A stretch of DNA of 64,000 nucleotides, from contig CAXXFV010000016.1 of assembly GCA_963674595.2 (NCBI GenBank), positions 704,001-768,000 of the forward strand, read 5' to 3'. Under the pieces are notes generated by a model, which was not told the origin of the DNA, made no database searches, and saw only the letters and a list, made by a program, of their open reading frames with translations. Shown in pieces: positions 1 to 64,000 of the stretch. How positions within the stretch are numbered: the first letter of the stretch is position 1; every line of letters begins with the position of its first letter. The stretch is from a bacterium (GTDB taxonomy: Bacteria > Zhuqueibacterota > Zhuqueibacteria > Residuimicrobiales > Krinioviventaceae). The position numbers and the translations under genes are program-made.

Positions 1-1
1 T

Positions 2-460
2 TCGCGTCTGTCCCGTGACGAAATTGAAAAAGAGATCAAATGGGCCTTGTCCCTGGTTGGTCTTGACGGCGTAGAAGAAAAACATCCGGCTGAGTTGAGC
101 GGCGGGATGCGTAAAAGGGCCGCTATTGCCAGGGCGCTGGTTATGAAACCGGAAATTTTACTTTATGATGAACCGACAACCGGGCTGGATCCGCCCAGGG
201 CCGATTCCATCAATTGTTTGATTTCCGATTTAAATAAAAAACTTGGAATAACATCGGTCATGGTTACGCATGATATGTACAGCATGTTCCGGGTTTCTCA
301 CATGACAGCCATGCTGCATGATGGAGAGATTTTATTTTACGGAACACCTGAACAAATGCTCCATGCAAAGGAGCCCATTATTAAAGAGTTTTTAAAAACA
401 TCGAGTCAGAGTAATTGGTTAAAGGATTATCAGGAAGAAGAATCTTATGAGTCATCATAA
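2..460 (+). CDS. mlaF: ABC transporter ATP-binding protein, MlaF/Mkl family (5'-truncated by the window edge)
   Basis: ABC signature ELSGGMRKR, Walker B ILLYDEPTTGLDP and H-loop VTHD. The frame is open from position 2 and the gene lies next to an MlaD gene. Confidence 0.85.
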   Translation, partial: SRLSRDEIEKEIKWALSLVGLDGVEEKHPAELSGGMRKRAAIARALVMKPEILLYDEPTTGLDPPRADSINCLISDLNKKLGITSVMVTHDMYSMFRVSHMTAMLHDGEILFYGTPEQMLHAKEPIIKEFLKTSSQSNWLKDYQEEESYESS

Positions 461-1367
461 AAACGAAATTTTTGTCGGATTTGTCGTGATTGTTGCAATT
501 GTTGTAGCGATTTTCGGATATTTATTTATACAGGAAATTCCTGTGAAAAAGCAGGGTTATGTCATTACCATTTTATTTGATAATGTAAGCGGTTTAACCC
601 GCAGTGACCCGGTTACTGTCTCCGGTATGAAAATTGGCCGAGTTCGCGAGATGTCTTTGGTAAAAAACCATGTTGCGGTTTCGGTTTGGCTTGACGGGAA
701 AATTCCCTATCCCCGTGATTCGCGTGCCGGTATTAAAAGTATGGGTATGATTGGTGAAAAGTTTATTGATTTACAGCCAGGTGTTTCTTCCGAAAGATTA
801 AAAGATGGTGACACCATTTTAGGTACGTATGTTACGGACCTTGCGGATGCCGGAGGCTCGATAAACGAACTTGTTTCTCAGGCCACATCATTGCTTATGA
901 AATTTAACGAAACAATTGATCAGAAATCATTGCAACAGGCCCATCAGAATGCTATAACATCTATAGAAAACATGCGTGAAATTTCTGATGCCGTTAATAA
1001 AGATATTGCCGATAATATGCTGTTGTTAAAGCAGACGCTGGTGAATTTTGATTCTATATCGTCAAGTGTGAATAAATTTTGGGCACATGAACGGCAAAAC
1101 GCAGAACTGGTTATGAACAACGTTGCGGCATCAACACAAAACCTGCCAGTTGTTGTGGCCCGTTTGGACAGCGCTCTTGTTGCTACCCAAACCCTGTTGG
1201 CAAAAATTGATCAGCAGGAAAATACTGTCGGAAAATTACTGGCTGATGACGAATTATACGTTAAAGCAAATGAAACCATCGGGCAAATGCAGGTTTTATT
1301 GACAGATATAAAAGAACACCCTGGCCGGTATTTTCAAATGGAACCCAGTTTAATAAATTTGTTTTAG
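447..1367 (+). CDS. MlaD/MCE-family substrate-binding protein
   Basis: N-terminal transmembrane helix, MCE motif (FDNVSGL...VTVSGMKIGRV...MIGEKFIDL) and helical C-terminus ending DIKEHPGRY. Confidence 0.85.
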   Translation: MSHHKNEIFVGFVVIVAIVVAIFGYLFIQEIPVKKQGYVITILFDNVSGLTRSDPVTVSGMKIGRVREMSLVKNHVAVSVWLDGKIPYPRDSRAGIKSMGMIGEKFIDLQPGVSSERLKDGDTILGTYVTDLADAGGSINELVSQATSLLMKFNETIDQKSLQQAHQNAITSIENMREISDAVNKDIADNMLLLKQTLVNFDSISSSVNKFWAHERQNAELVMNNVAASTQNLPVVVARLDSALVATQTLLAKIDQQENTVGKLLADDELYVKANETIGQMQVLLTDIKEHPGRYFQMEPSLINLF

Positions 1368-1371
1368 GAAT

Positions 1372-1405
1372 AAAAAAAGGGAATATCATTGATATTCCCT
1401 TTTTT
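1372..1405. terminator. Bidirectional intrinsic terminator
   Basis: aaaaaaagggaatatc-att-gatattccctttttt forms a perfect stem with A/T tracts on both sides, between convergent genes. Confidence 0.85.
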
Positions 1406-1407
1406 GT

Positions 1408-3543
1408 TTAATATACAAGCTTTTCTGCCCAGGGCTTAAACTCGTCTAAAATATTCTCCGTTGTAATTATTTCAAACTGTTTATTTGTGGATTTTGCCAG
1501 TGCATAAATATTTTCTTGCACTTGCGGCGTTAACACATTTTTTTCTGCATCCAGGGGATTGATGATTAGTGTCGGTATTTTGAATGTTGATATTATTTCC
1601 GGCAGATCATAATATTTTAATACGTTGGGTAAAAAAGCTTCCTGTGACCAGGTATAGTTTTCCGATGTTGCCAGAGATTCGAATGTCGCCAGACTGTTGA
1701 TCGTAAAGACCCCGGCAATTTTGTCATCCAGCGCTGCAATGTGTTGTGCAACAACACCTCCCAAGCCGTAACCTCCGACGATAATTTTGTTTGTATCAAT
1801 TTCTGTTCTGGTACGAAGATAGGCCAAACTTGCCAGTCCGTCCCGGATACGCATGGCTAATGTATGGTCACCCATGCCGGCAGAAACATAGGAAAGCCAT
1901 CTGCTGCTGTGTGCCCAGGAGGCAATATCATAGGGCATGTCTGCTGCTTTGGTGTCGCCCCAGCCTCGCAAATCAACTGTAAATACGGATGCCCGTTCCT
2001 GGTCTCTTTTTAAAAAGTGTGCCGGTTCAGACAGCAATGTCTGTTTCCTGAGATCAGTCCAGCGGCCGCGATCGTCAAAGTAGAGGATGGCACCCTTTTT
2101 TTCATCCTGCAAAATCGGATACATAAAAGTACATGGAAGCTCAATGTCTTTTTCCGGGTATAATGTCAATTCTTCCAGATTATGCACCCAAACCTGAGTC
2201 GGTTCGTTTTGTTGTGCTGGTGGAGCTGTTGGCAAGTTTTTACATTCAATGGTCTTTTTTATTTTTTGTTGAATGTTTCGGGTATTTCTGTTATTCTTAA
2301 ATTCTAAGGCCAATACTTTATTTAAACTAAAGATATTGCCATCCAATCCAGGATAACAGAAAAGCATGCTGTCCGGCAGCATTTTGAACTGGTCCGGTTG
2401 AATTTTTGGTAGTTTTCGATCAGGATCTTTTCTGACCCATTTGTCCATCCATTTTGTAAACTTTAATGCCATTGGGATTGTATAGGCGTGTCCCGATGTA
2501 TCTGCAAAATATGAAAATTTGTCATCAATACCGGCCTGTTTAAAAGACTTGTGAACATCATTTGATATTTCGAGACTGTATTCCAGTTTAAAAACTTCAT
2601 CTTTTTCGCCAAACATAAACAGGACAGGTGTTGGAATGGCTGCACATAAAAGGTCGATATTGTCCACACCATTTTTAAAACGGCCATATAACAGCGTTTC
2701 CGTGCAGGGAGCATAAGTATTTCGGATCGGATGATGAGCAGAGGGCAGTGCACAACAGGAGGGACCGGAAGCTGTAATACGGTCGTCCAGCAGTGTTGCA
2801 TACATGGTTGTTGCGCCTCCACCGCTGACGCCTGTCATACCAAATCCATTACTTGTGTCGATATCGGGACGGCTTTCCAGGTAGTCCATACAGCGAATAG
2901 CGTCCATAATAAAATAACGATTTGAAGATGTACCTGTTAAATAACATCGAACCCCATCCGTAAAATGATCATTGCCGCCTTGTTTTTCTCCGGCCATACC
3001 CGGCGGATCAAAAATTACGGCCACATAGCCCAAAGAGGCAAATACCTGTGCCGGTATTTGATAGTTTTTCCGTGTTTTTGAACTATGCCCGACCGGCACA
3101 ACAATGGCCTGCCAGGGCGGGGGATATTTTTCTTTATCGGGCAGAAATACCGATGCGTTTACGTCCCAACCCGGGTAGGATTCGAATAATACATTTTCAA
3201 TTGTGCAATGTTTCAGTTTATGACGAGAAACCAGCCTGACATTGAGTGGTGCACCGTTTTCGCCAAAAGGCATTTCACCCATTTGGTCCTTGATCGTATT
3301 TTTAATATGGTTTTGCCAGCTTTGCCAATCATTTTTTTCAAATGCCTGCATACGTTGAAAAGCGCCTACATCCAAATAGTTGCAGGTTCGGTTAACAATA
3401 TAGGACCGCATCATCATGCGCAAATCCTGAGATGGATTCACCGGCCCAAGCTGAAAAGGAATTTGAGAATAACGCCATTCAATTTCTCCTGCAAAAAGCG
3501 TTATGTGAAATAAAAGGATAAAGAGGGACAAAAAACGTCGCAT
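1408..3543 (-). CDS. Secreted tandem alpha/beta-hydrolase (acetylxylan esterase-like)
   Basis: Signal peptide. First domain has nucleophile elbow GVSGGG; second has GYGLGG, lacking the serine. Confidence 0.7.
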   Translation of the reverse strand: MRRFLSLFILLFHITLFAGEIEWRYSQIPFQLGPVNPSQDLRMMMRSYIVNRTCNYLDVGAFQRMQAFEKNDWQSWQNHIKNTIKDQMGEMPFGENGAPLNVRLVSRHKLKHCTIENVLFESYPGWDVNASVFLPDKEKYPPPWQAIVVPVGHSSKTRKNYQIPAQVFASLGYVAVIFDPPGMAGEKQGGNDHFTDGVRCYLTGTSSNRYFIMDAIRCMDYLESRPDIDTSNGFGMTGVSGGGATTMYATLLDDRITASGPSCCALPSAHHPIRNTYAPCTETLLYGRFKNGVDNIDLLCAAIPTPVLFMFGEKDEVFKLEYSLEISNDVHKSFKQAGIDDKFSYFADTSGHAYTIPMALKFTKWMDKWVRKDPDRKLPKIQPDQFKMLPDSMLFCYPGLDGNIFSLNKVLALEFKNNRNTRNIQQKIKKTIECKNLPTAPPAQQNEPTQVWVHNLEELTLYPEKDIELPCTFMYPILQDEKKGAILYFDDRGRWTDLRKQTLLSEPAHFLKRDQERASVFTVDLRGWGDTKAADMPYDIASWAHSSRWLSYVSAGMGDHTLAMRIRDGLASLAYLRTRTEIDTNKIIVGGYGLGGVVAQHIAALDDKIAGVFTINSLATFESLATSENYTWSQEAFLPNVLKYYDLPEIISTFKIPTLIINPLDAEKNVLTPQVQENIYALAKSTNKQFEIITTENILDEFKPWAEKLVY

Positions 3544-3580
3544 GTTTTGTTTCTCCGTATGGTTAGGGATTTTGGGTCGT

Positions 3581-4441
3581 TTATGGTTTTTTTTGATTAT
3601 ATTTATTCATCACAATAAAATCCCCCTGTTTTGCTCCAATACCGTCACCAATAACCTGACATTTAACCGTCAACATGAAATAGATACTTATACCCGCATC
3701 GAACAAGCCTTCGAGATTGCCTTGCCCTTTGGCGATAATGACATCGGCTTTTTCGAATGCTGCCAAGAGTTTTTTTGACGAGGGCGGCCAGATGACGCCT
3801 GGTGAATCTTCCTCTGTTGTAATAACTTGCGCAAATTTATCCATGCCTACGGCTAAAGCTTCTTCCATTGTTGCATCGTTTATTGTGGGCGCCCCTCTGA
3901 CGACAAATGTTACATTCGGGTGGTTAATATGCTCTATAAAAAGTTTATCCAAAACAATCTCACCACAGTTATCTCCAATATAAAGTATGGAATTCGCTTT
4001 CTCAATATCTTTTTCAAGCTGCTCAGAGTGATCAATGGCTATTTGTGATTCAAGAACCCGTTTTATTGTTTCGAAAATGTCCATTTGATGCTGCGGACCA
4101 AAATCAATAACATTGCCGGCAATGGCTAATCTCATGGCTGTTTGAAACGGATGGTCGGAAGTTTTGACCATTTCCTGGAATTTTGGATAAAGAGCCAGCA
4201 TTTCTTGATTATTTTTGTGTTTTACTTCTTTATATGGATCGGGATTTTTAATAATTTCCCGGATGAGGCGGTGCATATCCCGGCCCATGGCTGGTGGCGA
4301 CTGGTGATAATCTGCCTGTGATAGATATTCCAAAAGTTTACGTGCACCGATTTCCTGGATGTCTGACGAAATTATTCCCGATTGGGCAAGCTTCAGATAA
4401 CTGGATATGATGCAGGGTAAACAGTTTAAAGATACATCCAT
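3581..4441 (-). CDS. DUF89/ARMT1-like damage-control phosphatase
   Basis: Motifs CLPC, IAGNVIDFG, DNCGE, KGQGNLEGL and VKC. Confidence 0.9.
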   Translation of the reverse strand: MDVSLNCLPCIISSYLKLAQSGIISSDIQEIGARKLLEYLSQADYHQSPPAMGRDMHRLIREIIKNPDPYKEVKHKNNQEMLALYPKFQEMVKTSDHPFQTAMRLAIAGNVIDFGPQHQMDIFETIKRVLESQIAIDHSEQLEKDIEKANSILYIGDNCGEIVLDKLFIEHINHPNVTFVVRGAPTINDATMEEALAVGMDKFAQVITTEEDSPGVIWPPSSKKLLAAFEKADVIIAKGQGNLEGLFDAGISIYFMLTVKCQVIGDGIGAKQGDFIVMNKYNQKKP

Positions 4442-4603
4442 GCAATACTCCTTTAATGAATTATATTTAAAAGTGAAATTTATATTTGATAATATTTGTA
4501 TAAAAATTTATAAATACCAAAAAATATTGTTATATTAATAAAAAAGATTAACTTTCGCAACAGGTTCAGGCTTGCAGTTGGGAATTGAAAGGTAGAGTTG
4601 TAA

Positions 4604-5578
4604 ATGTTGTTTAAAATAAAAAGTTTATTGTTTTTTATCGTGTTACCTGTTTTGAGCATTGCCGGTGAAAAAGCGGTAAAAGAGGCGGATGATTATTTTA
4701 CTATTCAGCTTCCGGATTCCATAAATAGTATTCGAATTTTACAAATTACCGATACACATTTGGGAAAAGACGGATTCTGGAAGCAGGATTTAACCACATT
4801 TAAACGGATTAAAAGATTAGTGGAAATGTATGATCCGCATTTATTGGCTCTAACCGGTGATATATTAACAGGCGGAAAAAAGGACCCACATATATTATCT
4901 GCCTTTATGATAAATTTTTTTGATTCGCTTAAACGACCCTGGCTTTTTGTTTTTGGAAATCATGATCCTGAAGGAGGTTTTAAAAGAGACTCTATCGCTC
5001 AATTTATTGATTTTTCAGAATGGGGTGTTTTAGGTTCTCATAAAACAGGTGTTGGTAATGAAATAAAGTATGATTATGTGGTGAATTTAATAAGTAAGGG
5101 AAACAAACCTGCCTGGCAAATTTATGCGTTTGATTCCGGTTCGGAAAAAGAATTCAAATCTATCAAAGACGATCAACTGGATTGGTACCGAAAAAAATCA
5201 AAAGAAACGGAAACAAAATATGCTCAAATAGTACCGGCTATTTCAATTTTTCATATTCCGCTAAAACAATATCAGGATTTGTGGAACGACGGTTCCATTC
5301 CAAAATCAGGTGAAAGCCGGGAAAAAGTATGTTTTGAACAAGATGACGGCAGGGTCTATGATGCTTTTGTTAAGGTCGGGAATATTAAAGCCACTTTTTG
5401 CGGGCATGATCATTATAATAATTACTGGGGAACATATAAAGGCGGCATTATTCTGGCCTATGGTTATATAAGCGGAGAAGCCACAAACTGGGCCTGGCCG
5501 ACAGGTGGAAAACTTGTTCAACTATCTTATAAAAATCAGAATATAAAAATTGAAAATGTGGTTCCAAAGTTTGAATAA
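4604..5578 (+). CDS. Secreted calcineurin-like metallophosphoesterase (Dcr2-like)
   Basis: Motifs QITDTH, LTGD, FGNHD, FHIP and CGHDHYN, plus a signal peptide. Confidence 0.85.
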   Translation: MLFKIKSLLFFIVLPVLSIAGEKAVKEADDYFTIQLPDSINSIRILQITDTHLGKDGFWKQDLTTFKRIKRLVEMYDPHLLALTGDILTGGKKDPHILSAFMINFFDSLKRPWLFVFGNHDPEGGFKRDSIAQFIDFSEWGVLGSHKTGVGNEIKYDYVVNLISKGNKPAWQIYAFDSGSEKEFKSIKDDQLDWYRKKSKETETKYAQIVPAISIFHIPLKQYQDLWNDGSIPKSGESREKVCFEQDDGRVYDAFVKVGNIKATFCGHDHYNNYWGTYKGGIILAYGYISGEATNWAWPTGGKLVQLSYKNQNIKIENVVPKFE

Positions 5579-5614
5579 AAATTGTAGGAGTTAATTTTAA
5601 AAAGGTCTTAGAAA

Positions 5615-7768
5615 ATGAAGGTTGCTATTATTTATAACAAAGATGTTACCAGAGTTATAAATCAGTTTGGGATGCAGAATAAAGAATTTTATAATCCTAA
5701 AACAGTGCGAATGGTTTCGAACTCTTTAGAGACAGGTGGACATAATGTAGAAATCATAGACGGCAATATGCATGTGATTGAAGCCCTGCAAAATTTTATG
5801 CCCAAGGTGCTTGAAGGTGAACGCATGGGAATGGTTTTTAATATGGCCTATGGAATTCAGGGTGAAAGCCGTTATACGCATATCCCTTCCATGCTGGAAA
5901 TGCTGGGAATTCCTTATGTCGGTTCTACTCCTGCCGGACATGCTTTGGCATTGGATAAAATTATTACAAAAATTATCATGCAAAAACATGGCATTCCGAC
6001 GCCAAATTTTTGGGTCTTTAATTCTCATAATGATGATATGAGTGATGTCATTTATCCTGTTATTATCAAACCAAAAATGGAAGCGGTTTCTTTCGGATTG
6101 CGGGTTGTTCATACTGAAGCAGATTTAAAAGAGGGGGTTGAATTTATTATCAATGAATTTCAACAGCAGGCGCTTGTGGAGCAATTTATTCCCGGACGGG
6201 AATTTGCAATTGGGCTGTTGGGCAATAATCCTGTTGAAGCTTTTCCTGTTTTGGAAATTGACCTTGAAGATGATCCCAACGCAATTCAAACGTTGGACGA
6301 TAAAAAGAAAAAGCCCAGGGCCAAGATTTGTCCTGCTAACCTGTCAAAAGAACTGGCATCGGAAATGGTAAAATTGAGTATTGCGGCTTTCAAGGCCCTT
6401 GGTTTAAGAGATTTTTCCCGTGTTGATATCCGGATGGATGAACATCATAATATCTATTTGCTGGAAATTAATTCCATGGCCAGTTTAGGGCCTAGCGGGT
6501 CCTATCCCTATGCTGCTAAAGTGGCGGGTTATGATTATTCCGCACTTGTAAATAAAATGCTTGATGTGGCGGCTGTTCGTTATTTTGCCAATTCTTCGTT
6601 GTTAAACGGCGATGTAAAAACAAAAGGAATTCCAATACATGTTCGTGTTCGCGGATTTTTAAGAAGCCGGCAATCTTCTATTGAAGAAATTCTGAAAAAA
6701 ATGGTAAACACCAATACATTTTTTCGAAATTCAGAAGGTGTAAATACGGTTGGGAATTTTATCAAAAAAGAATTGAGCCAACTGGGTTTTTCATTTCAAA
6801 GCTTTCCGCAAATTGAAATGGGAAATATTCTTTATTTTAGCAACTCGGATGATGAGCAAATTGATGTTTTGCTGCTTGGCAATCTGGATAATGACACGCC
6901 TGTTTACAAGCACGAATATTACCGTGAAATGGACCAAAAAATATTCGGCAGTGGTGTTTGGGAACACAAGGGGGGGATTGTCGTTATGCTGGCGGCGCTT
7001 CAGGCATTACGTTTTGTGAAAAAGCTCAGGGATCAGAAAATCGGTATTTTGCTGACGACTGATGATACTCAACAGGGACGATTTTCCCGTTCTTTAATAT
7101 TAAGGGTGGCATCCCATGCAAAGTTTATTTTAGGATTACATGGAGCTTTTTTAAACGGAGGATTGGTTACATCACGGTCCGGTGCGGCTGTTTACAACTG
7201 CTCAATGAATTTGGTTAATACGGACAAGGCAGAAAACGTTTCTCTGGCAACAAGTTTTTTTTCACGGCTCATCAATACCTGGATTGACTTGAGTGACGCA
7301 AAAAGTGGTTTGCTTATTTCAAGCCATAAAATGCAGATGAATTCCAATATTACCGAACCCTTTGCGCATGGTGAGGTTACACTTTCCGTTCGTTTTAATG
7401 ATTTGGAACAGATGATGGTAGTAGATAAAAAGATCAAAGAATTACTTTTAAAAAGAAAACATAAAAATTTAATTGATTTCCATTTGGAAGGAGGTATCCG
7501 ACGTCCTTCGATGCTTAAAAATGAAAATGTTGAAAAATTGTGGCATTTGATCAAAAGGCTGGCCGATAAACTTGATATTCAGTTAAGGGAGGAACATCGA
7601 TGGAGTTCGGCGGATATAGCATTTATAGAAAATAATAAAAACAAAATTGATGGTTTTGGTCCGATCGGAATAAAACCGGCAAACAAGTCCGAGTATATTT
7701 TACGTTTTAGTATATTGGAACGTGCGGCACTGTTGGCAATGACAATTTTAGAATTGAAAGAAAAATAA
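5615..7768 (+). CDS. D-Ala-D-Ala ligase-like ATP-grasp domain fused to a degenerate M20 peptidase-like domain
   Basis: N-terminal half has LGIPYVGS...ALDK, VIIKP, LVEQFIPGREF, SRVDIR and LEINSM. C-terminal half has an M20 layout (LLLGNLD, GSGVWEHKGG, SSADI, IDGFGPIG). Confidence 0.8.
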   Translation: MKVAIIYNKDVTRVINQFGMQNKEFYNPKTVRMVSNSLETGGHNVEIIDGNMHVIEALQNFMPKVLEGERMGMVFNMAYGIQGESRYTHIPSMLEMLGIPYVGSTPAGHALALDKIITKIIMQKHGIPTPNFWVFNSHNDDMSDVIYPVIIKPKMEAVSFGLRVVHTEADLKEGVEFIINEFQQQALVEQFIPGREFAIGLLGNNPVEAFPVLEIDLEDDPNAIQTLDDKKKKPRAKICPANLSKELASEMVKLSIAAFKALGLRDFSRVDIRMDEHHNIYLLEINSMASLGPSGSYPYAAKVAGYDYSALVNKMLDVAAVRYFANSSLLNGDVKTKGIPIHVRVRGFLRSRQSSIEEILKKMVNTNTFFRNSEGVNTVGNFIKKELSQLGFSFQSFPQIEMGNILYFSNSDDEQIDVLLLGNLDNDTPVYKHEYYREMDQKIFGSGVWEHKGGIVVMLAALQALRFVKKLRDQKIGILLTTDDTQQGRFSRSLILRVASHAKFILGLHGAFLNGGLVTSRSGAAVYNCSMNLVNTDKAENVSLATSFFSRLINTWIDLSDAKSGLLISSHKMQMNSNITEPFAHGEVTLSVRFNDLEQMMVVDKKIKELLLKRKHKNLIDFHLEGGIRRPSMLKNENVEKLWHLIKRLADKLDIQLREEHRWSSADIAFIENNKNKIDGFGPIGIKPANKSEYILRFSILERAALLAMTILELKEK

Positions 7769-7806
7769 GGCTTGTTGAAATTAATTATCTAAAATTCGGT
7801 TAAAGT

Positions 7807-9444
7807 ATGAAAAATATTTTACGTCAAGTTGAATCACGATTTAGACCAACATCCGATGGTAAATGTTCGGAATCGAAAAATGGTATGATTGCCACCCAGT
7901 CTTCCTATGCGACGGAAGCGGGTGCGGAAATTTTGAAAAAGAATGGAAATGCTGTTGATGCCGCTGTTGCCGCAGCTTTGGCCCTGGGTGTTAGCGAACC
8001 TCAGGCAAGCGGTTTGGGCGGACAAACCATGTTGTTGCTTTATAACAATGAAAACGTTATTGCTGTTGACGGTTCATCCCGTGCACCATCTCTGGCCCAT
8101 GTTAGTTCTGTTTATAAACAGGACCGGTCTCTGGGTTATCGAGCCACAACCGTACCCAGTACTTTGGCGACGTTATGGTATGTTCATGATCGTTATGGCC
8201 TGTTGCCCTGGGCACAATTGTGTGAACCCGCCCTGGCTTTGGCAAAAAACGGGTTTAAAATCAGTACCTTGCAGAACCGTTTGTTGAAACGTGAAATAGA
8301 AAATTTTAATAAAATTGAATCCAGGACCGGGCTCGAATATTTTTATAACAACGGCAAGCCTTATAACGTCGGCGATATTTTTAAACAGGATGATTTGTAT
8401 CGTCTGCTAAAAAAAATTAAAGATAAAGGTGTGTGGGAATTTTATCAGGGTAAAACAGCGCGTCAGATCGATGCGGATATGAGGGAAAACGGCGGTCTGC
8501 TTAGGATGGATGATCTGGCCCTGATCCCGTTTCCCATTGAACGGGAACCGTTGGTTAAATCTTTTCGGGATTTAGATGTATATACAATGCCGCCTCCCGG
8601 TTCGGGCAGAACATTGCTTTTCGTCCTTCTCATGCTTGACCTTATACCGGACACTCTTGAATTAAAAGACCCGTCTGTCAGGACACACATTTTTATACAA
8701 ATTTTACGCAAGGCCTTTCTTGAACGTTCCGACCGGCCCTATGACGCCAATTTTTTTCATCAAATCGCCGATGAAGCAGATATGCTGGATTCTCTTTTTG
8801 CCGGTGAATGTCTTACGGATATTTTAAATGATGTGGATAAAACTATTTTACCCACGCTTCCGTCCCTGGATGAAATAAAAGGGGAGACGACTCATTTATC
8901 CGTTATTGATAAAAAAGGTATGGCTGTTAGTTTAACACAATCCATTGAAAGAGTTTATGGCAGCAAAGCGGCGGCTTCGGGCCTTGGATTTTTGTATAAC
9001 AATTATTTATATGATTATGAATACAATCTTCCCAATCATCCTTTTTACCTGAGACCCAATGCTGTTCCCTGGGCAACAGTTGCGCCGTCTTTAGTGTTTG
9101 ATCAGGATAATTTATGGATGGCCCTTGGCAGCCCGGGCAGCGAACGGATCATTTCAACATTATCATTGTTTTTGCAGCATATTATTGATGACCGGTATTC
9201 TCTGGCAGAAGCTATGATGGCGCCGCGTATTCATTGTTCATTAGGCGGACGTGTCAGCCTTGAGGCCGGCCGGTTTCCTGAACAATTACTGTCTTACCTT
9301 CGGGATAAGGATTTTCGCCTGGATGAACGAGAGGATTTTGCTTTTTATCTTGGGTGTGTGCAGGCTGTTTTGCGAAAACATGATCATTCCGGATTTCAGG
9401 GAGTGGCTGACATCCGGAGAGACGGAACGGCTGCCGGAATTTAA
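7807..9444 (+). CDS. Gamma-glutamyltransferase-family Ntn-hydrolase, cytoplasmic, with an atypical substrate pocket
   Basis: GNAVDAAVAAALALGVSEPQASGLGG, autoprocessing site ETTHLSVID, GSPGS and APRIH. No signal peptide. Confidence 0.88.
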   Translation: MKNILRQVESRFRPTSDGKCSESKNGMIATQSSYATEAGAEILKKNGNAVDAAVAAALALGVSEPQASGLGGQTMLLLYNNENVIAVDGSSRAPSLAHVSSVYKQDRSLGYRATTVPSTLATLWYVHDRYGLLPWAQLCEPALALAKNGFKISTLQNRLLKREIENFNKIESRTGLEYFYNNGKPYNVGDIFKQDDLYRLLKKIKDKGVWEFYQGKTARQIDADMRENGGLLRMDDLALIPFPIEREPLVKSFRDLDVYTMPPPGSGRTLLFVLLMLDLIPDTLELKDPSVRTHIFIQILRKAFLERSDRPYDANFFHQIADEADMLDSLFAGECLTDILNDVDKTILPTLPSLDEIKGETTHLSVIDKKGMAVSLTQSIERVYGSKAAASGLGFLYNNYLYDYEYNLPNHPFYLRPNAVPWATVAPSLVFDQDNLWMALGSPGSERIISTLSLFLQHIIDDRYSLAEAMMAPRIHCSLGGRVSLEAGRFPEQLLSYLRDKDFRLDEREDFAFYLGCVQAVLRKHDHSGFQGVADIRRDGTAAGI

Positions 9445-9454
9445 GGAAGGCAAC

Positions 9455-10225
9455 ATGACGAAAACTTTACCTTTTCTTGTTTCCATACCGCATGGCGGGA
9501 CAGTTATTCCTCCTGAATTTAAAGACCGGATGGCCTTAACAGAACGTGATTTATTTGATGATTCCGATGTCTTTTCAGATGAAATTTATAACGTTCAGGG
9601 ATTGGTTAAACATACTGTTCGTTTTTCCTTTGCCCGTGCATTTATTGATGTCAGCCGGCCTGTTGATGAGCGCCCGCCGCAGTACACAGATGGTGTTATT
9701 AAAAGTCATACCTGCTATCATGTTCCGGTTTATAAAAAAGACATGCAGCCTAATAGCCGGGAACAGGAAATGCTGATCCGGGAATATTATAACCCATATC
9801 ATGCAGAATTACAAAAAACCATTAAAATGCCGGGGATTAAAATAGCGTTGGATTGCCATACCATGCATGCGGTAGGACCGGCTGTTTCGCCGGATTCCGG
9901 AACCCCAAGACCCATAATTAATTTGGGCAATCTTGACGGGGCAGCTTCAGACATGACTTTGATAAGAAAACTGGCGTCTGCTTTTTGTAATGTTTTTCAA
10001 CTGGATGATCGGGATGTCTCTTTAAACAAGCCGTTTAAGGGCGGTTATATTACCCGACGTTATGGAGGGAAACCCCTTCCCTGGATCCAGATTGAATTGA
10101 ATAAAAGTTTGTATCTCGCATCACCCTGGTTCGACAAACCTTCGCTATCAATGGATACGTCCCGATTGACCGAGTTGAACCGGCTTTTTAGCAATGTCCT
10201 TTATCAATTTAGTCAAATGATTTAA
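9455..10225 (+). CDS. N-formylglutamate amidohydrolase family protein
   Basis: Motifs SIPHGG, RAFIDVSR, YYNPYH, LDCHTM, NKPFKGGYIT and IQIELNKSLY. Start moved to ATG 9455 behind the RBS aaggaagg. Confidence 0.88.
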   Translation: MTKTLPFLVSIPHGGTVIPPEFKDRMALTERDLFDDSDVFSDEIYNVQGLVKHTVRFSFARAFIDVSRPVDERPPQYTDGVIKSHTCYHVPVYKKDMQPNSREQEMLIREYYNPYHAELQKTIKMPGIKIALDCHTMHAVGPAVSPDSGTPRPIINLGNLDGAASDMTLIRKLASAFCNVFQLDDRDVSLNKPFKGGYITRRYGGKPLPWIQIELNKSLYLASPWFDKPSLSMDTSRLTELNRLFSNVLYQFSQMI

Positions 10226-10362
10226 ATCTCTCATTCAGCATTCCACGGGGATCATTAATATCTGTTGTTTTATATTCTGTTTAAAATTTGTACCTTTGAC
10301 AAATTGGTTTTTATTAATAAACTGTTCTTGGAATGATAACAACTGCGCGACAGGAGAAATAT

Positions 10363-11097
10363 ATGAAAGATTTCATTCAGGTAACCGTATGGAATGAATT
10401 TTTACATGAAAAAACCAATGATGCTGTTGCAAAAATTTATCCCCAGGGTATTCATAGGGCAATAGCTGAATTTTTAATCAAGACTTCCAATATTAAAACC
10501 CGTACAGCCACACTCGACCAGCCGGAACACGGATTGTCTCAGGCCGTCCTGGAAGATACGGATGTGCTGATCTGGTGGGGCCATAAAGCCCATGATCAGG
10601 TAGATGATAATGTTGTTGAAAATGTCAAAAAACGGGTCCTGGAGGGCATGGGGCTGATCGTTTTGCATTCGGGCCATTATTCCAAAATATTCAAATCACT
10701 TTTGGGGACGAATTGCTCTTTAAAATGGCGGGAAGCGGCTGAAAGACAACGGTTATGGAACCTTGAACCGGCACATCCGATTACTTTGGGAATTGGTGAA
10801 TATATTGAATTACCTCATGCTGAAATGTATGGGGAACGGTTTGACATCCCGACACCGGATAAGCTTGTTTTTATTTCATGGTTTGAGGGAGGGGAAGTAT
10901 TCCGAAGCGGATGCTGCTGGGAACGGGGCCACGGCAGGATTTTTTATTTCCAGCCTGGTCATGAAACCTATCCGATTTATCATAATCCTGAAATTCAACA
11001 TGTTATTACAAATGCCGTATTGTGGGCGGCCCCCCGTAAAAAGATAAAAGATGTATGTCCGAACGTTCCACCCATTGAACCGTTAAACCGGTCCTGA
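10363..11097 (+). CDS. thuA: ThuA-family (trehalose utilisation) protein
   Basis: Motifs [41 protein letters not shown] and [14 protein letters not shown] aggaga precedes ATG 10363. Confidence 0.9.
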
Positions 11098-11117
11098 TTT
11101 TAACTGGATCGGTTAAA

Positions 11118-12467
11118 TTGAATAAAGGAGTTGTATTGCAAGAGGAAACCCGAAGAGAATTTTTAAAAAATACAAAAAATTGTCTGTCTTTACTGGCTTT
11201 TCCATATATTGTTTCTGCCAAAGAAGGACCAACAAAGACCATATCTCATAATTTTAAACTGGTATCAAAAACTGTTTTTATGCCGGCTCCGGCCCAGAAC
11301 GTGGGGGTTCATGCGGCAAGCTGTTATACAGACCGTAAAAAAAATGACCTGATCAGTATTCATTCGCATACATCCAAAAGCGATTTAAATGATGCCGCAT
11401 TTTTTCGTTTTTCGTCGGATAATGGTCAAACCTGGAGCGAGGCTGCCCGGTGGTATACAAAATTTGAACATCCCAACGGTACAGGACGGCGTTATCCCCG
11501 GGCCGGTATTGTTGATCCGAATACCAATAAATTTATCCTTTTTTATAATAAAGCTGTGTTGCCGAATGATGATCCTTTGGAAGGGATGCAGCAGTTGAAA
11601 ATTCATTACACTATTTTAAATGAAAAGTATCAGTTCGAACCGGGGCAGCAGATAATCCATCGGGGCGTTGATTTTGATGAAATTCATCCTTTCCCGGATA
11701 TTTATATCGGCCGGAATTGTTACATGCTTGGAGATTATACCCAAGCGCCTTTATTTCTTCCGGATGGAACATTATTACTGCCGGTACAGTCAACACCGCT
11801 GGTTGACGATAAATATTTTAATCCCGGCGGCGGCATGACCTATACGGATTGTATGCTATTAATGGGGCGATGGAATTCTGAAAATCAACTGGAATGGACC
11901 TGCTCCGAGAGGATCAAAGGAAATCCGGCTGAAACAACACGGGGTTTGATTGAACCAACCATTGCATTATTGGCTGATCAATCTTTACTTATGGTTATGC
12001 GCGGTAGTAACGATGTGAATCCCGAGTTACCCGGTTATAAATGGTATGCCCGGTCTTTTGACGGAGGCCATACCTGGACAAAAGCACAGCCCTGGACCTA
12101 TTCTACAGGTGAAAATTTTTATTCGCCCAGTTCCTGTTCTCAGCTTTTACCTCATTCAAATAAAAAATTATATTGGATCGGGAATATTACACCGGATAAT
12201 CCTATTGGACATCATCCCCGGTTTCCGCTTGTTATAGGAGAGGTGGATCTTGAAAGCGGATTGTTAATTAAGGATTCTGTTTTTGTCATTGATGATAAAC
12301 AAATAAATGAAAGTGATTTTTTGTTCCTTTCCAATTTTTATGCACGTGAAGACAGAGAGACCGGAGATATCGTGCTGCATTTGAGCCGCCTGTTTGCAAA
12401 TGATTTTAGAAATAATGATAAAATTGACTGGACGGCCGATGCTTTGTTGTATCGAACACGTGTTTAA
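11118..12467 (+). CDS. BNR/Asp-box sialidase-like beta-propeller protein with a Tat-like leader
   Basis: TRREFLK leader; Asp-boxes SSDNGQTWS and SFDGGHTWT; EPT..L...L.MVMRG motif. Confidence 0.72.
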   Translation: MNKGVVLQEETRREFLKNTKNCLSLLAFPYIVSAKEGPTKTISHNFKLVSKTVFMPAPAQNVGVHAASCYTDRKKNDLISIHSHTSKSDLNDAAFFRFSSDNGQTWSEAARWYTKFEHPNGTGRRYPRAGIVDPNTNKFILFYNKAVLPNDDPLEGMQQLKIHYTILNEKYQFEPGQQIIHRGVDFDEIHPFPDIYIGRNCYMLGDYTQAPLFLPDGTLLLPVQSTPLVDDKYFNPGGGMTYTDCMLLMGRWNSENQLEWTCSERIKGNPAETTRGLIEPTIALLADQSLLMVMRGSNDVNPELPGYKWYARSFDGGHTWTKAQPWTYSTGENFYSPSSCSQLLPHSNKKLYWIGNITPDNPIGHHPRFPLVIGEVDLESGLLIKDSVFVIDDKQINESDFLFLSNFYAREDRETGDIVLHLSRLFANDFRNNDKIDWTADALLYRTRV

Positions 12468-12612
12468 CAAAGCTTTTATTTAATTAAAATGAGGAAAATT
12501 TTTTTATAGTCATTTGATTGTGTAAAAAAATGTAACCAAAAAATTAATCCCTTGTTTTCACTAAAATTTGTATTACATTGACGTTTTGTTTGAAGAGCAA
12601 GGAGAAGGCAAT

Positions 12613-15030
12613 TTGTTAGTCGACCTTTTAACCTTAAATGAACTTGAACCCCCAATGGGGGACCTTGGTGTGAAACCTCAATTTTCTTTTTGCCGTTCTT
12701 TTTGGACAAAGCCTATTGACGGTGAAAACGACGCACCGGAAAATCGCATTATTCATGTTCGCAATTTGCAAATGCATGATAATGTAAAAATTAAAAAACT
12801 TGGAATCCGCCGGGGAAAGGGATTTCATATTTGCGGCAGTCATCAGGACCTGGATTGGGTCGAATCATTACGCCTTTGGATTTGGCAGGAAAACGGTTGG
12901 AAATGCTGTTTTAGCAAACAGGACATTGCCAAAACCGATGAAAATACTGTTCAATGGTTTGAATTTGATGATCTTCTAACCAATACCGTTATATTGGAAA
13001 TTCGAAAAAGCGGTATTGATGGATATTGGCCGTCCTGGAACCTGGCCATGTCTGCTTTTATTTTACAAGGGGAAGCACCATCGCCGCCGGCACCTAGGGA
13101 TGAAAAAAATCTTGTTTGCAGTCAAATTTCAATGGATGATTTGCCGGATGGTTTTAAGGCTCAGATATTTGACGGACAAGTTCGTTATTTAACATCTCAG
13201 CTTGAGGTTGGATTTTACCTGAATCGTACCGGTTTTTCACATCTGGGGATCGATCATGATGGCGAACACCGTACAAATATCAATCTTTTAAAAATTCAAC
13301 CCGGACTCTTTTTTCAGGGCGTTCAACTTAATCCTGTCGGCCAACAACCGGTCGCCGGCATCTCTCTTCGTTACGATGTAACGGGAACGACCTCGGTTAT
13401 AAATAATCACGTTTTATATGAAATAAATGTCGGCGATAAAATACAATATAAAATGGATTGGCAAGTTTTATCGGACCGGTTATTATTGGATGTTGAACGG
13501 CATGCGGATGCTGATATACGTTGCTGGACCGGAAGCGTTTGGATGATCGGATTTGAAAGCCGGGCTGCCTCTACCCAGATGATCGGAAAAATTACAAAAG
13601 ATGGACAGACCGGTGGTTTGACTGTTCCTTCACTTATGCATGTGCCTAATTTCGGGACATTGAAAATTGAATCAGATAGTCCTGATGTTTTCCTCAGGTC
13701 CGATGCCCTTCGTCCCCAGGATATGAGCACACTGGAAATTAAACTCGGTGAAATTCCGCAGCCTGAAGGCGACTATATACTGCAAAAAGGTACCTTTAAG
13801 GCACGAATCGAGTTTTCTTTGGTAAAACCGGATATATCTTTACGGAAAGATACACCGGCTATTGTTCGTCGTGCGGTTGAAAAAACAACCTTTACAGCGT
13901 TGACCTATCGACCGGACACTGCTACTTTAAGCAATAATAGCATTTCCCTTCACTGTCCGATCTGTATGGATATGTGGTCGGCCAACACCACACGAATCGG
14001 TAAACTGTTGCCGGATTTAACGGCGAATGATTTGTTAAAAACGTCACTGGAACGATGGCTGGACGGGGGACAGGGTTATACCAGCGGACGTTTAATGCAG
14101 GATGGGATTGTTCATGCTGCCGAAGATGAGTATTTGATGACCGGCGCGGCCTGTTTTTTAGGACTGGCTGATTATTTGGAATCGTGTGGTACAGAGACCT
14201 GGGTGGACCATTATACCCAGGCCATTGAAAAACAATTGCAGCTTTTAAAAGCTAGAGATATTGATAACGATGGTTTAATTGAAAGTATATATCGCACCGG
14301 TACCAACGGGACCGGTCAATGGAGCACATGCTGGTGGGACGTTATCTCCTTTGGCTGGAAGGACGCTTTTTCCAATGCTGTTTTATATGCTGCTTTGGTA
14401 AAGTTGTCGGCTCAATTAAAACGATTTGGTAAGGATTCTTTATATGCCGGACTTGATGACTGGGCATTAAAATTAAATTCAAATTATTTTAAAACCTTTT
14501 ACAATCCGGATACAGGCTGGCTGGCAGGCTGGAGATGTAAGGACGACAAGCTCCATGATCATGCTTTTTTATTTGTTAACGGTGCGGCCGTCAGTTACGG
14601 ACTTGTTGAGGCCAAACCGGCCCTTGAGATTATGCAGCGTCTCTGGAATGAATTTGAGCGGGTGGGTGTTCCTGATGCTCAATATGGTTTGCCGGGTAAT
14701 TTATGGCATATTCCTGACCACGATCTTGCCGATATTATGCAGGGGTATCCCTTGGGATTTTATCAAAACGGTGGTCGGACCACATCTCAGTCCCGTCATT
14801 TTATCAATGGACTTTATACCGTGGGAATGGATGTGCAGGCTGATGAGTTGGTAAAACAAATCAGCAAGGGGCTGGCAGAGGGACTGGTTTTTGGCGGCGC
14901 AAAAAGCGGTGTTGACTGGCGATATTGGGATGACCGGCCAAGCGGATATGAAGGTCTGCTGACCGATCAATTTGGGGTTTTAGCTACAATTCTCGAACGA
15001 TATAAAACAGAAATGGAAATAAAAAAATGA
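12613..15030 (+). CDS. Unclassified (alpha/alpha)6-barrel glycoside hydrolase-like protein
   Basis: The C-terminal region has DIDNDGLIE, WWDVISFGWKDAFSNA and YQNGG, patterns typical of six-hairpin glycosidases. TTG 12613 follows AGGAG. Confidence 0.55.
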   Translation: MLVDLLTLNELEPPMGDLGVKPQFSFCRSFWTKPIDGENDAPENRIIHVRNLQMHDNVKIKKLGIRRGKGFHICGSHQDLDWVESLRLWIWQENGWKCCFSKQDIAKTDENTVQWFEFDDLLTNTVILEIRKSGIDGYWPSWNLAMSAFILQGEAPSPPAPRDEKNLVCSQISMDDLPDGFKAQIFDGQVRYLTSQLEVGFYLNRTGFSHLGIDHDGEHRTNINLLKIQPGLFFQGVQLNPVGQQPVAGISLRYDVTGTTSVINNHVLYEINVGDKIQYKMDWQVLSDRLLLDVERHADADIRCWTGSVWMIGFESRAASTQMIGKITKDGQTGGLTVPSLMHVPNFGTLKIESDSPDVFLRSDALRPQDMSTLEIKLGEIPQPEGDYILQKGTFKARIEFSLVKPDISLRKDTPAIVRRAVEKTTFTALTYRPDTATLSNNSISLHCPICMDMWSANTTRIGKLLPDLTANDLLKTSLERWLDGGQGYTSGRLMQDGIVHAAEDEYLMTGAACFLGLADYLESCGTETWVDHYTQAIEKQLQLLKARDIDNDGLIESIYRTGTNGTGQWSTCWWDVISFGWKDAFSNAVLYAALVKLSAQLKRFGKDSLYAGLDDWALKLNSNYFKTFYNPDTGWLAGWRCKDDKLHDHAFLFVNGAAVSYGLVEAKPALEIMQRLWNEFERVGVPDAQYGLPGNLWHIPDHDLADIMQGYPLGFYQNGGRTTSQSRHFINGLYTVGMDVQADELVKQISKGLAEGLVFGGAKSGVDWRYWDDRPSGYEGLLTDQFGVLATILERYKTEMEIKK

Positions 15031-16781
15031 AAATTACCAGAACTAAATATATTCAGATTTTTTTGGGGTTTGTTTGTTGTCTTGTTTTTTTAACAGGATG
15101 CCGGAAACCAGCGGCAAATGGTCCTGAATCAGCTTATATTCAATATATTTGTATTGACCCTGATAATAGTAATATTATTTATATCGCAACAACGACTTCA
15201 GGTTTGTACAAGAGTGTGGATGCCGGTGAACAGTGGGTATCCATCAATCCAAATGACAAAATGCGCAACTTGAACATTATTGAAAGAGATGCCTTTCATT
15301 CAGCACGTTTAATTGCCGGCGGACGGGAAACAGGGCTGCTGGTGTCAAATAATCTGGGACAATCCTGGGAGTCCGCAGGTTTGGATGGAATGACGATATG
15401 TGATATTGCCATTGATCCCGATGATTCCTATAAAATATTTGTTCTCGCGCCTATTGGTGTTTACAGAACAATGGATGTCCGCAAAAAAGAGTGGGAATTG
15501 GTTTTTGATCATGATGAATTTGTAAAAAATACGCTAAAAACCGAACCTAACCGTTATTCATTTATGTACACAAGGTTCCAAAAAATAGCCATCAATCCGC
15601 ATGACACACAGGACATTTGGCTCGGTGCGCGTTTTGATAACGGCTATTACCGCAGCAGGGACGGCGGTGATACGTGGACACATGAATCCATTATGGGTCT
15701 TTTCCGCCGTGTTGATCCGATATTGTTTCATCCGACCGACCCCGGCGTTGTTTATGTCGGTACGCATCATCAGGGAATGTTTGCTTCATTTAATAACGGA
15801 ATAAGCTGGGTGGCCATGAGTCGTGGATTGGAACCGGAAAAAAGAACACCATATTACGGCGCTTTTTTAATTTCAGGAATTGATATGTATGAGAAAAATC
15901 CGGATATTATGGTCACAGGCAGTGATTATTCCAACTGGAAAACGGTGGACGGTGGCAAAACATGGCAAGAGTTTGACAAATCCTTGAGCTGTGAGTTTGC
16001 ACGGACCATGGCGATTGATCCTGAAAATCCAGATATTATTTATGCCGGGACCAATGTCGGTATCTATAAAACCACAGATGGCGGCAAAACATGGGTCCCT
16101 AAAAACAATGGTTTTCCCAAACTGAAGATTGAAAAATCAATAAAGGCCGGATTTGGTTCAAAAGAGTATATTTACGCCCTCATCGGAAAAAATCGTATTT
16201 ATCGTAAAGCCTGTACCGGCGACAGCGCATGGTTGTCCTTGTCCTGGCTGCTTCGCGATGAGATTAAAGATATAGCCTATGATTCGACAAAAAGTCAACT
16301 TTTGTTAACAACAGACAAGGGAATAATAAAAAGCAATGACCAGGGTTTTCGCTGGGAACAATCTCATGTTGAATATACAGAGGTACAAAGTCCGGTTGTG
16401 CAGGCGCCGTTTGATGCCGATTTACAGAACAAAAATGTCCGAACGTTGGATGTCGAACTCCAGGGAAAAGTCTTTTTTGAAGATTCGCTTGTTGAAAAGA
16501 TGTATCAGAATCCTCCTTATATCAGCCTGCAACTGGTTTCTTTGGATTATCCCAGGGACAAAAGTGTGCCCTTGTGGACCGGTAATTTTGAACGGTATTT
16601 GAAAGGAAAAATTCAGATTCCTCTTGAAAAGATCAATAAAAAGAAAACCTATTTATTGTATGCCGAAGTTAGGGATTTTCAAAGAAACACTTTAACAGGC
16701 TATGCGAAAGTAAAGCCAAACCAGAAATCAGTCAAACTGCAATTAACCCAGGACACAATATTTTCACGATTTGAAAATTAA
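15027..16781 (+). CDS. Lipoprotein with VPS10/BNR (Asp-box) beta-propeller repeats
   Basis: Lipobox LTGC and repeated S/T-x-D-x-G-x-T-W boxes (SRDGGDTW, TVDGGKTW, TTDGGKTW). Confidence 0.75.
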   Translation: MKITRTKYIQIFLGFVCCLVFLTGCRKPAANGPESAYIQYICIDPDNSNIIYIATTTSGLYKSVDAGEQWVSINPNDKMRNLNIIERDAFHSARLIAGGRETGLLVSNNLGQSWESAGLDGMTICDIAIDPDDSYKIFVLAPIGVYRTMDVRKKEWELVFDHDEFVKNTLKTEPNRYSFMYTRFQKIAINPHDTQDIWLGARFDNGYYRSRDGGDTWTHESIMGLFRRVDPILFHPTDPGVVYVGTHHQGMFASFNNGISWVAMSRGLEPEKRTPYYGAFLISGIDMYEKNPDIMVTGSDYSNWKTVDGGKTWQEFDKSLSCEFARTMAIDPENPDIIYAGTNVGIYKTTDGGKTWVPKNNGFPKLKIEKSIKAGFGSKEYIYALIGKNRIYRKACTGDSAWLSLSWLLRDEIKDIAYDSTKSQLLLTTDKGIIKSNDQGFRWEQSHVEYTEVQSPVVQAPFDADLQNKNVRTLDVELQGKVFFEDSLVEKMYQNPPYISLQLVSLDYPRDKSVPLWTGNFERYLKGKIQIPLEKINKKKTYLLYAEVRDFQRNTLTGYAKVKPNQKSVKLQLTQDTIFSRFEN

Positions 16782-16795
16782 TTTCAAGGAACGAT

Positions 16796-17800
16796 ATGAC
16801 TGCCAGAGAACGAGTTCTAAAAAGCCTTCAACATCAGCAGCCGGATAAAATACCCTATCAGATCAGCTTGACCCATAAAGCACGGCAATGTATAAACGAA
16901 TATTTAGGTACAACGGATTTTGAAGATTCTTTGGACAATTCTCTGGCCTGGTTTCATCCTGTGGGTCATGATACCGTGAAAGAAATCCGTCCGAACATCT
17001 GGCAGGACGAGTTTGGTGTGCAGTGGGACCGGAGCATTGATATAGATATAGGCAATGTTTGTAATCAGGTCATTACACCGGATAATTATATAGATTTTCA
17101 GTTTCCTGAAACGGACGACCCGAAGAGATTGGAAAATTTCCAATTGGTAAAATCCAAATACCCGGACAGGTTTATTCTCGCCAATATCAGTTTTAGTCTG
17201 TTTGAGCGGGCATGGACCCTGGCCGGTATGGAACAGATTCTGATGAGTATGGTCACGGATCCGAAATTTGTTCACGAGCTTTTGGACAGTATTTTAGATT
17301 TTAATTTAAAAGTACTGCATCCTGTTTGTAAACTCGACATAGACGGTGTTATGTTTGGTGACGATTGGGGCCAGCAGAACGGTTTGATCATGGGGCCGAT
17401 TCTTTGGCGGGAATTTATTAAACCCAGGATAAAAACAATGTATCAAACTGTTAAATCATATAATAAAAAAGTTTTTATCCATTCCTGCGGGCAGGTTGAG
17501 GAAATATTTCCGGATTTGATAGAGGTTGGTGTAGATGTTTTTAATCCTTTTCAGCCGGAAGTGATGAATGTGTTTGAGGTGAAAAAACGATTTGGTAATG
17601 ATCTTGCTTTTTACGGAGGCGTCAGCACTCAGCAACTTTTACCCTATGGAACCGCCTCTGAAGTGAAAGAGCAAGTGAAAATTCTGATAGACAAGGTCGG
17701 AAAAGACGGGGGCTATATAATTGCACCGGCCCACGATGTGCCTGGTGACGCCAAACCTGAAAATATTATGGCCATGCTGGAGGTGTTTAACGAACAATAG
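16796..17800 (+). CDS. Uroporphyrinogen decarboxylase / MtaA-CmuA-like family protein
   Basis: Motifs MTARERV, WQDEFGVQW, FGDDWGQQ, FIHSCG, FYGGVSTQ and GGYIIAPAH. Confidence 0.85.
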   Translation: MTARERVLKSLQHQQPDKIPYQISLTHKARQCINEYLGTTDFEDSLDNSLAWFHPVGHDTVKEIRPNIWQDEFGVQWDRSIDIDIGNVCNQVITPDNYIDFQFPETDDPKRLENFQLVKSKYPDRFILANISFSLFERAWTLAGMEQILMSMVTDPKFVHELLDSILDFNLKVLHPVCKLDIDGVMFGDDWGQQNGLIMGPILWREFIKPRIKTMYQTVKSYNKKVFIHSCGQVEEIFPDLIEVGVDVFNPFQPEVMNVFEVKKRFGNDLAFYGGVSTQQLLPYGTASEVKEQVKILIDKVGKDGGYIIAPAHDVPGDAKPENIMAMLEVFNEQ

Positions 17801-17949
17801 GTGTGCGAAAATGATCATTGTTGTAATAAAAACGCACATTAAATATTACAAGAAATTAGTGTAATGCCTTAAAAAACAGTGGTGGCATGTTTTTTGTTCA
17901 TACTCTACAAGTCATGAGAACAGGATGTAATCATTTTTGGGAGTATGCC

Positions 17950-20352
17950 ATGTTTGGGATCTATCTGAAAATTGCATTACGAAATTTGGCAAAGCATAAA
18001 TTATTTTCCTTTATTAACATTATGGGCTTTGCATTAGGAATAGCAGCATGTATACTGGTCTTCTCTTTTGTGAAATATGAGCTGGGTTATGATGATTTTC
18101 AAAAAGACGGCGATCGGGTTTACAGGGTAACGTTGGAAGCAAAAAGCAGCAAGGGCTTGAGAAAATTCGTTGTCACAAGCTTTCCTTTGGCATCTGCACT
18201 GAAAGACAATTATTCTCAAATTGAAAACAGTGTTCGTATTAAATATTTCGACAATCTGCTTGTACAAAAAGGGGATAAAAAATTTTTTGAAGGGAAATTC
18301 CTTTATACAGAGTCGCAAATATTTGAAATTCTCACAATTCCGTTTATCAAGGGGAAACCTCAGCAATCTTTAGAAAATGTGAACAGTGTTGTTATTACTG
18401 AACAAATGGCTCAAAAATATTTTGGCGATAAAGAACCATTGGGGCAAATTTTAAATATTGATAACTATGACAGGACTGTTACCGGCGTTGTAAAAAATTC
18501 TCCTCATAACAGTCACATACACTATGACTGCTTTTTACCCATCTATCCCTTTCAGGAAAGAAATTCGGGCCATTGGGGCGTGCTGACCTATCATACTTAT
18601 ATTACAGTAAAAAATGATGTTGATATGGACCAATTACAGCGTTCCATTGCTCATATAGCTGATAAATACATCGGAAAAGATCTGGAAAAATATAACGAAA
18701 CACGCACCTATTATTTACAGCCGATTAAAGACATTTATTTGCATTCGGATTTTCCATTTGACGAATTTACATCGGGTAATTTTACGAACATTATTATATT
18801 CTCGTGTATCGCTCTTTTAATTTTATTAATTGCCTGTTTTAATTTTATAAATTTGTCTACAGCAAAATCACTAACAACAGAAAAACAACTGGGGATGCGA
18901 AAGGTTATTGGCGCCCAAAAATATCAGATTATTTTTCAATTCCTTGTTGAAACTGTAATTATCAGTTTGTTCTCTTTAATGTCGGCAATGATTATATCTT
19001 TTTTGTTGTTATCATCTTTTAATCATCTCGTAAACAGACCGGTTGATACGCCGTTATTTCTTAACAAAATTGATCTGGCCTTTGTTATATTATTCACGCT
19101 TGTAACAGGTGTTTTGGCTGGCTTATTTCCTGCGATAAAATTGAGCGCGACTCTTCCTATTCCGGCGCTTAAAGGTTCTCTTTCCAAAGGAAAACGTGGT
19201 ACAGGAATAAGAAGGGGGTTGGTTATCTTTCAGTTTGTCATATTTTCCGTTTTAATCGTTGCCGGCATTATTGTCTATAATCAACTGGTTTTTCTTAAAA
19301 ATCAAAATACGGGTTTCGACAAAGAACAGATTGTCGTTTTAAAAATGGTGGACCATGTTTCTTCGGGAAAATTACGCAGGGATTATCAACAAATTAAAAC
19401 CGAGTTTACAAATCATCATGCCATTCAGTCGGCAACAGTAACATCAATGGTTCCTGGTGTTCCCCAATATGCTATCGCAAAAATGCCTGTAAAAATATAT
19501 GATGACGATCAGCAACTGGAAGTCGGTATGAATCACCTTATGGCTGATTTTGATTTTATTGATACTTATAATATCTCTATTAAAGCAGGTCGTGCTTTTG
19601 ACAAGGAGATGATCACAGATTCGAAAACTGCTTATATAGTGAATGAAGCGGCTGCTAAAGCCTGTGGCTGGGCATCTGCTGAACAAGCCATTGGTAAAAA
19701 AATTCAATCTCGTAACGGTCCGGAAGGAATAATTATCGGAGTTTTAAACGATTTTAATTATCGGTCGCTGCATTATAATATTGAACCTATGGTTTTGCGG
19801 ATAAATCCGGGATGGTTTGTGTTTTTGTCGTTAAAAATTAAACTGCATGAAATTCCGGAAGCTTTGGATTTTCTGGAAAAAAAGTGGCAGCAATATTTTT
19901 CCCATGCGCCCTTTGATTATTTTTTCCTTGATACATATTTTAATAGACAATATGAAGCAGATATGAAAATCGAAAAGATTATTTTTGCCTTTACCGGACT
20001 TGCGATTTTTCTCGCTTGTTTGGGACTTTTTGGATTGTCCTATTTTAATTCTACACAGCGAACAAAGGAAATAGGCGTTCGTAAGATTTTAGGAGCATCT
20101 GTTATAAATATTGTATTTTTGTTTTTTAAAGATTATATGAGATGGATTGTGATCGCCAATCTTGTTGCGATGCCGATTACCTGTTATATCATGACAAATT
20201 GGCTGCAGAATTATGCTTATAGAATCGGTTTTAGCTGGCTGTTTTTTGCGTTTTCGTTTTTATTGTCCCTGGGTGTTGTCTTTGTAACTGTTTTTGCACA
20301 AACAGCCAGGACCGCTTTGAGTAATCCTGTTAACTCGTTAAGATATGAATAA
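17950..20352 (+). CDS. ABC transporter permease, MacB/FtsX-like with duplicated domains
   Basis: YLKIALRNL, LIACFNFINLSTA, RTKEIGVRKILGAS and C-terminal NPVNSLRYE. RBS ggag precedes ATG 17950. Confidence 0.9.
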   Translation: MFGIYLKIALRNLAKHKLFSFINIMGFALGIAACILVFSFVKYELGYDDFQKDGDRVYRVTLEAKSSKGLRKFVVTSFPLASALKDNYSQIENSVRIKYFDNLLVQKGDKKFFEGKFLYTESQIFEILTIPFIKGKPQQSLENVNSVVITEQMAQKYFGDKEPLGQILNIDNYDRTVTGVVKNSPHNSHIHYDCFLPIYPFQERNSGHWGVLTYHTYITVKNDVDMDQLQRSIAHIADKYIGKDLEKYNETRTYYLQPIKDIYLHSDFPFDEFTSGNFTNIIIFSCIALLILLIACFNFINLSTAKSLTTEKQLGMRKVIGAQKYQIIFQFLVETVIISLFSLMSAMIISFLLLSSFNHLVNRPVDTPLFLNKIDLAFVILFTLVTGVLAGLFPAIKLSATLPIPALKGSLSKGKRGTGIRRGLVIFQFVIFSVLIVAGIIVYNQLVFLKNQNTGFDKEQIVVLKMVDHVSSGKLRRDYQQIKTEFTNHHAIQSATVTSMVPGVPQYAIAKMPVKIYDDDQQLEVGMNHLMADFDFIDTYNISIKAGRAFDKEMITDSKTAYIVNEAAAKACGWASAEQAIGKKIQSRNGPEGIIIGVLNDFNYRSLHYNIEPMVLRINPGWFVFLSLKIKLHEIPEALDFLEKKWQQYFSHAPFDYFFLDTYFNRQYEADMKIEKIIFAFTGLAIFLACLGLFGLSYFNSTQRTKEIGVRKILGASVINIVFLFFKDYMRWIVIANLVAMPITCYIMTNWLQNYAYRIGFSWLFFAFSFLLSLGVVFVTVFAQTARTALSNPVNSLRYE

Positions 20353-20476
20353 AAAGGATGGTATTTTTTTCAAGTAGAAAATCCAGGATCGATGACAGAT
20401 TTTTTAAGTTAGTGCGTACGGACTTGGATTATTCGGAAGGAGGGTGCCCAGAGAGCTTTGATATAAGCTGTTTTAT

Positions 20477-20505
20477 AAAAGCCGGCGGTTTTAATAACGC
20501 CGGCT
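20477..20505 (-). terminator. Intrinsic terminator for the minus-strand GH106/DUF1961 genes
   Basis: Minus strand reads agccggcg-ttattaaaac-cgccggct followed by ttt. Confidence 0.7.
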
Positions 20506-20530
20506 GGTGAATTAATTAATTTCCAATCGA

Positions 20531-21391
20531 TTAATTTTTTGTTATGCTTTGAGGGATGATTTTAAATACTTGTAAATTTTTAACTTGTGCTCTTACCAAG
20601 CTCCCGATAGCCCGGAATCCAAATTTGCCTGATTGAGGAATCGGTTCAGGAATTTCATTCAAATCCTCAAATCCTCCGGCGAAATTATTGTCAACCCACA
20701 TTTGCAAAATGCTTCCCAGTTTTAATATTTTAATATGATACCAAACACGCGGTTCCTTGCATAAATCAGGTTGCTGGGCCATTAGAAATATTCCCGGATT
20801 TCTGCGCCAATTGCTTACGCCTGTATGTTTCCCTGAATCATCATAACGGCTGATACTCACATGATAGCTTCTCAAATCAGGATTGCGGATGTAATCATCA
20901 AATACGCCACGCCGTTCGGGAAGCTCAGTCAGCATATCTTCTCCATGTCTGCCCTGGCCGGCAATAAAATTGATTACCAGACCATTTGTTTCCATAATAA
21001 ATAAATCATATTCTATGACAATACTATCGGGAAAGTCTGTTTTACAAAAAGCCATACATCCTTCATTTCCCTGCGATGACCCGACACAATTAATTTGAAA
21101 AATATTTGAATCCGGTTGGTTCAGAAAGCCAATGCCTTCGTGCTGCCAATTATCAAGATTCTTGAATTCATCTGTAAAAATAGTTTTTGTTTCGGTAACG
21201 TTGACAGGCCGGATATTATCATTTCCCCATATTTTTACTGAATCCGGATCTGCTATTTTGGCCTGGGCGTTTTTTTGAAAGGTTATTAATTCATCAATAG
21301 TTAACAGTTCCGCCTCTTTTTTTTCTGTACAACTCAGAAAGGCAAACGAAAGGATAATGACTAAATTAAAAAACCTGTGCCAATTTTTCAT
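20531..21391 (-). CDS. DUF1961 (YesU-like) lipoprotein
   Basis: Lipobox FLSC; motifs SYHVSISRY, SNWRRNPG and GKFGFR. Confidence 0.65.
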   Translation of the reverse strand: MKNWHRFFNLVIILSFAFLSCTEKKEAELLTIDELITFQKNAQAKIADPDSVKIWGNDNIRPVNVTETKTIFTDEFKNLDNWQHEGIGFLNQPDSNIFQINCVGSSQGNEGCMAFCKTDFPDSIVIEYDLFIMETNGLVINFIAGQGRHGEDMLTELPERRGVFDDYIRNPDLRSYHVSISRYDDSGKHTGVSNWRRNPGIFLMAQQPDLCKEPRVWYHIKILKLGSILQMWVDNNFAGGFEDLNEIPEPIPQSGKFGFRAIGSLVRAQVKNLQVFKIIPQSITKN

Positions 21392-21442
21392 TTTTTTACT
21401 CTTTTTTGTTTTGAGTGAAAAGTCCGGTTAATTACGTAGCCG

Positions 21443-24400
21443 TTATTTTACAAATAAAACAGATGCCGGAATGATCTGCCGGGAAACACCCGGTCCCTCA
21501 TAATAAACAGCCAAATCTTCTCCGCCGCCGTCCTCAAGATACCCAACTTTAATCGTATGCATCCCGGACTCGAGCTTGATGGTTCCCTGCCTGAACTGTT
21601 TTCCATGAGAACCGTTGTTATCAACGACTTGAATGCCATCAATGAATAACAGGCTGCCGTCATCCGATTCCGTATAAAATGTATACTCGCCGGATTTTTG
21701 TATATGGATATTCCCTGTAAATTCAATTGCAAAATTATTATTCCTTCGATCAATGTTTTCAAAGCTGAATTCAAACACCTTGCCTTTTTTGAGCGGCTGC
21801 AAATTTGTGAAATCCGGTACGCTTTTCCAATTCCCTTCATAATATCCATAATTCACGCCGTTTTTATCATCGACTATATTGAATGTTCTTTCGGCCAACG
21901 GACTTGTCAACCAGCCTTTTTTGTAAGCAACGGCTTTTACTGTACTGCTTTTATCCAATTTAATCGGATTTTCATAATGTATCGACGTTGGGTTTGGTGT
22001 ACTGCCATCCAGCGTATAGTAAATATCTGCATTATCCGTGTTTGTTGTTAAAGTAATTGTAACCGGTTTGTTATTAAAAATTCTCTTTTCAGGGTTTATC
22101 TCCGGTTGTACGACTTTACGATATTTTTTATAAACCCGTTGAGGAGCGCCTTCATATTCAATCAGTTTAAAATCTTGAAATAAACCATATTCAAGAGTGT
22201 CATATACATCTCCGGGAGGTTGGTGTAACGGGGCCGACTGAAATGATGCCGGCCAGGCGCTTCCCCGGACCGGACCTATATGGTGGGGTCCCAATAAATT
22301 TCGCAGCGTACCGATAACAACCACAGATATTTCATTTTTACCGTTAATAATATAATCCGTCACATCCAGTTCATTCGGCTGCCAGGCAATTATTCCGGCC
22401 TCTTTTTTATTGACGAACACTTTAACGACACTGCCTTCCCAAAATGGAACGCTTACAATGTATCGTTTGTCGCCGGGTTGAATATCAAAAGTTTTTGTAT
22501 AAGCAACGCCATCAGAATAAAAAGGCATTCCCTGTTTTTTCCATATTCCTAAATGTAATGGTTGGTGGGGGATGAGACTCCAGCCTTTTTCCTGCGAATT
22601 GAGATTAAAATCTCCCAAAATATAAATCGCTTCCAGTTCTGAAAAGACAGTCATTTTTGAAGCAATTACCGTGATAGTGTTAGTGCCTTTAACAACAAAA
22701 TCACTGATATTATAAACGCCAAAAGACCGGTCGAGCCAACTTTCGTTAGGAATTGGATCGACTATTGTGCCATTAACCGACACGTCCCACAGTTCCGGTT
22801 GTTCGACTACGGCGCGGAGGGTTGATGTTTCAACTCCCGGTTCAACAAAAAAATGATAGGCGGCTTCAAAACCGGTTTCCTCTGTAAAATGATTGCGATC
22901 AAGTATATCGGTTTTGTATTGAACGGCCCTGACCCAGGGCTGCTTGTTAAAACCGACATTTTTAAACAGTTTTTCTGCGGCATCGAAAACATAGATGTTG
23001 TTTTCTGTTGCCCCGTTCATTTTCAAATCACAATAATCAATCGTCAAAACATTGGGCTTGGTTCGTTTTACTGACACGCTGTCCAATGAAGAAACAAATT
23101 TCATCTGAGCGGTTTGTGATTTTTGAGGTATCTCTTTTGCCGAATTATTGATGGTAAAAAGTATACTCCCTTCAGGCGGCAGGTCAAAATCCACAATCAC
23201 TGAATCATTTCTCGCTTTGTACGGATATGTTTCGATTCCGCCATTAAGTAAATCAAGTTCATCAATAGATTTTCCTTTTATGACAAATGTACCCGTGGAC
23301 CATTCCTGTAAACTTGTATTAACAAGAAAAACCAATTCTCCGTCATTCAGGGTCCGCCGGTGATGAAATAATTTCCCGTGTGTTTTTTCCGGATCAATAA
23401 ATTTGATGCCGTTTAATTCTGATAATTGCTGAACCTGTTTATCTGTTAAAGAGTCGGTCTGTTTCCATTGGCCGGCATATTTTTCCTTTAAAGATTTAAT
23501 ATCCTCTTTTTTCAAACCATCGACGTATTTTAGATCGCTGTTAACGGATAATAATTTCCCGCCATTTTGCAAATATTGTTGAATCAAAGAAAAAGTGGGT
23601 GAATCAAGATTTTCCAAAGCCGGCGGGAAAATGACCAGATCATATTTTCGTTTACCGGCAACAAAACGATTCCCCTCAATTTTACCAATATCTTTAATAA
23701 TATTTTCAGAAGCTAGGTCATATTCGATTTGATGCTTTTCCAAATCAACGAGAAAGTTTTGAAAATCATCTCCCAGTTTGTATAATTTTTTGTTTGATTC
23801 TGTGGGCGAATAATACATCCACGATGTGCTTGTCGGTTCAATGACCAGGATTTTGTTTATTTGTTGACCTGAAGAGAGCGCCAGAGACAGCCGTGCAAAA
23901 TATTCTCCCAGTGTAGAATAATCATCCCACCATGGTTCATGATATGAAAAAGACTGTGGATGGTCCCTTTTTCGCGCCCCTTTAATGCTGATATAGGACA
24001 AATGCTGGTCCATAAAATTAACCCCCAAAACATATTCCCAATCGCCGATTCGTTTCATATCTTTAAACGTCAGATCCCAGCCACCGGCCCCATAGGTTTC
24101 ACTCAATGTACGGGCGCGCCCCATTTGGTTGGTAACGCTGCTCAATTCTTTTATAGCGCGAACATTACCAAATTGACCGTTCACATCTTCGCTGTATTGG
24201 TTCATTAAAAGATCAATTGCGGGCATTTGGTGCCAGGCATACATGGCCATGTTATCACCGCCATGTTTGGGATTGGGCCAGCCATGTTCCCAGTAATGGC
24301 CTGTCCATATCAGGTTTTTCTTTTCACAATACTCGTACCAGGGCTTGCTCCAATTTTCTATAAACAGTTCCAGCAGCAGTTCATAATAATTGTGCCGGAC

Positions 24401-25285
24401 ACGTTGCCAATTACCTGTTTCAGAAAACAAAGAGGGCAGGTTGACCTTTAAATCATATCCCCATCGTTGTTTAAATTTTTCAAATAAAGCCGGTGTCCAT
24501 TTTACACCTGATTCCGGATTGATATTTGGTTCATCCGTAAAAATTCCGGGAACGAGTTTACCGAACTCATCTCCGATGGTCTTTTCATAGCCGTCCATTG
24601 TAATTTCTATAAACTTGTCCGTTACGCCATCTAAAAGCAAATCTACATAGGTGCCTCCGCCAAACCGTGGTGATGTCCCAAAATCGGTTTTTTCGAATAA
24701 ATAATAGTCACCTTTTTGATTGATAAATTTTTTATACTCATGGGTAATGTTCTGGAATTTTGTGCCGTCTTTTTTTAAAATCACGAAAATTTTATCATCA
24801 ACAGTTTCAGGTAAATGATCTGCCTGATGCATTACAATACCCAGGCCTTGATTATAAGATTCCGGCATTTCAACAGGCACATGTCCGCCGGCAAATCCAC
24901 TGGGATAGGAATTTTCATCATAAAGCCAGACCTGCATGCCCATTTCTTTACATTTGTCAACCGTATATCGACACAGGGCAAACCATCTGTCCGACAAATA
25001 AGGCGTAATTAATCCCGGACGGGGATGAATAAAAACACCGCCAATACCGCCTGCTTTTAATTCAGCCAACTGGCGGTCAATTTCCTGTTCATCAACTTCG
25101 TTATTCCATACCCAAAGCGGAACGCTGTGATATTCAACAGGTGGATTTTTAAAAAGTTTTTTTACCTGTTCAGAAGAAAATATTTTTACCGTATTCATCT
25201 CTTTTGCATGACCAAATTGCAGAGTAATACAAAATAGCATTATGATTGCAATGAATAAAACTCTTTCCTTCACTTTGATCTCCAT
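21443..25285 (-). CDS. GH106-like glycoside hydrolase with C-terminal FN3/chitobiase-like and PA14 domains
   Basis: PLWVWN, GIGGVFIHPRPGL, WLYDENSYPSGFAGG, FTDEP and SETYGAGGW; YYTLDGSTP (FN3-like); ESDDGSLLFIDG...NNGSH (PA14). Confidence 0.8.
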   Translation of the reverse strand: MEIKVKERVLFIAIIMLFCITLQFGHAKEMNTVKIFSSEQVKKLFKNPPVEYHSVPLWVWNNEVDEQEIDRQLAELKAGGIGGVFIHPRPGLITPYLSDRWFALCRYTVDKCKEMGMQVWLYDENSYPSGFAGGHVPVEMPESYNQGLGIVMHQADHLPETVDDKIFVILKKDGTKFQNITHEYKKFINQKGDYYLFEKTDFGTSPRFGGGTYVDLLLDGVTDKFIEITMDGYEKTIGDEFGKLVPGIFTDEPNINPESGVKWTPALFEKFKQRWGYDLKVNLPSLFSETGNWQRVRHNYYELLLELFIENWSKPWYEYCEKKNLIWTGHYWEHGWPNPKHGGDNMAMYAWHQMPAIDLLMNQYSEDVNGQFGNVRAIKELSSVTNQMGRARTLSETYGAGGWDLTFKDMKRIGDWEYVLGVNFMDQHLSYISIKGARKRDHPQSFSYHEPWWDDYSTLGEYFARLSLALSSGQQINKILVIEPTSTSWMYYSPTESNKKLYKLGDDFQNFLVDLEKHQIEYDLASENIIKDIGKIEGNRFVAGKRKYDLVIFPPALENLDSPTFSLIQQYLQNGGKLLSVNSDLKYVDGLKKEDIKSLKEKYAGQWKQTDSLTDKQVQQLSELNGIKFIDPEKTHGKLFHHRRTLNDGELVFLVNTSLQEWSTGTFVIKGKSIDELDLLNGGIETYPYKARNDSVIVDFDLPPEGSILFTINNSAKEIPQKSQTAQMKFVSSLDSVSVKRTKPNVLTIDYCDLKMNGATENNIYVFDAAEKLFKNVGFNKQPWVRAVQYKTDILDRNHFTEETGFEAAYHFFVEPGVETSTLRAVVEQPELWDVSVNGTIVDPIPNESWLDRSFGVYNISDFVVKGTNTITVIASKMTVFSELEAIYILGDFNLNSQEKGWSLIPHQPLHLGIWKKQGMPFYSDGVAYTKTFDIQPGDKRYIVSVPFWEGSVVKVFVNKKEAGIIAWQPNELDVTDYIINGKNEISVVVIGTLRNLLGPHHIGPVRGSAWPASFQSAPLHQPPGDVYDTLEYGLFQDFKLIEYEGAPQRVYKKYRKVVQPEINPEKRIFNNKPVTITLTTNTDNADIYYTLDGSTPNPTSIHYENPIKLDKSSTVKAVAYKKGWLTSPLAERTFNIVDDKNGVNYGYYEGNWKSVPDFTNLQPLKKGKVFEFSFENIDRRNNNFAIEFTGNIHIQKSGEYTFYTESDDGSLLFIDGIQVVDNNGSHGKQFRQGTIKLESGMHTIKVGYLEDGGGEDLAVYYEGPGVSRQIIPASVLFVK

Positions 25286-25338
25286 TGTTTAGTACCAATC
25301 CATCGTATCCGGTTTTCCGGCACAGTTTCAGGCTTGAT

Positions 25339-25466
25339 CAGACGCTATTGGCTACACTAGCATACTAATTAGGTCGGTCCAGCCACCACCTTTGCTTTGT
25401 CTTTTTCTATTCCTTGCCATGACAAAAGCAAAGAATGGCATGTATTCCTGGGCCAATAAACATCTG
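25339..25466 (-). ncRNA. Candidate structured RNA (long imperfect hairpin) upstream of the GH106 gene; family unknown
   Basis: On the minus strand cagatgtttattggc pairs with gccaatagcgtctg, and gccattctttgcttttgtc pairs with gacaaagcaaaggtggtggc. The mismatches are G-U wobbles only on this strand. Confidence 0.35.
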
Positions 25467-25478
25467 CCCGTAATTTTT

Positions 25479-26246
25479 TTACCTTTTCGTCTTTTTGACT
25501 TTTGTCTTTTTGACTCTTGTTTTTTTGACGGTCGTTCCTTTTCTTGTTTTTGTTTTAGTAACGGTCGTCCTTTTTTTAACCAATGTTGATGATCGGGGAT
25601 GGTATTTTACTTTAGCACTTTTGACTCTGGTGGTTTTGGTGACGGCAAAAGTCCTTCGGTTTGTGTATTTGACCGTACGGGTACGATAAACCTTAACCGT
25701 TACAGGATGATAAGGTTTCCACCAACGCGGGTAAAATCCGAAATGAAAAGTGGATCGATAGGGATGGTAAGCCGGTCTGTAAATCCATGTGATTATCGGC
25801 CAGGTGTGGATGACAACATAGGTCGGCGCTATATAGTAATCGTTACCGTAAATAACTGAATTACCATGGACCTGCATGTTGTATTCATCTTTGTTTTGTT
25901 CTATTTCGATTGTTGCAACGTCCTGAAATTCATCTTCCGCAAGAGGTACCTGAAGTATGATCAAATGAGTGCCATTTTCGACTTCCTCAAGCACACGAAT
26001 AAAATCGACCTCGCCGTTTTCATCCAGGTCAAGATTATTGATACCGATTTCAGGATCGTTCAAAGCTTTTTCAAATTCCTCAAGATTTTCCGATTCTTTA
26101 AACAATTCACTTACAGCTTGCAAGTCCAGACCTTCGGCTGCTTCTACCGTCGGTGTTACAATTGTTACGTCTTCCTGGGCCGAAACGAAACAATAACTGA
26201 CGAGTAAAATCAGCAACGTTGTGGATACAATAAAAAGTTGTTTCAT
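25479..26246 (-). CDS. Secreted hypothetical protein with an acidic N-domain and a Lys/Arg/Thr-rich tail
   Basis: Signal peptide, NNLDLDENGEVD calcium-loop-like motif, and RBS ggagga. Confidence 0.75.
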   Translation of the reverse strand: MKQLFIVSTTLLILLVSYCFVSAQEDVTIVTPTVEAAEGLDLQAVSELFKESENLEEFEKALNDPEIGINNLDLDENGEVDFIRVLEEVENGTHLIILQVPLAEDEFQDVATIEIEQNKDEYNMQVHGNSVIYGNDYYIAPTYVVIHTWPIITWIYRPAYHPYRSTFHFGFYPRWWKPYHPVTVKVYRTRTVKYTNRRTFAVTKTTRVKSAKVKYHPRSSTLVKKRTTVTKTKTRKGTTVKKTRVKKTKVKKTKR

Positions 26247-26551
26247 TGTTTCCTCCGGATTTTTAATAGAACTTTATATTTAGATACTCGTTTAAAAATC
26301 GCAATTTTATTAATATACAAATTTTTTTAAAAATCCATTGTTTTATTTGTGCTTAATTGTATTGATGGTGAAATCAACACGATTAGAATAATTTAAATTT
26401 TTGAAAAGCGTAGGGAGTTGTGTTTTTTTGTTCGATGTGAAATAACAAAAATCAGCTCAGAGATAAATTAGTCCGATATTTTGAGATGTATACGAGCAGA
26501 AATATGGCTTTGGCTTTGTAGAGTATAGTTGCAGCTTTATAAATGAAATAT

Positions 26552-27286
26552 CTACCTATCAATTTCTTTTTTGTAAATATTATAATAAATTTTTTCGACA
26601 CTATAAAGATGGAAAAATTGTAAATTTTTAATTTCGTTTAATTCATTAACAAAGTAAAATATCGGAAGTTTTATTTGTGTCTTGGGAATTGAAACTTCAC
26701 TTTCGAATTCAGGCATATCAATGATTTTTGTATATAATTTTTTCTTTTGATTATTTCCGAGAATATATCTATGCTCTAAGGGAGAAAATGAGTTTGATTT
26801 TTCAAAACCGAACCAAAATAAAGTTTTAAATTTTTTTTCTTCACTGGAATAATCATACACATAATTATCAAGTCCATCAGCATAACCTGATAATACTAAT
26901 ATTTCCAACTCAATATCAGAATCAAGATTGACAAATCGTCTTTGAAAAATGCCTATAGCAGTATATCTAACTTCTTTTGCCCAAAGAGTCTGGTTTGAAT
27001 CAAGAAAATATTCGAATACATATCCTTCATCAATATTTTTAAGACTGTCTGTTTGAATCCAAACTATATAATCATCAATACTATCTCCTGTAAAATCTAT
27101 GGTTGTTACTTTAATAATGGAATCTTTAAACATATTATAAATAAATTTGGGTAATATAGTTTCCTTTTCTTTTTGTAAAAATTTCAAATCTAATTCTTGC
27201 GAAATTGCGAAAGTAAATGAATTAAAAATAATTATTGATATAAAGTATACATTTTTTAAACTTGTTTTATTCGGGAATAAATTCAT
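26552..27286 (-). CDS. Hypothetical secreted protein, AT-rich
   Basis: 244-aa ORF with hydrophobic N-terminus and the loops IDFTGDSIDD and VNLDSDIELE. Confidence 0.6.
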   Translation of the reverse strand: MNLFPNKTSLKNVYFISIIIFNSFTFAISQELDLKFLQKEKETILPKFIYNMFKDSIIKVTTIDFTGDSIDDYIVWIQTDSLKNIDEGYVFEYFLDSNQTLWAKEVRYTAIGIFQRRFVNLDSDIELEILVLSGYADGLDNYVYDYSSEEKKFKTLFWFGFEKSNSFSPLEHRYILGNNQKKKLYTKIIDMPEFESEVSIPKTQIKLPIFYFVNELNEIKNLQFFHLYSVEKIYYNIYKKEIDR

Positions 27287-27395
27287 AATATTTTGATTAT
27301 TATTGTGTTAACAGGCCATTGTCGTTATTTAATAATGGTTACAGTCTGGGCTGTCTTTTTGAACAATGTCAAACAGTTTATCGTAACGTCTTGAG

Positions 27396-28922
27396 CTATT
27401 TATTAGAAATCCTTGCATCCTCGGCCTCCTCGATTCGCGCCTCAAGACGTTTTTGAAGACTTTTTTCGATTTCGGCATATTCATGCTTTCCTGCGAGATT
27501 GTTGAACTGCTTTGGATCTTTTTTCATATCGTACAACATATATTCGTTGCCCTCTTTTCCCCCGGAAGCGTATCGCATGTAGGCCCATTTTTCTGTGCGC
27601 AGACAAAAATCCGGTCCCACCTGTATAAAGGCATCCTCTTTTAATCCGGGCGCATCAGGATTATCCAGCAGGTGTGCAAAGCTTTTTCCCTGGACTTGCT
27701 GTGGCACGTCAAGCCCGGCAAGTTCTGCCAGAGTCGGATAAATGTCTATCAATTCAACAATGGACGCGCATTCGCGGCTTGTTTTTTTCTGTCCGGGAGC
27801 GCTGACAATCAACGGCGGGCGGATGCTTTCTTCGAGTAGACTCATCTTTTGCCACATGGTGTGTTCACCGAGATGGTATCCATGGTCCGACAGGAAAATG
27901 ACAATAGTGTTTTCACGCCGGCCAAGTTCGTCAAGTGTGTCGAGCAGCCGTCCGACCTGTTCGTCCATGTAGCTGATGGAAGCATAGTATCCGCGCAGGC
28001 TCTTGCGCTGGGCCTCGGGTGTGAGTTTATACTTGACGGCGTTTGTCTGTTTTTTTGCTGTTTCGGGTATGTCCTCAAGGTCCCCTTTAGGTACGTAAGG
28101 TACCTGCATTTCATTGACCTCGTATTCTTTGAAAGAACGCCGTGGGGCTACCAGCGGCACATGGGGACGTACAAATCCTACGCCCAGGAAAAATGGCACA
28201 TTGGCAGCGGCACGCTCTTTCAACAATTCAACGGCTTTGTTCGCGGCCGCACCGTCTGCAAGGTCTGCATTATCCACGTCAGCCTCTACAATAACAAAGT
28301 CACTGCCCTGGTGATTGCCATGTTCGATAAACAGCTTGCCGCCTTTGTTTTTAAGGGCCTGCCATTTTTTGCGATATTCATCGTAAACCGGCGTGCTGTC
28401 TTCAAGCATCACATCTTCCGCTTTGCCGGGTGTGAGTGACTCCATTACACTGACGTTATAACGTTCATCCCACGATGCCGGATGATCTGTACCGTTGTCC
28501 CCGGTATAGATATTTCCGGGAACGCCCATGTGATAGATTTTGCTTACGCGTCCGCTCCAGTAACCGGACTCCCTGAAAAGTTGAGGCAATGTGGGGATAT
28601 TTGCATCAAGAACATCGCCGTTGTTTATCACGCCATTGGACAGGGGATAACGCCCGGACATGATCGATGCTCGTGAAGGCCCACAAAGGGGATACTGACA
28701 GTATGCTCTGGTAAATGAGGTCCCGCGTTCCGCCAGCCTGTCCAGGTTCGGGGTTTTGCATTGGGGATGTCCGTAACCGCTCAATGCCGTGTTAAGATCA
28801 TCCGCCATGATGAAAAGGATGTTTGGCCTCTTTTTTATAGAGTTCGTACATGCCGTGAAGGGTAAAACGCTCGCCACGAATGCTGCGTTCAGGGATTTTA
28901 GGAAATCTCTTCGGTTCACCAT
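27396..28922 (-). CDS. Formylglycine-dependent sulfatase (iduronate/choline sulfatase-like) with a Tat signal
   Basis: NRRDFLK, RPNILFIMADDL, catalytic CGPSR, RPHVP and SDHGYHLGEH. Confidence 0.92.
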   Translation of the reverse strand: MVNRRDFLKSLNAAFVASVLPFTACTNSIKKRPNILFIMADDLNTALSGYGHPQCKTPNLDRLAERGTSFTRAYCQYPLCGPSRASIMSGRYPLSNGVINNGDVLDANIPTLPQLFRESGYWSGRVSKIYHMGVPGNIYTGDNGTDHPASWDERYNVSVMESLTPGKAEDVMLEDSTPVYDEYRKKWQALKNKGGKLFIEHGNHQGSDFVIVEADVDNADLADGAAANKAVELLKERAAANVPFFLGVGFVRPHVPLVAPRRSFKEYEVNEMQVPYVPKGDLEDIPETAKKQTNAVKYKLTPEAQRKSLRGYYASISYMDEQVGRLLDTLDELGRRENTIVIFLSDHGYHLGEHTMWQKMSLLEESIRPPLIVSAPGQKKTSRECASIVELIDIYPTLAELAGLDVPQQVQGKSFAHLLDNPDAPGLKEDAFIQVGPDFCLRTEKWAYMRYASGGKEGNEYMLYDMKKDPKQFNNLAGKHEYAEIEKSLQKRLEARIEEAEDARISNK

Positions 28923-29205
28923 ATTCTTAATGACTCTGTTGTTTTATGTTTTATAAAACGTGAAAATTAATTGATCGTTCATGGATTCGTCAGTTAGTCC
29001 GAGGACTTCATTTTTAAAGGGATGGCATGCTATATATTAAATCTCTTTTTTTCGTAACAAGTCTATCTATTGCGTAAATAACACGTCTTTCACTGGTTCC
29101 TGTACAGTTCTGCATACCCTTGGGCGCATTAACAAAAGAATTGGGACCAACTATATCAAACATTCTTTTTTTATGTTTGTACCATTGTTGTTATTTATTA
29201 AATAT

Positions 29206-30906
29206 TTATTTTTTTGTATCCGCTTCAAGTGCGGCGATAGCTGCATCCAACATATAATCTTTGCCATCAACATATATAGCTTTAAGGCTTTCCATGGTGA
29301 TAGGGATACGGACATCCGGCGCAACTCCTCCCTGTAATAAATGGTTGCTATCAATCTGAATTTTACCATTTTTGTCCAGTGAGGCACCATTCGGAAAATT
29401 GACGGTATAGCCGCCGGGCAATTTAACCGTGGCACCTGCCATGCCAAACGATCCATTCGTACTGTGAAAACCGATGACTTTGCCCCTGTTTGCTAATTTC
29501 ATGATTAATGGAAAACCTTCTCCGGTGCTTCCGGTATTATTGCTGATCAACACAGCGACCGGACCCGTATAGGGTGATGAGTCGGGCTGCAATGATATAT
29601 CGCCAATTACTTTAGGCTGCCCTGTTTTTTCATCCATCATTGCGACCTGTTCATAAAAAAGAGTTTTGGACATAAGTGGTGCCATCATCATGGGAGTCAT
29701 TTCATCAATACCACCAAAATTCAGGCGGACATCAATCACGACGCCGTGAACATTGGCGTTCTTAAACTCATCGATAGCATTCCGCACAGCGCCTACCGGA
29801 TTCAGCGTGCCCAATGTCGGCATTTCCATAGTAATTTTCAAATAGCCGTACCCATTCGGCAAAATCTGTGATTCAACTGTTTTCATAAAAGCGTTCATGG
29901 AAATAAGAGGTGATCCCATCAATAGATCTTTTGTTAATGTTTTCATACTGTCATCAATTGCTATCAGGGATGCTTTTCTAATAAATGTTTCATCGGGATT
30001 TTGAAATGTGATAGCAATAGAGTCACCAACCGGCGCACGGCTGAGCAGGTTAAGCTTACGAATATGCTGTAGTTCCATTGTGGCACAGGGAGATGAACTC
30101 CACAGCGTCGAAACCTTTTCCAGGGTATTTAAAATTGGCTGGTTATTCCAGGTCAGGATTTCTGCACCCCAGGCCATACCCGCCTTTTGCGCTGGACCGT
30201 TTTCTTGGAGAATATGCGCGACCACACGGTTGTCGTCCAACTGAATGAGTGCAAATCCGAATCCGCCGCCAATGGCTGCTTTTCCCAGTCCGAATTTATT
30301 TCCTCCCAAACCGACATGACCATCGGGTATGGAAAAAACATACTGACGCAAGGCCAGATAATACGCGGCTGTGTCTGCGGCCTGTTCTGCAGCAACGATC
30401 TGTGGCTTGTAACAAGTATGAAGAGAATCCCAATTAATGGATTTCCATTCTCCGAATGCATAGTTTTTAGCAAGATGTGCATTCAAATGATCAAACGATT
30501 CGCTCCACCCCAGTTGGCTGAAATCGGTGTGACTACCCATAAAAAGTGATGCCTTTAAGCTATTGGTTTTACCAAAAGACCAGGTTAAAATAACAGAAAC
30601 CGCCAGACAGATAACAAATACCAGTTGCCAGATGATTGTCCAGCCGATCCGAATAGCACGAACCCGGGATTTGGATTTTTTAGCTGGAACTTTCCACTGG
30701 TATAATCCGATCACGATAAGGATAGCTGTTATGACATATACCAAAATCAACGTCTGGTAAAAGCCGTCGATCACCAGTTGCAACAACGCGACGACTGCTA
30801 ATCCCACCGGCCACCAACGCAACCATTTTGAAGACGGACGCAGTGCGGAGAGAACAAGCGCTATGAGATTTGCTATGAGTAAAATGATACTTGCTGGATA
30901 GAGCAT
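29206..30906 (-). CDS. Membrane-anchored S41-family peptidase with a PDZ domain
   Basis: About four N-terminal transmembrane helices; DGHV, GFGF (PDZ), IDVRLNFGG, GSTGE and GVAPDV. Confidence 0.8.
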   Translation of the reverse strand: MLYPASIILLIANLIALVLSALRPSSKWLRWWPVGLAVVALLQLVIDGFYQTLILVYVITAILIVIGLYQWKVPAKKSKSRVRAIRIGWTIIWQLVFVICLAVSVILTWSFGKTNSLKASLFMGSHTDFSQLGWSESFDHLNAHLAKNYAFGEWKSINWDSLHTCYKPQIVAAEQAADTAAYYLALRQYVFSIPDGHVGLGGNKFGLGKAAIGGGFGFALIQLDDNRVVAHILQENGPAQKAGMAWGAEILTWNNQPILNTLEKVSTLWSSSPCATMELQHIRKLNLLSRAPVGDSIAITFQNPDETFIRKASLIAIDDSMKTLTKDLLMGSPLISMNAFMKTVESQILPNGYGYLKITMEMPTLGTLNPVGAVRNAIDEFKNANVHGVVIDVRLNFGGIDEMTPMMMAPLMSKTLFYEQVAMMDEKTGQPKVIGDISLQPDSSPYTGPVAVLISNNTGSTGEGFPLIMKLANRGKVIGFHSTNGSFGMAGATVKLPGGYTVNFPNGASLDKNGKIQIDSNHLLQGGVAPDVRIPITMESLKAIYVDGKDYMLDAAIAALEADTKK

Positions 30907-31027
30907 AATCGATTCCTTTCCGTTTCGTTAGTGGTAAGCATTTTGTTGAAAAGGCAGCATTAAGCAGCTCCTTGTAGATTTGTGTTTTGGCGAATATTAT
31001 GTTTAACTGTAGTAATTTGATGGCTAT

Positions 31028-31594
31028 TTAGGTGTTTTTACGTTTTATGAAAAGCATTAGAAATCCAAATAAAAGTAGTATATAGAACGTAATGGTTAGT
31101 GCACTTTTTACAATTGAAAACAGGCTCGAAATTTGGACCACCAAGGGATTGATGTTTGGCCAGGATCTCAACATCAGGATAATACCGACATTCTCAAAAT
31201 AGTCAAAAAGACCGGCTAACCCTGGAATGAGTGCAAGTAAAAATATTTTTGATTTACTATCAAACCTTTTTCCAAAAAGCCAAACCAGCATTAATGTATA
31301 GGTTACAGCAAAAAGACCCGGGTAGATGAAATCAATCGGCAATTGACGTGTTAAATAGACTTTTCTTCCGACTGGTCCGATTGATTTGAGCAACTCTTTT
31401 GCGTATATAGAATCGTACCCACCCGGAGACATATCAAAAAGTTTCATTTCAGGCGCCTGTGCCGTTACTTTTGGAATTGAATAAAATATGATTATCAAAT
31501 ATACAGCAATCGTTATGATAAACAATAATAATAAAAGTCGCCCCGTCGCGTATTTTTGGAGTTTTTTAATGAAAATATCACTTTGGTTTACCAT
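31028..31594 (-). CDS. Hypothetical membrane protein
   Basis: Four hydrophobic segments, motifs IDFIYP and FDYFEN, and RBS aaggag. Confidence 0.75.
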   Translation of the reverse strand: MVNQSDIFIKKLQKYATGRLLLLLFIITIAVYLIIIFYSIPKVTAQAPEMKLFDMSPGGYDSIYAKELLKSIGPVGRKVYLTRQLPIDFIYPGLFAVTYTLMLVWLFGKRFDSKSKIFLLALIPGLAGLFDYFENVGIILMLRSWPNINPLVVQISSLFSIVKSALTITFYILLLFGFLMLFIKRKNT

Positions 31595-31708
31595 GTTTTT
31601 AATGGCTCCTTGTGGATTTTTTTCGATATTGCGTTGAAATTGACTGATTGCCCAAGAGTTCGTGCTTGAGATGTTTTAATATAAGGGCTGGACCCAGCGA
31701 TGTCAACT

Positions 31709-32272
31709 TTATTGTAAGATTTTGTATTTTTCTGACCGTTTTTTTATCGCTTTTAACCAAATTCTTCTTATTAATGCACTTCCCGGGTATACAATCATCC
31801 AGTATATGGCAAATTTTCTTTTCGCTTTTTTATCGCTCATATAGATTCTGGTTTCAGTGCTTACCAGTACATTATCTTTACGTTCTGCTAAGAAGAAATT
31901 TGTTACTACCTTTCCTGATTCACTTTCATTAAAATTTTTGAAATCAACTTCCGAATTAATTCTTTTCCTTTTTATTCTTCCGAATTGTCCAATAATACCA
32001 AAGACTATTTCCTGATCAGTTGTTTCAAGTATTTTGAATCCTTTTTTTTCCAGTTGACTTAACAGGGGAGTATCAGGACGAAAACCGATATAGTCCCTTC
32101 CCAGTATTCTGGGCGGAAGGGAACGAATAAAGAACAATAAATTGAATAAAAATGAGATTTCATTTGGAGCAAGATCTATAATGGTTTTTAAAATTTGATC
32201 TTTGGTTGCATTGACTTTGATTGTATGCTTTTCTGAGAAATGAAATTCAGGTATATATTCGTTAATAAGCAT
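31709..32272 (-). CDS. Hypothetical protein (DUF2867-like)
   Basis: FHFSEKHTI, STETRI and KFAIYW..V.PGSALIRRIWLKAIK. The start could instead be 32332. Confidence 0.6.
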   Translation of the reverse strand: MLINEYIPEFHFSEKHTIKVNATKDQILKTIIDLAPNEISFLFNLLFFIRSLPPRILGRDYIGFRPDTPLLSQLEKKGFKILETTDQEIVFGIIGQFGRIKRKRINSEVDFKNFNESESGKVVTNFFLAERKDNVLVSTETRIYMSDKKAKRKFAIYWMIVYPGSALIRRIWLKAIKKRSEKYKILQ

Positions 32273-32381
32273 TTTATTATTTCGATTGTATAATTTTAAA
32301 AAAAATAGACCCTTTTTTACTCTTCCATACATTCTCGGATTTCAACCTCTGGGTATTCAATAATATATAGCTATTAAACTA

Positions 32382-32504
32382 TTGTGCAAGTGAAAAAACA
32401 GATATTTGTGTTTTTACTGGTTGAACTGCATTTAATCAAATAATTAGTTTTTGTTGAATTATTGGGAGACGATAATACTTGGTTGACTATGCCTTGATTG
32501 CAAT
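32382..32504 (-). repeat. Degenerate copy of the dispersed intergenic repeat
   Basis: ttgtgcaagtgaaaaaacagatatttgtg, plus aattattgggagacgataatacttggttgactatgccttgattg resembling the second block. Confidence 0.6.
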
Positions 32505-32655
32505 CCGAGGATGAGCAGAGAGTCTTTAAATAACACCTGTGTAAACGGCGGGAAATTTTAACACACTTTAATTACTTGTTGATAGTAATAAAGTCCGAAA
32601 CTTTTAATGATGCAGCAACCATTGCTATTGGGTGATGCTGATGGTAGACCATACA

Positions 32656-33582
32656 TCAGTCAAACCGATTGATCTCAAATTTGAAAACATCGGATCTTGA
32701 ATAATGACCTGCCGCGTCAAACATCCTTTTGCACATCGTGACAAGAGTGAGGTCAATTTCAGCATAGAGAATTTCCTCTTTCATTTCAACAGGACCCGCA
32801 ATGACCTCGCCGGTGGGACTGACGATGCAACTGTTCCCGGAATTGATCCACTCCCTGCCTTTCGGATAGTTCTGCTTAAATCCATAGCTATCCGGAACAT
32901 CCTGCATTCTCAAAGCCAAACAGCAACTAATGACATACATACCACCTTCTCTGGCAATATGTCTCAGGCTCAATTGCCAATTTTCACTTTTGTCCCAGGT
33001 TGGGGCTGCCAGAATCTGTGTGCCGCCCATATACATGGCATTACGGGCAAGCGGCATATAATTTTCCCAGCAAATGAGGCCGCCCAGTTTTGCAAATGAT
33101 GTGTTAAATACCTGTAAAGTAGTGCCGTCGCCTTGTGCCCAAATGAGGCGTTCACCGCCTGTGGGAATTAATTTACGGTGTTTGCCCATGATATTGCCGT
33201 TTGAATCAATGAACAGCAGTGTGTTAAAAAGGCTGGCGTTGCTCGCTTCTGCATTGCGTTCATTTACTCCCATTACAACATGAATTTTCGCCTTATTCGC
33301 TGCCTTGCACAGTTTGTCAGTTGATTCATCAGGAATTGTTACAGCATTCTGAACCAGTTCTGCATACAGTTCATTTAATATAGCGCCGTTGCTGTTGGGT
33401 ACATTCCAAACCCAGTCCGGATAACCCGATATAAACGCTTCAGGAAACACTATTAGTTTGGCACCTTTTCTCCCAGCCTCTGCGATTAAGCTGCACGCTT
33501 TTTCAACAGTCTTTTCTTTGTTTAAATATATTGGGGCCGCTTGAGCAGCGCCGACTTTGAAAGGATTTCGTGTTAACGCCAC
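32656..33582 (-). CDS. Nitrilase (carbon-nitrogen hydrolase)
   Basis: Catalytic triad in FPEAF, HRKLIPT and ICWENYMP; DAAGHYSR. GTG 33582 follows GAGGAGG. Confidence 0.9.
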   Translation of the reverse strand: MALTRNPFKVGAAQAAPIYLNKEKTVEKACSLIAEAGRKGAKLIVFPEAFISGYPDWVWNVPNSNGAILNELYAELVQNAVTIPDESTDKLCKAANKAKIHVVMGVNERNAEASNASLFNTLLFIDSNGNIMGKHRKLIPTGGERLIWAQGDGTTLQVFNTSFAKLGGLICWENYMPLARNAMYMGGTQILAAPTWDKSENWQLSLRHIAREGGMYVISCCLALRMQDVPDSYGFKQNYPKGREWINSGNSCIVSPTGEVIAGPVEMKEEILYAEIDLTLVTMCKRMFDAAGHYSRSDVFKFEINRFD

Positions 33583-33904
33583 ATTCACCTCCTCAAGTGA
33601 TAATTGAACAAAACGTGTAATTGTCACTCACCTTGAGGTCCCAATCTCCGGAAGCTAAAATTATAATATATATAACCCAACTTTTGTATTAAATATTCAA
33701 TGTGCAAATTTTTTCAGGTTGAATTCCTCTTGTTGTAATTTTATGTTTTTGATGGATGTTACTGTTTTTTGAGAAATTTATGAAATCAGTGTTGAATTTC
33801 AAGCTGTTTAGGTATGTTTAATGGCGGGTAATGTTACCAGCTATGCGATTCATCGCAAAAAAAGCAGTGGAGTAATATGAACGTTTGGCCCGGCGATGTC
33901 GACT

Positions 33905-34981
33905 TTATTTGTAATTTAATGGTAATGTGTCTGCTATACGCAGATCTCTCCAATATCCATTTATTTTAAAAGCATCATTATATGGATTGCCCAAAGTATC
34001 AACAAGCGCTTCATCGGTTTTCATTTTAATAAAGGATAATTCAGAATACCAAAGATTTTTTGGTCTTTTCTTTGTTGGATGTTTTTTTTGCGGGAAATAT
34101 TTTGATTCTATTACTAAAATATCGTTGAAATGTATTTTTTTTATACCATTCAAATTCGTATCAGTAACCAATTCGTTACTATATTTATTAATTTCGCCTG
34201 GTTCTATTCCAAAACGATTATTTACCGACACAATTCCTTTGTAAATGTGAAATTGTTCTTTATCTATTTTATTACGAGCTAACGCAGACAAAAAATGTTT
34301 GAATGAACCTTGATATGTTTTATATCTCTGTTTTTCCCACTTTTCCATTTCTTTTGGATTTTTGGGCTGCATTTCTTTAAAAAAGAGAATGGTGTTATAT
34401 TTAACATAATCCTGCAAAATGAAATTTTCTAATATTATTTCAATGTGATATCCCAGTGCTCTATTTTCTACATGAATGAGACTATCTGAAGAAGCAATTA
34501 ATGCACCCGTATCATTCTCTTTAGTGAAATTAATTACTTCAGGATTTAGAATTTTACACTTGGCTGCATTTGTCGTTTCACCCAAAAATTCTCTGGTAAA
34601 AGTTTGTAATCTCTTCTTCCATTCTTTTGGTATATCTCCGGTAACCTGGACCATTTCGCCTTTAATTATGGCAGGTTGGAGTTCGATCAAAATATTGTTA
34701 TTGTGATTTGATTTTGAAACATCAATAGATAATTTTTTTAACTCATAGCCAATATGTTGAATTATTAAATCATATCTTCCCGCTGGAATATTATTTATAA
34801 TGAAATTACCCTCAGATGTTGTAGTGCTCCCCAATGTTGTATTTGAAAGAAAAACGTTAACAAAAAAAATGGGTTCTTTTGTTTGGGCGTCAATGACTTG
34901 TCCATTAACCGAATAATGCGATATTGAATAAGCACGAGCTGAAACCAACAATATGAATATTAGAAAAATTTTATTTTTCAA
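33905..34981 (-). CDS. Secreted protein with a carboxypeptidase-regulatory-like (CarboxypepD_reg) domain
   Basis: VNGQVIDAQTKEPIFFVNVFL...GSTT...GNF...HIGYE. TTG 34981 follows AGGAGG. Confidence 0.75.
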   Translation of the reverse strand: MKNKIFLIFILLVSARAYSISHYSVNGQVIDAQTKEPIFFVNVFLSNTTLGSTTTSEGNFIINNIPAGRYDLIIQHIGYELKKLSIDVSKSNHNNNILIELQPAIIKGEMVQVTGDIPKEWKKRLQTFTREFLGETTNAAKCKILNPEVINFTKENDTGALIASSDSLIHVENRALGYHIEIILENFILQDYVKYNTILFFKEMQPKNPKEMEKWEKQRYKTYQGSFKHFLSALARNKIDKEQFHIYKGIVSVNNRFGIEPGEINKYSNELVTDTNLNGIKKIHFNDILVIESKYFPQKKHPTKKRPKNLWYSELSFIKMKTDEALVDTLGNPYNDAFKINGYWRDLRIADTLPLNYK

Positions 34982-35134
34982 TTTTATCCTCCTGCTTAAT
35001 TTTTCACCTATTACGGGAGTTTGCTCGTTCACTTAAATGGTTATGCCAACTTAATCAATCCTGTAAATTCCAGGTTTTTCCTGAAAATTAAAATCTCCGG
35101 GCTGTCAAAAATATCGGCCCGGTGCTGAGAAACG

Positions 35135-35551
35135 TTATTCAGACCCGTTATTCATATCGAGTTTTCCGGAAAGGAAATAACTCATGATCATGGTGATAAA
35201 TAAAAATGATGTTTTGAACACGATCCATAAACTGGAAGGATTTCCTGCTAAATAGGCAATGAGACTTACAATGATTAAACCAAAAACCACAGGAAAAGCT
35301 GTAATCAGTATGACACATCTTCTTTCAACAGGATTTTGAACTCCCCAAATGAGAAGTATTGTCCAGCCTGCCATCAATACGCCGCCGATACTCATGGTTA
35401 GTTTATACTGAATATCCGGATTAAATTCCGAGTTGCCGATTAACAGTCCATACAGGGGAGGACATAACAATGCGGCTGCCCATACTGCGTCTGCAACAAT
35501 TCCCAGCCAGTAAGGAAATTTAATTAGAAAGATTATAGTCTTTTTATTCAT
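35135..35551 (-). CDS. Hypothetical membrane protein
   Basis: Four hydrophobic helices and the motif LMAGWTILLIWG...PVERR. Confidence 0.7.
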   Translation of the reverse strand: MNKKTIIFLIKFPYWLGIVADAVWAAALLCPPLYGLLIGNSEFNPDIQYKLTMSIGGVLMAGWTILLIWGVQNPVERRCVILITAFPVVFGLIIVSLIAYLAGNPSSLWIVFKTSFLFITMIMSYFLSGKLDMNNGSE

Positions 35552-35637
35552 TTTAACTATTTCCTTTATCTAACATGGTTACATAAAATTAGGAAAATTG
35601 GATTAATTTACGGGAACCCTGTTTTTCAATTCTCCTG

Positions 35638-36594
<957 letters not shown>

Positions 36595-36636
36595 TGTGCC
36601 GACTCCTTTTTATATAACAGTTAGAGTACATACTAC

Positions 36637-36748
36637 TGACATGAAATATGATACGTTGATGCCTGGAAAGTTTTACACCACCTTATCAAAAATACATAAA
36701 CATGGAACGATTATGCAAGTAGAAAAATAGATATTTGTATTTGTGCTG
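36637..36748 (-). repeat. Copy of the dispersed intergenic repeat with a promoter-like core
   Basis: Plus-strand core gaacgattatgcaagtagaaaaatagatatttgt (36705-36738) matches 38460-38492 and 39657-39689. Similarity to the 39.6-kb copy continues through aaagtttta. Confidence 0.75.
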
Positions 36749-36756
36749 TTTTTTGA

Positions 36757-38103
36757 TCATGCTTTAAATTCTTGTTTATAGAGGTCAAACATTATTTTTG
36801 CGGTACCGGATATGGTTGTTCGGTTATACCCTGAAACAGAGGTTAACAGTGTATCATTCAATGGGCTGGTCCATTTGTCAGGTAACGCATCCGCGCCCAG
36901 GACCATGCCCATGATTGAACCAACGGTTGCACCGTTGCAGTCGGTATCAAAACCGGGCCATACAGATTTTGTAATTGCCTGCTCAAAGTCTCCTTCCGAC
37001 CATAGCAGTGCCATCGTTACAATCTGAGCATTCGAGATTACATGGCACCAGTCATGTGAGTGATATTCATCCCATTGTTGATGAATTCGTTTCACCGCGT
37101 CTTGATAAGTTATGCCCTCGTCGTGCCATGCAAGAACTGATCGTACTTTTTCGCTAAAACGGCTGTTGAATGGAATTTCGTTCAAGCCAATTTCAATAAT
37201 CCTGCAAATATCGTTTTCCACACCGGCCGCGGCTAATGCGGCAGCAACCCACATTTCGCCGTAAATGCCATTTTTAACATGAGAGATACTCGCGTCACGC
37301 CAGGCCAGTTCTGCCGCTAATTCAGGCCGGCCCAGGGCAACATACCCATAAAAATCCGCTCGTATTTGGGCACCAATCCATTCGCGATATGGATTTCGCA
37401 CGACAGCCGAAAGTGGTGGACTGATTTGGTTGGCAAAATTTCGATAAGCCACACGTTCGGCCGTACATGTGCTTAATAATGGAATTTGCGTCATCCAAAA
37501 CTGAGCAACGTCATTTGAAGTAAACTGTATACCTTTTGATTTAACAAGAGCCATACCGGTTATTGTATAATCTGCATCATCATCTCTGGGCATGTGATCA
37601 AACTCTGTGAACATCTGTGCATCCGGTTTGAGTTCGGCTAAAATATCTTTAGTAATCCCTAACCGCCAAAAATAATCTGTTAGCATCTCATGTCCAGCCG
37701 CCTTCACTATCGGCCATAATTGATCCGTACGCCAACCTTCAACCGGTTTTCCCAGTAAGCAGCCGGCACAACGCCCCAGCCAGGCTCCGTGGATTTTATC
37801 CGCAGTAACGTTATCTGTATATTTTTTTGCCGATATTCTGTCTTTTGTTTGAGGCCGTGTATCCCGGATGGCTTGCAAATCAGAAGGTTCCTCAAAAGTA
37901 TAATCATCTCGAATCGGTAATGTTTGTACTGTGTCCAGCAAATTATTCATTTTTTGCTGTAAATCAAGAGTATGCTCAATACCTTCTTTGGAGAGTAAAT
38001 TAAATTCTTGCTCAACAGAAGAAATATCCCGACCTTCCTGGACAGCTTGTAGTTTTTCAATTTCCACATCCTCGGAATTCCACCATAGCCATAAATTTTT
38101 CAT
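36757..38103 (-). CDS. ADP-ribosylglycohydrolase family protein
   Basis: Motifs GAWLGRCAGCLLGKPVEG, DDDADYT, EWIGAQIRAD, SHVKNGIYG and GFDTDCNGAT. Confidence 0.88.
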   Translation of the reverse strand: MKNLWLWWNSEDVEIEKLQAVQEGRDISSVEQEFNLLSKEGIEHTLDLQQKMNNLLDTVQTLPIRDDYTFEEPSDLQAIRDTRPQTKDRISAKKYTDNVTADKIHGAWLGRCAGCLLGKPVEGWRTDQLWPIVKAAGHEMLTDYFWRLGITKDILAELKPDAQMFTEFDHMPRDDDADYTITGMALVKSKGIQFTSNDVAQFWMTQIPLLSTCTAERVAYRNFANQISPPLSAVVRNPYREWIGAQIRADFYGYVALGRPELAAELAWRDASISHVKNGIYGEMWVAAALAAAGVENDICRIIEIGLNEIPFNSRFSEKVRSVLAWHDEGITYQDAVKRIHQQWDEYHSHDWCHVISNAQIVTMALLWSEGDFEQAITKSVWPGFDTDCNGATVGSIMGMVLGADALPDKWTSPLNDTLLTSVSGYNRTTISGTAKIMFDLYKQEFKA

Positions 38104-38459
38104 AATTATTCCCAAGTTGTTCCATATACTGCTTGCGATCTTGAGACGACATCGTTTTATACAACGACTTTTTTAGCCTTAGCAGTGACATTTTTTGAAT
38201 TTTATATTACCTGCCCTCAGTTCTGGAATAAATAGTGTTAAACCATATATTAACACTATGTTTACGGGGCAGTTGATCGCACGGCAAAACGTCTCGGTCA
38301 AACATAAAATATATAAAAACAGTTTTGAATTTTCAAGTTTAAACTGTTTAACCATTTTGGAAAAGATATATCCAATTATTAATAATGCTATACGGTCAAT
38401 AGGCTTTCAAATAGTCTGCTATAATTTGGATTTATCGTTCTTATTAAAAAGCAGCCCCT

Positions 38460-38547
38460 GAACGATTATGCAAGTGAATAATAGATATTTGTGCTATTGC
38501 TGATTTAACAGTGTTTTGAAATATTATTTGGGTTGTGTTTCTGTCAT
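38460..38547 (-). repeat. Copy of the dispersed intergenic repeat
   Basis: gaacgattatgcaagtgaataatagatatttgtgctattgctgattt. Confidence 0.75.
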
Positions 38548-38559
38548 TTATTTATGGAT

Positions 38560-39549
38560 TCACCGCACCGCTTTTTTTATGATTCCAAGCTTCCACGTTA
38601 ACATGGCATAGGAACCCTGATAATCGTTTTTAAGGATTCCCTGAATAAGCCATTCGCAATCGTCTGGTTGATATTCCATTAACTGATTGCAGTCTGACCG
38701 GATAACTTCACCATGAGAAATCATCTCCAACCAGGGTTTGGACTGCCCTGTATATTTGAGCTGGGCACCGGTTGCATAGGTGTCGGTCACTTTATGCCAG
38801 GGTCCGTTCAAGTCGTCAGCAACGGCAATTCCAAATGATCGAATCGTCTCGTTCTTTAATTCATATATCATATGGTATTCCTGGGTATCTTTAACCTTAT
38901 AGATATGAACAGCCTCATGAACACCCTGTAAAGCAATTTCAGGGGCGCTCCAACCGGTTGGAAAATTTTCAATTTCTGTTGTTCTAACAATCACATCCTT
39001 TTGTGATTGTGTATAAAATAGATAAACATTTTTTTTGTCACATATCACCCAAAAATCAATCCATTTTTCCGGACTGTCTTTTTGCAGCAATTGTATCGGG
39101 TTTTGCCAGGTTTCAGGTTGTGAAATTGTCGTTGTTGTTGAAAATGCCGGTTGATAGTTGGCGTCCTTGTTTTGAAAAATGAGATACCATTTATTTTGAG
39201 GCTCAAAAAAGAAAATTTGCGGTGCACAGCCGTATCTGCTTTTTCCGCGAATCGTTTTTAATTCGTGCCTTGGAGCTGTTTGTAAATCCTCCTGTTTTTT
39301 GGCTGATACATATCCTGTTGTATATTCATTCTTGTCCCGGGCCGTATAGAAAACATGCCACATGTTCTCATAAAATACAACAGAGGGATCTTTAACGGCA
39401 ATTTCATCAAATGAACCTTCCGGACCAGGCAACAGAACAGGATCACCAACGAGCCATGTATTCGATTCTGCATGACGGGTACATCCGGTTAATAAAATCG
39501 AACTTAATGAGATAAAAATCATTAAAACTTTTATAGTGATATTTTTCAT
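38560..39549 (-). CDS. GH62-family alpha-L-arabinofuranosidase (lipoprotein)
   Basis: Lipobox LTGC; motifs VKDPSVV, CAPQIFFF...WYLIFQ, IDFWVICD, EAVHIYKV and ISHGEVIR. Confidence 0.82.
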   Translation of the reverse strand: MKNITIKVLMIFISLSSILLTGCTRHAESNTWLVGDPVLLPGPEGSFDEIAVKDPSVVFYENMWHVFYTARDKNEYTTGYVSAKKQEDLQTAPRHELKTIRGKSRYGCAPQIFFFEPQNKWYLIFQNKDANYQPAFSTTTTISQPETWQNPIQLLQKDSPEKWIDFWVICDKKNVYLFYTQSQKDVIVRTTEIENFPTGWSAPEIALQGVHEAVHIYKVKDTQEYHMIYELKNETIRSFGIAVADDLNGPWHKVTDTYATGAQLKYTGQSKPWLEMISHGEVIRSDCNQLMEYQPDDCEWLIQGILKNDYQGSYAMLTWKLGIIKKAVR

Positions 39550-39570
39550 TGAAATTATTTCCTTAAACGG

Positions 39571-39790
39571 CTGATATGAAAGTAATCTATCGGGATATGA
39601 TAGGTAAATAGTAATAGCAAAGTTTTACCACGCTTTATTAAAAATAAATAATCAAGGAACGAATATGCAAGTGAAAAATAAATATTTGTTACATTGCTGA
39701 ATTTTATATTTCATCATATTATCTGGTGTTATCAAATTATTTTGGGGTAGAAATCCCTGTTGATTACTTGTGCTTTAATTGATGATGGTT
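39571..39790 (-). repeat. Longest copy of the dispersed intergenic repeat
   Basis: Contains the core gaacgaatatgcaagtgaaaaataaatatttgt and a second block aaattattttggggtagaaatccctgttgattacttgtgctttaattgatgatggt. Confidence 0.75.
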
Positions 39791-40442
39791 TATAATCGTA
39801 AAGGCCAAGTCTTTGTTCTTATGTGTGCAAAAATCGGAACCTCTGGACGATCAAAAATAACTATTAATTAGATTTTAACTGTTCTTTGAGTACAAGTCCA
39901 TATCCTTTTCGCCACTCTTTATCAATCAATATAAAATTTTCAAAATTTCCAGTTTCAATTTCTTTCCATTCAATATGCTCTAAAACAATAATTTGAAAAT
40001 CTTGCTTCAATTCATTTTTAAAAAAATTAATATGGTTATCAAGTGTTTGTAAAGCCTTGAAAAATGTTTTTCTTTAATAACTATCTTTGTCATTAGTCTC
40101 ATAGTATGGACTATCTGGTTGATCTAAGATTAGAAAAGGGGGAATATAGGGAATTTCTTTTTTAGCAAATAATCTATGGATAGCAGCAAAAAATGCTAAA
40201 TGTAAAAAAAGGTGATTCGACGAACTTCCAATATTTCTAACAGTATTATCTCTATATATCACTTTTTCATCTATTTTTTTTAAATGGATTAATTTTGTTT
40301 TAAAGTCAAAAATTGGTTTATAGTCCTTATACCCACTTAAGCTAAAATCAACTTCTCTAAAAATTTCTTGCATATATTCACCAAGTGTGTCTAATGTATC
40401 GCTTCTATCAACTTCAGTTATTTCTTTCTTTAATGCTTTAAT

Positions 40443-41412
40443 TGTAAGAAAAGCAAGCGTTGTTTACAAAATATCGGGATAAAAATATTGAATTAGTTTT
40501 TCTTCAGGAGTTAGTCCATCAATGCCTTTATGAGGTCTTACTCCGTTGTAATAATTGACAAATCTTTTTAGCTCATTTTTACGATGGGCTGATGATTTAA
40601 AAACAGTTTTATTATGCCAAAGCTCGACAAGAGTTCGTATAACTCTTTCAGCTTTGCCATTTGTTTGTGGCCTTTTAACTTTGGTAAATTTTTGTTCAAT
40701 ACCATGTTCTTTGCACAACTTCATAAACTTATGATTATTCGGATCACCTCGGTACTCTCGGCCATTATCAGTATAAAATTGTTCTATTGTATATGGACAT
40801 TCATCCACGACTTGCTCCAAAAACTTTTTAGCTGAATATTGGGTTTTATCAGGTAAAATAGCAGCATACAGTTCTCTAGAAAAGTCATCAATGGCCACAA
40901 ACAGGTATTCCGTTCGTTCAAAAGGAGATTCCCCCTTAATTAAGGGAAGTTTTTTAGTGTCACCATGTATCATTTGTCCTGGATAGTCTTTATTATATCG
41001 TTTGGCCTGACGTTTTAGCTTGTCCTCAAGTTTTTTTTCGATTTTAGCCAAACGTTTAATGCCGTATTTTAAACAGCGAAAACGCTTGTTTACACTCTTG
41101 TGAATTGAATAATCTTTTTGTCGGCCATTATGGATTATTTTATAAATTGTAGGTCGACTGACATGAAACTCTCGTGCTAAATCACAAACACGTCTTTTTT
41201 CGGAAAAATATAATGTGCAAACTTTTTCCCGTTGAATCGGCGTTAATCTGGTCTTTTTATGAATTACCATAGGATCTCCTTTTATTAAAAATTAGGAAAT
41301 CCCGAAATTGCAAACAACATTAAATTTGCTTCTCATGAATTGAATCCTATCTCTTTATAAGGAACGGATTCAATTCATGAGAAAACTGTAAACAACTCTA
41401 ATTTAATTTACA
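40443..41412 (-). mobile_element. IS481-family insertion sequence, 970 bp
   Basis: TGT...ACA ends; imperfect 26-bp terminal inverted repeats (TGTAA-N11-GTTGTTTACA); flanking 7-bp direct repeat CTTTAAT at 40436-40442 and 41413-41419. Confidence 0.9.
40464..41270 (-). CDS. IS481-family DDE transposase (rve integrase core)
   Basis: HKKTRLTP helix-turn-helix start; HGDTK, IDDFSR, TDNGREY, PQTNGKAERVIRT and YYN..RPH. Confidence 0.92.
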   Translation of the reverse strand: MVIHKKTRLTPIQREKVCTLYFSEKRRVCDLAREFHVSRPTIYKIIHNGRQKDYSIHKSVNKRFRCLKYGIKRLAKIEKKLEDKLKRQAKRYNKDYPGQMIHGDTKKLPLIKGESPFERTEYLFVAIDDFSRELYAAILPDKTQYSAKKFLEQVVDECPYTIEQFYTDNGREYRGDPNNHKFMKLCKEHGIEQKFTKVKRPQTNGKAERVIRTLVELWHNKTVFKSSAHRKNELKRFVNYYNGVRPHKGIDGLTPEEKLIQYFYPDIL

Positions 41413-42702
41413 CTTTAATATCATTTTCAATTTTTTCTATTGACTTAGTATAGTCAATGCTTACATGATCATGACTATAGAATTCTAACGAACTTTTTAC
41501 TTCACCTAAAAATATTAGTTGTTGTTTTCTATTTGTGTCTACCACCTTTTCATCAACTGAAATGTTTTGAATATTTGCATCTATTCGTTGAAGTTTATCT
41601 TTTATCTCTTTAATTTTTCCTGTTAAATCTATGATCGCAGGTGATTCTTTTTGAGCAATAAAATTTTTTATTGCTTGATACTCTATGGCAATTGAGTTTA
41701 TGATTGTATCAGTTTTACTGATGTTAATAACATCAGTAAAATTTTCTTGTAAATATAAAATAGGTTTTAAACTGTCGGTATCATTTTTGAGTAAATTTTT
41801 ATATTTTTTGTATTGTGTAATATATTTTTCATATTTTGAAAGTTTAATCTGGAGTCTTAATTTTTCTTGTTCATAATTTTCAAGTTCTAATTGGTTGTCC
41901 AAAATTGGTATCTTCGATATATCTTGAAGTTGTTGTTTTAACTCGACGATACACTCTTCGTTGGACATTTTTAAACTTACTATGTTTAACGATTTTGCTT
42001 TTTGACATAATTTATCAATTTCTTCTTCAAAAGTATTGAACTTTTTACTGAGATGCTCTTCTTGTCTTATAAGCTTTGCTAATTCTTTCTCTTTCTCTAC
42101 AACCATCTCGTGCTTTATTAAATTATCAATTGTTGTTACTCCCAATGCTATATCAAAAATTCTTGCCAAAGCCTCTTGATATCGAATGTATTTTTCGCCA
42201 GATTGTTTGTCAAATAGAACTTCATCACTTGATAATACATTTCTTCTTTGAGTGTTGAATAACAAAAAATATCTTGGAGATATTTTTGTACCTTTTGTAA
42301 TTTTATTGCCACCATACGGAAATACTACGTTATCAGTTATCTGGAATTCCAAATTTATAATATTCCTAATTTTATCTTCAGGGAAATTGGGAAAGGGGGC
42401 CTCAGGGATCTCTCCAGAAGATGAAAAATAATAATCGTTTATGCTTTTACTGTGTCTTACAATTGTTAAATGCTTATCATTGATAATAAAGTTTATACCA
42501 AACCATGCAATTTGATCAATGTACTCGTCCCCTTGAACTATTGGGCTCGAACTCGCAAAGAAGCAAAAGTCTATTATCTCAATAATAGTAGACTTTCCTG
42601 TTGATTGCTCTCCAGTTATTATATTAACTTTATTATTAAAAAATACAAGTTCTCTAAATGATCCATTATTTAACCATATTCCTATTTTTTTTAAGTAAAA
42701 TT

Positions 42703-43161
42703 TCATAATTCAATCCTAAGTTTGAAATATAATTCTCCTGAATTTTCTTGTAACATATTAGATACTATTTTAGACGCTTGTACAATTTTTTGTGCTCTCT
42801 TTCCTAACTTATTATTATTAAAATCAAACTTTTCTAGTTTATCTTTTACAATTATAATCTTATTTTGCTTAGTTTTAATAAAACCTAATTTTTCAGCAAA
42901 CAAAATTGTGTTAAGAGATAGTGGTAAAAAGGCAATAAATCTATTATTAAAATTTAAAAAGCATTCAATTTTTGATAATATCAGATCTTCGATACCTCTT
43001 ATTTTTACCCGCTCATCTTTCATATAATTTGTTAATGGTTTGTGGAGTAATAATGGTTGAATCAACATTGCTTTAGCGTAGTTGATTTCCTCATACTCTC
43101 TTATAGTAGATAAAAATGCAACAAGGGAAATACCAATATTGTTATATATTTCAATCTTCAT
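42703..43161 (-). CDS. lmuC: Three-component ABC system middle component (LmuC/DdmB-like)
   Basis: 152-aa protein (IYNN...LIQPLLLH...) translationally coupled between the effector and the DUF3732 ATPase. Confidence 0.72.
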   Translation of the reverse strand: MKIEIYNNIGISLVAFLSTIREYEEINYAKAMLIQPLLLHKPLTNYMKDERVKIRGIEDLILSKIECFLNFNNRFIAFLPLSLNTILFAEKLGFIKTKQNKIIIVKDKLEKFDFNNNKLGKRAQKIVQASKIVSNMLQENSGELYFKLRIEL

Positions 43162-44362
43162 AGTTATATTCTTGCTTCCATGTATATTTCCACCCAATTT
43201 TGGGTATATCTGATATTTTTATGAATTGTCCATTTGATATAGCTCTATATTCAATTGTATGACCTGATAAATTCAAATCAATTTTTTTGATATTTATAAA
43301 TACTTTTTTAGCGTTTTTATTATTGTATTCTTCCTCCCAATATGCTTCTTCAAATAATGGTCTCCATTTGTCTATGGTATTTTTATCTAGTTGTTCTATA
43401 TCTTTTTGAGATATTTCTCCGTTTTGTTTTAACTCAATTAAATTATTTACAGCCAAATTTCTATTATAGTCATACTCATAAATTTCTTCATCTGTATATC
43501 CAATATCATTTAATTGTTTGGCAAAAATTCTATTTTTAATTCTAACATCTTTTGTATAGTTATCTAGCTTATCAAAAAATGGTAGTCGATCACTATTTGC
43601 ATTTTGAAAGATTTTTATTGTTTTAAAATAGAAATCATCTCCACTATATTTTACTGACTCCTTATTTGCTACTTTATTATAAAAATCGATTTTAAGTTCT
43701 CCTATGAGCTCTTTTAATGTGTTATCAATTCGATTTTCTTTGATAGACTTTCTGAATTTGAGTGCTTCTTTTATTTCGCCGCTAATATCATCGAGGTCCA
43801 ATTGAAAAGAAATGTTCTTAAAAAATATTTCTAGTAGATTATCATTTAACAACAATACGTTTTTTAGATAATCTATTTTTTTGTCTTGTTTTTCCGTTTT
43901 GTCTGTTTTTTTCTTTTCTTGATGAACCTTTTCCAATTCATCTAAATAATTAGTTAAAAATGTTTTTAAATCAGCAAAATGGCCCTTTATTTTGAAGTTT
44001 TTAAAAGAATTTAAAAAACTATTGTTTTCATTGTCTGACTTATTTGAAATAAATATAAATTTAGTATTTTGAAGATATTTTGACTTATCATTTTCTCTTT
44101 GTATTTTATCTATCCATAATGATAATGTTTTCCATAAATCCTTATCTGATGTGCTAAGATTAATTGGTTTGTTATCTTTGTTTGTTTGAATTGTATGTTT
44201 GAGTTGGTATAAAATTAATTTTTCACCGTTTTCTGTATGAACATCTTCATTTACTTCGAAACCAGCAATTTCATTTTTTTCTAATTTTAATAATTTTAAT
44301 AGGAAATATAGAAATTGATATTCATATCCTAAAAGTTTATCATCTGCCTTGGTGTCAGTCAT
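43151..44362 (-). CDS. lmuA: Lamassu effector: Cap4-like PD-(D/E)xK endonuclease with an ABC-3C C-terminal domain (LmuA/DdmA-like)
   Basis: LLGYEYQ...FEVNEDV...YQLKH nuclease motif, DLWKTLSLW, and C-terminal SNGQFIKISDIPKIGW. First gene of an overlapping AT-rich three-gene operon. Confidence 0.78.
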   Translation of the reverse strand: MTDTKADDKLLGYEYQFLYFLLKLLKLEKNEIAGFEVNEDVHTENGEKLILYQLKHTIQTNKDNKPINLSTSDKDLWKTLSLWIDKIQRENDKSKYLQNTKFIFISNKSDNENNSFLNSFKNFKIKGHFADLKTFLTNYLDELEKVHQEKKKTDKTEKQDKKIDYLKNVLLLNDNLLEIFFKNISFQLDLDDISGEIKEALKFRKSIKENRIDNTLKELIGELKIDFYNKVANKESVKYSGDDFYFKTIKIFQNANSDRLPFFDKLDNYTKDVRIKNRIFAKQLNDIGYTDEEIYEYDYNRNLAVNNLIELKQNGEISQKDIEQLDKNTIDKWRPLFEEAYWEEEYNNKNAKKVFINIKKIDLNLSGHTIEYRAISNGQFIKISDIPKIGWKYTWKQEYNYED

Positions 44363-44641
44363 CTACAAACCTTTTCGAAAAATTATATTTGGTAATTTAA
44401 GATAATCAGATTGATAATTAAATTTTTCATTAAATATTATTCTGAGTTACTATAACATAGTTTTAGGAATGAACTTTGATCCAATATTTTAATCAATTCT
44501 ATTCGTTTTGAAATTATATCATAAGGATTTATATAATATTCACATTTTGGAACAAGATAACAGGTATGCATATTTTCCCCCAAACCCAATAATTTTGTCA
44601 GCGGGTCAACAGGAATATGATTTTAATTCCGACGCAATCTT

Positions 44642-44801
44642 TCCTCGTATGTGCTGTGAGACCCGTTTTTATGATGGAGACCAGTAAAGGACTTTTCAGG
44701 AACGCCCGTGATTTTCCAATTGTCCTGAAAAAAGTGTCCTTGTACCAACAAAAGAATTGTACAAATTATTTAAAAACAACGCAAGAGGTTTTTGCAAGAA
44801 T
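44642..44801 (-). repeat. Direct repeat copy 1 (sigma70-like promoter plus hairpin)
   Basis: Shares a 28-bp exact match (44758-44785 = 49277-49304) and the blocks gtatgtgctg, gagaccagtaaagg and tttcagga..tcctgaaa with 49165-49320. Confidence 0.85.
44756..44784 (-). promoter_or_regulatory. Putative sigma70 promoter TTGCGT-N17-TACAAT
   Basis: Minus strand reads TTGCGTtgtttttaaataatttgTACAAT; the second copy has TACACT at -10. Confidence 0.55.
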
Positions 44802-44835
44802 TGTTAAAATCCGCCCGCTTGTTTCGATCCGGGCG

Positions 44836-44900
44836 TGCGAAAATAGATATTTGTGTTATTGCTGATTCTATAAAATTATTTTTAGGGTAGAGAACCCTGT
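44836..44900 (-). repeat. Partial copy of the dispersed intergenic repeat
   Basis: aaaatagatatttgtgttattgctgatt followed by aaaattatttttagggtagagaaccctgt. Confidence 0.7.
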
Positions 44901-45009
44901 CCATTTCTCCCCGGGAAAAATCCCAGGGAGAGCAATTTATTATCCTTGTCATCGCCGATAAACCCGGTTCTCAAAAAAGCAGACAGGTATATAACATATA
45001 TCTAAAACT

Positions 45010-46680
45010 CTAATTCAAAATTGAATATTTAATAAACATAAATAAATACACAAAAAGAAAAACACTTAACAAAATTATAGTCCATAAACCCAGACTTTTG
45101 TAAAAAGGGATGCTCTCCCGCTCATTTGCCGGTAAACGAGAGTATTTGCGGTTCCATATAATTCCGCCACCAGTTTTTTCCGGTTTAGGTGGTGACGTTA
45201 AATAACTTGCCACAATCATATACAGCAAACTTGCTGCCCAGCTTATAAATGCGCGATTTAAAAAACTGTTCAGCCAGAGAATGATATTATAATATGAAGC
45301 ATCCGTATAACCGCGCAAAACATAACATATAATCTTGAGCAATACACTAAACACAATCCCAAAAATAAGCGTCCCCGTGGCTGCATTGGCTGTTGCCCGT
45401 TTCCACAGAATACCGACTGTAAAAATAACAATAATGGGAGCAGCGATATAGGAACTCATATCCTGGATATAAATAAAAAGACCACGGCCGAATTTTACGA
45501 TATTCGGCGCCCAAATCGTTGCGAGTATAATAAAAGTCGTTGTTGTCCACCGTCCGAATTTGACCAGATCGTTTTCATCGGCATTTTTGTTGATAAATCT
45601 TTTATAGATATCTAATGAAAACATGGTAGACGATGAGTTAAGTACGCTCGAAATCGTGGACATAACAGCAGATGCCATGGCCGCTAATAATAGTCCCTGC
45701 AATCCGACCGGAAATAAATCTTTAATCAACGTCAGATAAACGCTATCTCGTTCAAGACCGCCACCGTATATTGCAAAAGCTAAAATTCCGGGGATTACTA
45801 CAAAAAACGGAAGCGCGATTTTTATAAATCCCGCAAAGATTACTCCCATCCGGGCATCCCATTCGCTTCTGGCTGCCAGGCATCTCTGGACGTAATATTG
45901 CTTGGTAGCAACCGCCCAGAGACACACCGTAAACCAAAAAGAGAAAATCCCTGTCCACGGTGCAAAATCGTGTGTTGCCGGCTGCAAGAGACTCATCCGC
46001 TCCGGTGAAGCAGCAATATTCGCATTAATTGCTGTTAAAAGTCCGCCGGCTTTATCTCTTGCGAGAAATAAGATCATACCCGCTCCGATAAACATCACAA
46101 TTACCTGGATCACGTCGGTCCAAATTACTGAAAGCAAACCACCATATATACAGTATGCGCCGGTAGAAACAGCAATTATTATTATACCGGTAACAAGACC
46201 ATATTCAGGGTGTGTATTGAATAACTCTATATTTTGAAGAAATAAATCATTTATGATTTTTCCGCCCGCGTATAATGCACCAGCCAGTACAACGAAAACA
46301 CCCTGCGTGATTAACATAGAAGATAAAATTATCCGTGTACGGTGGTCAAAACGGCGTTCCAAAAATTCCGGTATTGTGTAGAGTTTTGACCGGTAATAAT
46401 AAGGCAGGAACAACCATACCAGGATGACGAATGAAACGACTGTCAGCCATTCCCAGTTTGCCGGTAAAATACCGTAAAAGTAGGCGGCCCCAACCATACC
46501 GATAAAATGTTCAGTGGAAATATTGGAGCCGATATATGATAATCCTACCGCATACCACGGTACATCACGACCCGCCAGGAAATATTGTTCAATTGTATTC
46601 TTTTTATTTCTGGCAACAAGGATACCAACCAGAACAATAATGAAAAAGTATAGAAAGAAAACACTCAGGCTAATAGTCAT
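45010..46680 (-). CDS. Sodium:solute symporter (SSS/SLC5 family)
   Basis: Motifs YFLAGR, SNISTEHFIG, TIPEFLERRF, GGLLSVIWTD, QRCLAA and AVMST. Confidence 0.92.
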   Translation of the reverse strand: MTISLSVFFLYFFIIVLVGILVARNKKNTIEQYFLAGRDVPWYAVGLSYIGSNISTEHFIGMVGAAYFYGILPANWEWLTVVSFVILVWLFLPYYYRSKLYTIPEFLERRFDHRTRIILSSMLITQGVFVVLAGALYAGGKIINDLFLQNIELFNTHPEYGLVTGIIIIAVSTGAYCIYGGLLSVIWTDVIQVIVMFIGAGMILFLARDKAGGLLTAINANIAASPERMSLLQPATHDFAPWTGIFSFWFTVCLWAVATKQYYVQRCLAARSEWDARMGVIFAGFIKIALPFFVVIPGILAFAIYGGGLERDSVYLTLIKDLFPVGLQGLLLAAMASAVMSTISSVLNSSSTMFSLDIYKRFINKNADENDLVKFGRWTTTTFIILATIWAPNIVKFGRGLFIYIQDMSSYIAAPIIVIFTVGILWKRATANAATGTLIFGIVFSVLLKIICYVLRGYTDASYYNIILWLNSFLNRAFISWAASLLYMIVASYLTSPPKPEKTGGGIIWNRKYSRLPANERESIPFYKSLGLWTIILLSVFLFVYLFMFIKYSILN

Positions 46681-46729
46681 CTTGCAAATTCCTCATTATG
46701 CTAATTCACGCCGGTAAATTAATTTAATT

Positions 46730-47152
46730 CTATGAATTACTTTTTCCTTTTAAGGCCTGGTCTTTCAGATCAGGGAACCGATCGAACACCCATCCCGCCG
46801 GAGAGATAATCCACAGTGCTTCAAGCGGAGTTTTGTTTGGATTTTTTATAGAGTGATAGGTCCCGATGGGAAAAAATACCGCATCTTTTGGTGAGATGGG
46901 TATTTCTTTATGATCTTCATCTGCAATGACAATACCTTTTCCGTTAAGACAGAAAAATATTTCCTCCTGATCATCATGGTAGTGACCCGGTTCGGCTGTT
47001 CCGCCTGGTTCAATGACAACCATGCCAAACGTCAGGTGTTTTGATCCGACAGTCGTGGGATCAACCATTTTGAAATTTACACGTTGTGAAAGAACAATGG
47101 GTTCACAATCATTTGGATTAACTTTTATCGCTTTGTTTTTTCCTCGTTCCAT
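46730..47152 (-). CDS. Cupin domain protein
   Basis: Metal-binding motif HYHDDQEEIFFCLNGKG...FPIGTYHSIKN. Confidence 0.85.
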   Translation of the reverse strand: MERGKNKAIKVNPNDCEPIVLSQRVNFKMVDPTTVGSKHLTFGMVVIEPGGTAEPGHYHDDQEEIFFCLNGKGIVIADEDHKEIPISPKDAVFFPIGTYHSIKNPNKTPLEALWIISPAGWVFDRFPDLKDQALKGKSNS

Positions 47153-47213
47153 CTAGTACTCCTGTATTTGATAACCTGCCTGATATTTTCATTACATTTA
47201 GTTGTCGAATTTT

Positions 47214-47639
47214 TTAAAAGTCTGTGTTGTTTATTTCCGGGAATTCAACAAAACCTTCTCTGAAATTTTTATCTCCATAAAAGGTCAGCATGAGCAACGG
47301 AGTATCACCGACATTTTTTACCATATGTTTGCATCCTTCAGGGACGAGAATTGCTTCTCCTGCATTTACAGCATAGGTTTTGCCGTCACCCCACAGCTTT
47401 GCAGATCCTTTGAGGATGTACATGACTTCTTCCATATTTTCGTGCATATGGGCAGGTGTTGTGCATGCTCCAACATCAATTTCTACATCAATGATGGTAA
47501 GATCGTTCGAATTGTTTGTTTGTCCTGAAAATAAAATTCGGGCTACTCGTCCCGGTAATTCTAAAAGCTCTGCTGTATTTCGTGATTCTACTTGTGGCAA
47601 CCGCTGAGAATTATTTTCTTTTATGTTATTGCTATTCAT
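47214..47639 (-). CDS. Cupin domain protein
   Basis: Metal-binding motif HMHENMEEVMYILKG...VPEGCKHMVKN. Confidence 0.85.
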   Translation of the reverse strand: MNSNNIKENNSQRLPQVESRNTAELLELPGRVARILFSGQTNNSNDLTIIDVEIDVGACTTPAHMHENMEEVMYILKGSAKLWGDGKTYAVNAGEAILVPEGCKHMVKNVGDTPLLMLTFYGDKNFREGFVEFPEINNTDF

Positions 47640-47641
47640 TG

Positions 47642-48526
47642 TTATAATGTCTCCTTTAACTTTTCGAACTTTAATTGCAGACTTCTTAACTCATCGAATC
47701 CGATTAGTCTGTTAAAATCCTGGAACGAAATCATTTTATCAAACAGTGCTTTTGTGGTCCCTTTTTCCTTTAATTCCTGTAGCGCCATTTGAGCTGCAAA
47801 TGTAGCTGCGTACATTGCCGAATTGCAATAATATACAACATCAAATCCTATCTCTTCCAGCTCCGTAATCGATAGAAAGGGGTATCCTGAACCTTCAACC
47901 ATCACGGCAAGTGTCGGACCTTCTACTTCCTTTACCACACGATCCATGGACTCTCTATCATGAATATCTTCAATAAAAAGCAAGTCTGCCCCATGTTCGT
48001 AATATAAATTTGCACGGTCGATTGCATCGGAGAGGTCTTCTGCATCAGTCCGGGCAATAATTAACAGATCCGTTGTGCGGGCATCTGTTACCGCTTTTAA
48101 CCGCATAACCATGTCTTTTGGTTTTACGACTTCACGTCCGGCTGTTAGTCCTGCCCGTTTTGGGAAAAACTGATCTTCGATTTGAATTCCCGATGCTCCG
48201 GCCAATTCCATCCCTTTGATCACTCTGCGAATATTCAAGAGCGCCCCGCCGCCGGTATCAATATCGGCAACAATAGGTATATCCACCACGGCCCGCATTC
48301 GACGAACAGTATCAAGCATTTCGGTCGGAGTAATCATCTCCATATCAGGTAATCCCAGTTGGGTAGCGGATACCGCATATCCCCCGGCTAAAATAGCAGG
48401 AAAACCACAATCTGCCGCAATACGGGCAGTTAACGGATCGTATACTCCGGGAATGACGAGTATGGATGGATCTTTTACCAGTTCTACCAGGCTTTTTTTA
48501 CTTCCGGATTTTTGTTTTGGTGACAT
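47642..48526 (-). CDS. Isocitrate lyase/PEP mutase superfamily enzyme with an atypical gating loop
   Basis: PGVYDPLTA, LGLPD, ADIDTG, QIEDQ and IIARTDA; the loop reads KRAGL instead of KRCGH. Confidence 0.88.
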   Translation of the reverse strand: MSPKQKSGSKKSLVELVKDPSILVIPGVYDPLTARIAADCGFPAILAGGYAVSATQLGLPDMEMITPTEMLDTVRRMRAVVDIPIVADIDTGGGALLNIRRVIKGMELAGASGIQIEDQFFPKRAGLTAGREVVKPKDMVMRLKAVTDARTTDLLIIARTDAEDLSDAIDRANLYYEHGADLLFIEDIHDRESMDRVVKEVEGPTLAVMVEGSGYPFLSITELEEIGFDVVYYCNSAMYAATFAAQMALQELKEKGTTKALFDKMISFQDFNRLIGFDELRSLQLKFEKLKETL

Positions 48527-48659
48527 AATTCTAACTATCCTTTAATTATCATGTTAAATTTTTCCAGTTTATTATTAAACTATTGAAATTAAATCTCTTT
48601 GAATCAGATAGCAAATTGAGTCAGATATTGCCGGACGATTTTTTTGCAGCTTTGTTTGA

Positions 48660-49070
48660 TTAAAAAAAAGTCATGTTTATAAATCGCCCATTTTCTTTAA
48701 AATGTTTATTGTTCAATTTAATTATGTTTTTGATATATTTGGGTATTTTAGGGAGAGGGTTGGTATGGCGTGGTAAATCCCGCCGAATCTGTGTGTGCGG
48801 GTGAAATTTTAACGGCGACAAATGGTCTGTCTCATTTTCAATTATTTTCGCCTCTTTGCCCCGATTTTTTTCTGCGCAATAGGGTAGAATAAAAGCAAAT
48901 TCAACCTGCGCCAAGGTTTCGGATTTGTGACCCCTGTTATTTTTGTAACCTAAAATATTTCCATCGGTTAACGAAACTCTTGTGTTAAAACCGTATTCAA
49001 ACTTTTGAATGATACTTTTTACCAGTTTTTTCAGATCAATAAGCGTATCCCGGATGCGAATACTTTTCAT
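48660..49070 (-). CDS. Hypothetical ORF, possibly non-coding or a remnant
   Basis: 136-aa ORF downstream of the repeat-borne promoter, with no recognisable motif. Confidence 0.25.
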   Translation of the reverse strand: MKSIRIRDTLIDLKKLVKSIIQKFEYGFNTRVSLTDGNILGYKNNRGHKSETLAQVEFAFILPYCAEKNRGKEAKIIENETDHLSPLKFHPHTQIRRDLPRHTNPLPKIPKYIKNIIKLNNKHFKENGRFINMTFF

Positions 49071-49164
49071 GTTAAAAATTCTTCTTTCTCGATTTCAGTT
49101 CGGTTTTTACCTGTTACCTGCAAAAATTTTTTAAGTGAAACTATATGAAAATAATTTTCAACTG

Positions 49165-49320
49165 TCCTTGTATGTGCTGCTAAAAACCGTGTTTAAAATA
49201 GAGACCAGTAAAGGGCCTTTCAGGAACGTCGTGGTTACCTGATTTTCCTGAAAATTTTTTAACCGATAAAAACAAGTGTACAAATTATTTAAAAACAACG
49301 CAAGGGATTTATGAAAAATT
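49165..49320 (-). repeat. Direct repeat copy 2 (promoter plus hairpin)
   Basis: Homologous to 44642-44801, in the same orientation. Confidence 0.85.
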
Positions 49321-49451
49321 TATATATATAGAATTTCAATAATTATTCATCAAAATAGAACCGAATTAGCTTTTGTTTGCATTAATGTCAAGACTGTTTT
49401 ATATTTCAGAAGAATATAAAACACTAAAACAGATGAAACGGAGATAATAAT

Positions 49452-51503
49452 ATGAGATGTTCCTGGTTTCGGGACCATTACCGTCAGGTACACATGGATT
49501 TTCACATGCCTGAATTTCCCGGCGACGCCATAAAAAATTTTAACGCCAAAAAATTTGTCGATGAACTGGAATACGGCAAGGTCAACATGGTAGCCTTGTT
49601 TGCCAAATGTCATTTCGGTAATTCCTTTTATAATACACAAATCGGCCATAAACACAGCGGCCTTTTACAGGATTTTTTAATGGAAACCAGCACCGAGTGC
49701 CGCAAACGGGGCATTCGCACGCTGGGTTATTATTCCTTGTGCGTGGACAAACGGGCCTATGATGAAAATCCTGATTGGCGCTATGTGGACGATGAGGGCA
49801 AGGCCCATAGCGGTACGTTTGGTTCGGTTTGTATGAACACCCCTTACAAAGACGAACTGGCCATGCCCCAGCTTGAAGAGATCATCCGCAACTATCCGGT
49901 TGACGGTATTTTTATCGATATCCCTTTTCCCTGGGGCGCCGTGGATTATTTTTGTATGTGCAAGTTTTGCCAAAAACGCTGGAAAACCGAACTGAATCTG
50001 GAAATTTCCCCGTCTCTGTCCACGGTTGAACGGCAGCGATTGAACATGCGAATTGTTGAAAGCTGGCTGCTGGAAATACGCAACATTATTGACCGGGTTA
50101 ATCCGGAGATGGTGCTGTGTGTGAACCTTGTGGGCAGTGCGGCTGTAAATAAACGCATTAAAGAATTGTGTGAAATCGGTGTGTGCGAAAGTCAGCCGCA
50201 TCCCGGAGATTATTTGGGACACAGTTTCTCAAGCCGTTTGGGCCGTAATGATATTATGGATATGCAGGTTATGACCGTGCGTTTTTACGAAGGGTGGGGC
50301 GACATGTCCCTGAAACCGGAAGCCCAGTTGACCACGGAACTGGCCGCCATTATCGGCAACGGCATGGTGCCGAATGTCGGTGACCAGGTAAATATAGACG
50401 GCACGCTTCAGCATCCGGTGTATGAAACATTTAAAAATTCTTTTGATTTTGTTGAGCAGCGGGAAAAAATCCTCAAAGATGCGGAACCTGTTCGTCATAC
50501 CAGTGTTTTACTGCCGGTTCCTGACCCGGAACTGCCGTTTATCGCCGGGCCGGGATCACTCGATAAAAATTTAAACTGGAAAGAAATTGCGCCGCAATGG
50601 CGCGGTGTGCATAAAATGCTGGTGGAAAGTCATATTCAAACGGATTTGTTATACAGCGTTTTGGAAGATGATTTGTCAAAATATCCCATGCTTATCCTGC
50701 CCGAACCCGGAACCTACCAACCCGGCATGTTTCAGGCATTACGGGAGTATGTGGCGCAGGGCGGATTACTTTTAGCTGTGGGAAATTCAATTCTGGAAAA
50801 CGGCGTCTGTCCTTTGGAGGACGTGTTCGGCATCAACTACGTTGAACCGTTGACTTTTTCCATGGGGCATTTTAAACCGGCAAAAACCGTTAAAGGTGAC
50901 ACCCCGGATATTCCGTTGCAGGTGCGGGGACAGATTTTTAAGGTCATTGGAAACGGCGCTGAGGAACTGGCATCCTTGTATTACCCGGTCGGTGAAACCC
51001 AGCCGCCGGTCAAAGGGTTCCGGCACCCGTGTCCCCCTGCTTTATCGCAGCCCAGTCCTTTTCCTTTTACGACAATCAATAAATACGGCAAAGGGAGGGC
51101 CGTTTATGTGGCTGCCTCGATTTTTGAGGTTTACTGGCGGACCAATCATCACTGGCTGCGTCAGTTTATGGAAACATTGATTCGTTATGTTGATAAAAAT
51201 CAGCCCTGTCACATTCAGGCATCCGGCCGGATTGAGGCCAATTTGATGAAATCCGGGAAGGATTTGCTGCTTAACTTGATCCACTATAATCTTGGTCACC
51301 AGGGCGGACAGTCTGCCATTGCCGGTATTGAATATGTGGAGCCGGTTTACAATATTCCCTGTCAGGTAACATGCGAAAAGGTTTCGGGGGTTGTGCTGGA
51401 GCCGGAGGGAGAGTTGCTTGATTTTAGTTTTGAAAACGGAATATGTAGTTTTACAGTCCCCAAAACCGAGTATCTCAGTATTGTTCGGATAAAGACGAGT
51501 TAA
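49452..51503 (+). CDS. GH151-like alpha-L-fucosidase with a beta-galactosidase trimerisation domain
   Basis: Motifs YRQVHMDFH, FAKCHFG, CMNTPY, VDGIFID and MTVRFYEGWGD. Confidence 0.75.
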   Translation: MRCSWFRDHYRQVHMDFHMPEFPGDAIKNFNAKKFVDELEYGKVNMVALFAKCHFGNSFYNTQIGHKHSGLLQDFLMETSTECRKRGIRTLGYYSLCVDKRAYDENPDWRYVDDEGKAHSGTFGSVCMNTPYKDELAMPQLEEIIRNYPVDGIFIDIPFPWGAVDYFCMCKFCQKRWKTELNLEISPSLSTVERQRLNMRIVESWLLEIRNIIDRVNPEMVLCVNLVGSAAVNKRIKELCEIGVCESQPHPGDYLGHSFSSRLGRNDIMDMQVMTVRFYEGWGDMSLKPEAQLTTELAAIIGNGMVPNVGDQVNIDGTLQHPVYETFKNSFDFVEQREKILKDAEPVRHTSVLLPVPDPELPFIAGPGSLDKNLNWKEIAPQWRGVHKMLVESHIQTDLLYSVLEDDLSKYPMLILPEPGTYQPGMFQALREYVAQGGLLLAVGNSILENGVCPLEDVFGINYVEPLTFSMGHFKPAKTVKGDTPDIPLQVRGQIFKVIGNGAEELASLYYPVGETQPPVKGFRHPCPPALSQPSPFPFTTINKYGKGRAVYVAASIFEVYWRTNHHWLRQFMETLIRYVDKNQPCHIQASGRIEANLMKSGKDLLLNLIHYNLGHQGGQSAIAGIEYVEPVYNIPCQVTCEKVSGVVLEPEGELLDFSFENGICSFTVPKTEYLSIVRIKTS

Positions 51504-51507
51504 AAAC

Positions 51508-51536
51508 AAAAAAGGGAACCATTAAGGTTCCCTTTT
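51508..51536. terminator. Bidirectional intrinsic terminator
   Basis: aaaaaagggaacc-attaa-ggttccctttt between convergent genes. Confidence 0.85.
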
Positions 51537-51538
51537 AT

Positions 51539-52954
51539 TTATTTTTGTTTTCCTTTTTCAAACCAGTAATGTTCGATCTGTTCCAGGGTCTTGCCTTTTG
51601 TTTCCGGGACCAGTTTCCAGGTAATTAAAAACGCCGGAATACACAGGACGGCAAAAAACCAGAACGTACCGGGTTCACCCATGTTTTCAAAAAACCAGGG
51701 GACAAGTTGTCCGATAAGATAGGTGCCTATCCACAGAGAAAAGGTAGCAATCGCCATTGCCCGGCCTCTGATATAGGTGGGATAAATTTCCGACAAAAGC
51801 GTCCAGATAACCGGACCAAACGAAAAGGCAAAACAGGCAATATACAAGAGTACGAAAATTAAAAGCCAGATTCCGTTGGCTATATTTAAATAGAAAAAGA
51901 GACCAATTAATATAAGAAATATAAACAAACCGGAAACACCCACCATCAACAGCGGTCTTCTGCCAAAATGGTCGATTTTCCAGATGGCGACAAGTGTAAA
52001 CAATACGTTAATCACGCCGATGATGACCTGACTGTTTAATGAACCGCCGACACCGAATCCTGCTTTTTCGAAAATACGTGGACCGTAATAGATGATCGTA
52101 TTAATTCCGGTCAATTGGGACAATATCGCCAGAGACACACCGATAAATAAGGCCAGGCGCAAGCCAGGTTTGAATAATTGGCTTAATGAACCGGTTTCCT
52201 GTTCCAAGGTTTGTCGAATTTCCTGCATTTCTTTTTTTGCTTCTGTGGTACCGACAACCCGTGCCAAAATGCCTTCTGCTTTTTCAGCATGTCCTTTTGC
52301 CGTCAACCACCTTGGACTTTTGGGTACAAAAAATAACAGCAGAAAAAACAAAATTGCGGGTATTGTTTCCGCACCGAACATGCTACGCCAGACCTCATCC
52401 GTAACCACCCATTGTGTAAACGACCACCCGTCCTGAATGGTTGATTTGGTGGCCATCGTTAATAAAAGTGCATTAGAATAATAGGCACAAAGAATACCGA
52501 CGGTTATGGCAAACTGATATAGAGAAACCAAACGTCCCCGGTATTGCGGAGAGGAAATTTCAGAAATATACAGGGGAGATAACATGGACGCCATGCCGAC
52601 ACCGAGTCCGCCGATTAAACGATAAATAATTAGCATGGATTGGGTTATAGCAATCATACAACCAGCGGCTGATACGGCAAACAGAATGGCGGACACGAAT
52701 AACATTCGTTTCCGTCCGAATTTATCAGACAGTGGACCGGCAAAAGCCACGCCGATGATACATCCCAATAATGCAGACCCAACAAACCATCCTTCCATAA
52801 CAGCGTTGAGAGTGAATTTATGTTTTACAAAACCGACAGTCCCTGAAATAACAGCGGTATCAAATCCAAACAAAAAACCGCCCAGTGCGGCAACAAGAGA
52901 AATCGCGAAAAGATATTTCAGACTTCCGTTTTGTGTATTCGAGTTGGTGCTCAT
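51539..52954 (-). CDS. Sugar porter family MFS transporter (XylE/AraE-like)
   Basis: Motifs GGFLFGFDTAVISG, DKFGRK, PLYISE, PKSPRW, QLTGINTIIYY and PETKGKTLE. Confidence 0.93.
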   Translation of the reverse strand: MSTNSNTQNGSLKYLFAISLVAALGGFLFGFDTAVISGTVGFVKHKFTLNAVMEGWFVGSALLGCIIGVAFAGPLSDKFGRKRMLFVSAILFAVSAAGCMIAITQSMLIIYRLIGGLGVGMASMLSPLYISEISSPQYRGRLVSLYQFAITVGILCAYYSNALLLTMATKSTIQDGWSFTQWVVTDEVWRSMFGAETIPAILFFLLLFFVPKSPRWLTAKGHAEKAEGILARVVGTTEAKKEMQEIRQTLEQETGSLSQLFKPGLRLALFIGVSLAILSQLTGINTIIYYGPRIFEKAGFGVGGSLNSQVIIGVINVLFTLVAIWKIDHFGRRPLLMVGVSGLFIFLILIGLFFYLNIANGIWLLIFVLLYIACFAFSFGPVIWTLLSEIYPTYIRGRAMAIATFSLWIGTYLIGQLVPWFFENMGEPGTFWFFAVLCIPAFLITWKLVPETKGKTLEQIEHYWFEKGKQK

Positions 52955-53183
52955 TTAATTCTCCTTTAGCCTATTTTACTTTTGGTCCAATATGGCGTTT
53001 TAGAATTTTTTTAAATATAAAGCGAATGATAAATTTATATGGAAAAATGATACAGGCAGAAAAATATAAAGAAATGTTGTGAATTATCCAAGATATAAGG
53101 TTATAAAATAACCAGGCCGGAAAATAAAATTGTAAAAATTCAATCTTGAAGATATAGATTTTTATTATCATATTGAGTTTGTT

Positions 53184-54905
53184 ATGGAAACTCTGATTAT
53201 ATATTCTAAAAAAGAAAAAAAATGGCTGAAATTTGATCAGCCAAAAGTGGTTTTGCGGGCAAACGCCCTTACCGAAATTAAAGATATGTTGGCTCATATT
53301 GATTTTTATTTGAATAAAGGATTTCACGTTGCCGGTTTTATGAGTTATGAAGCTGCGTCAGCTCTGGATTACGCTCTGCAGACTCATGAGCTAAAACACT
53401 TTCCCTATTGCTGGTTTGGGGTGTTTGAAGCACCGGTGCGGTTTAATTGTTTACCAGATAAAAACAAAGACTATTCCCTGTCCGATTGGCACCCCGAAAT
53501 TAATAAAGAAAAATATGTTCAGGATATAAAAAAGATAAAACAATACATAAAAGAGGGTTATACCTACCAGGTCAACTATACCTATAAGCTAAAAGGTAAA
53601 ATTAAGGGCGATCCGTTTTCTTTTTTTACTGATATAGCATCCAGGCAATCCGAACTGTATGCTGCTTATATTTATATAGACGGTTTTTCGATTTGTTCTT
53701 TTTCACCGGAACTGTTTTTTGAACTGGAAGGTGAAAATATTCAAACGCGCCCTATGAAAGGCACGGGTACCCGTGGGCGTTTTTTAAGTGAAGATATTTT
53801 AAACGCCGAAACACTGGCGGCATGTCCTAAAAATCGTGCTGAAAATGTCATGATTGTCGATATGCTGCGCAATGATCTCGGCCGTGTCGCTCAAATCGGA
53901 ACGGTCACTGTGCCTGAGCTTTACCATATAGAAACCTATCCGACGGTTTTACAAATGACATCAACCGTTCAGGCAAAAACCAATGCTCCTTTCAGTGAAA
54001 TTTTAGCAGCTCTTTTTCCCTGTGCTTCCATTACCGGCGCGCCAAAACCAAAAACCATGCAGATTATTGCCGAACTGGAACCTTTCCCGCGAAATATCTA
54101 TACCGGAAGCATCGGCTATATTTCACCGGACCGGTATGCACAGTTTAATGTGGCAATACGGACGGCATTGATCAATAAAAAAAACAATACGGTTGAATAC
54201 GGTGTTGGCGGCGGCATTGTTTGGGACTCGGATATGGAGAGCGAATGGCAGGAAAGTATTATCAAATCAAAAGTACTAAAATATAAACAGCCCGAGTTTG
54301 ATCTTGTTGAAACACTGCTCTGGGAGCCGCAAAAAGGATTTAGACTTTTGGATTATCATTTGAAACGTCTGCGTGATTCAGCGAGATTTTTTGATTATCA
54401 TTTTTGTAAGGAAAAAATTTTGGATGCCTTGAGGTCGGCGGTGGTGCATTGTAACCAAAATTTTAGAGTACGTTTGCTTTTATCGAAAAAGGGGAGTATA
54501 GATATATCCATAACACCATTTGAAAAATCCGATAAAACAGTGAAAATAAAATTTGCCGAGACTCCCGTTGATTCATCCAATGTGTTTTTGTTTCACAAAA
54601 CAACACACCGGCCCTGGTATTCCGTAGAACACCGGGACCGGATTGATGATTTTCTTTTTTATAATGAAAAAGGGCACATTACCGAAACCACGATTTATAA
54701 CATTGTTGTTGAACATTGCGGTAAACAACTAACCCCGCTTATAACCTGCGGTTTGCTGAACGGGACCTATCGGCAATGGCTGTTGGACCAGGGTCAGGTA
54801 TCCGAAGGGATATTAACCCGTCAGGACGTTGAACAGGCAGAGGCTATCTATTTAATCAACTCGGTCCGCGGATGGCAAAAAGCGGTTTTGACGGACAATT
54901 CCTAA
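53184..54905 (+). CDS. pabB: Aminodeoxychorismate synthase component I fused to a class IV aminotransferase/ADC lyase (PabB-PabC)
   Basis: YQVNY, SPELFF, RPMKGT, ENVMIVDMLRND and FPCASITGAPK; C-terminal HLKRL, HKTTHR and GLLNGTYR. Confidence 0.9.
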   Translation: METLIIYSKKEKKWLKFDQPKVVLRANALTEIKDMLAHIDFYLNKGFHVAGFMSYEAASALDYALQTHELKHFPYCWFGVFEAPVRFNCLPDKNKDYSLSDWHPEINKEKYVQDIKKIKQYIKEGYTYQVNYTYKLKGKIKGDPFSFFTDIASRQSELYAAYIYIDGFSICSFSPELFFELEGENIQTRPMKGTGTRGRFLSEDILNAETLAACPKNRAENVMIVDMLRNDLGRVAQIGTVTVPELYHIETYPTVLQMTSTVQAKTNAPFSEILAALFPCASITGAPKPKTMQIIAELEPFPRNIYTGSIGYISPDRYAQFNVAIRTALINKKNNTVEYGVGGGIVWDSDMESEWQESIIKSKVLKYKQPEFDLVETLLWEPQKGFRLLDYHLKRLRDSARFFDYHFCKEKILDALRSAVVHCNQNFRVRLLLSKKGSIDISITPFEKSDKTVKIKFAETPVDSSNVFLFHKTTHRPWYSVEHRDRIDDFLFYNEKGHITETTIYNIVVEHCGKQLTPLITCGLLNGTYRQWLLDQGQVSEGILTRQDVEQAEAIYLINSVRGWQKAVLTDNS

Positions 54906-56299
54906 TCAAAGGAAATGTTTTTACCGCCAAGAGCAAATGCCGCCTTATTACCGGGAAAGGCGGATGTTCCTGAAAAATTTTGTATTTTGAGGCCGTCTAC
55001 TTTATGGGATTCTATTGCATGTCCGTAATAATCCGGGGGATTTGTTCCCCATTGTACGGAACAGTTTTTCAATGTTATCTGTTCAGCCTCATCGATTAAA
55101 AATCCGCATGTTTCTCTTTTTACCAGTCCATCAATGGCTGTGGGGCGCTGATCATAAACGCCGCCGTCATGTTTGGTCCATTTTTTAATCTCAACCTGAA
55201 CATTTTCGAAAAGGATATTTTCCGGTCTGGCGTCGGAGCATCCTTTTATATAAACTCCGTTTTCACTTTTGCAGATAATATTGTTAAAGCGAATATTTTT
55301 TACCTTGCCAACCTCGGTTTGTTTATCGTTGTTTGGAAACCGGTAGGGACTGGCGTCTGTGTTTCGGGGAATAGATGTTACATATATCGGCTCGGACTTG
55401 CCCCACCAGATATTATCGAAAAACCGGCTTTCAATAATGCAATTGGAAAAGATGACGTTTTCAACACATCCTTCGTCCCGGTTTTGAATGCCGATACCGC
55501 GATTGCTGGATGAAATGATACATGAATCCACGACCATATTACGAATGGCGTCCATGTTTTCACTTCCCAGTTTAATGGCGCAGCTTGTGGAAATGAGTGT
55601 ACAGCCGGTAACGGTTATGTTTTCACAAGGGCCATATTCGGCGTATTCGCGGCGGGTTTTCGGACAAATACAGTCATCTCCCGATTCGATATAGCAGTCA
55701 CTGATACGTACATTGCGGCTGTGGTCAGGATCGATGCCGTCACAGTTTGGCACTTTGAGGCCGTTTAAAATTCGAATGCCATGCACAACAACATCCTCGC
55801 AGCCGACCAAATGAACACACCAATAAGCGGCATTGCTTAATATAACATCTTTGATAGTGACGTTTTTACATCCGATGAGCGTCAACAAATGCGGACGCGG
55901 ATCAAAATCTGTTATCGGTTTTAATTTATAAATTGCCGGTAATTCTTTTTCCATAAATAAATGGCCCTGGCCGTCGATTTCTCCGCCGCCGGTAATGCTG
56001 ATATTCTCGGCATCATCGCCGCCTATCCATATCGTACCTTCGGCGCGGTTTTCGCGAAAAGCGCTTTCCGTATATACGGATTCGTCTGGATTGGCAATTA
56101 TTTTTGCCCCTCGTTCAACATATAATTCAACAAAAGATTTTAATTTAAATGGTCCGGTTAAAAATTGGTGTCCTGCCGGAAAAACGACACGGCCGCCGCC
56201 ATTGCCGGAACATGTGTCAATTGTTTTTTGGATTGCTGCTGCGTTATCTGTTTTGGCGTCACCTTTGGCGCCAAAGTCCAGAACAGAATATAAAGTCAT
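54902..56299 (-). CDS. GH28 family glycoside hydrolase (polygalacturonase-like)
   Basis: Motifs DFGAKGD, PNCDGIDPD, GDDCICPK and AIKLGSE; beta-helix repeats. Confidence 0.88.
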   Translation of the reverse strand: MTLYSVLDFGAKGDAKTDNAAAIQKTIDTCSGNGGGRVVFPAGHQFLTGPFKLKSFVELYVERGAKIIANPDESVYTESAFRENRAEGTIWIGGDDAENISITGGGEIDGQGHLFMEKELPAIYKLKPITDFDPRPHLLTLIGCKNVTIKDVILSNAAYWCVHLVGCEDVVVHGIRILNGLKVPNCDGIDPDHSRNVRISDCYIESGDDCICPKTRREYAEYGPCENITVTGCTLISTSCAIKLGSENMDAIRNMVVDSCIISSSNRGIGIQNRDEGCVENVIFSNCIIESRFFDNIWWGKSEPIYVTSIPRNTDASPYRFPNNDKQTEVGKVKNIRFNNIICKSENGVYIKGCSDARPENILFENVQVEIKKWTKHDGGVYDQRPTAIDGLVKRETCGFLIDEAEQITLKNCSVQWGTNPPDYYGHAIESHKVDGLKIQNFSGTSAFPGNKAAFALGGKNISFD

Positions 56300-56504
56300 G
56301 AAACCTCCGGGTTAATATTTAATCCGTGTTAATATAATGAAAAAACCTTTTTTTTCAGATAAAAAAAGATTTGTTTTACCTGATAAAATTATTATGTTGA
56401 CATATACCAGTATATTTCAGGGATACTGCAACAAGTAAAGAATGTATGATGGTTGTTTAAGATATTATTTTCGATTCTGTTAATTTAGACCAGGAGGGGT
56501 TTTG

Positions 56505-58799
56505 ATGATGAACAATATTTTTTTTCGGGTCGTATTATCCAGTACATTGTTTTTATTTTACTCCTGCCTTTTTAGCAATCCTGTAGAGCCTCCTGTTGAT
56601 TATAAAAGTCTGTATGAACAATTGACGCAAATAGAATTAGACGAGAATTTAGTCTCAGAAATTAATGATATCTATTTAAAGCGTGATGTCGGTATTTTTC
56701 ATTTTAAAAAGGGGAATTTTTATATAACCAAACCAATTGGTGACCGAAGGACCGGTGCATTGTTTGTTGGTAAAGGTGTGTTTGGAATGAAACCGCCAAC
56801 CAAAATTGAGCAGGACCAGTTGGCCCGCTTTTTTAAAAAGGATTCCTTAAAACAGTCTTTCGGGATACTGTATATTATCTTTGCTGATTCGACCTTTGAA
56901 GAACTGTGCCGAAAGACGCGATTTCAACCGGGGAAAATAAGCAAAGATGCAAAAAATCATTTAAAGTACCTGGCTCATCAGGATGACGAAAGCGGCCGGT
57001 TTGAAACATCAATTATGAAAACATTTTTGGAGGGCAGGCATAATGAGTTATTTTATACACTTTTTTATAAAGATAAATTAGCAAAATTTACCTTTTCGGT
57101 TAATCCCTTTGGTATGGAAGAAATTCGGTTTCAGTCTCGGAAGGGTTTAATAAATCAGTTTCACCGGCAGCAGGATTATTTAAATCATACTGATTTTGAT
57201 AAAGAGTCAAAGGACGAATTTCATATACAAAATTATGATATTGAATGCACAATTCCCAAAAATTTGGATTTTTCTGCTCATACAAAGCTTGATTTTAAAA
57301 TGATTGATTCGCAATCAAAGTGGATTTATTTTTATATACATGATGATCTGGAAGTCGATTCTGTAAAATGGGGTGACGGTTCAACGGCCCATTTTTTTCA
57401 TCATAAAAATAATCCGGTAGTTTGGGTTTATAGAAATGATTTTAATCCCGATGAATGTTGCAAACTGTCATTTTATTACCATGGGGATTATTTCAATATT
57501 GACAATTATGGGAATCCGGATTTAAAGTCCACCACGCGATGGTACCCTCAAAGATGGAATGTCGGCCCGAATCCTGTATTCAACATGACATTTCACACAC
57601 ATAAAAGCTTTGATTTTATAGCAAGCGGTGATAAAATTTCTGAAGAAAGTAATGATGATTTTATTACCACGAAATGGAAAACCCCGGGACCGGCTGTTCA
57701 TGCGTCCTTTTGTGTCGGTTATTTTGCTGTTGAGACGGTTCAGGACGAAAGAATTCCACCGATTTCAGCCTATATGTTTGAAAAAGGGCATATACAGAAA
57801 ACTCAAAACCTCGCTGAACGTGGTGTTATCTCCGGACAGAACATGGCTAAACAGGTTGTTGAAGATGTGGCGAACAGTCTTTTCTTTTATCAAAACGTGT
57901 TTGGTGAAACAAATGTCAGTCATTTTAACGCCACAGAAATTATGAAAAAGTATGGGCAGGCATTTCCCGGTATGATACAATTATCCTGGTGGACTTTTCA
58001 AAAGCGAAACCTTGCTGGGTATTCAGAATTGTTTCGGGCTCATGAAGTAGCTCATCAATGGTGGGGATTGGGCCTGGGTTTTCGATTTTATCATGATCAA
58101 TGGCTGGATGAAGCGCTTGCGACATTTTCCGCCCTGTGGTATCTACAGACGGTTTTTCAGGATAATAATAAATATTTTAACATTTTAAAGGAATATCAAC
58201 ACGAGATTTTTAACAATAGAAATTATTTGGTTAAAGACGGACTGGAAGCCGGGCCGGTGTGGCTGGGAAACCGGACCAACACCGTAGCAACAAATGGTGA
58301 TTATGATTTGATTGTTTACAAAAAGGGCGCCTGGATCATGCACATGCTTCGGGTTATAATGCTGGACTTGAGGGATATGAACGAAGACCGTTTTATTAAT
58401 ATGCTTCGGGATTATTATCAAACATATAAAGGTAAAAAAGTTACAACGACGGATTTTTTCAATATTGTTTCAAAACATGTAGATCAGGACATGTCCTGGT
58501 TTTTTGATCAATGGGTCTATGGTGTTGACATCCCGGAATATAAATTCTCTTATTCAATCAAAGAAACCAATATGGGCAGATATTGGGTCAATTGTCGTAT
58601 TTTGCAGAAAAATATGCCGGATGATTTCAAAGCCTACGCTATTGTTGCTGTAGATTTTGGTAACAACCGTTTTGCCAGAAAACGGATTTTAATTGACAAG
58701 CCGGAAGTGCAATTCAAGTTTCCAACGTTTACAGAAAAACCGCTTAAAGTCATTTTTAACGATTTTAGCTCTGTTTTGTGTAAGGTTGAACTGGAGTAG
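56505..58799 (+). CDS. M1-family zinc aminopeptidase, secreted
   Basis: HEVAHQWWG...WLDEALA, YKKGAW.MHMLR and FFDQWVYG; RBS aggagg. Confidence 0.85.
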   Translation: MMNNIFFRVVLSSTLFLFYSCLFSNPVEPPVDYKSLYEQLTQIELDENLVSEINDIYLKRDVGIFHFKKGNFYITKPIGDRRTGALFVGKGVFGMKPPTKIEQDQLARFFKKDSLKQSFGILYIIFADSTFEELCRKTRFQPGKISKDAKNHLKYLAHQDDESGRFETSIMKTFLEGRHNELFYTLFYKDKLAKFTFSVNPFGMEEIRFQSRKGLINQFHRQQDYLNHTDFDKESKDEFHIQNYDIECTIPKNLDFSAHTKLDFKMIDSQSKWIYFYIHDDLEVDSVKWGDGSTAHFFHHKNNPVVWVYRNDFNPDECCKLSFYYHGDYFNIDNYGNPDLKSTTRWYPQRWNVGPNPVFNMTFHTHKSFDFIASGDKISEESNDDFITTKWKTPGPAVHASFCVGYFAVETVQDERIPPISAYMFEKGHIQKTQNLAERGVISGQNMAKQVVEDVANSLFFYQNVFGETNVSHFNATEIMKKYGQAFPGMIQLSWWTFQKRNLAGYSELFRAHEVAHQWWGLGLGFRFYHDQWLDEALATFSALWYLQTVFQDNNKYFNILKEYQHEIFNNRNYLVKDGLEAGPVWLGNRTNTVATNGDYDLIVYKKGAWIMHMLRVIMLDLRDMNEDRFINMLRDYYQTYKGKKVTTTDFFNIVSKHVDQDMSWFFDQWVYGVDIPEYKFSYSIKETNMGRYWVNCRILQKNMPDDFKAYAIVAVDFGNNRFARKRILIDKPEVQFKFPTFTEKPLKVIFNDFSSVLCKVELE

Positions 58800-58902
58800 G
58801 TTGCCGTGTTGGGGCGACAATCTGCTTAAAAAAAACTCCCTTTTTAAAATTTGGGGACATTGGATAATTATATAACCATTCACATAAATACAAGGATTCT
58901 AT

Positions 58903-59904
58903 ATGAGATGTGTGTTTTTAGCGTTAATGATTTTTATAACAAGCGGTTATGCGCAGCAATCAACGGCACGGTTTTTACTTTGGCAGCCCAGCGCCCGGTC
59001 CATGGCCATGGGCGGAGTTGGTACGGCCTTGCATGAGAACGGCTTTTCCGCCTATTATAATCCGGCAGGATTAGGCTTTGCCAATTCACTACAGCTTGAC
59101 GGATCATTTACACGGCCTTATTCCTTTTTCGAAAACATGACTCATTTTTACTCATCGCTGGTACTTCCAGGAACAAATCTTGGTGTGTTTGCTCTTTCTT
59201 TTAATGCTATTTGGAAAGACATAGATGCTGTTTGTTCTGAGGTCGGCCCCGATGTATTCAGAATTGATGATGATTTGAGTTGGAGCAACCCGACACATTT
59301 TGATGCCAAGCTGACTTATGCTTTGCTTCTATCAAAAAATGTTACAATGGGAATGAATGTCAGTTTTTTCAAGATGAATACAACAAAAGTATTTATAAAC
59401 GAGAGAGATACTTTTTTTAATTTATTATTTGGGTGTGGAATATTAGCTAAAAATCTATTTTCAAATCTAACCTATCGTGACGGCCGGGTGAACAAAAATG
59501 TCAATTCCGGAATTAGTTTGGGGTGTGCTGTTTTAAATGCCGGGCAGAAAATTATATTTATCGATGCCCAACAGGCAGACCCGCCGCCGACATACATGAT
59601 GCTGGGTTGCACTTATACGCCTGTTATTATGGAAAATTTTTCCTGGCTGGTAGCGGCTGATTTTGAAAAACAACTGTTTGAATCGTCTGTTTTTGATTAT
59701 GTGCATTTCGGGACTGAAGCCCGGTTGTTTGATATTATTAATCTTCGTACCGGCTATGCTCTTGATACTTATGAATCTCAGACTTCCTATGCGACCTATG
59801 GTTTTGGCCTTTGTCTGTTTTTCTTTGATTTAAATGTTGCCCGTTACAACCGTTCTTTATTACCGGCCTGGCATTTTGAGGCCTCTGTAAAAATGGAGAT
59901 ATAA
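58903..59904 (+). CDS. PorV/PorQ-family outer-membrane beta-barrel (T9SS shuttle-like)
   Basis: FLLWQPSARSMAMGG...AYYNPAGL and QADPPPT; amphipathic beta-strands. Confidence 0.8.
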   Translation: MRCVFLALMIFITSGYAQQSTARFLLWQPSARSMAMGGVGTALHENGFSAYYNPAGLGFANSLQLDGSFTRPYSFFENMTHFYSSLVLPGTNLGVFALSFNAIWKDIDAVCSEVGPDVFRIDDDLSWSNPTHFDAKLTYALLLSKNVTMGMNVSFFKMNTTKVFINERDTFFNLLFGCGILAKNLFSNLTYRDGRVNKNVNSGISLGCAVLNAGQKIIFIDAQQADPPPTYMMLGCTYTPVIMENFSWLVAADFEKQLFESSVFDYVHFGTEARLFDIINLRTGYALDTYESQTSYATYGFGLCLFFFDLNVARYNRSLLPAWHFEASVKMEI

Positions 59905-59906
59905 AA

Positions 59907-60293
59907 ATGAAAAAATTATTGTTTTTAATATGTATGACAGTATTGTTTGCCTGCGAGTCCCCGACTATTATGGCTATTGTTAAAGATGGTGAAAGTGTGG
60001 ACCAGCTTAATAATGCCAAGTTTGTGCTTTACCAAAATTACCCAAATCCATTTAATCCAACAACGTCAATTGAATATAAAGTATATGCCCCTGTGAAATT
60101 GCAAATGAATGTGTACACCGAAGACTGGCAAAAGGTGGCCACAATTGTCGATGGGTATCATGAACCTAAATCTTATCAAGTTTGTTTTTCATGCAGAACG
60201 GATAATAATGATGAATTACCAAGCGGGGAATATTTTTATACTCTTGAGGGCGATGGTGTGGTTCTGGTCCGCCGGATGAAACTTGTTAAATAA
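59907..60293 (+). CDS. Small lipoprotein consisting of a T9SS type-A CTD/FlgD Ig-like domain
   Basis: Lipobox LFAC; LYQNYPNPFNPTTSIEY...LPSGEYFYTL...RRMKLVK. Confidence 0.8.
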   Translation: MKKLLFLICMTVLFACESPTIMAIVKDGESVDQLNNAKFVLYQNYPNPFNPTTSIEYKVYAPVKLQMNVYTEDWQKVATIVDGYHEPKSYQVCFSCRTDNNDELPSGEYFYTLEGDGVVLVRRMKLVK

Positions 60294-60331
60294 GGACCAT
60301 TTTATATCAGGCGAATATAGAGGATAATCCA

Positions 60332-62362
60332 TTGTTCATTTTCAGAAAAAATGAAAGGGAACTGATGCGTCGAAATAATTACACAGAACCGAAATTTATA
60401 AATCTGCAAAAAGCTTTAATATGGGTGTTTGTTACAATGTTGATCGTTTCCGGCACCGTAAGGGGTGCGGAACAGGACAAATCTTTTCGTATTTTGGAAA
60501 AACCGGAAAAGTGGATCTGTTGTCAGACAGAAAATTTTACCATTTTTAGCAATGCCAAAGAGAAAAAGACAAAAAATATCGGTCTTAAGCTGGAAATGTT
60601 TCGCAAAACACTGCAGTTGCTTTCCGGTATAGCATCACTCAATTCTCCTGTTCCCACCTATATTTTTGTGTTTAAAGATGACAAGTCTTTTGAACCTTTT
60701 ATATATGAAAGAAGCAAAGAATCAGCCCAGGTGATTGGATTTTTTATTAATCATTCCGATGCCAACTATATTGCGCTCAATGCGGAACATCCTGATTTGC
60801 AGACGATTTTTCATGAGTATATTCATTTTTTTGTTGAATACAATATGCCGGCTTTACCCTTGTGGTATAACGAAGGTCTGGCTGAGTATTACAGCACCAT
60901 GGAAATTGACGATGATAAAGTTGTGGTCGGGCGTGTTATAGACAATCATTTGGCATTTTTATGGACTGTCGGGAAAATTAATCTACAAGAATTATATAAT
61001 ACAGAGTATGGTGCTTTAAATTATGAAAATGCGGACGATGCAATTAATTTTTATGCACAATCCTGGTTGTTTATACATTATCTTTTTCACAGCGGCAATA
61101 ATGAATTGTTGGCCCAGGTGGACAAATTTATTAATTTTACAAGTCAGGGAAAGGATCCAAAAGAGGCCTTTCAAACTGCTTTTTCTGCCGGTGATTCTTT
61201 TTACGAAAACGAACTTTTGGGATATTCGCAGCAAAAACATTTCAAATGCACCATGATTCGTTCTGATGAATTGCATGTAAATGAACAAGTCGATATTTCT
61301 CCGCTCAATTATGACGATACGCTTTATCGTTTGGGTGATTTGTTGGCAAGAACCGGTAAGGGGCAATTTGATGACGCTAATAAGTTTTTTGCCAAGTCTG
61401 TCTCTGTTAATCCGGATTTTGCGTTAGCTTATACCGGGCTGGCTTACCTGGCTGAAAAAAAAGGTGAAAGACAAACAGCCTTGGAATATTGTCAGCAAGC
61501 TGTTGAAAAGGCCCCACTTGATCCGTTTGTGCAGTATAAATATGGCCGTTGTTTAATTTCTACACAGATTATAAATCATTTTCTTCGCACACAGGAAGCT
61601 GAAGCGGCTGTTAAAGCACGCGGGGCATTCCAGGTTGTTATAAATAACAAACCTGAGTTAATCGACGCTTATGCCGGATTTGGAGAAACCTTTATTTATG
61701 ACAAATCCAGCCCTGCGACACCGGGAATTGCTGCACTGCAGGTTGCCCTGAAAAAGATGCCGTCCCGAATGGATGTTGCAACAAATCTGCTTATACTTTA
61801 TGGTCGAAAGGGAGATTTAAAAAGCGCCCACTATATATATGATAATATTATAAAACCACGTGGTAATCTTTTTGACGTGAAAACTGCTGAAGAAAAACTG
61901 CTTTCTTTTAAGATTGAACAATATGGAAAAGAGCTTGCTCATGGAAATCGTCAACAAGCTTTGGAAAATTTGAAAAAAATTCAATCGACTGTAAAGGATA
62001 AAAATTTACAGGAACGAATTAATAACATGTTGGCAAAGGACGATTATTTATATTATCATGACCTATATTTAAAAGCTTCAAGAATCGGTGATGAACATGA
62101 CTTTGAACAGGCTTATAAATTGTTGAATGAGGTTATTAAAGGTTGCCGGGATTCTGTTTTGGTAAGTGACAGTCGTAAGCATTACAGACGGTTGACCCTA
62201 AAACAGCATGTACAGTGGTTTAATGAGGCAAGGGCGTTTTTTCGCGAGAACCAGTTTGCGAAAGCAAAGGTGTTGTTGGAAAAAATTGTCGCAAACCCGG
62301 TTGATCAAAATCTTGCTAAAGAAGCTCAGGAATTTTTGGATTTTATTTTAAAAAACAGCTAG
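60332..62362 (+). CDS. DUF1570-like zincin domain plus TPR repeats
   Basis: HEYIH...PLWYNEGLAEY followed by TPR helices. The start could instead be ATG 60365. Confidence 0.75.
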   Translation: MFIFRKNERELMRRNNYTEPKFINLQKALIWVFVTMLIVSGTVRGAEQDKSFRILEKPEKWICCQTENFTIFSNAKEKKTKNIGLKLEMFRKTLQLLSGIASLNSPVPTYIFVFKDDKSFEPFIYERSKESAQVIGFFINHSDANYIALNAEHPDLQTIFHEYIHFFVEYNMPALPLWYNEGLAEYYSTMEIDDDKVVVGRVIDNHLAFLWTVGKINLQELYNTEYGALNYENADDAINFYAQSWLFIHYLFHSGNNELLAQVDKFINFTSQGKDPKEAFQTAFSAGDSFYENELLGYSQQKHFKCTMIRSDELHVNEQVDISPLNYDDTLYRLGDLLARTGKGQFDDANKFFAKSVSVNPDFALAYTGLAYLAEKKGERQTALEYCQQAVEKAPLDPFVQYKYGRCLISTQIINHFLRTQEAEAAVKARGAFQVVINNKPELIDAYAGFGETFIYDKSSPATPGIAALQVALKKMPSRMDVATNLLILYGRKGDLKSAHYIYDNIIKPRGNLFDVKTAEEKLLSFKIEQYGKELAHGNRQQALENLKKIQSTVKDKNLQERINNMLAKDDYLYYHDLYLKASRIGDEHDFEQAYKLLNEVIKGCRDSVLVSDSRKHYRRLTLKQHVQWFNEARAFFRENQFAKAKVLLEKIVANPVDQNLAKEAQEFLDFILKNS

Positions 62363-62619
62363 TGTAAATATACCGGATCAGGCAGATATAATTCAGTTTT
62401 GGTGGTCAATTTTTTTTCAGGAATAGTTAATAAATTTGTTTGGTGCAAAATTTGCAATATATCACTGTGAAAGTTGTACTGAAATGTCAACGCCATAATA
62501 ACAATGAGTTATGATGGTAGTTAATTGTGTATATTCCCTATCATAACCGCAAGTATGTATTTTATGTCACAGTTTTGTTATTAAAAATGAGTTTGATAAC
62601 CAAAAAGCAAAATATTCCT

Positions 62620-64000
62620 ATGAAATTTAAAACGCTATTTTTATGTTTATCTGTTTTTTTCATAACTGCTTCGGTCAATGGCCAGGCTGTTTATGAAAGA
62701 CTCATCTATTCTCATCCTTTAACTGATGGTTCCGCTGTAGCAGGTGAAACCATAACCCGTACCGGCGGTACATTTTTACCGGATAGTGGCTGGAAAGCGG
62801 ATACGGAAACCAGTCAGTTGATTATTAATCTGTCACAAACTTTACCATTTGAAGGAATGTTTGTCATTGATGTAACCAATTTTGACCCGGTTTCGCAGAA
62901 TGTGGCTGATAAACAACAAATAATAAATTTGTATTCTCGGTTATATTCAAATAACAAAGATATTTTTTATACGGTTGGTTCCTGGTGGAACGTTCGCACC
63001 GGAATTGGATATTCAGATGGACCGGGTGTGGCAGGATTCAAGTTTTTATCCGCACCTAAGGGGCTTGATACACGGGAAGAAATTCGTTGTATTCAAAGTG
63101 CAACCTGGGACCTGACCCGGACCTATGAGTTTAAAATCATCTGGAACCAGACAAATATTTACTGTTATCTGGACGATGTTGAGTTGGCTAATTTGAATTT
63201 TAATGGTCAGGTAGAGCCGTTTAAATATATTTTAATTGGCAGAGATAACATAGATATTTACAGAGGTCAGCCTGGTGTTGTTTACTCAAACTTGAGAATT
63301 TATGGTCCGGAACTTCCTCCTGAAGATATTACGCCTCCTGTTGTAAGCAATATCGGCAATATTCAGAATAACAAGATACGCTTGTTTTTTAGTGAAAATA
63401 TTGATAACGTTTCTGCTGAGAATGTTAATAATTATGTAATTAATCCGGCTATTTCTGTTTTATCTTCCACTTTATTAGAAGATAGCAGAACTGTAGAGTT
63501 ACTGGTATCCGGTTTTTCGGACAATAATGATTATTCCATTTCAATATCAAATGTTGCTGATAAAAGTGAGAATGCAAATAAAATTGATACGACTTTTGTA
63601 TATCATCACCCACCGGTTTTTAATGTTGCCGATATTTCCAGAACAGGCTATTATTTAAAGTCGGTCACATATGGTGACAGTGTTTACATCGACAGGGGAT
63701 ATGTCTTTACGGAGTTACCCGGTATTTTAAATAGTTATAAATATTTAATAACTGCGAATGGTGATAAGCTGCAATCCGACCCTGAATTCCTGACATTTAA
63801 TGTTAACATGGAAGCTAGTGTGATTGTTGCTTATGACAGTACATCGGCCCAAATTCCTTCCTGGCTTGCTCAATGGCAAAAATTATCTCTAATTGTAAAA
63901 AGTGACGATACGGTTTATGAATGTTATACGAAAAGTGTATCACCTTTTGAGGTTGTTTTGGGAGGCAATAGCAGCGGTACGTCATCCAGTATGTATCTTG
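62620..64000 (+). CDS. Large secreted protein with an Ig-like domain (3'-truncated by the window edge)
   Basis: Absent from the ORF track. The frame is open from ATG 62620 (MKFKTLFLCLSVFFITASVNGQ..) to the window end and contains DITPPVV...LFFSENID..SAENVNNY...SNVADKSEN. Confidence 0.8.
   Translation, partial: MKFKTLFLCLSVFFITASVNGQAVYERLIYSHPLTDGSAVAGETITRTGGTFLPDSGWKADTETSQLIINLSQTLPFEGMFVIDVTNFDPVSQNVADKQQIINLYSRLYSNNKDIFYTVGSWWNVRTGIGYSDGPGVAGFKFLSAPKGLDTREEIRCIQSATWDLTRTYEFKIIWNQTNIYCYLDDVELANLNFNGQVEPFKYILIGRDNIDIYRGQPGVVYSNLRIYGPELPPEDITPPVVSNIGNIQNNKIRLFFSENIDNVSAENVNNYVINPAISVLSSTLLEDSRTVELLVSGFSDNNDYSISISNVADKSENANKIDTTFVYHHPPVFNVADISRTGYYLKSVTYGDSVYIDRGYVFTELPGILNSYKYLITANGDKLQSDPEFLTFNVNMEASVIVAYDSTSAQIPSWLAQWQKLSLIVKSDDTVYECYTKSVSPFEVVLGGNSSGTSSSMYL

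Follow-up and report, generated by a model that had tools for sequence, protein, structure and literature searches.

Two short non-coding modules, B and C, recur in the window (the whole stretch of 64,000 nucleotides that was analysed), and all nine whole or partial copies lie on the same strand, within 18.6 kb, at a promoter-like distance from a start codon. We consider it about an even chance (roughly 50%) that these are locally propagated promoter modules, of the kind termed 'putative mobile promoters', residing in an integrase-less acquisition hotspot; the promoter activity, the co-regulation and the copying that this reading implies are predicted from sequence. Promoter reuse in an integrase-less transfer hotspot accounts for the data without a new 'non-attC integron'.

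An array of unrelated, co-oriented genes

Every ORF of at least 150 aa from 20531 to 49070 is carried on the minus strand, as the sequence-only reading of this DNA had claimed for all substantial genes between 25.5 and 48.5 kb. Pfam and NCBIfam searches describe a set of 13 unrelated minus-strand genes at 25479..39549, which includes genes for proteins of 255, 244, 188, 207 and 138 aa, a sulfatase, an S41 peptidase, a nitrilase, a CarbopepD_reg protein, an aldo/keto reductase, an ADP-ribosylglycohydrolase and a GH62-like protein. That these genes are unrelated, also claimed earlier, is borne out by an all-against-all blastp comparison of 14 array proteins, in which no pair fell below E 0.5, and 8 of these 14 are single-copy in the genome. 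Equally well founded was the description of visibly different base compositions. The G+C content ranges from 24.6% for the 244-aa gene (0th percentile of 2719 long ORFs) to 49.8% for the sulfatase gene (97th percentile), with the 207-aa and CarbopepD_reg genes at 30.3% and the Lamassu genes at 25–28%, and it is non-uniform within the units that lie between modules.

Modules are present in 7 of the 15 spacers of at least 30 nt between 25286 and 45009, so the proposal that the spacers reuse one sequence holds for these seven and fails for the remainder. The next start codon on the minus strand follows each copy at a distance of 24–344 nt, and the gene there is unrelated to the others and mostly single-copy, which indicates that the modules head transcription units.

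At 80 metagenome loci that hold homologues of the GH62-like gene, neither the modules nor the other array genes lie next to them, which argues for a lineage-specific assembly and not for a conserved operon. A DNA search with 26000-45500 in 40 relatives, none of them of the same genus, returned only the IS and scattered gene fragments. No common neighbours were found in the 80 kb around the GH106 orthologue, and the sodium:solute symporter, whose best family match is 36% identical, offers no usable orthologue. The window contains no tRNA or tmRNA and has no Rfam match at the gathering score, the region 44300-45000 giving chance-level matches only.

Module C is a local repeat in one orientation

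Module C (about 50–85 nt) is represented by four full copies, at 32357, 36667, 38460 and 39619, and by one truncated copy at 44840. The first (C1, 32357..32422, minus strand) resides 24 nt upstream of the 207-aa gene and aligns with 36686-36751 at 76% over 66 nt and with 38461-38509 at 80% over 50 nt. The second (C2, 36667..36752, minus strand) begins 5 nt past the stop codon of the ADP-ribosylglycohydrolase gene, and 72 nt separate its end from the ATG of the aldo/keto reductase gene that follows; C2 matches 39619-39689 of C4 at 84.7% over 72 nt and 38460-38506 of C3 at 85.4% over 48 nt. C3 (38460..38509, minus strand), 344 nt upstream of the ADP-ribosylglycohydrolase start, is 85% identical to C2 and C4 over 47–48 nt and 96% identical to the truncated copy (44842-44867) over 26 nt. 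The sole complete B+C unit (39619..39793, minus strand) consists of C4 at 39619-39703 and B at 39727-39793, and is found 69 nt upstream of the GH62-like gene.

Same-strand local alignments of module C exceed those of shuffled sequences by z values of 11.8–25.9, and the reverse strand reaches a maximum z of 4.7. A core model of 76 nt was built for nhmmer from the four full copies, the truncated copy not being among the builders. When the 6.6-Mb genome was searched, the builders scored, by construction, between E 1e-14 and 1e-17 (C1, 1.1e-14) and the truncated copy E 0.025; the next match had an E value of 1.2, and no copy was found outside the locus. An independent all-against-all comparison of 2685 intergenic regions recovered the same four-member local C family, and only four local families with at least three members exist among these regions. 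The core pattern had no match in the collections genome_contigs and metagenome_contigs, from which the same or very near genomes are possibly absent. The core repeat in one orientation, as first noticed by eye of a model, is thus real at 32357-32422, 36667-36752, 38460-38509 and 39619-39703 and truncated at 44840-44868, and a check for a motif scattered genome-wide in either orientation showed it to be local, with all copies on one strand and none elsewhere in the genome. The C copies differ by about 15%, a divergence which implies that they are old or were separately imported and which excludes recent propagation.

Module B

Module B (about 60 nt) is found at 39727, 44865 and 26312, with a weak copy at 33700. 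When the block at 39725-39795 was compared with all 2685 intergenic regions by Smith–Waterman alignment, the best non-self region was 26247-26551 (score 41) and the third was 44363-45009 (score 38). The copy at 26312..26375 (minus strand; 39730-39789 aligned with 26314-26369) lies 65 nt upstream of the 255-aa gene, whose ATG is at 26246. The marginal copy at 33700..33764 (minus strand) precedes the nitrilase gene (GTG at 33627) by 72 nt; its gapped alignment (39733-39787 with 33705-33758, score 27) places the spacer 33628-33904 at rank 23 of 2685. The spacers holding 32457 and 38520 ranked 758 and 733 of 2685, and a B copy is unsupported in both. Among the variants of this block proposed from the sequence, those at 44873 and 26331 therefore stand, that at 33706 is marginal, and that at 32457 does not hold. 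Blastn alone backs only 44869-44908 (80% over 40 nt, E 0.011–0.043), and blastn-short put 26331 under chance matches, whereas the gapped intergenic search put the 26.3-kb copy first. The same intergenic search revealed no convincing B alongside the C copies at 32.4, 36.7 and 38.5 kb. Genome-wide, the next match to a B model outside the known copies had an E value of 2.8. The B copies are about 75–80% alike, with indels, which excludes fresh duplications. A division of the block into attP, attL and attR, with an L part at 44.9 kb and an R part at 26.3 kb, was dropped, since the alignment of the 26.3-kb copy covers all 60 nt.

Promoter-like signals

In module C, a conserved TTGCA(T/C) box is followed 18 nt on by TATTTT, TATTTT, TATTAT or TTTTAA. 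About 30 conserved nucleotides lie upstream of this box, and they could hold an operator. Module B carries TCAACA/TGGACA-N16-17-AATAAT, and a consensus scan assigned to B the sigma-70-like minus-strand sites 39763-39736, 44903-44875 and 38547-38520. The idea of a promoter-bearing spacer is consistent with the promoter-like position of the modules and with the TTGCA(T/C) and AT-rich boxes, but the C boxes fall under the threshold of the sigma-70 scan. Also against a promoter is the distance of 344 nt between C3 and its gene. The orientation of candidate motifs in the genome at large is nearly even for TAnnTTTG (629 sense and 626 antisense) and gives a weak signal for TTG-N16-18-TAnAAT (sense/antisense ratio of 1.47). 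Neither a sigma-54 promoter (−24/−12) nor a small plus-strand ORF as an explanation gave a fit by eye.

We propose that B and C would be two parts of one promoter region of about 170 nt, intact only at 39619-39793, which may have been copied whole or in part across the 18.6-kb stretch. About seven co-oriented transcription units, whose genes are unrelated, differ in composition and are mostly single-copy, would then each be headed by a copy of B, of C or of both, and genes newly placed behind the reused modules would be readily expressed and probably regulated in common.

A truncated unit ahead of a decaying Lamassu operon

The truncated unit (44840..44910, minus strand) comprises the first 40 nt of the 60-nt plus-strand alignment of B together with the TTGCAT-distal upstream half of C, which stops at ...CTATTTT, directly before the TTGCAT box. 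It adjoins a promoter-plus-leader element of about 230 nt (44575..44810, minus strand; nhmmer E 5.7e-52) that heads lmuA. Between the truncated core and this element, a G+C-rich hairpin (CGCCCG...CGGGCG then TTTT; 44811..44839, minus strand) can be read from the sequence, and hairpins of a similar kind stand before other copies of this element.

The Lamassu operon itself (39864..44362, minus strand; PADLOC LmuA 1.4e-38, LmuB 7.5e-45) is decaying. PADLOC places lmuA at 43151-44362, and this gene is accompanied on the same strand by an MC3/LmuC-like gene (42703-43197, Pfam MC3) and by lmuB in two parts, an N-part at 41408-42706 and a C-part at 39864-40463, the latter with an in-frame stop at 40074-40076. 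Between the two parts resides an IS (40436-41412) that carries a transposase gene of the rve/IS481 family (40464-41270, NCBIfam 2.3e-58). The module copy at 44840-44910 may have been cut when the Lamassu unit came with its own promoter-leader, the 230-nt element.

Strain differences and the possibility of a recombination junction

Three structural differences from near-identical strains are located inside or at modules. Strain X4, which is about 1% divergent, has a deletion of 34 nt (39640-39673) between 11-nt direct repeats, by which the TTGCAT and AT-rich boxes of C4 are lost, and its match ends near 39751, inside B, where about 147 further letters of the contig have no placement among the matches listed. 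In a contig of strain X5, 44810 is joined directly to 44896, so that the truncated unit is absent, and a contig of this strain stops matching at 26311, the edge of the B copy at 26312-26375. A contig of strain X3 crosses the Lamassu site without the IS. Each breakpoint comes from one contig of low depth; 38 and 78 letters extend past two of the joints, and at the third 28 letters have no placement. Joints with 20–32 letters on the shorter side (26988->42879 and others) were ignored as probable repeat artefacts. Contig cover has gaps over the ADP-ribosylglycohydrolase gene and Lamassu in X4, over most of 26.3–44.8 kb in X5, and over 28.6–30.6 and 34.6–35.9 kb in X3. No empty site or swapped unit was present in the contigs of these three strains, which cover parts of the locus, and conservation of the flanks across strains was seen in two contigs of one strain only. 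The strain comparison shows breakpoints at modules (26311, about 39751 and 44896) and an unchanged gene order in X4 over 26880-36662. Taken with the partial copies, the strain differences at modules suggest that the repeats are also substrates for ordinary recombination or slippage.

The sequence-only reading regarded the locus as a gene-capture hotspot. Local co-oriented repeats, the G+C mosaic, the three strain differences and a foreign low-G+C Lamassu unit between copies of B (and C) are in keeping with this, whereas the strain contigs show no gain or loss of a whole unit, no recombinase, attC or other capture machinery was found, the modules are confined to 7 of 15 spacers, and the units are non-uniform.

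A modified form of this proposal makes B, perhaps with C, the site of successive foreign insertion, either by a recombinase supplied in trans or by Campbell-type homologous recombination of a circular [module + gene], with the site duplicated each time (tandem accretion) and promoter activity secondary. We regard this as doubtful, though as a serious possibility. Copies of B bracket the mosaic region in its entirety (26312-26375 and 44865-44910) and also the low-G+C Lamassu unit (39727-39793 and 44865-44910, 80% over 40 nt), the other segments being bounded by C or by nothing, and a low-G+C gene or unit (244-aa, 24.6%; CarbopepD_reg, 30.3%; Lamassu, 25–28%) comes directly before each B in the coding direction. 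Moreover, the X4 end and the X5 joint lie within about 6 nt of the same B position. As an explanation of the bracketing and of the three breakpoints at B, a junction or att role is no worse than a promoter role. Several findings stand against such a junction, however: the window has neither an integrase nor a tRNA, B copies at 75–80% identity are not fresh duplications, three C copies lack a convincing B, the breakpoints come from single low-depth contigs, and the strain contigs reveal an unchanged X4 gene order and neither an empty site nor a swapped unit.

The 230-nt element elsewhere in the genome

The 230-nt element has a second copy in the window (49110-49320, minus strand). With nhmmer it gives 118 matches in this genome and no match in any of 42 further genomes from the order. 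A co-oriented gene follows 77 of the 80 near-full copies, and a leader of about 190 nt is conserved. The genes downstream are very diverse accessory genes, among them Lamassu, TIR, caspase, KAP and integron integrase genes. RNAalifold at default settings predicted almost no structure for the element; the structure that was tested came from relaxed settings on the same alignment, and its advantage over slid controls is thus partly built in.

The process proposed for B and C can be seen elsewhere in the genome with this element, as neighbouring copies are more alike than distant ones: pairs less than 6 kb apart are 71% alike, compared with 58% for other pairs, and 4 of 13 lie above the 99th percentile. 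On contig C23, two direct copies flank a Y1-transposase gene, and their identity falls from 100% to about 85% along the length, a situation that also favours a junction.

These observations lead to a broader speculation, in our view a distinctly unlikely one, that promoter-equipped cassettes may be the means by which this lineage assembles and rearranges its accessory genome. The modules (B and C locally, the 230-nt element genome-wide) would serve as portable homology. Circles of [module + gene] would be looped out by recombination of the host and inserted again wherever a resident copy lies, which would make the system a counterpart of the integron that needs no integrase. The leads are the direct module copies that flank inserts (Lamassu and the Y1-transposase gene on C23), the greater likeness of neighbouring copies and the breakpoints in modules.

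Correia elements, ERIC and REPIN are short repeats able to supply promoters to neighbouring genes. They resemble the 230-nt element, with its 118 copies, more closely than they do B and C (all three are named in PMC3575422). In contrast to them, B and C are not dispersed, and the 230-nt element is gene-oriented (77 of 80) with its conserved leader of about 190 nt.

Comparison with known systems

No tyrosine recombinase was found in the window by Pfam, and none of the 13 places matched by TIGR02249 is inside it; the only match above that family's cut-off is an IntI on another contig (C3:115823-116767, 453.7 bits), near which no attC-like repeats were found. When five repeat units were folded as DNA on both strands, attC-like folding gave z values of −1.50 to +1.25. 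Pairs of R''(RYYYAAC) and R'(GTTRRRY) occur once per strand in 25286-45009, against 1.9 ± 1.4 in shuffled sequences, and a crude genome-wide scan for attC returned no candidates. The earlier statement that the locus has no integrase or attC is therefore correct for tyrosine recombinases and attC features, but it missed the IS481-family transposase at 40464-41270.

Integron arrays and CALIN resemble the locus in having co-oriented, unrelated, often orphan genes with a recurring non-coding element (Cury et al., 2016, PMC4889954), and this genome does encode an IntI on another contig. A CALIN is defined there by a minimum of two attC sites with no intI (PMC4889954). The locus differs in that attC-like hairpins, R''/R' boxes and a nearby intI or attI were not found and only 7 of 15 spacers hold a module; an adjacent intI and a pair of attC sites are both missing. 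The repeat here looks promoter-like and is located 5′ of the units, whereas cassettes are described as rarely holding promoters (PMC4889954). Integron cassettes are for the most part promoterless, with expression from a common Pc. Tandem genomic islands formed by accretion at one att site would call for a cognate integrase and for a target in a tRNA or at a conserved gene's 3′ end; no integrase, tRNA or tmRNA was found in the window. Nor do B and C occur as the many dispersed copies in either orientation typical of MITE- or REP-like elements (next matches, E 1.2 for the core and 2.8 for B), and terminal inverted repeats were not seen by eye in B, C or the 230-nt element.

Integrase-less hotspots (Oliveira et al., 2017, PMC5635113) and the minimal mobile elements of Neisseria (PMC3787668) are portrayed as variable mosaic genes between conserved flanks, with no recognizable machinery and with homologous recombination presumed, which is much like the situation here. 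In those accounts the homology is that of flanking core genes (PMC5635113, PMC3787668), whereas short internal repeats subdivide our region.

Putative mobile promoters are, as at this locus, similar non-coding DNA ahead of non-paralogous genes in one genome, with no transposase associated in the published description (PMC3575422). The threshold given there is at least 80% identity over at least 50 nt upstream of non-paralogous genes (PMC3575422). C2 and C4 (84.7% over 72 nt) surpass it, C2 and C3 (85%, 48 nt) and C3 and C4 (85%, 47 nt) come just short, and C1 and C2 (76%, 66 nt) fall below; the genes are non-paralogous, as no pair of the 14 array proteins is below E 0.5. The published families are described as mostly pairs, with an average identity of 92%, and clustering is not required (Matus-Garcia, Nijveen and van Passel, 2012; PMC3575422). 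Here, by comparison, two linked modules occur in nine copies, whole or partial, which are 75–85% alike and co-oriented within 18.6 kb of a G+C-mosaic region.

Regulon or relics

Similarity among the copies could also be kept by selection if the conserved part of C (and B) were the operator of one transcription factor in a static local regulon with no role in acquisition, an account that we judge quite improbable. The best-conserved stretch (CAGCAAT..ACAAATATCTATT) does occupy a position at which activators bind, immediately upstream of the TTGCAT box, and three copies are about 85% conserved between unrelated flanks. However, the similarity extends over 47–72 nt and in C2 and C4 runs past the putative −10 to GTAAAACTTT, which exceeds the length of an operator and speaks for a shared ancestry. 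Furthermore, Pfam revealed no regulator gene among the window's ORFs of at least 150 aa, the core model found no further site in the genome, and the array genes are unlinked in other organisms (the 80 metagenome loci of GH62-like homologues).

Very improbable is the view that the repeats are neutral remains of ancient segmental duplications, the duplicated genes having since been exchanged or lost. Partial, mosaic copies (B only, C only or truncated) that diverge by 15–25% would suit it, but all nine keep strand and promoter-like distance, no trace of paralogous coding sequence was found beside any of them, and such local families number only four among 2685 intergenic regions.

Significance

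Should the modules be only relics, the locus would be an ordinary transfer hotspot. The leader of the 230-nt element is an uncatalogued candidate structured RNA, and an accessory-gene organization of this type is suggested genome-wide here. If the modules do act as portable homology, every captured gene would arrive already expressed. If, as we favour, they are active promoters, the locus would be a clear example from nature of how genes gained by horizontal transfer come to be expressed, by being placed behind resident promoter copies, in a little-studied uncultured lineage.

Gene content of the array

All ORFs of at least 150 aa between 20.5 and 49.1 kb are carried on the minus strand. By Pfam, NCBIfam and PADLOC assignments, and followed along the coding strand (descending coordinates), the series begins with a sodium:solute symporter operon (45010-48526) and a Lamassu operon, in which lmuA and an MC3/LmuC-like gene are accompanied by an lmuB that an IS481-family insertion has interrupted. 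These are followed by genes for a GH62-like protein, an ADP-ribosylglycohydrolase and an aldo/keto reductase, a 138-aa gene, genes for a CarbopepD_reg protein and a nitrilase, 207-aa and 188-aa genes, genes for an S41 peptidase and a sulfatase, 244-aa and 255-aa genes, and finally a GH106 gene. The gene description of the sequence-only reading was correct overall, except that the transposase at 40464-41270 had been overlooked. The 14 array proteins tested have no mutual similarity, eight of them have no second genomic copy, and neighbouring genes differ widely in GC content, which spans percentiles 0 to 97 among the 2719 long ORFs of the whole genome. In the 255-aa gene, tandem 15-nt repeats at the 3′ end (25479-25640) encode a lysine/threonine-rich C-terminal tail. 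A GH106 paralogue on contig C9 (94066-97886; 47-61% protein identity, and 71% DNA identity over 1.4 kb) lies in three pieces with a stop and is probably a pseudogene.

lmuB (39864-42706) is doubly broken: the insertion occupies 40436-41412, and codon 40074-40076 is an in-frame stop. In X3, a public sequencing run from a related strain that is identical wherever covered, a contig crosses lmuB without the insertion sequence, its joint skipping 977 nt. The insertion is therefore recent, and the stop is common to both strains. The approximately 980-nt insertion sequence has four genomic copies at 99-100% identity (that in lmuB, contig C4:154769-155741, contig C8:377409-378402 and contig C14:101259-102228); copies in the relatives G008 and G015 are 83-84% identical, and numerous contig ends in G017, G014 and G006 also match. 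A near-perfect palindrome with a 15-bp stem lies within the lmuB coding sequence at 41711-41743.

Two modules in the spacers

The spacers had been claimed to repeat one core in the same orientation, and this is borne out. Module C has four full copies, C1 (32357-32422), C2 (36667-36752), C3 (38460-38509) and C4 (39619-39703), and one truncated copy (44840-44868), all on one strand. The copies share 76-85% pairwise identity across 47-72 nt, with same-strand alignment z-scores of 11.8-25.9 and a reverse-strand signal that never exceeds 4.7. A profile built from the four full copies, which match by construction, found no copies beyond the locus in the 6.6-Mb genome (truncated copy, E 0.025; next match, E 1.2), and the core pattern had no matches in public genome and metagenome collections. 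All-against-all comparison of 2685 intergenic regions independently yielded the same four-member family. The comparison gave just four local families of at least three members; three of these, the module C family included, are fully co-oriented. Two more local co-oriented repeat families, each with three members aligned over 100-282 nt, precede minus-strand genes at contig C14:96660-104159 and contig C23:873742-884261 and may represent further local promoter copying.

Module B, a block of approximately 60 nt with its reference copy at 39727-39793, was aligned against each of the 2685 intergenic regions. Its top non-self match is spacer 26247-26551 and its third is spacer 44363-45009, whereas spacer 33628-33904 ranks 23rd and the spacers with variants proposed at 32457 and approximately 38520 rank 758th and 733rd. 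By this comparison three module B sites are supported and a fourth is marginal; the variants previously listed at 26.3 and 44.9 kb are retained, that at 33.7 kb is marginal, and that at 32457 is dropped. A module B profile found no additional copy in the genome (next match, E 2.8). Seven of the 15 spacers of at least 30 nt between 25286 and 45009 contain a module.

Each copy lies upstream of the following minus-strand start codon, at a distance of 65 nt for B at 26.3 kb, 24 nt for C1, 72 nt for B at 33.7 kb, 72 nt for C2, 344 nt for C3, and 69 nt from the combined B and C unit (39619-39793) to the GH62-like gene. The preceding stop codon lies 5 nt before the start of C2. Module C retains TTGCA(T/C) followed 18 nt on by TATTTT, TATTTT, TATTAT or TTTTAA. 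A consensus scan located three sigma-70-like sites: two within B, at 39763-39736 and 44903-44875, and one at 38547-38520, where the sequence weakly resembles B; the boxes of module C fall under its threshold. Genome-wide, the preference of such motifs for the sense orientation upstream of genes is weak. From position, orientation and conserved boxes, we infer a putative promoter function for the modules. They would head approximately seven transcription units, and module-free spacers would be intra-operon.

Comparison with integrons and related strains

The array had been likened to an integron with a non-attC site. Using integron definitions as outlined by Cury et al. (2016), we found that the module units show no single-stranded hairpin folding (z -1.50 to +1.25), that attC-type box pairs occur at chance (1 per strand versus 1.9 ± 1.4), and that the window contains neither a tyrosine recombinase nor a tRNA. 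The analogy is not supported, and the accompanying observation that the array lacks an integrase and attC sites holds. A crude genome-wide scan recovered no attC sites. A true integron integrase is encoded elsewhere (contig C3:115823-116767; TIGR02249, 453.7 bits versus a cut-off of 265), and crude scans found no repeat array or attC-like sites beside it.

Family relatives are too distant for comparison of the locus: a GH106 orthologue is 55% identical and its neighbours are not shared, and the best match to the ADP-ribosylglycohydrolase within the order has 40% identity. At 80 metagenome loci (562 kb) with GH62-like homologues of at most 63% identity, neither modules nor other array genes adjoin, and assembly of the array is therefore lineage-specific.

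Contigs from four public runs were placed on 25300-45200. X4 is approximately 1% divergent, with order unchanged over the covered 26880-36662. One of its contigs lacks 34 nt (39640-39673) lying between direct repeats of 11 nt, and with them the TTGCAT box and the AT-rich box of C4; beyond this deletion 78 nt match, to approximately 39751 inside B, and approximately 147 letters remain unplaced among the matches listed. In X5, which is 2-4% divergent, one contig links 44810 to 44896 (shorter side, 38 letters) and misses the truncated B and C piece, and the match of a second ends at 26311, just outside a B copy and 28 letters short of the contig end. The three differences besides the insertion sequence are all in or at modules, each on one low-depth contig. 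Gain or loss of units with breakpoints in the repeat had been named as a check of the capture idea; none of the three single-contig differences gains or loses a whole unit.

Interpretation of the modules

We favour, with a probability of about 0.5, a reading in which B and C belong to a single promoter region, copied locally, and would now drive approximately seven unrelated units in an acquisition hotspot without an integrase. The array would then represent, in clustered and co-oriented form, a variant of the putative mobile promoters outlined by Matus-Garcia, Nijveen and van Passel; the C2-C4 pair falls within their criterion and the other C pairs fall just short. The main rival, that module B is a junction where segments are added, is less probable, at perhaps one chance in four. 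B copies bracket both the whole region and the Lamassu unit, come after low-GC genes, and contain strain breakpoints, all of which this rival would accommodate. Less likely still are the readings of the modules as operators only or as neutral relics.

Hotspots that lack mobile-element genes and are kept by homologous recombination are well documented, as in the account of Oliveira et al. (2017) and in the case of minimal mobile elements. The original observation is largely right, and the locus may be a gene-capture hotspot.

A putative 230-nt promoter-leader family

On the coding strand, the truncated copy at 44.85 kb ends in CTATTTT and is followed by a G+C-rich hairpin and then by an element of approximately 230 nt that heads lmuA. 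This element occurs in the window at 44575-44810 and 49110-49320, both on the minus strand, and 116 more times in the genome (for example, contig C29:46614-51181 and contig C23:97250-98716), giving 118 nhmmer matches, 80 of them near full length. A co-oriented gene lies downstream of 77 of these 80 (median distance, 165 nt). The element starts with TTGCGC-N17-TATAAT, a near-consensus sigma-70-like promoter, and continues with an apparently structured leader of approximately 190 conserved nucleotides that fit a five-helix structure. In this model, which was derived from the same alignment that scores it, 82% of cells are paired versus 37-51% with partners slid, and double-sided changes occur in 35 cells versus 17.4 ± 4 in shuffles (none of 500 reaching the observed value). 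The element has no Rfam match, and a covariance model found it in none of 42 other genomes of the order; it is present in this genome only.

The genes behind it are highly diverse, with defence-like and secreted proteins abundant among their products. Examples are caspase, TIR, KAP NTPase, SNF2, AlbA_2, Gp49, DUF4238, BRO-N and Y1-transposase genes, as well as three PAS kinases, six T9SS-tail proteins, glycoside hydrolases and the integron integrase on contig C3; no Pfam family was assigned to 20 of 57 proteins tested. Copies within 6 kb of each other are 71% alike versus 58% for others, and four of 13 such pairs exceed the 99th percentile. At C23:97250-98716, a Y1 (IS200-like) transposase gene lies between two direct copies whose first 82 aligned nucleotides are identical, 47 of these being upstream of the element, with identity of approximately 85% towards the 3′ end. 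The likeness of nearby copies and this flanking pair suggest that local copying of promoter regions around unrelated genes recurs in this genome. Such recurrence makes the B and C array less exceptional, and of the two it is the 230-nt promoter-leader family that stands out as more unusual.
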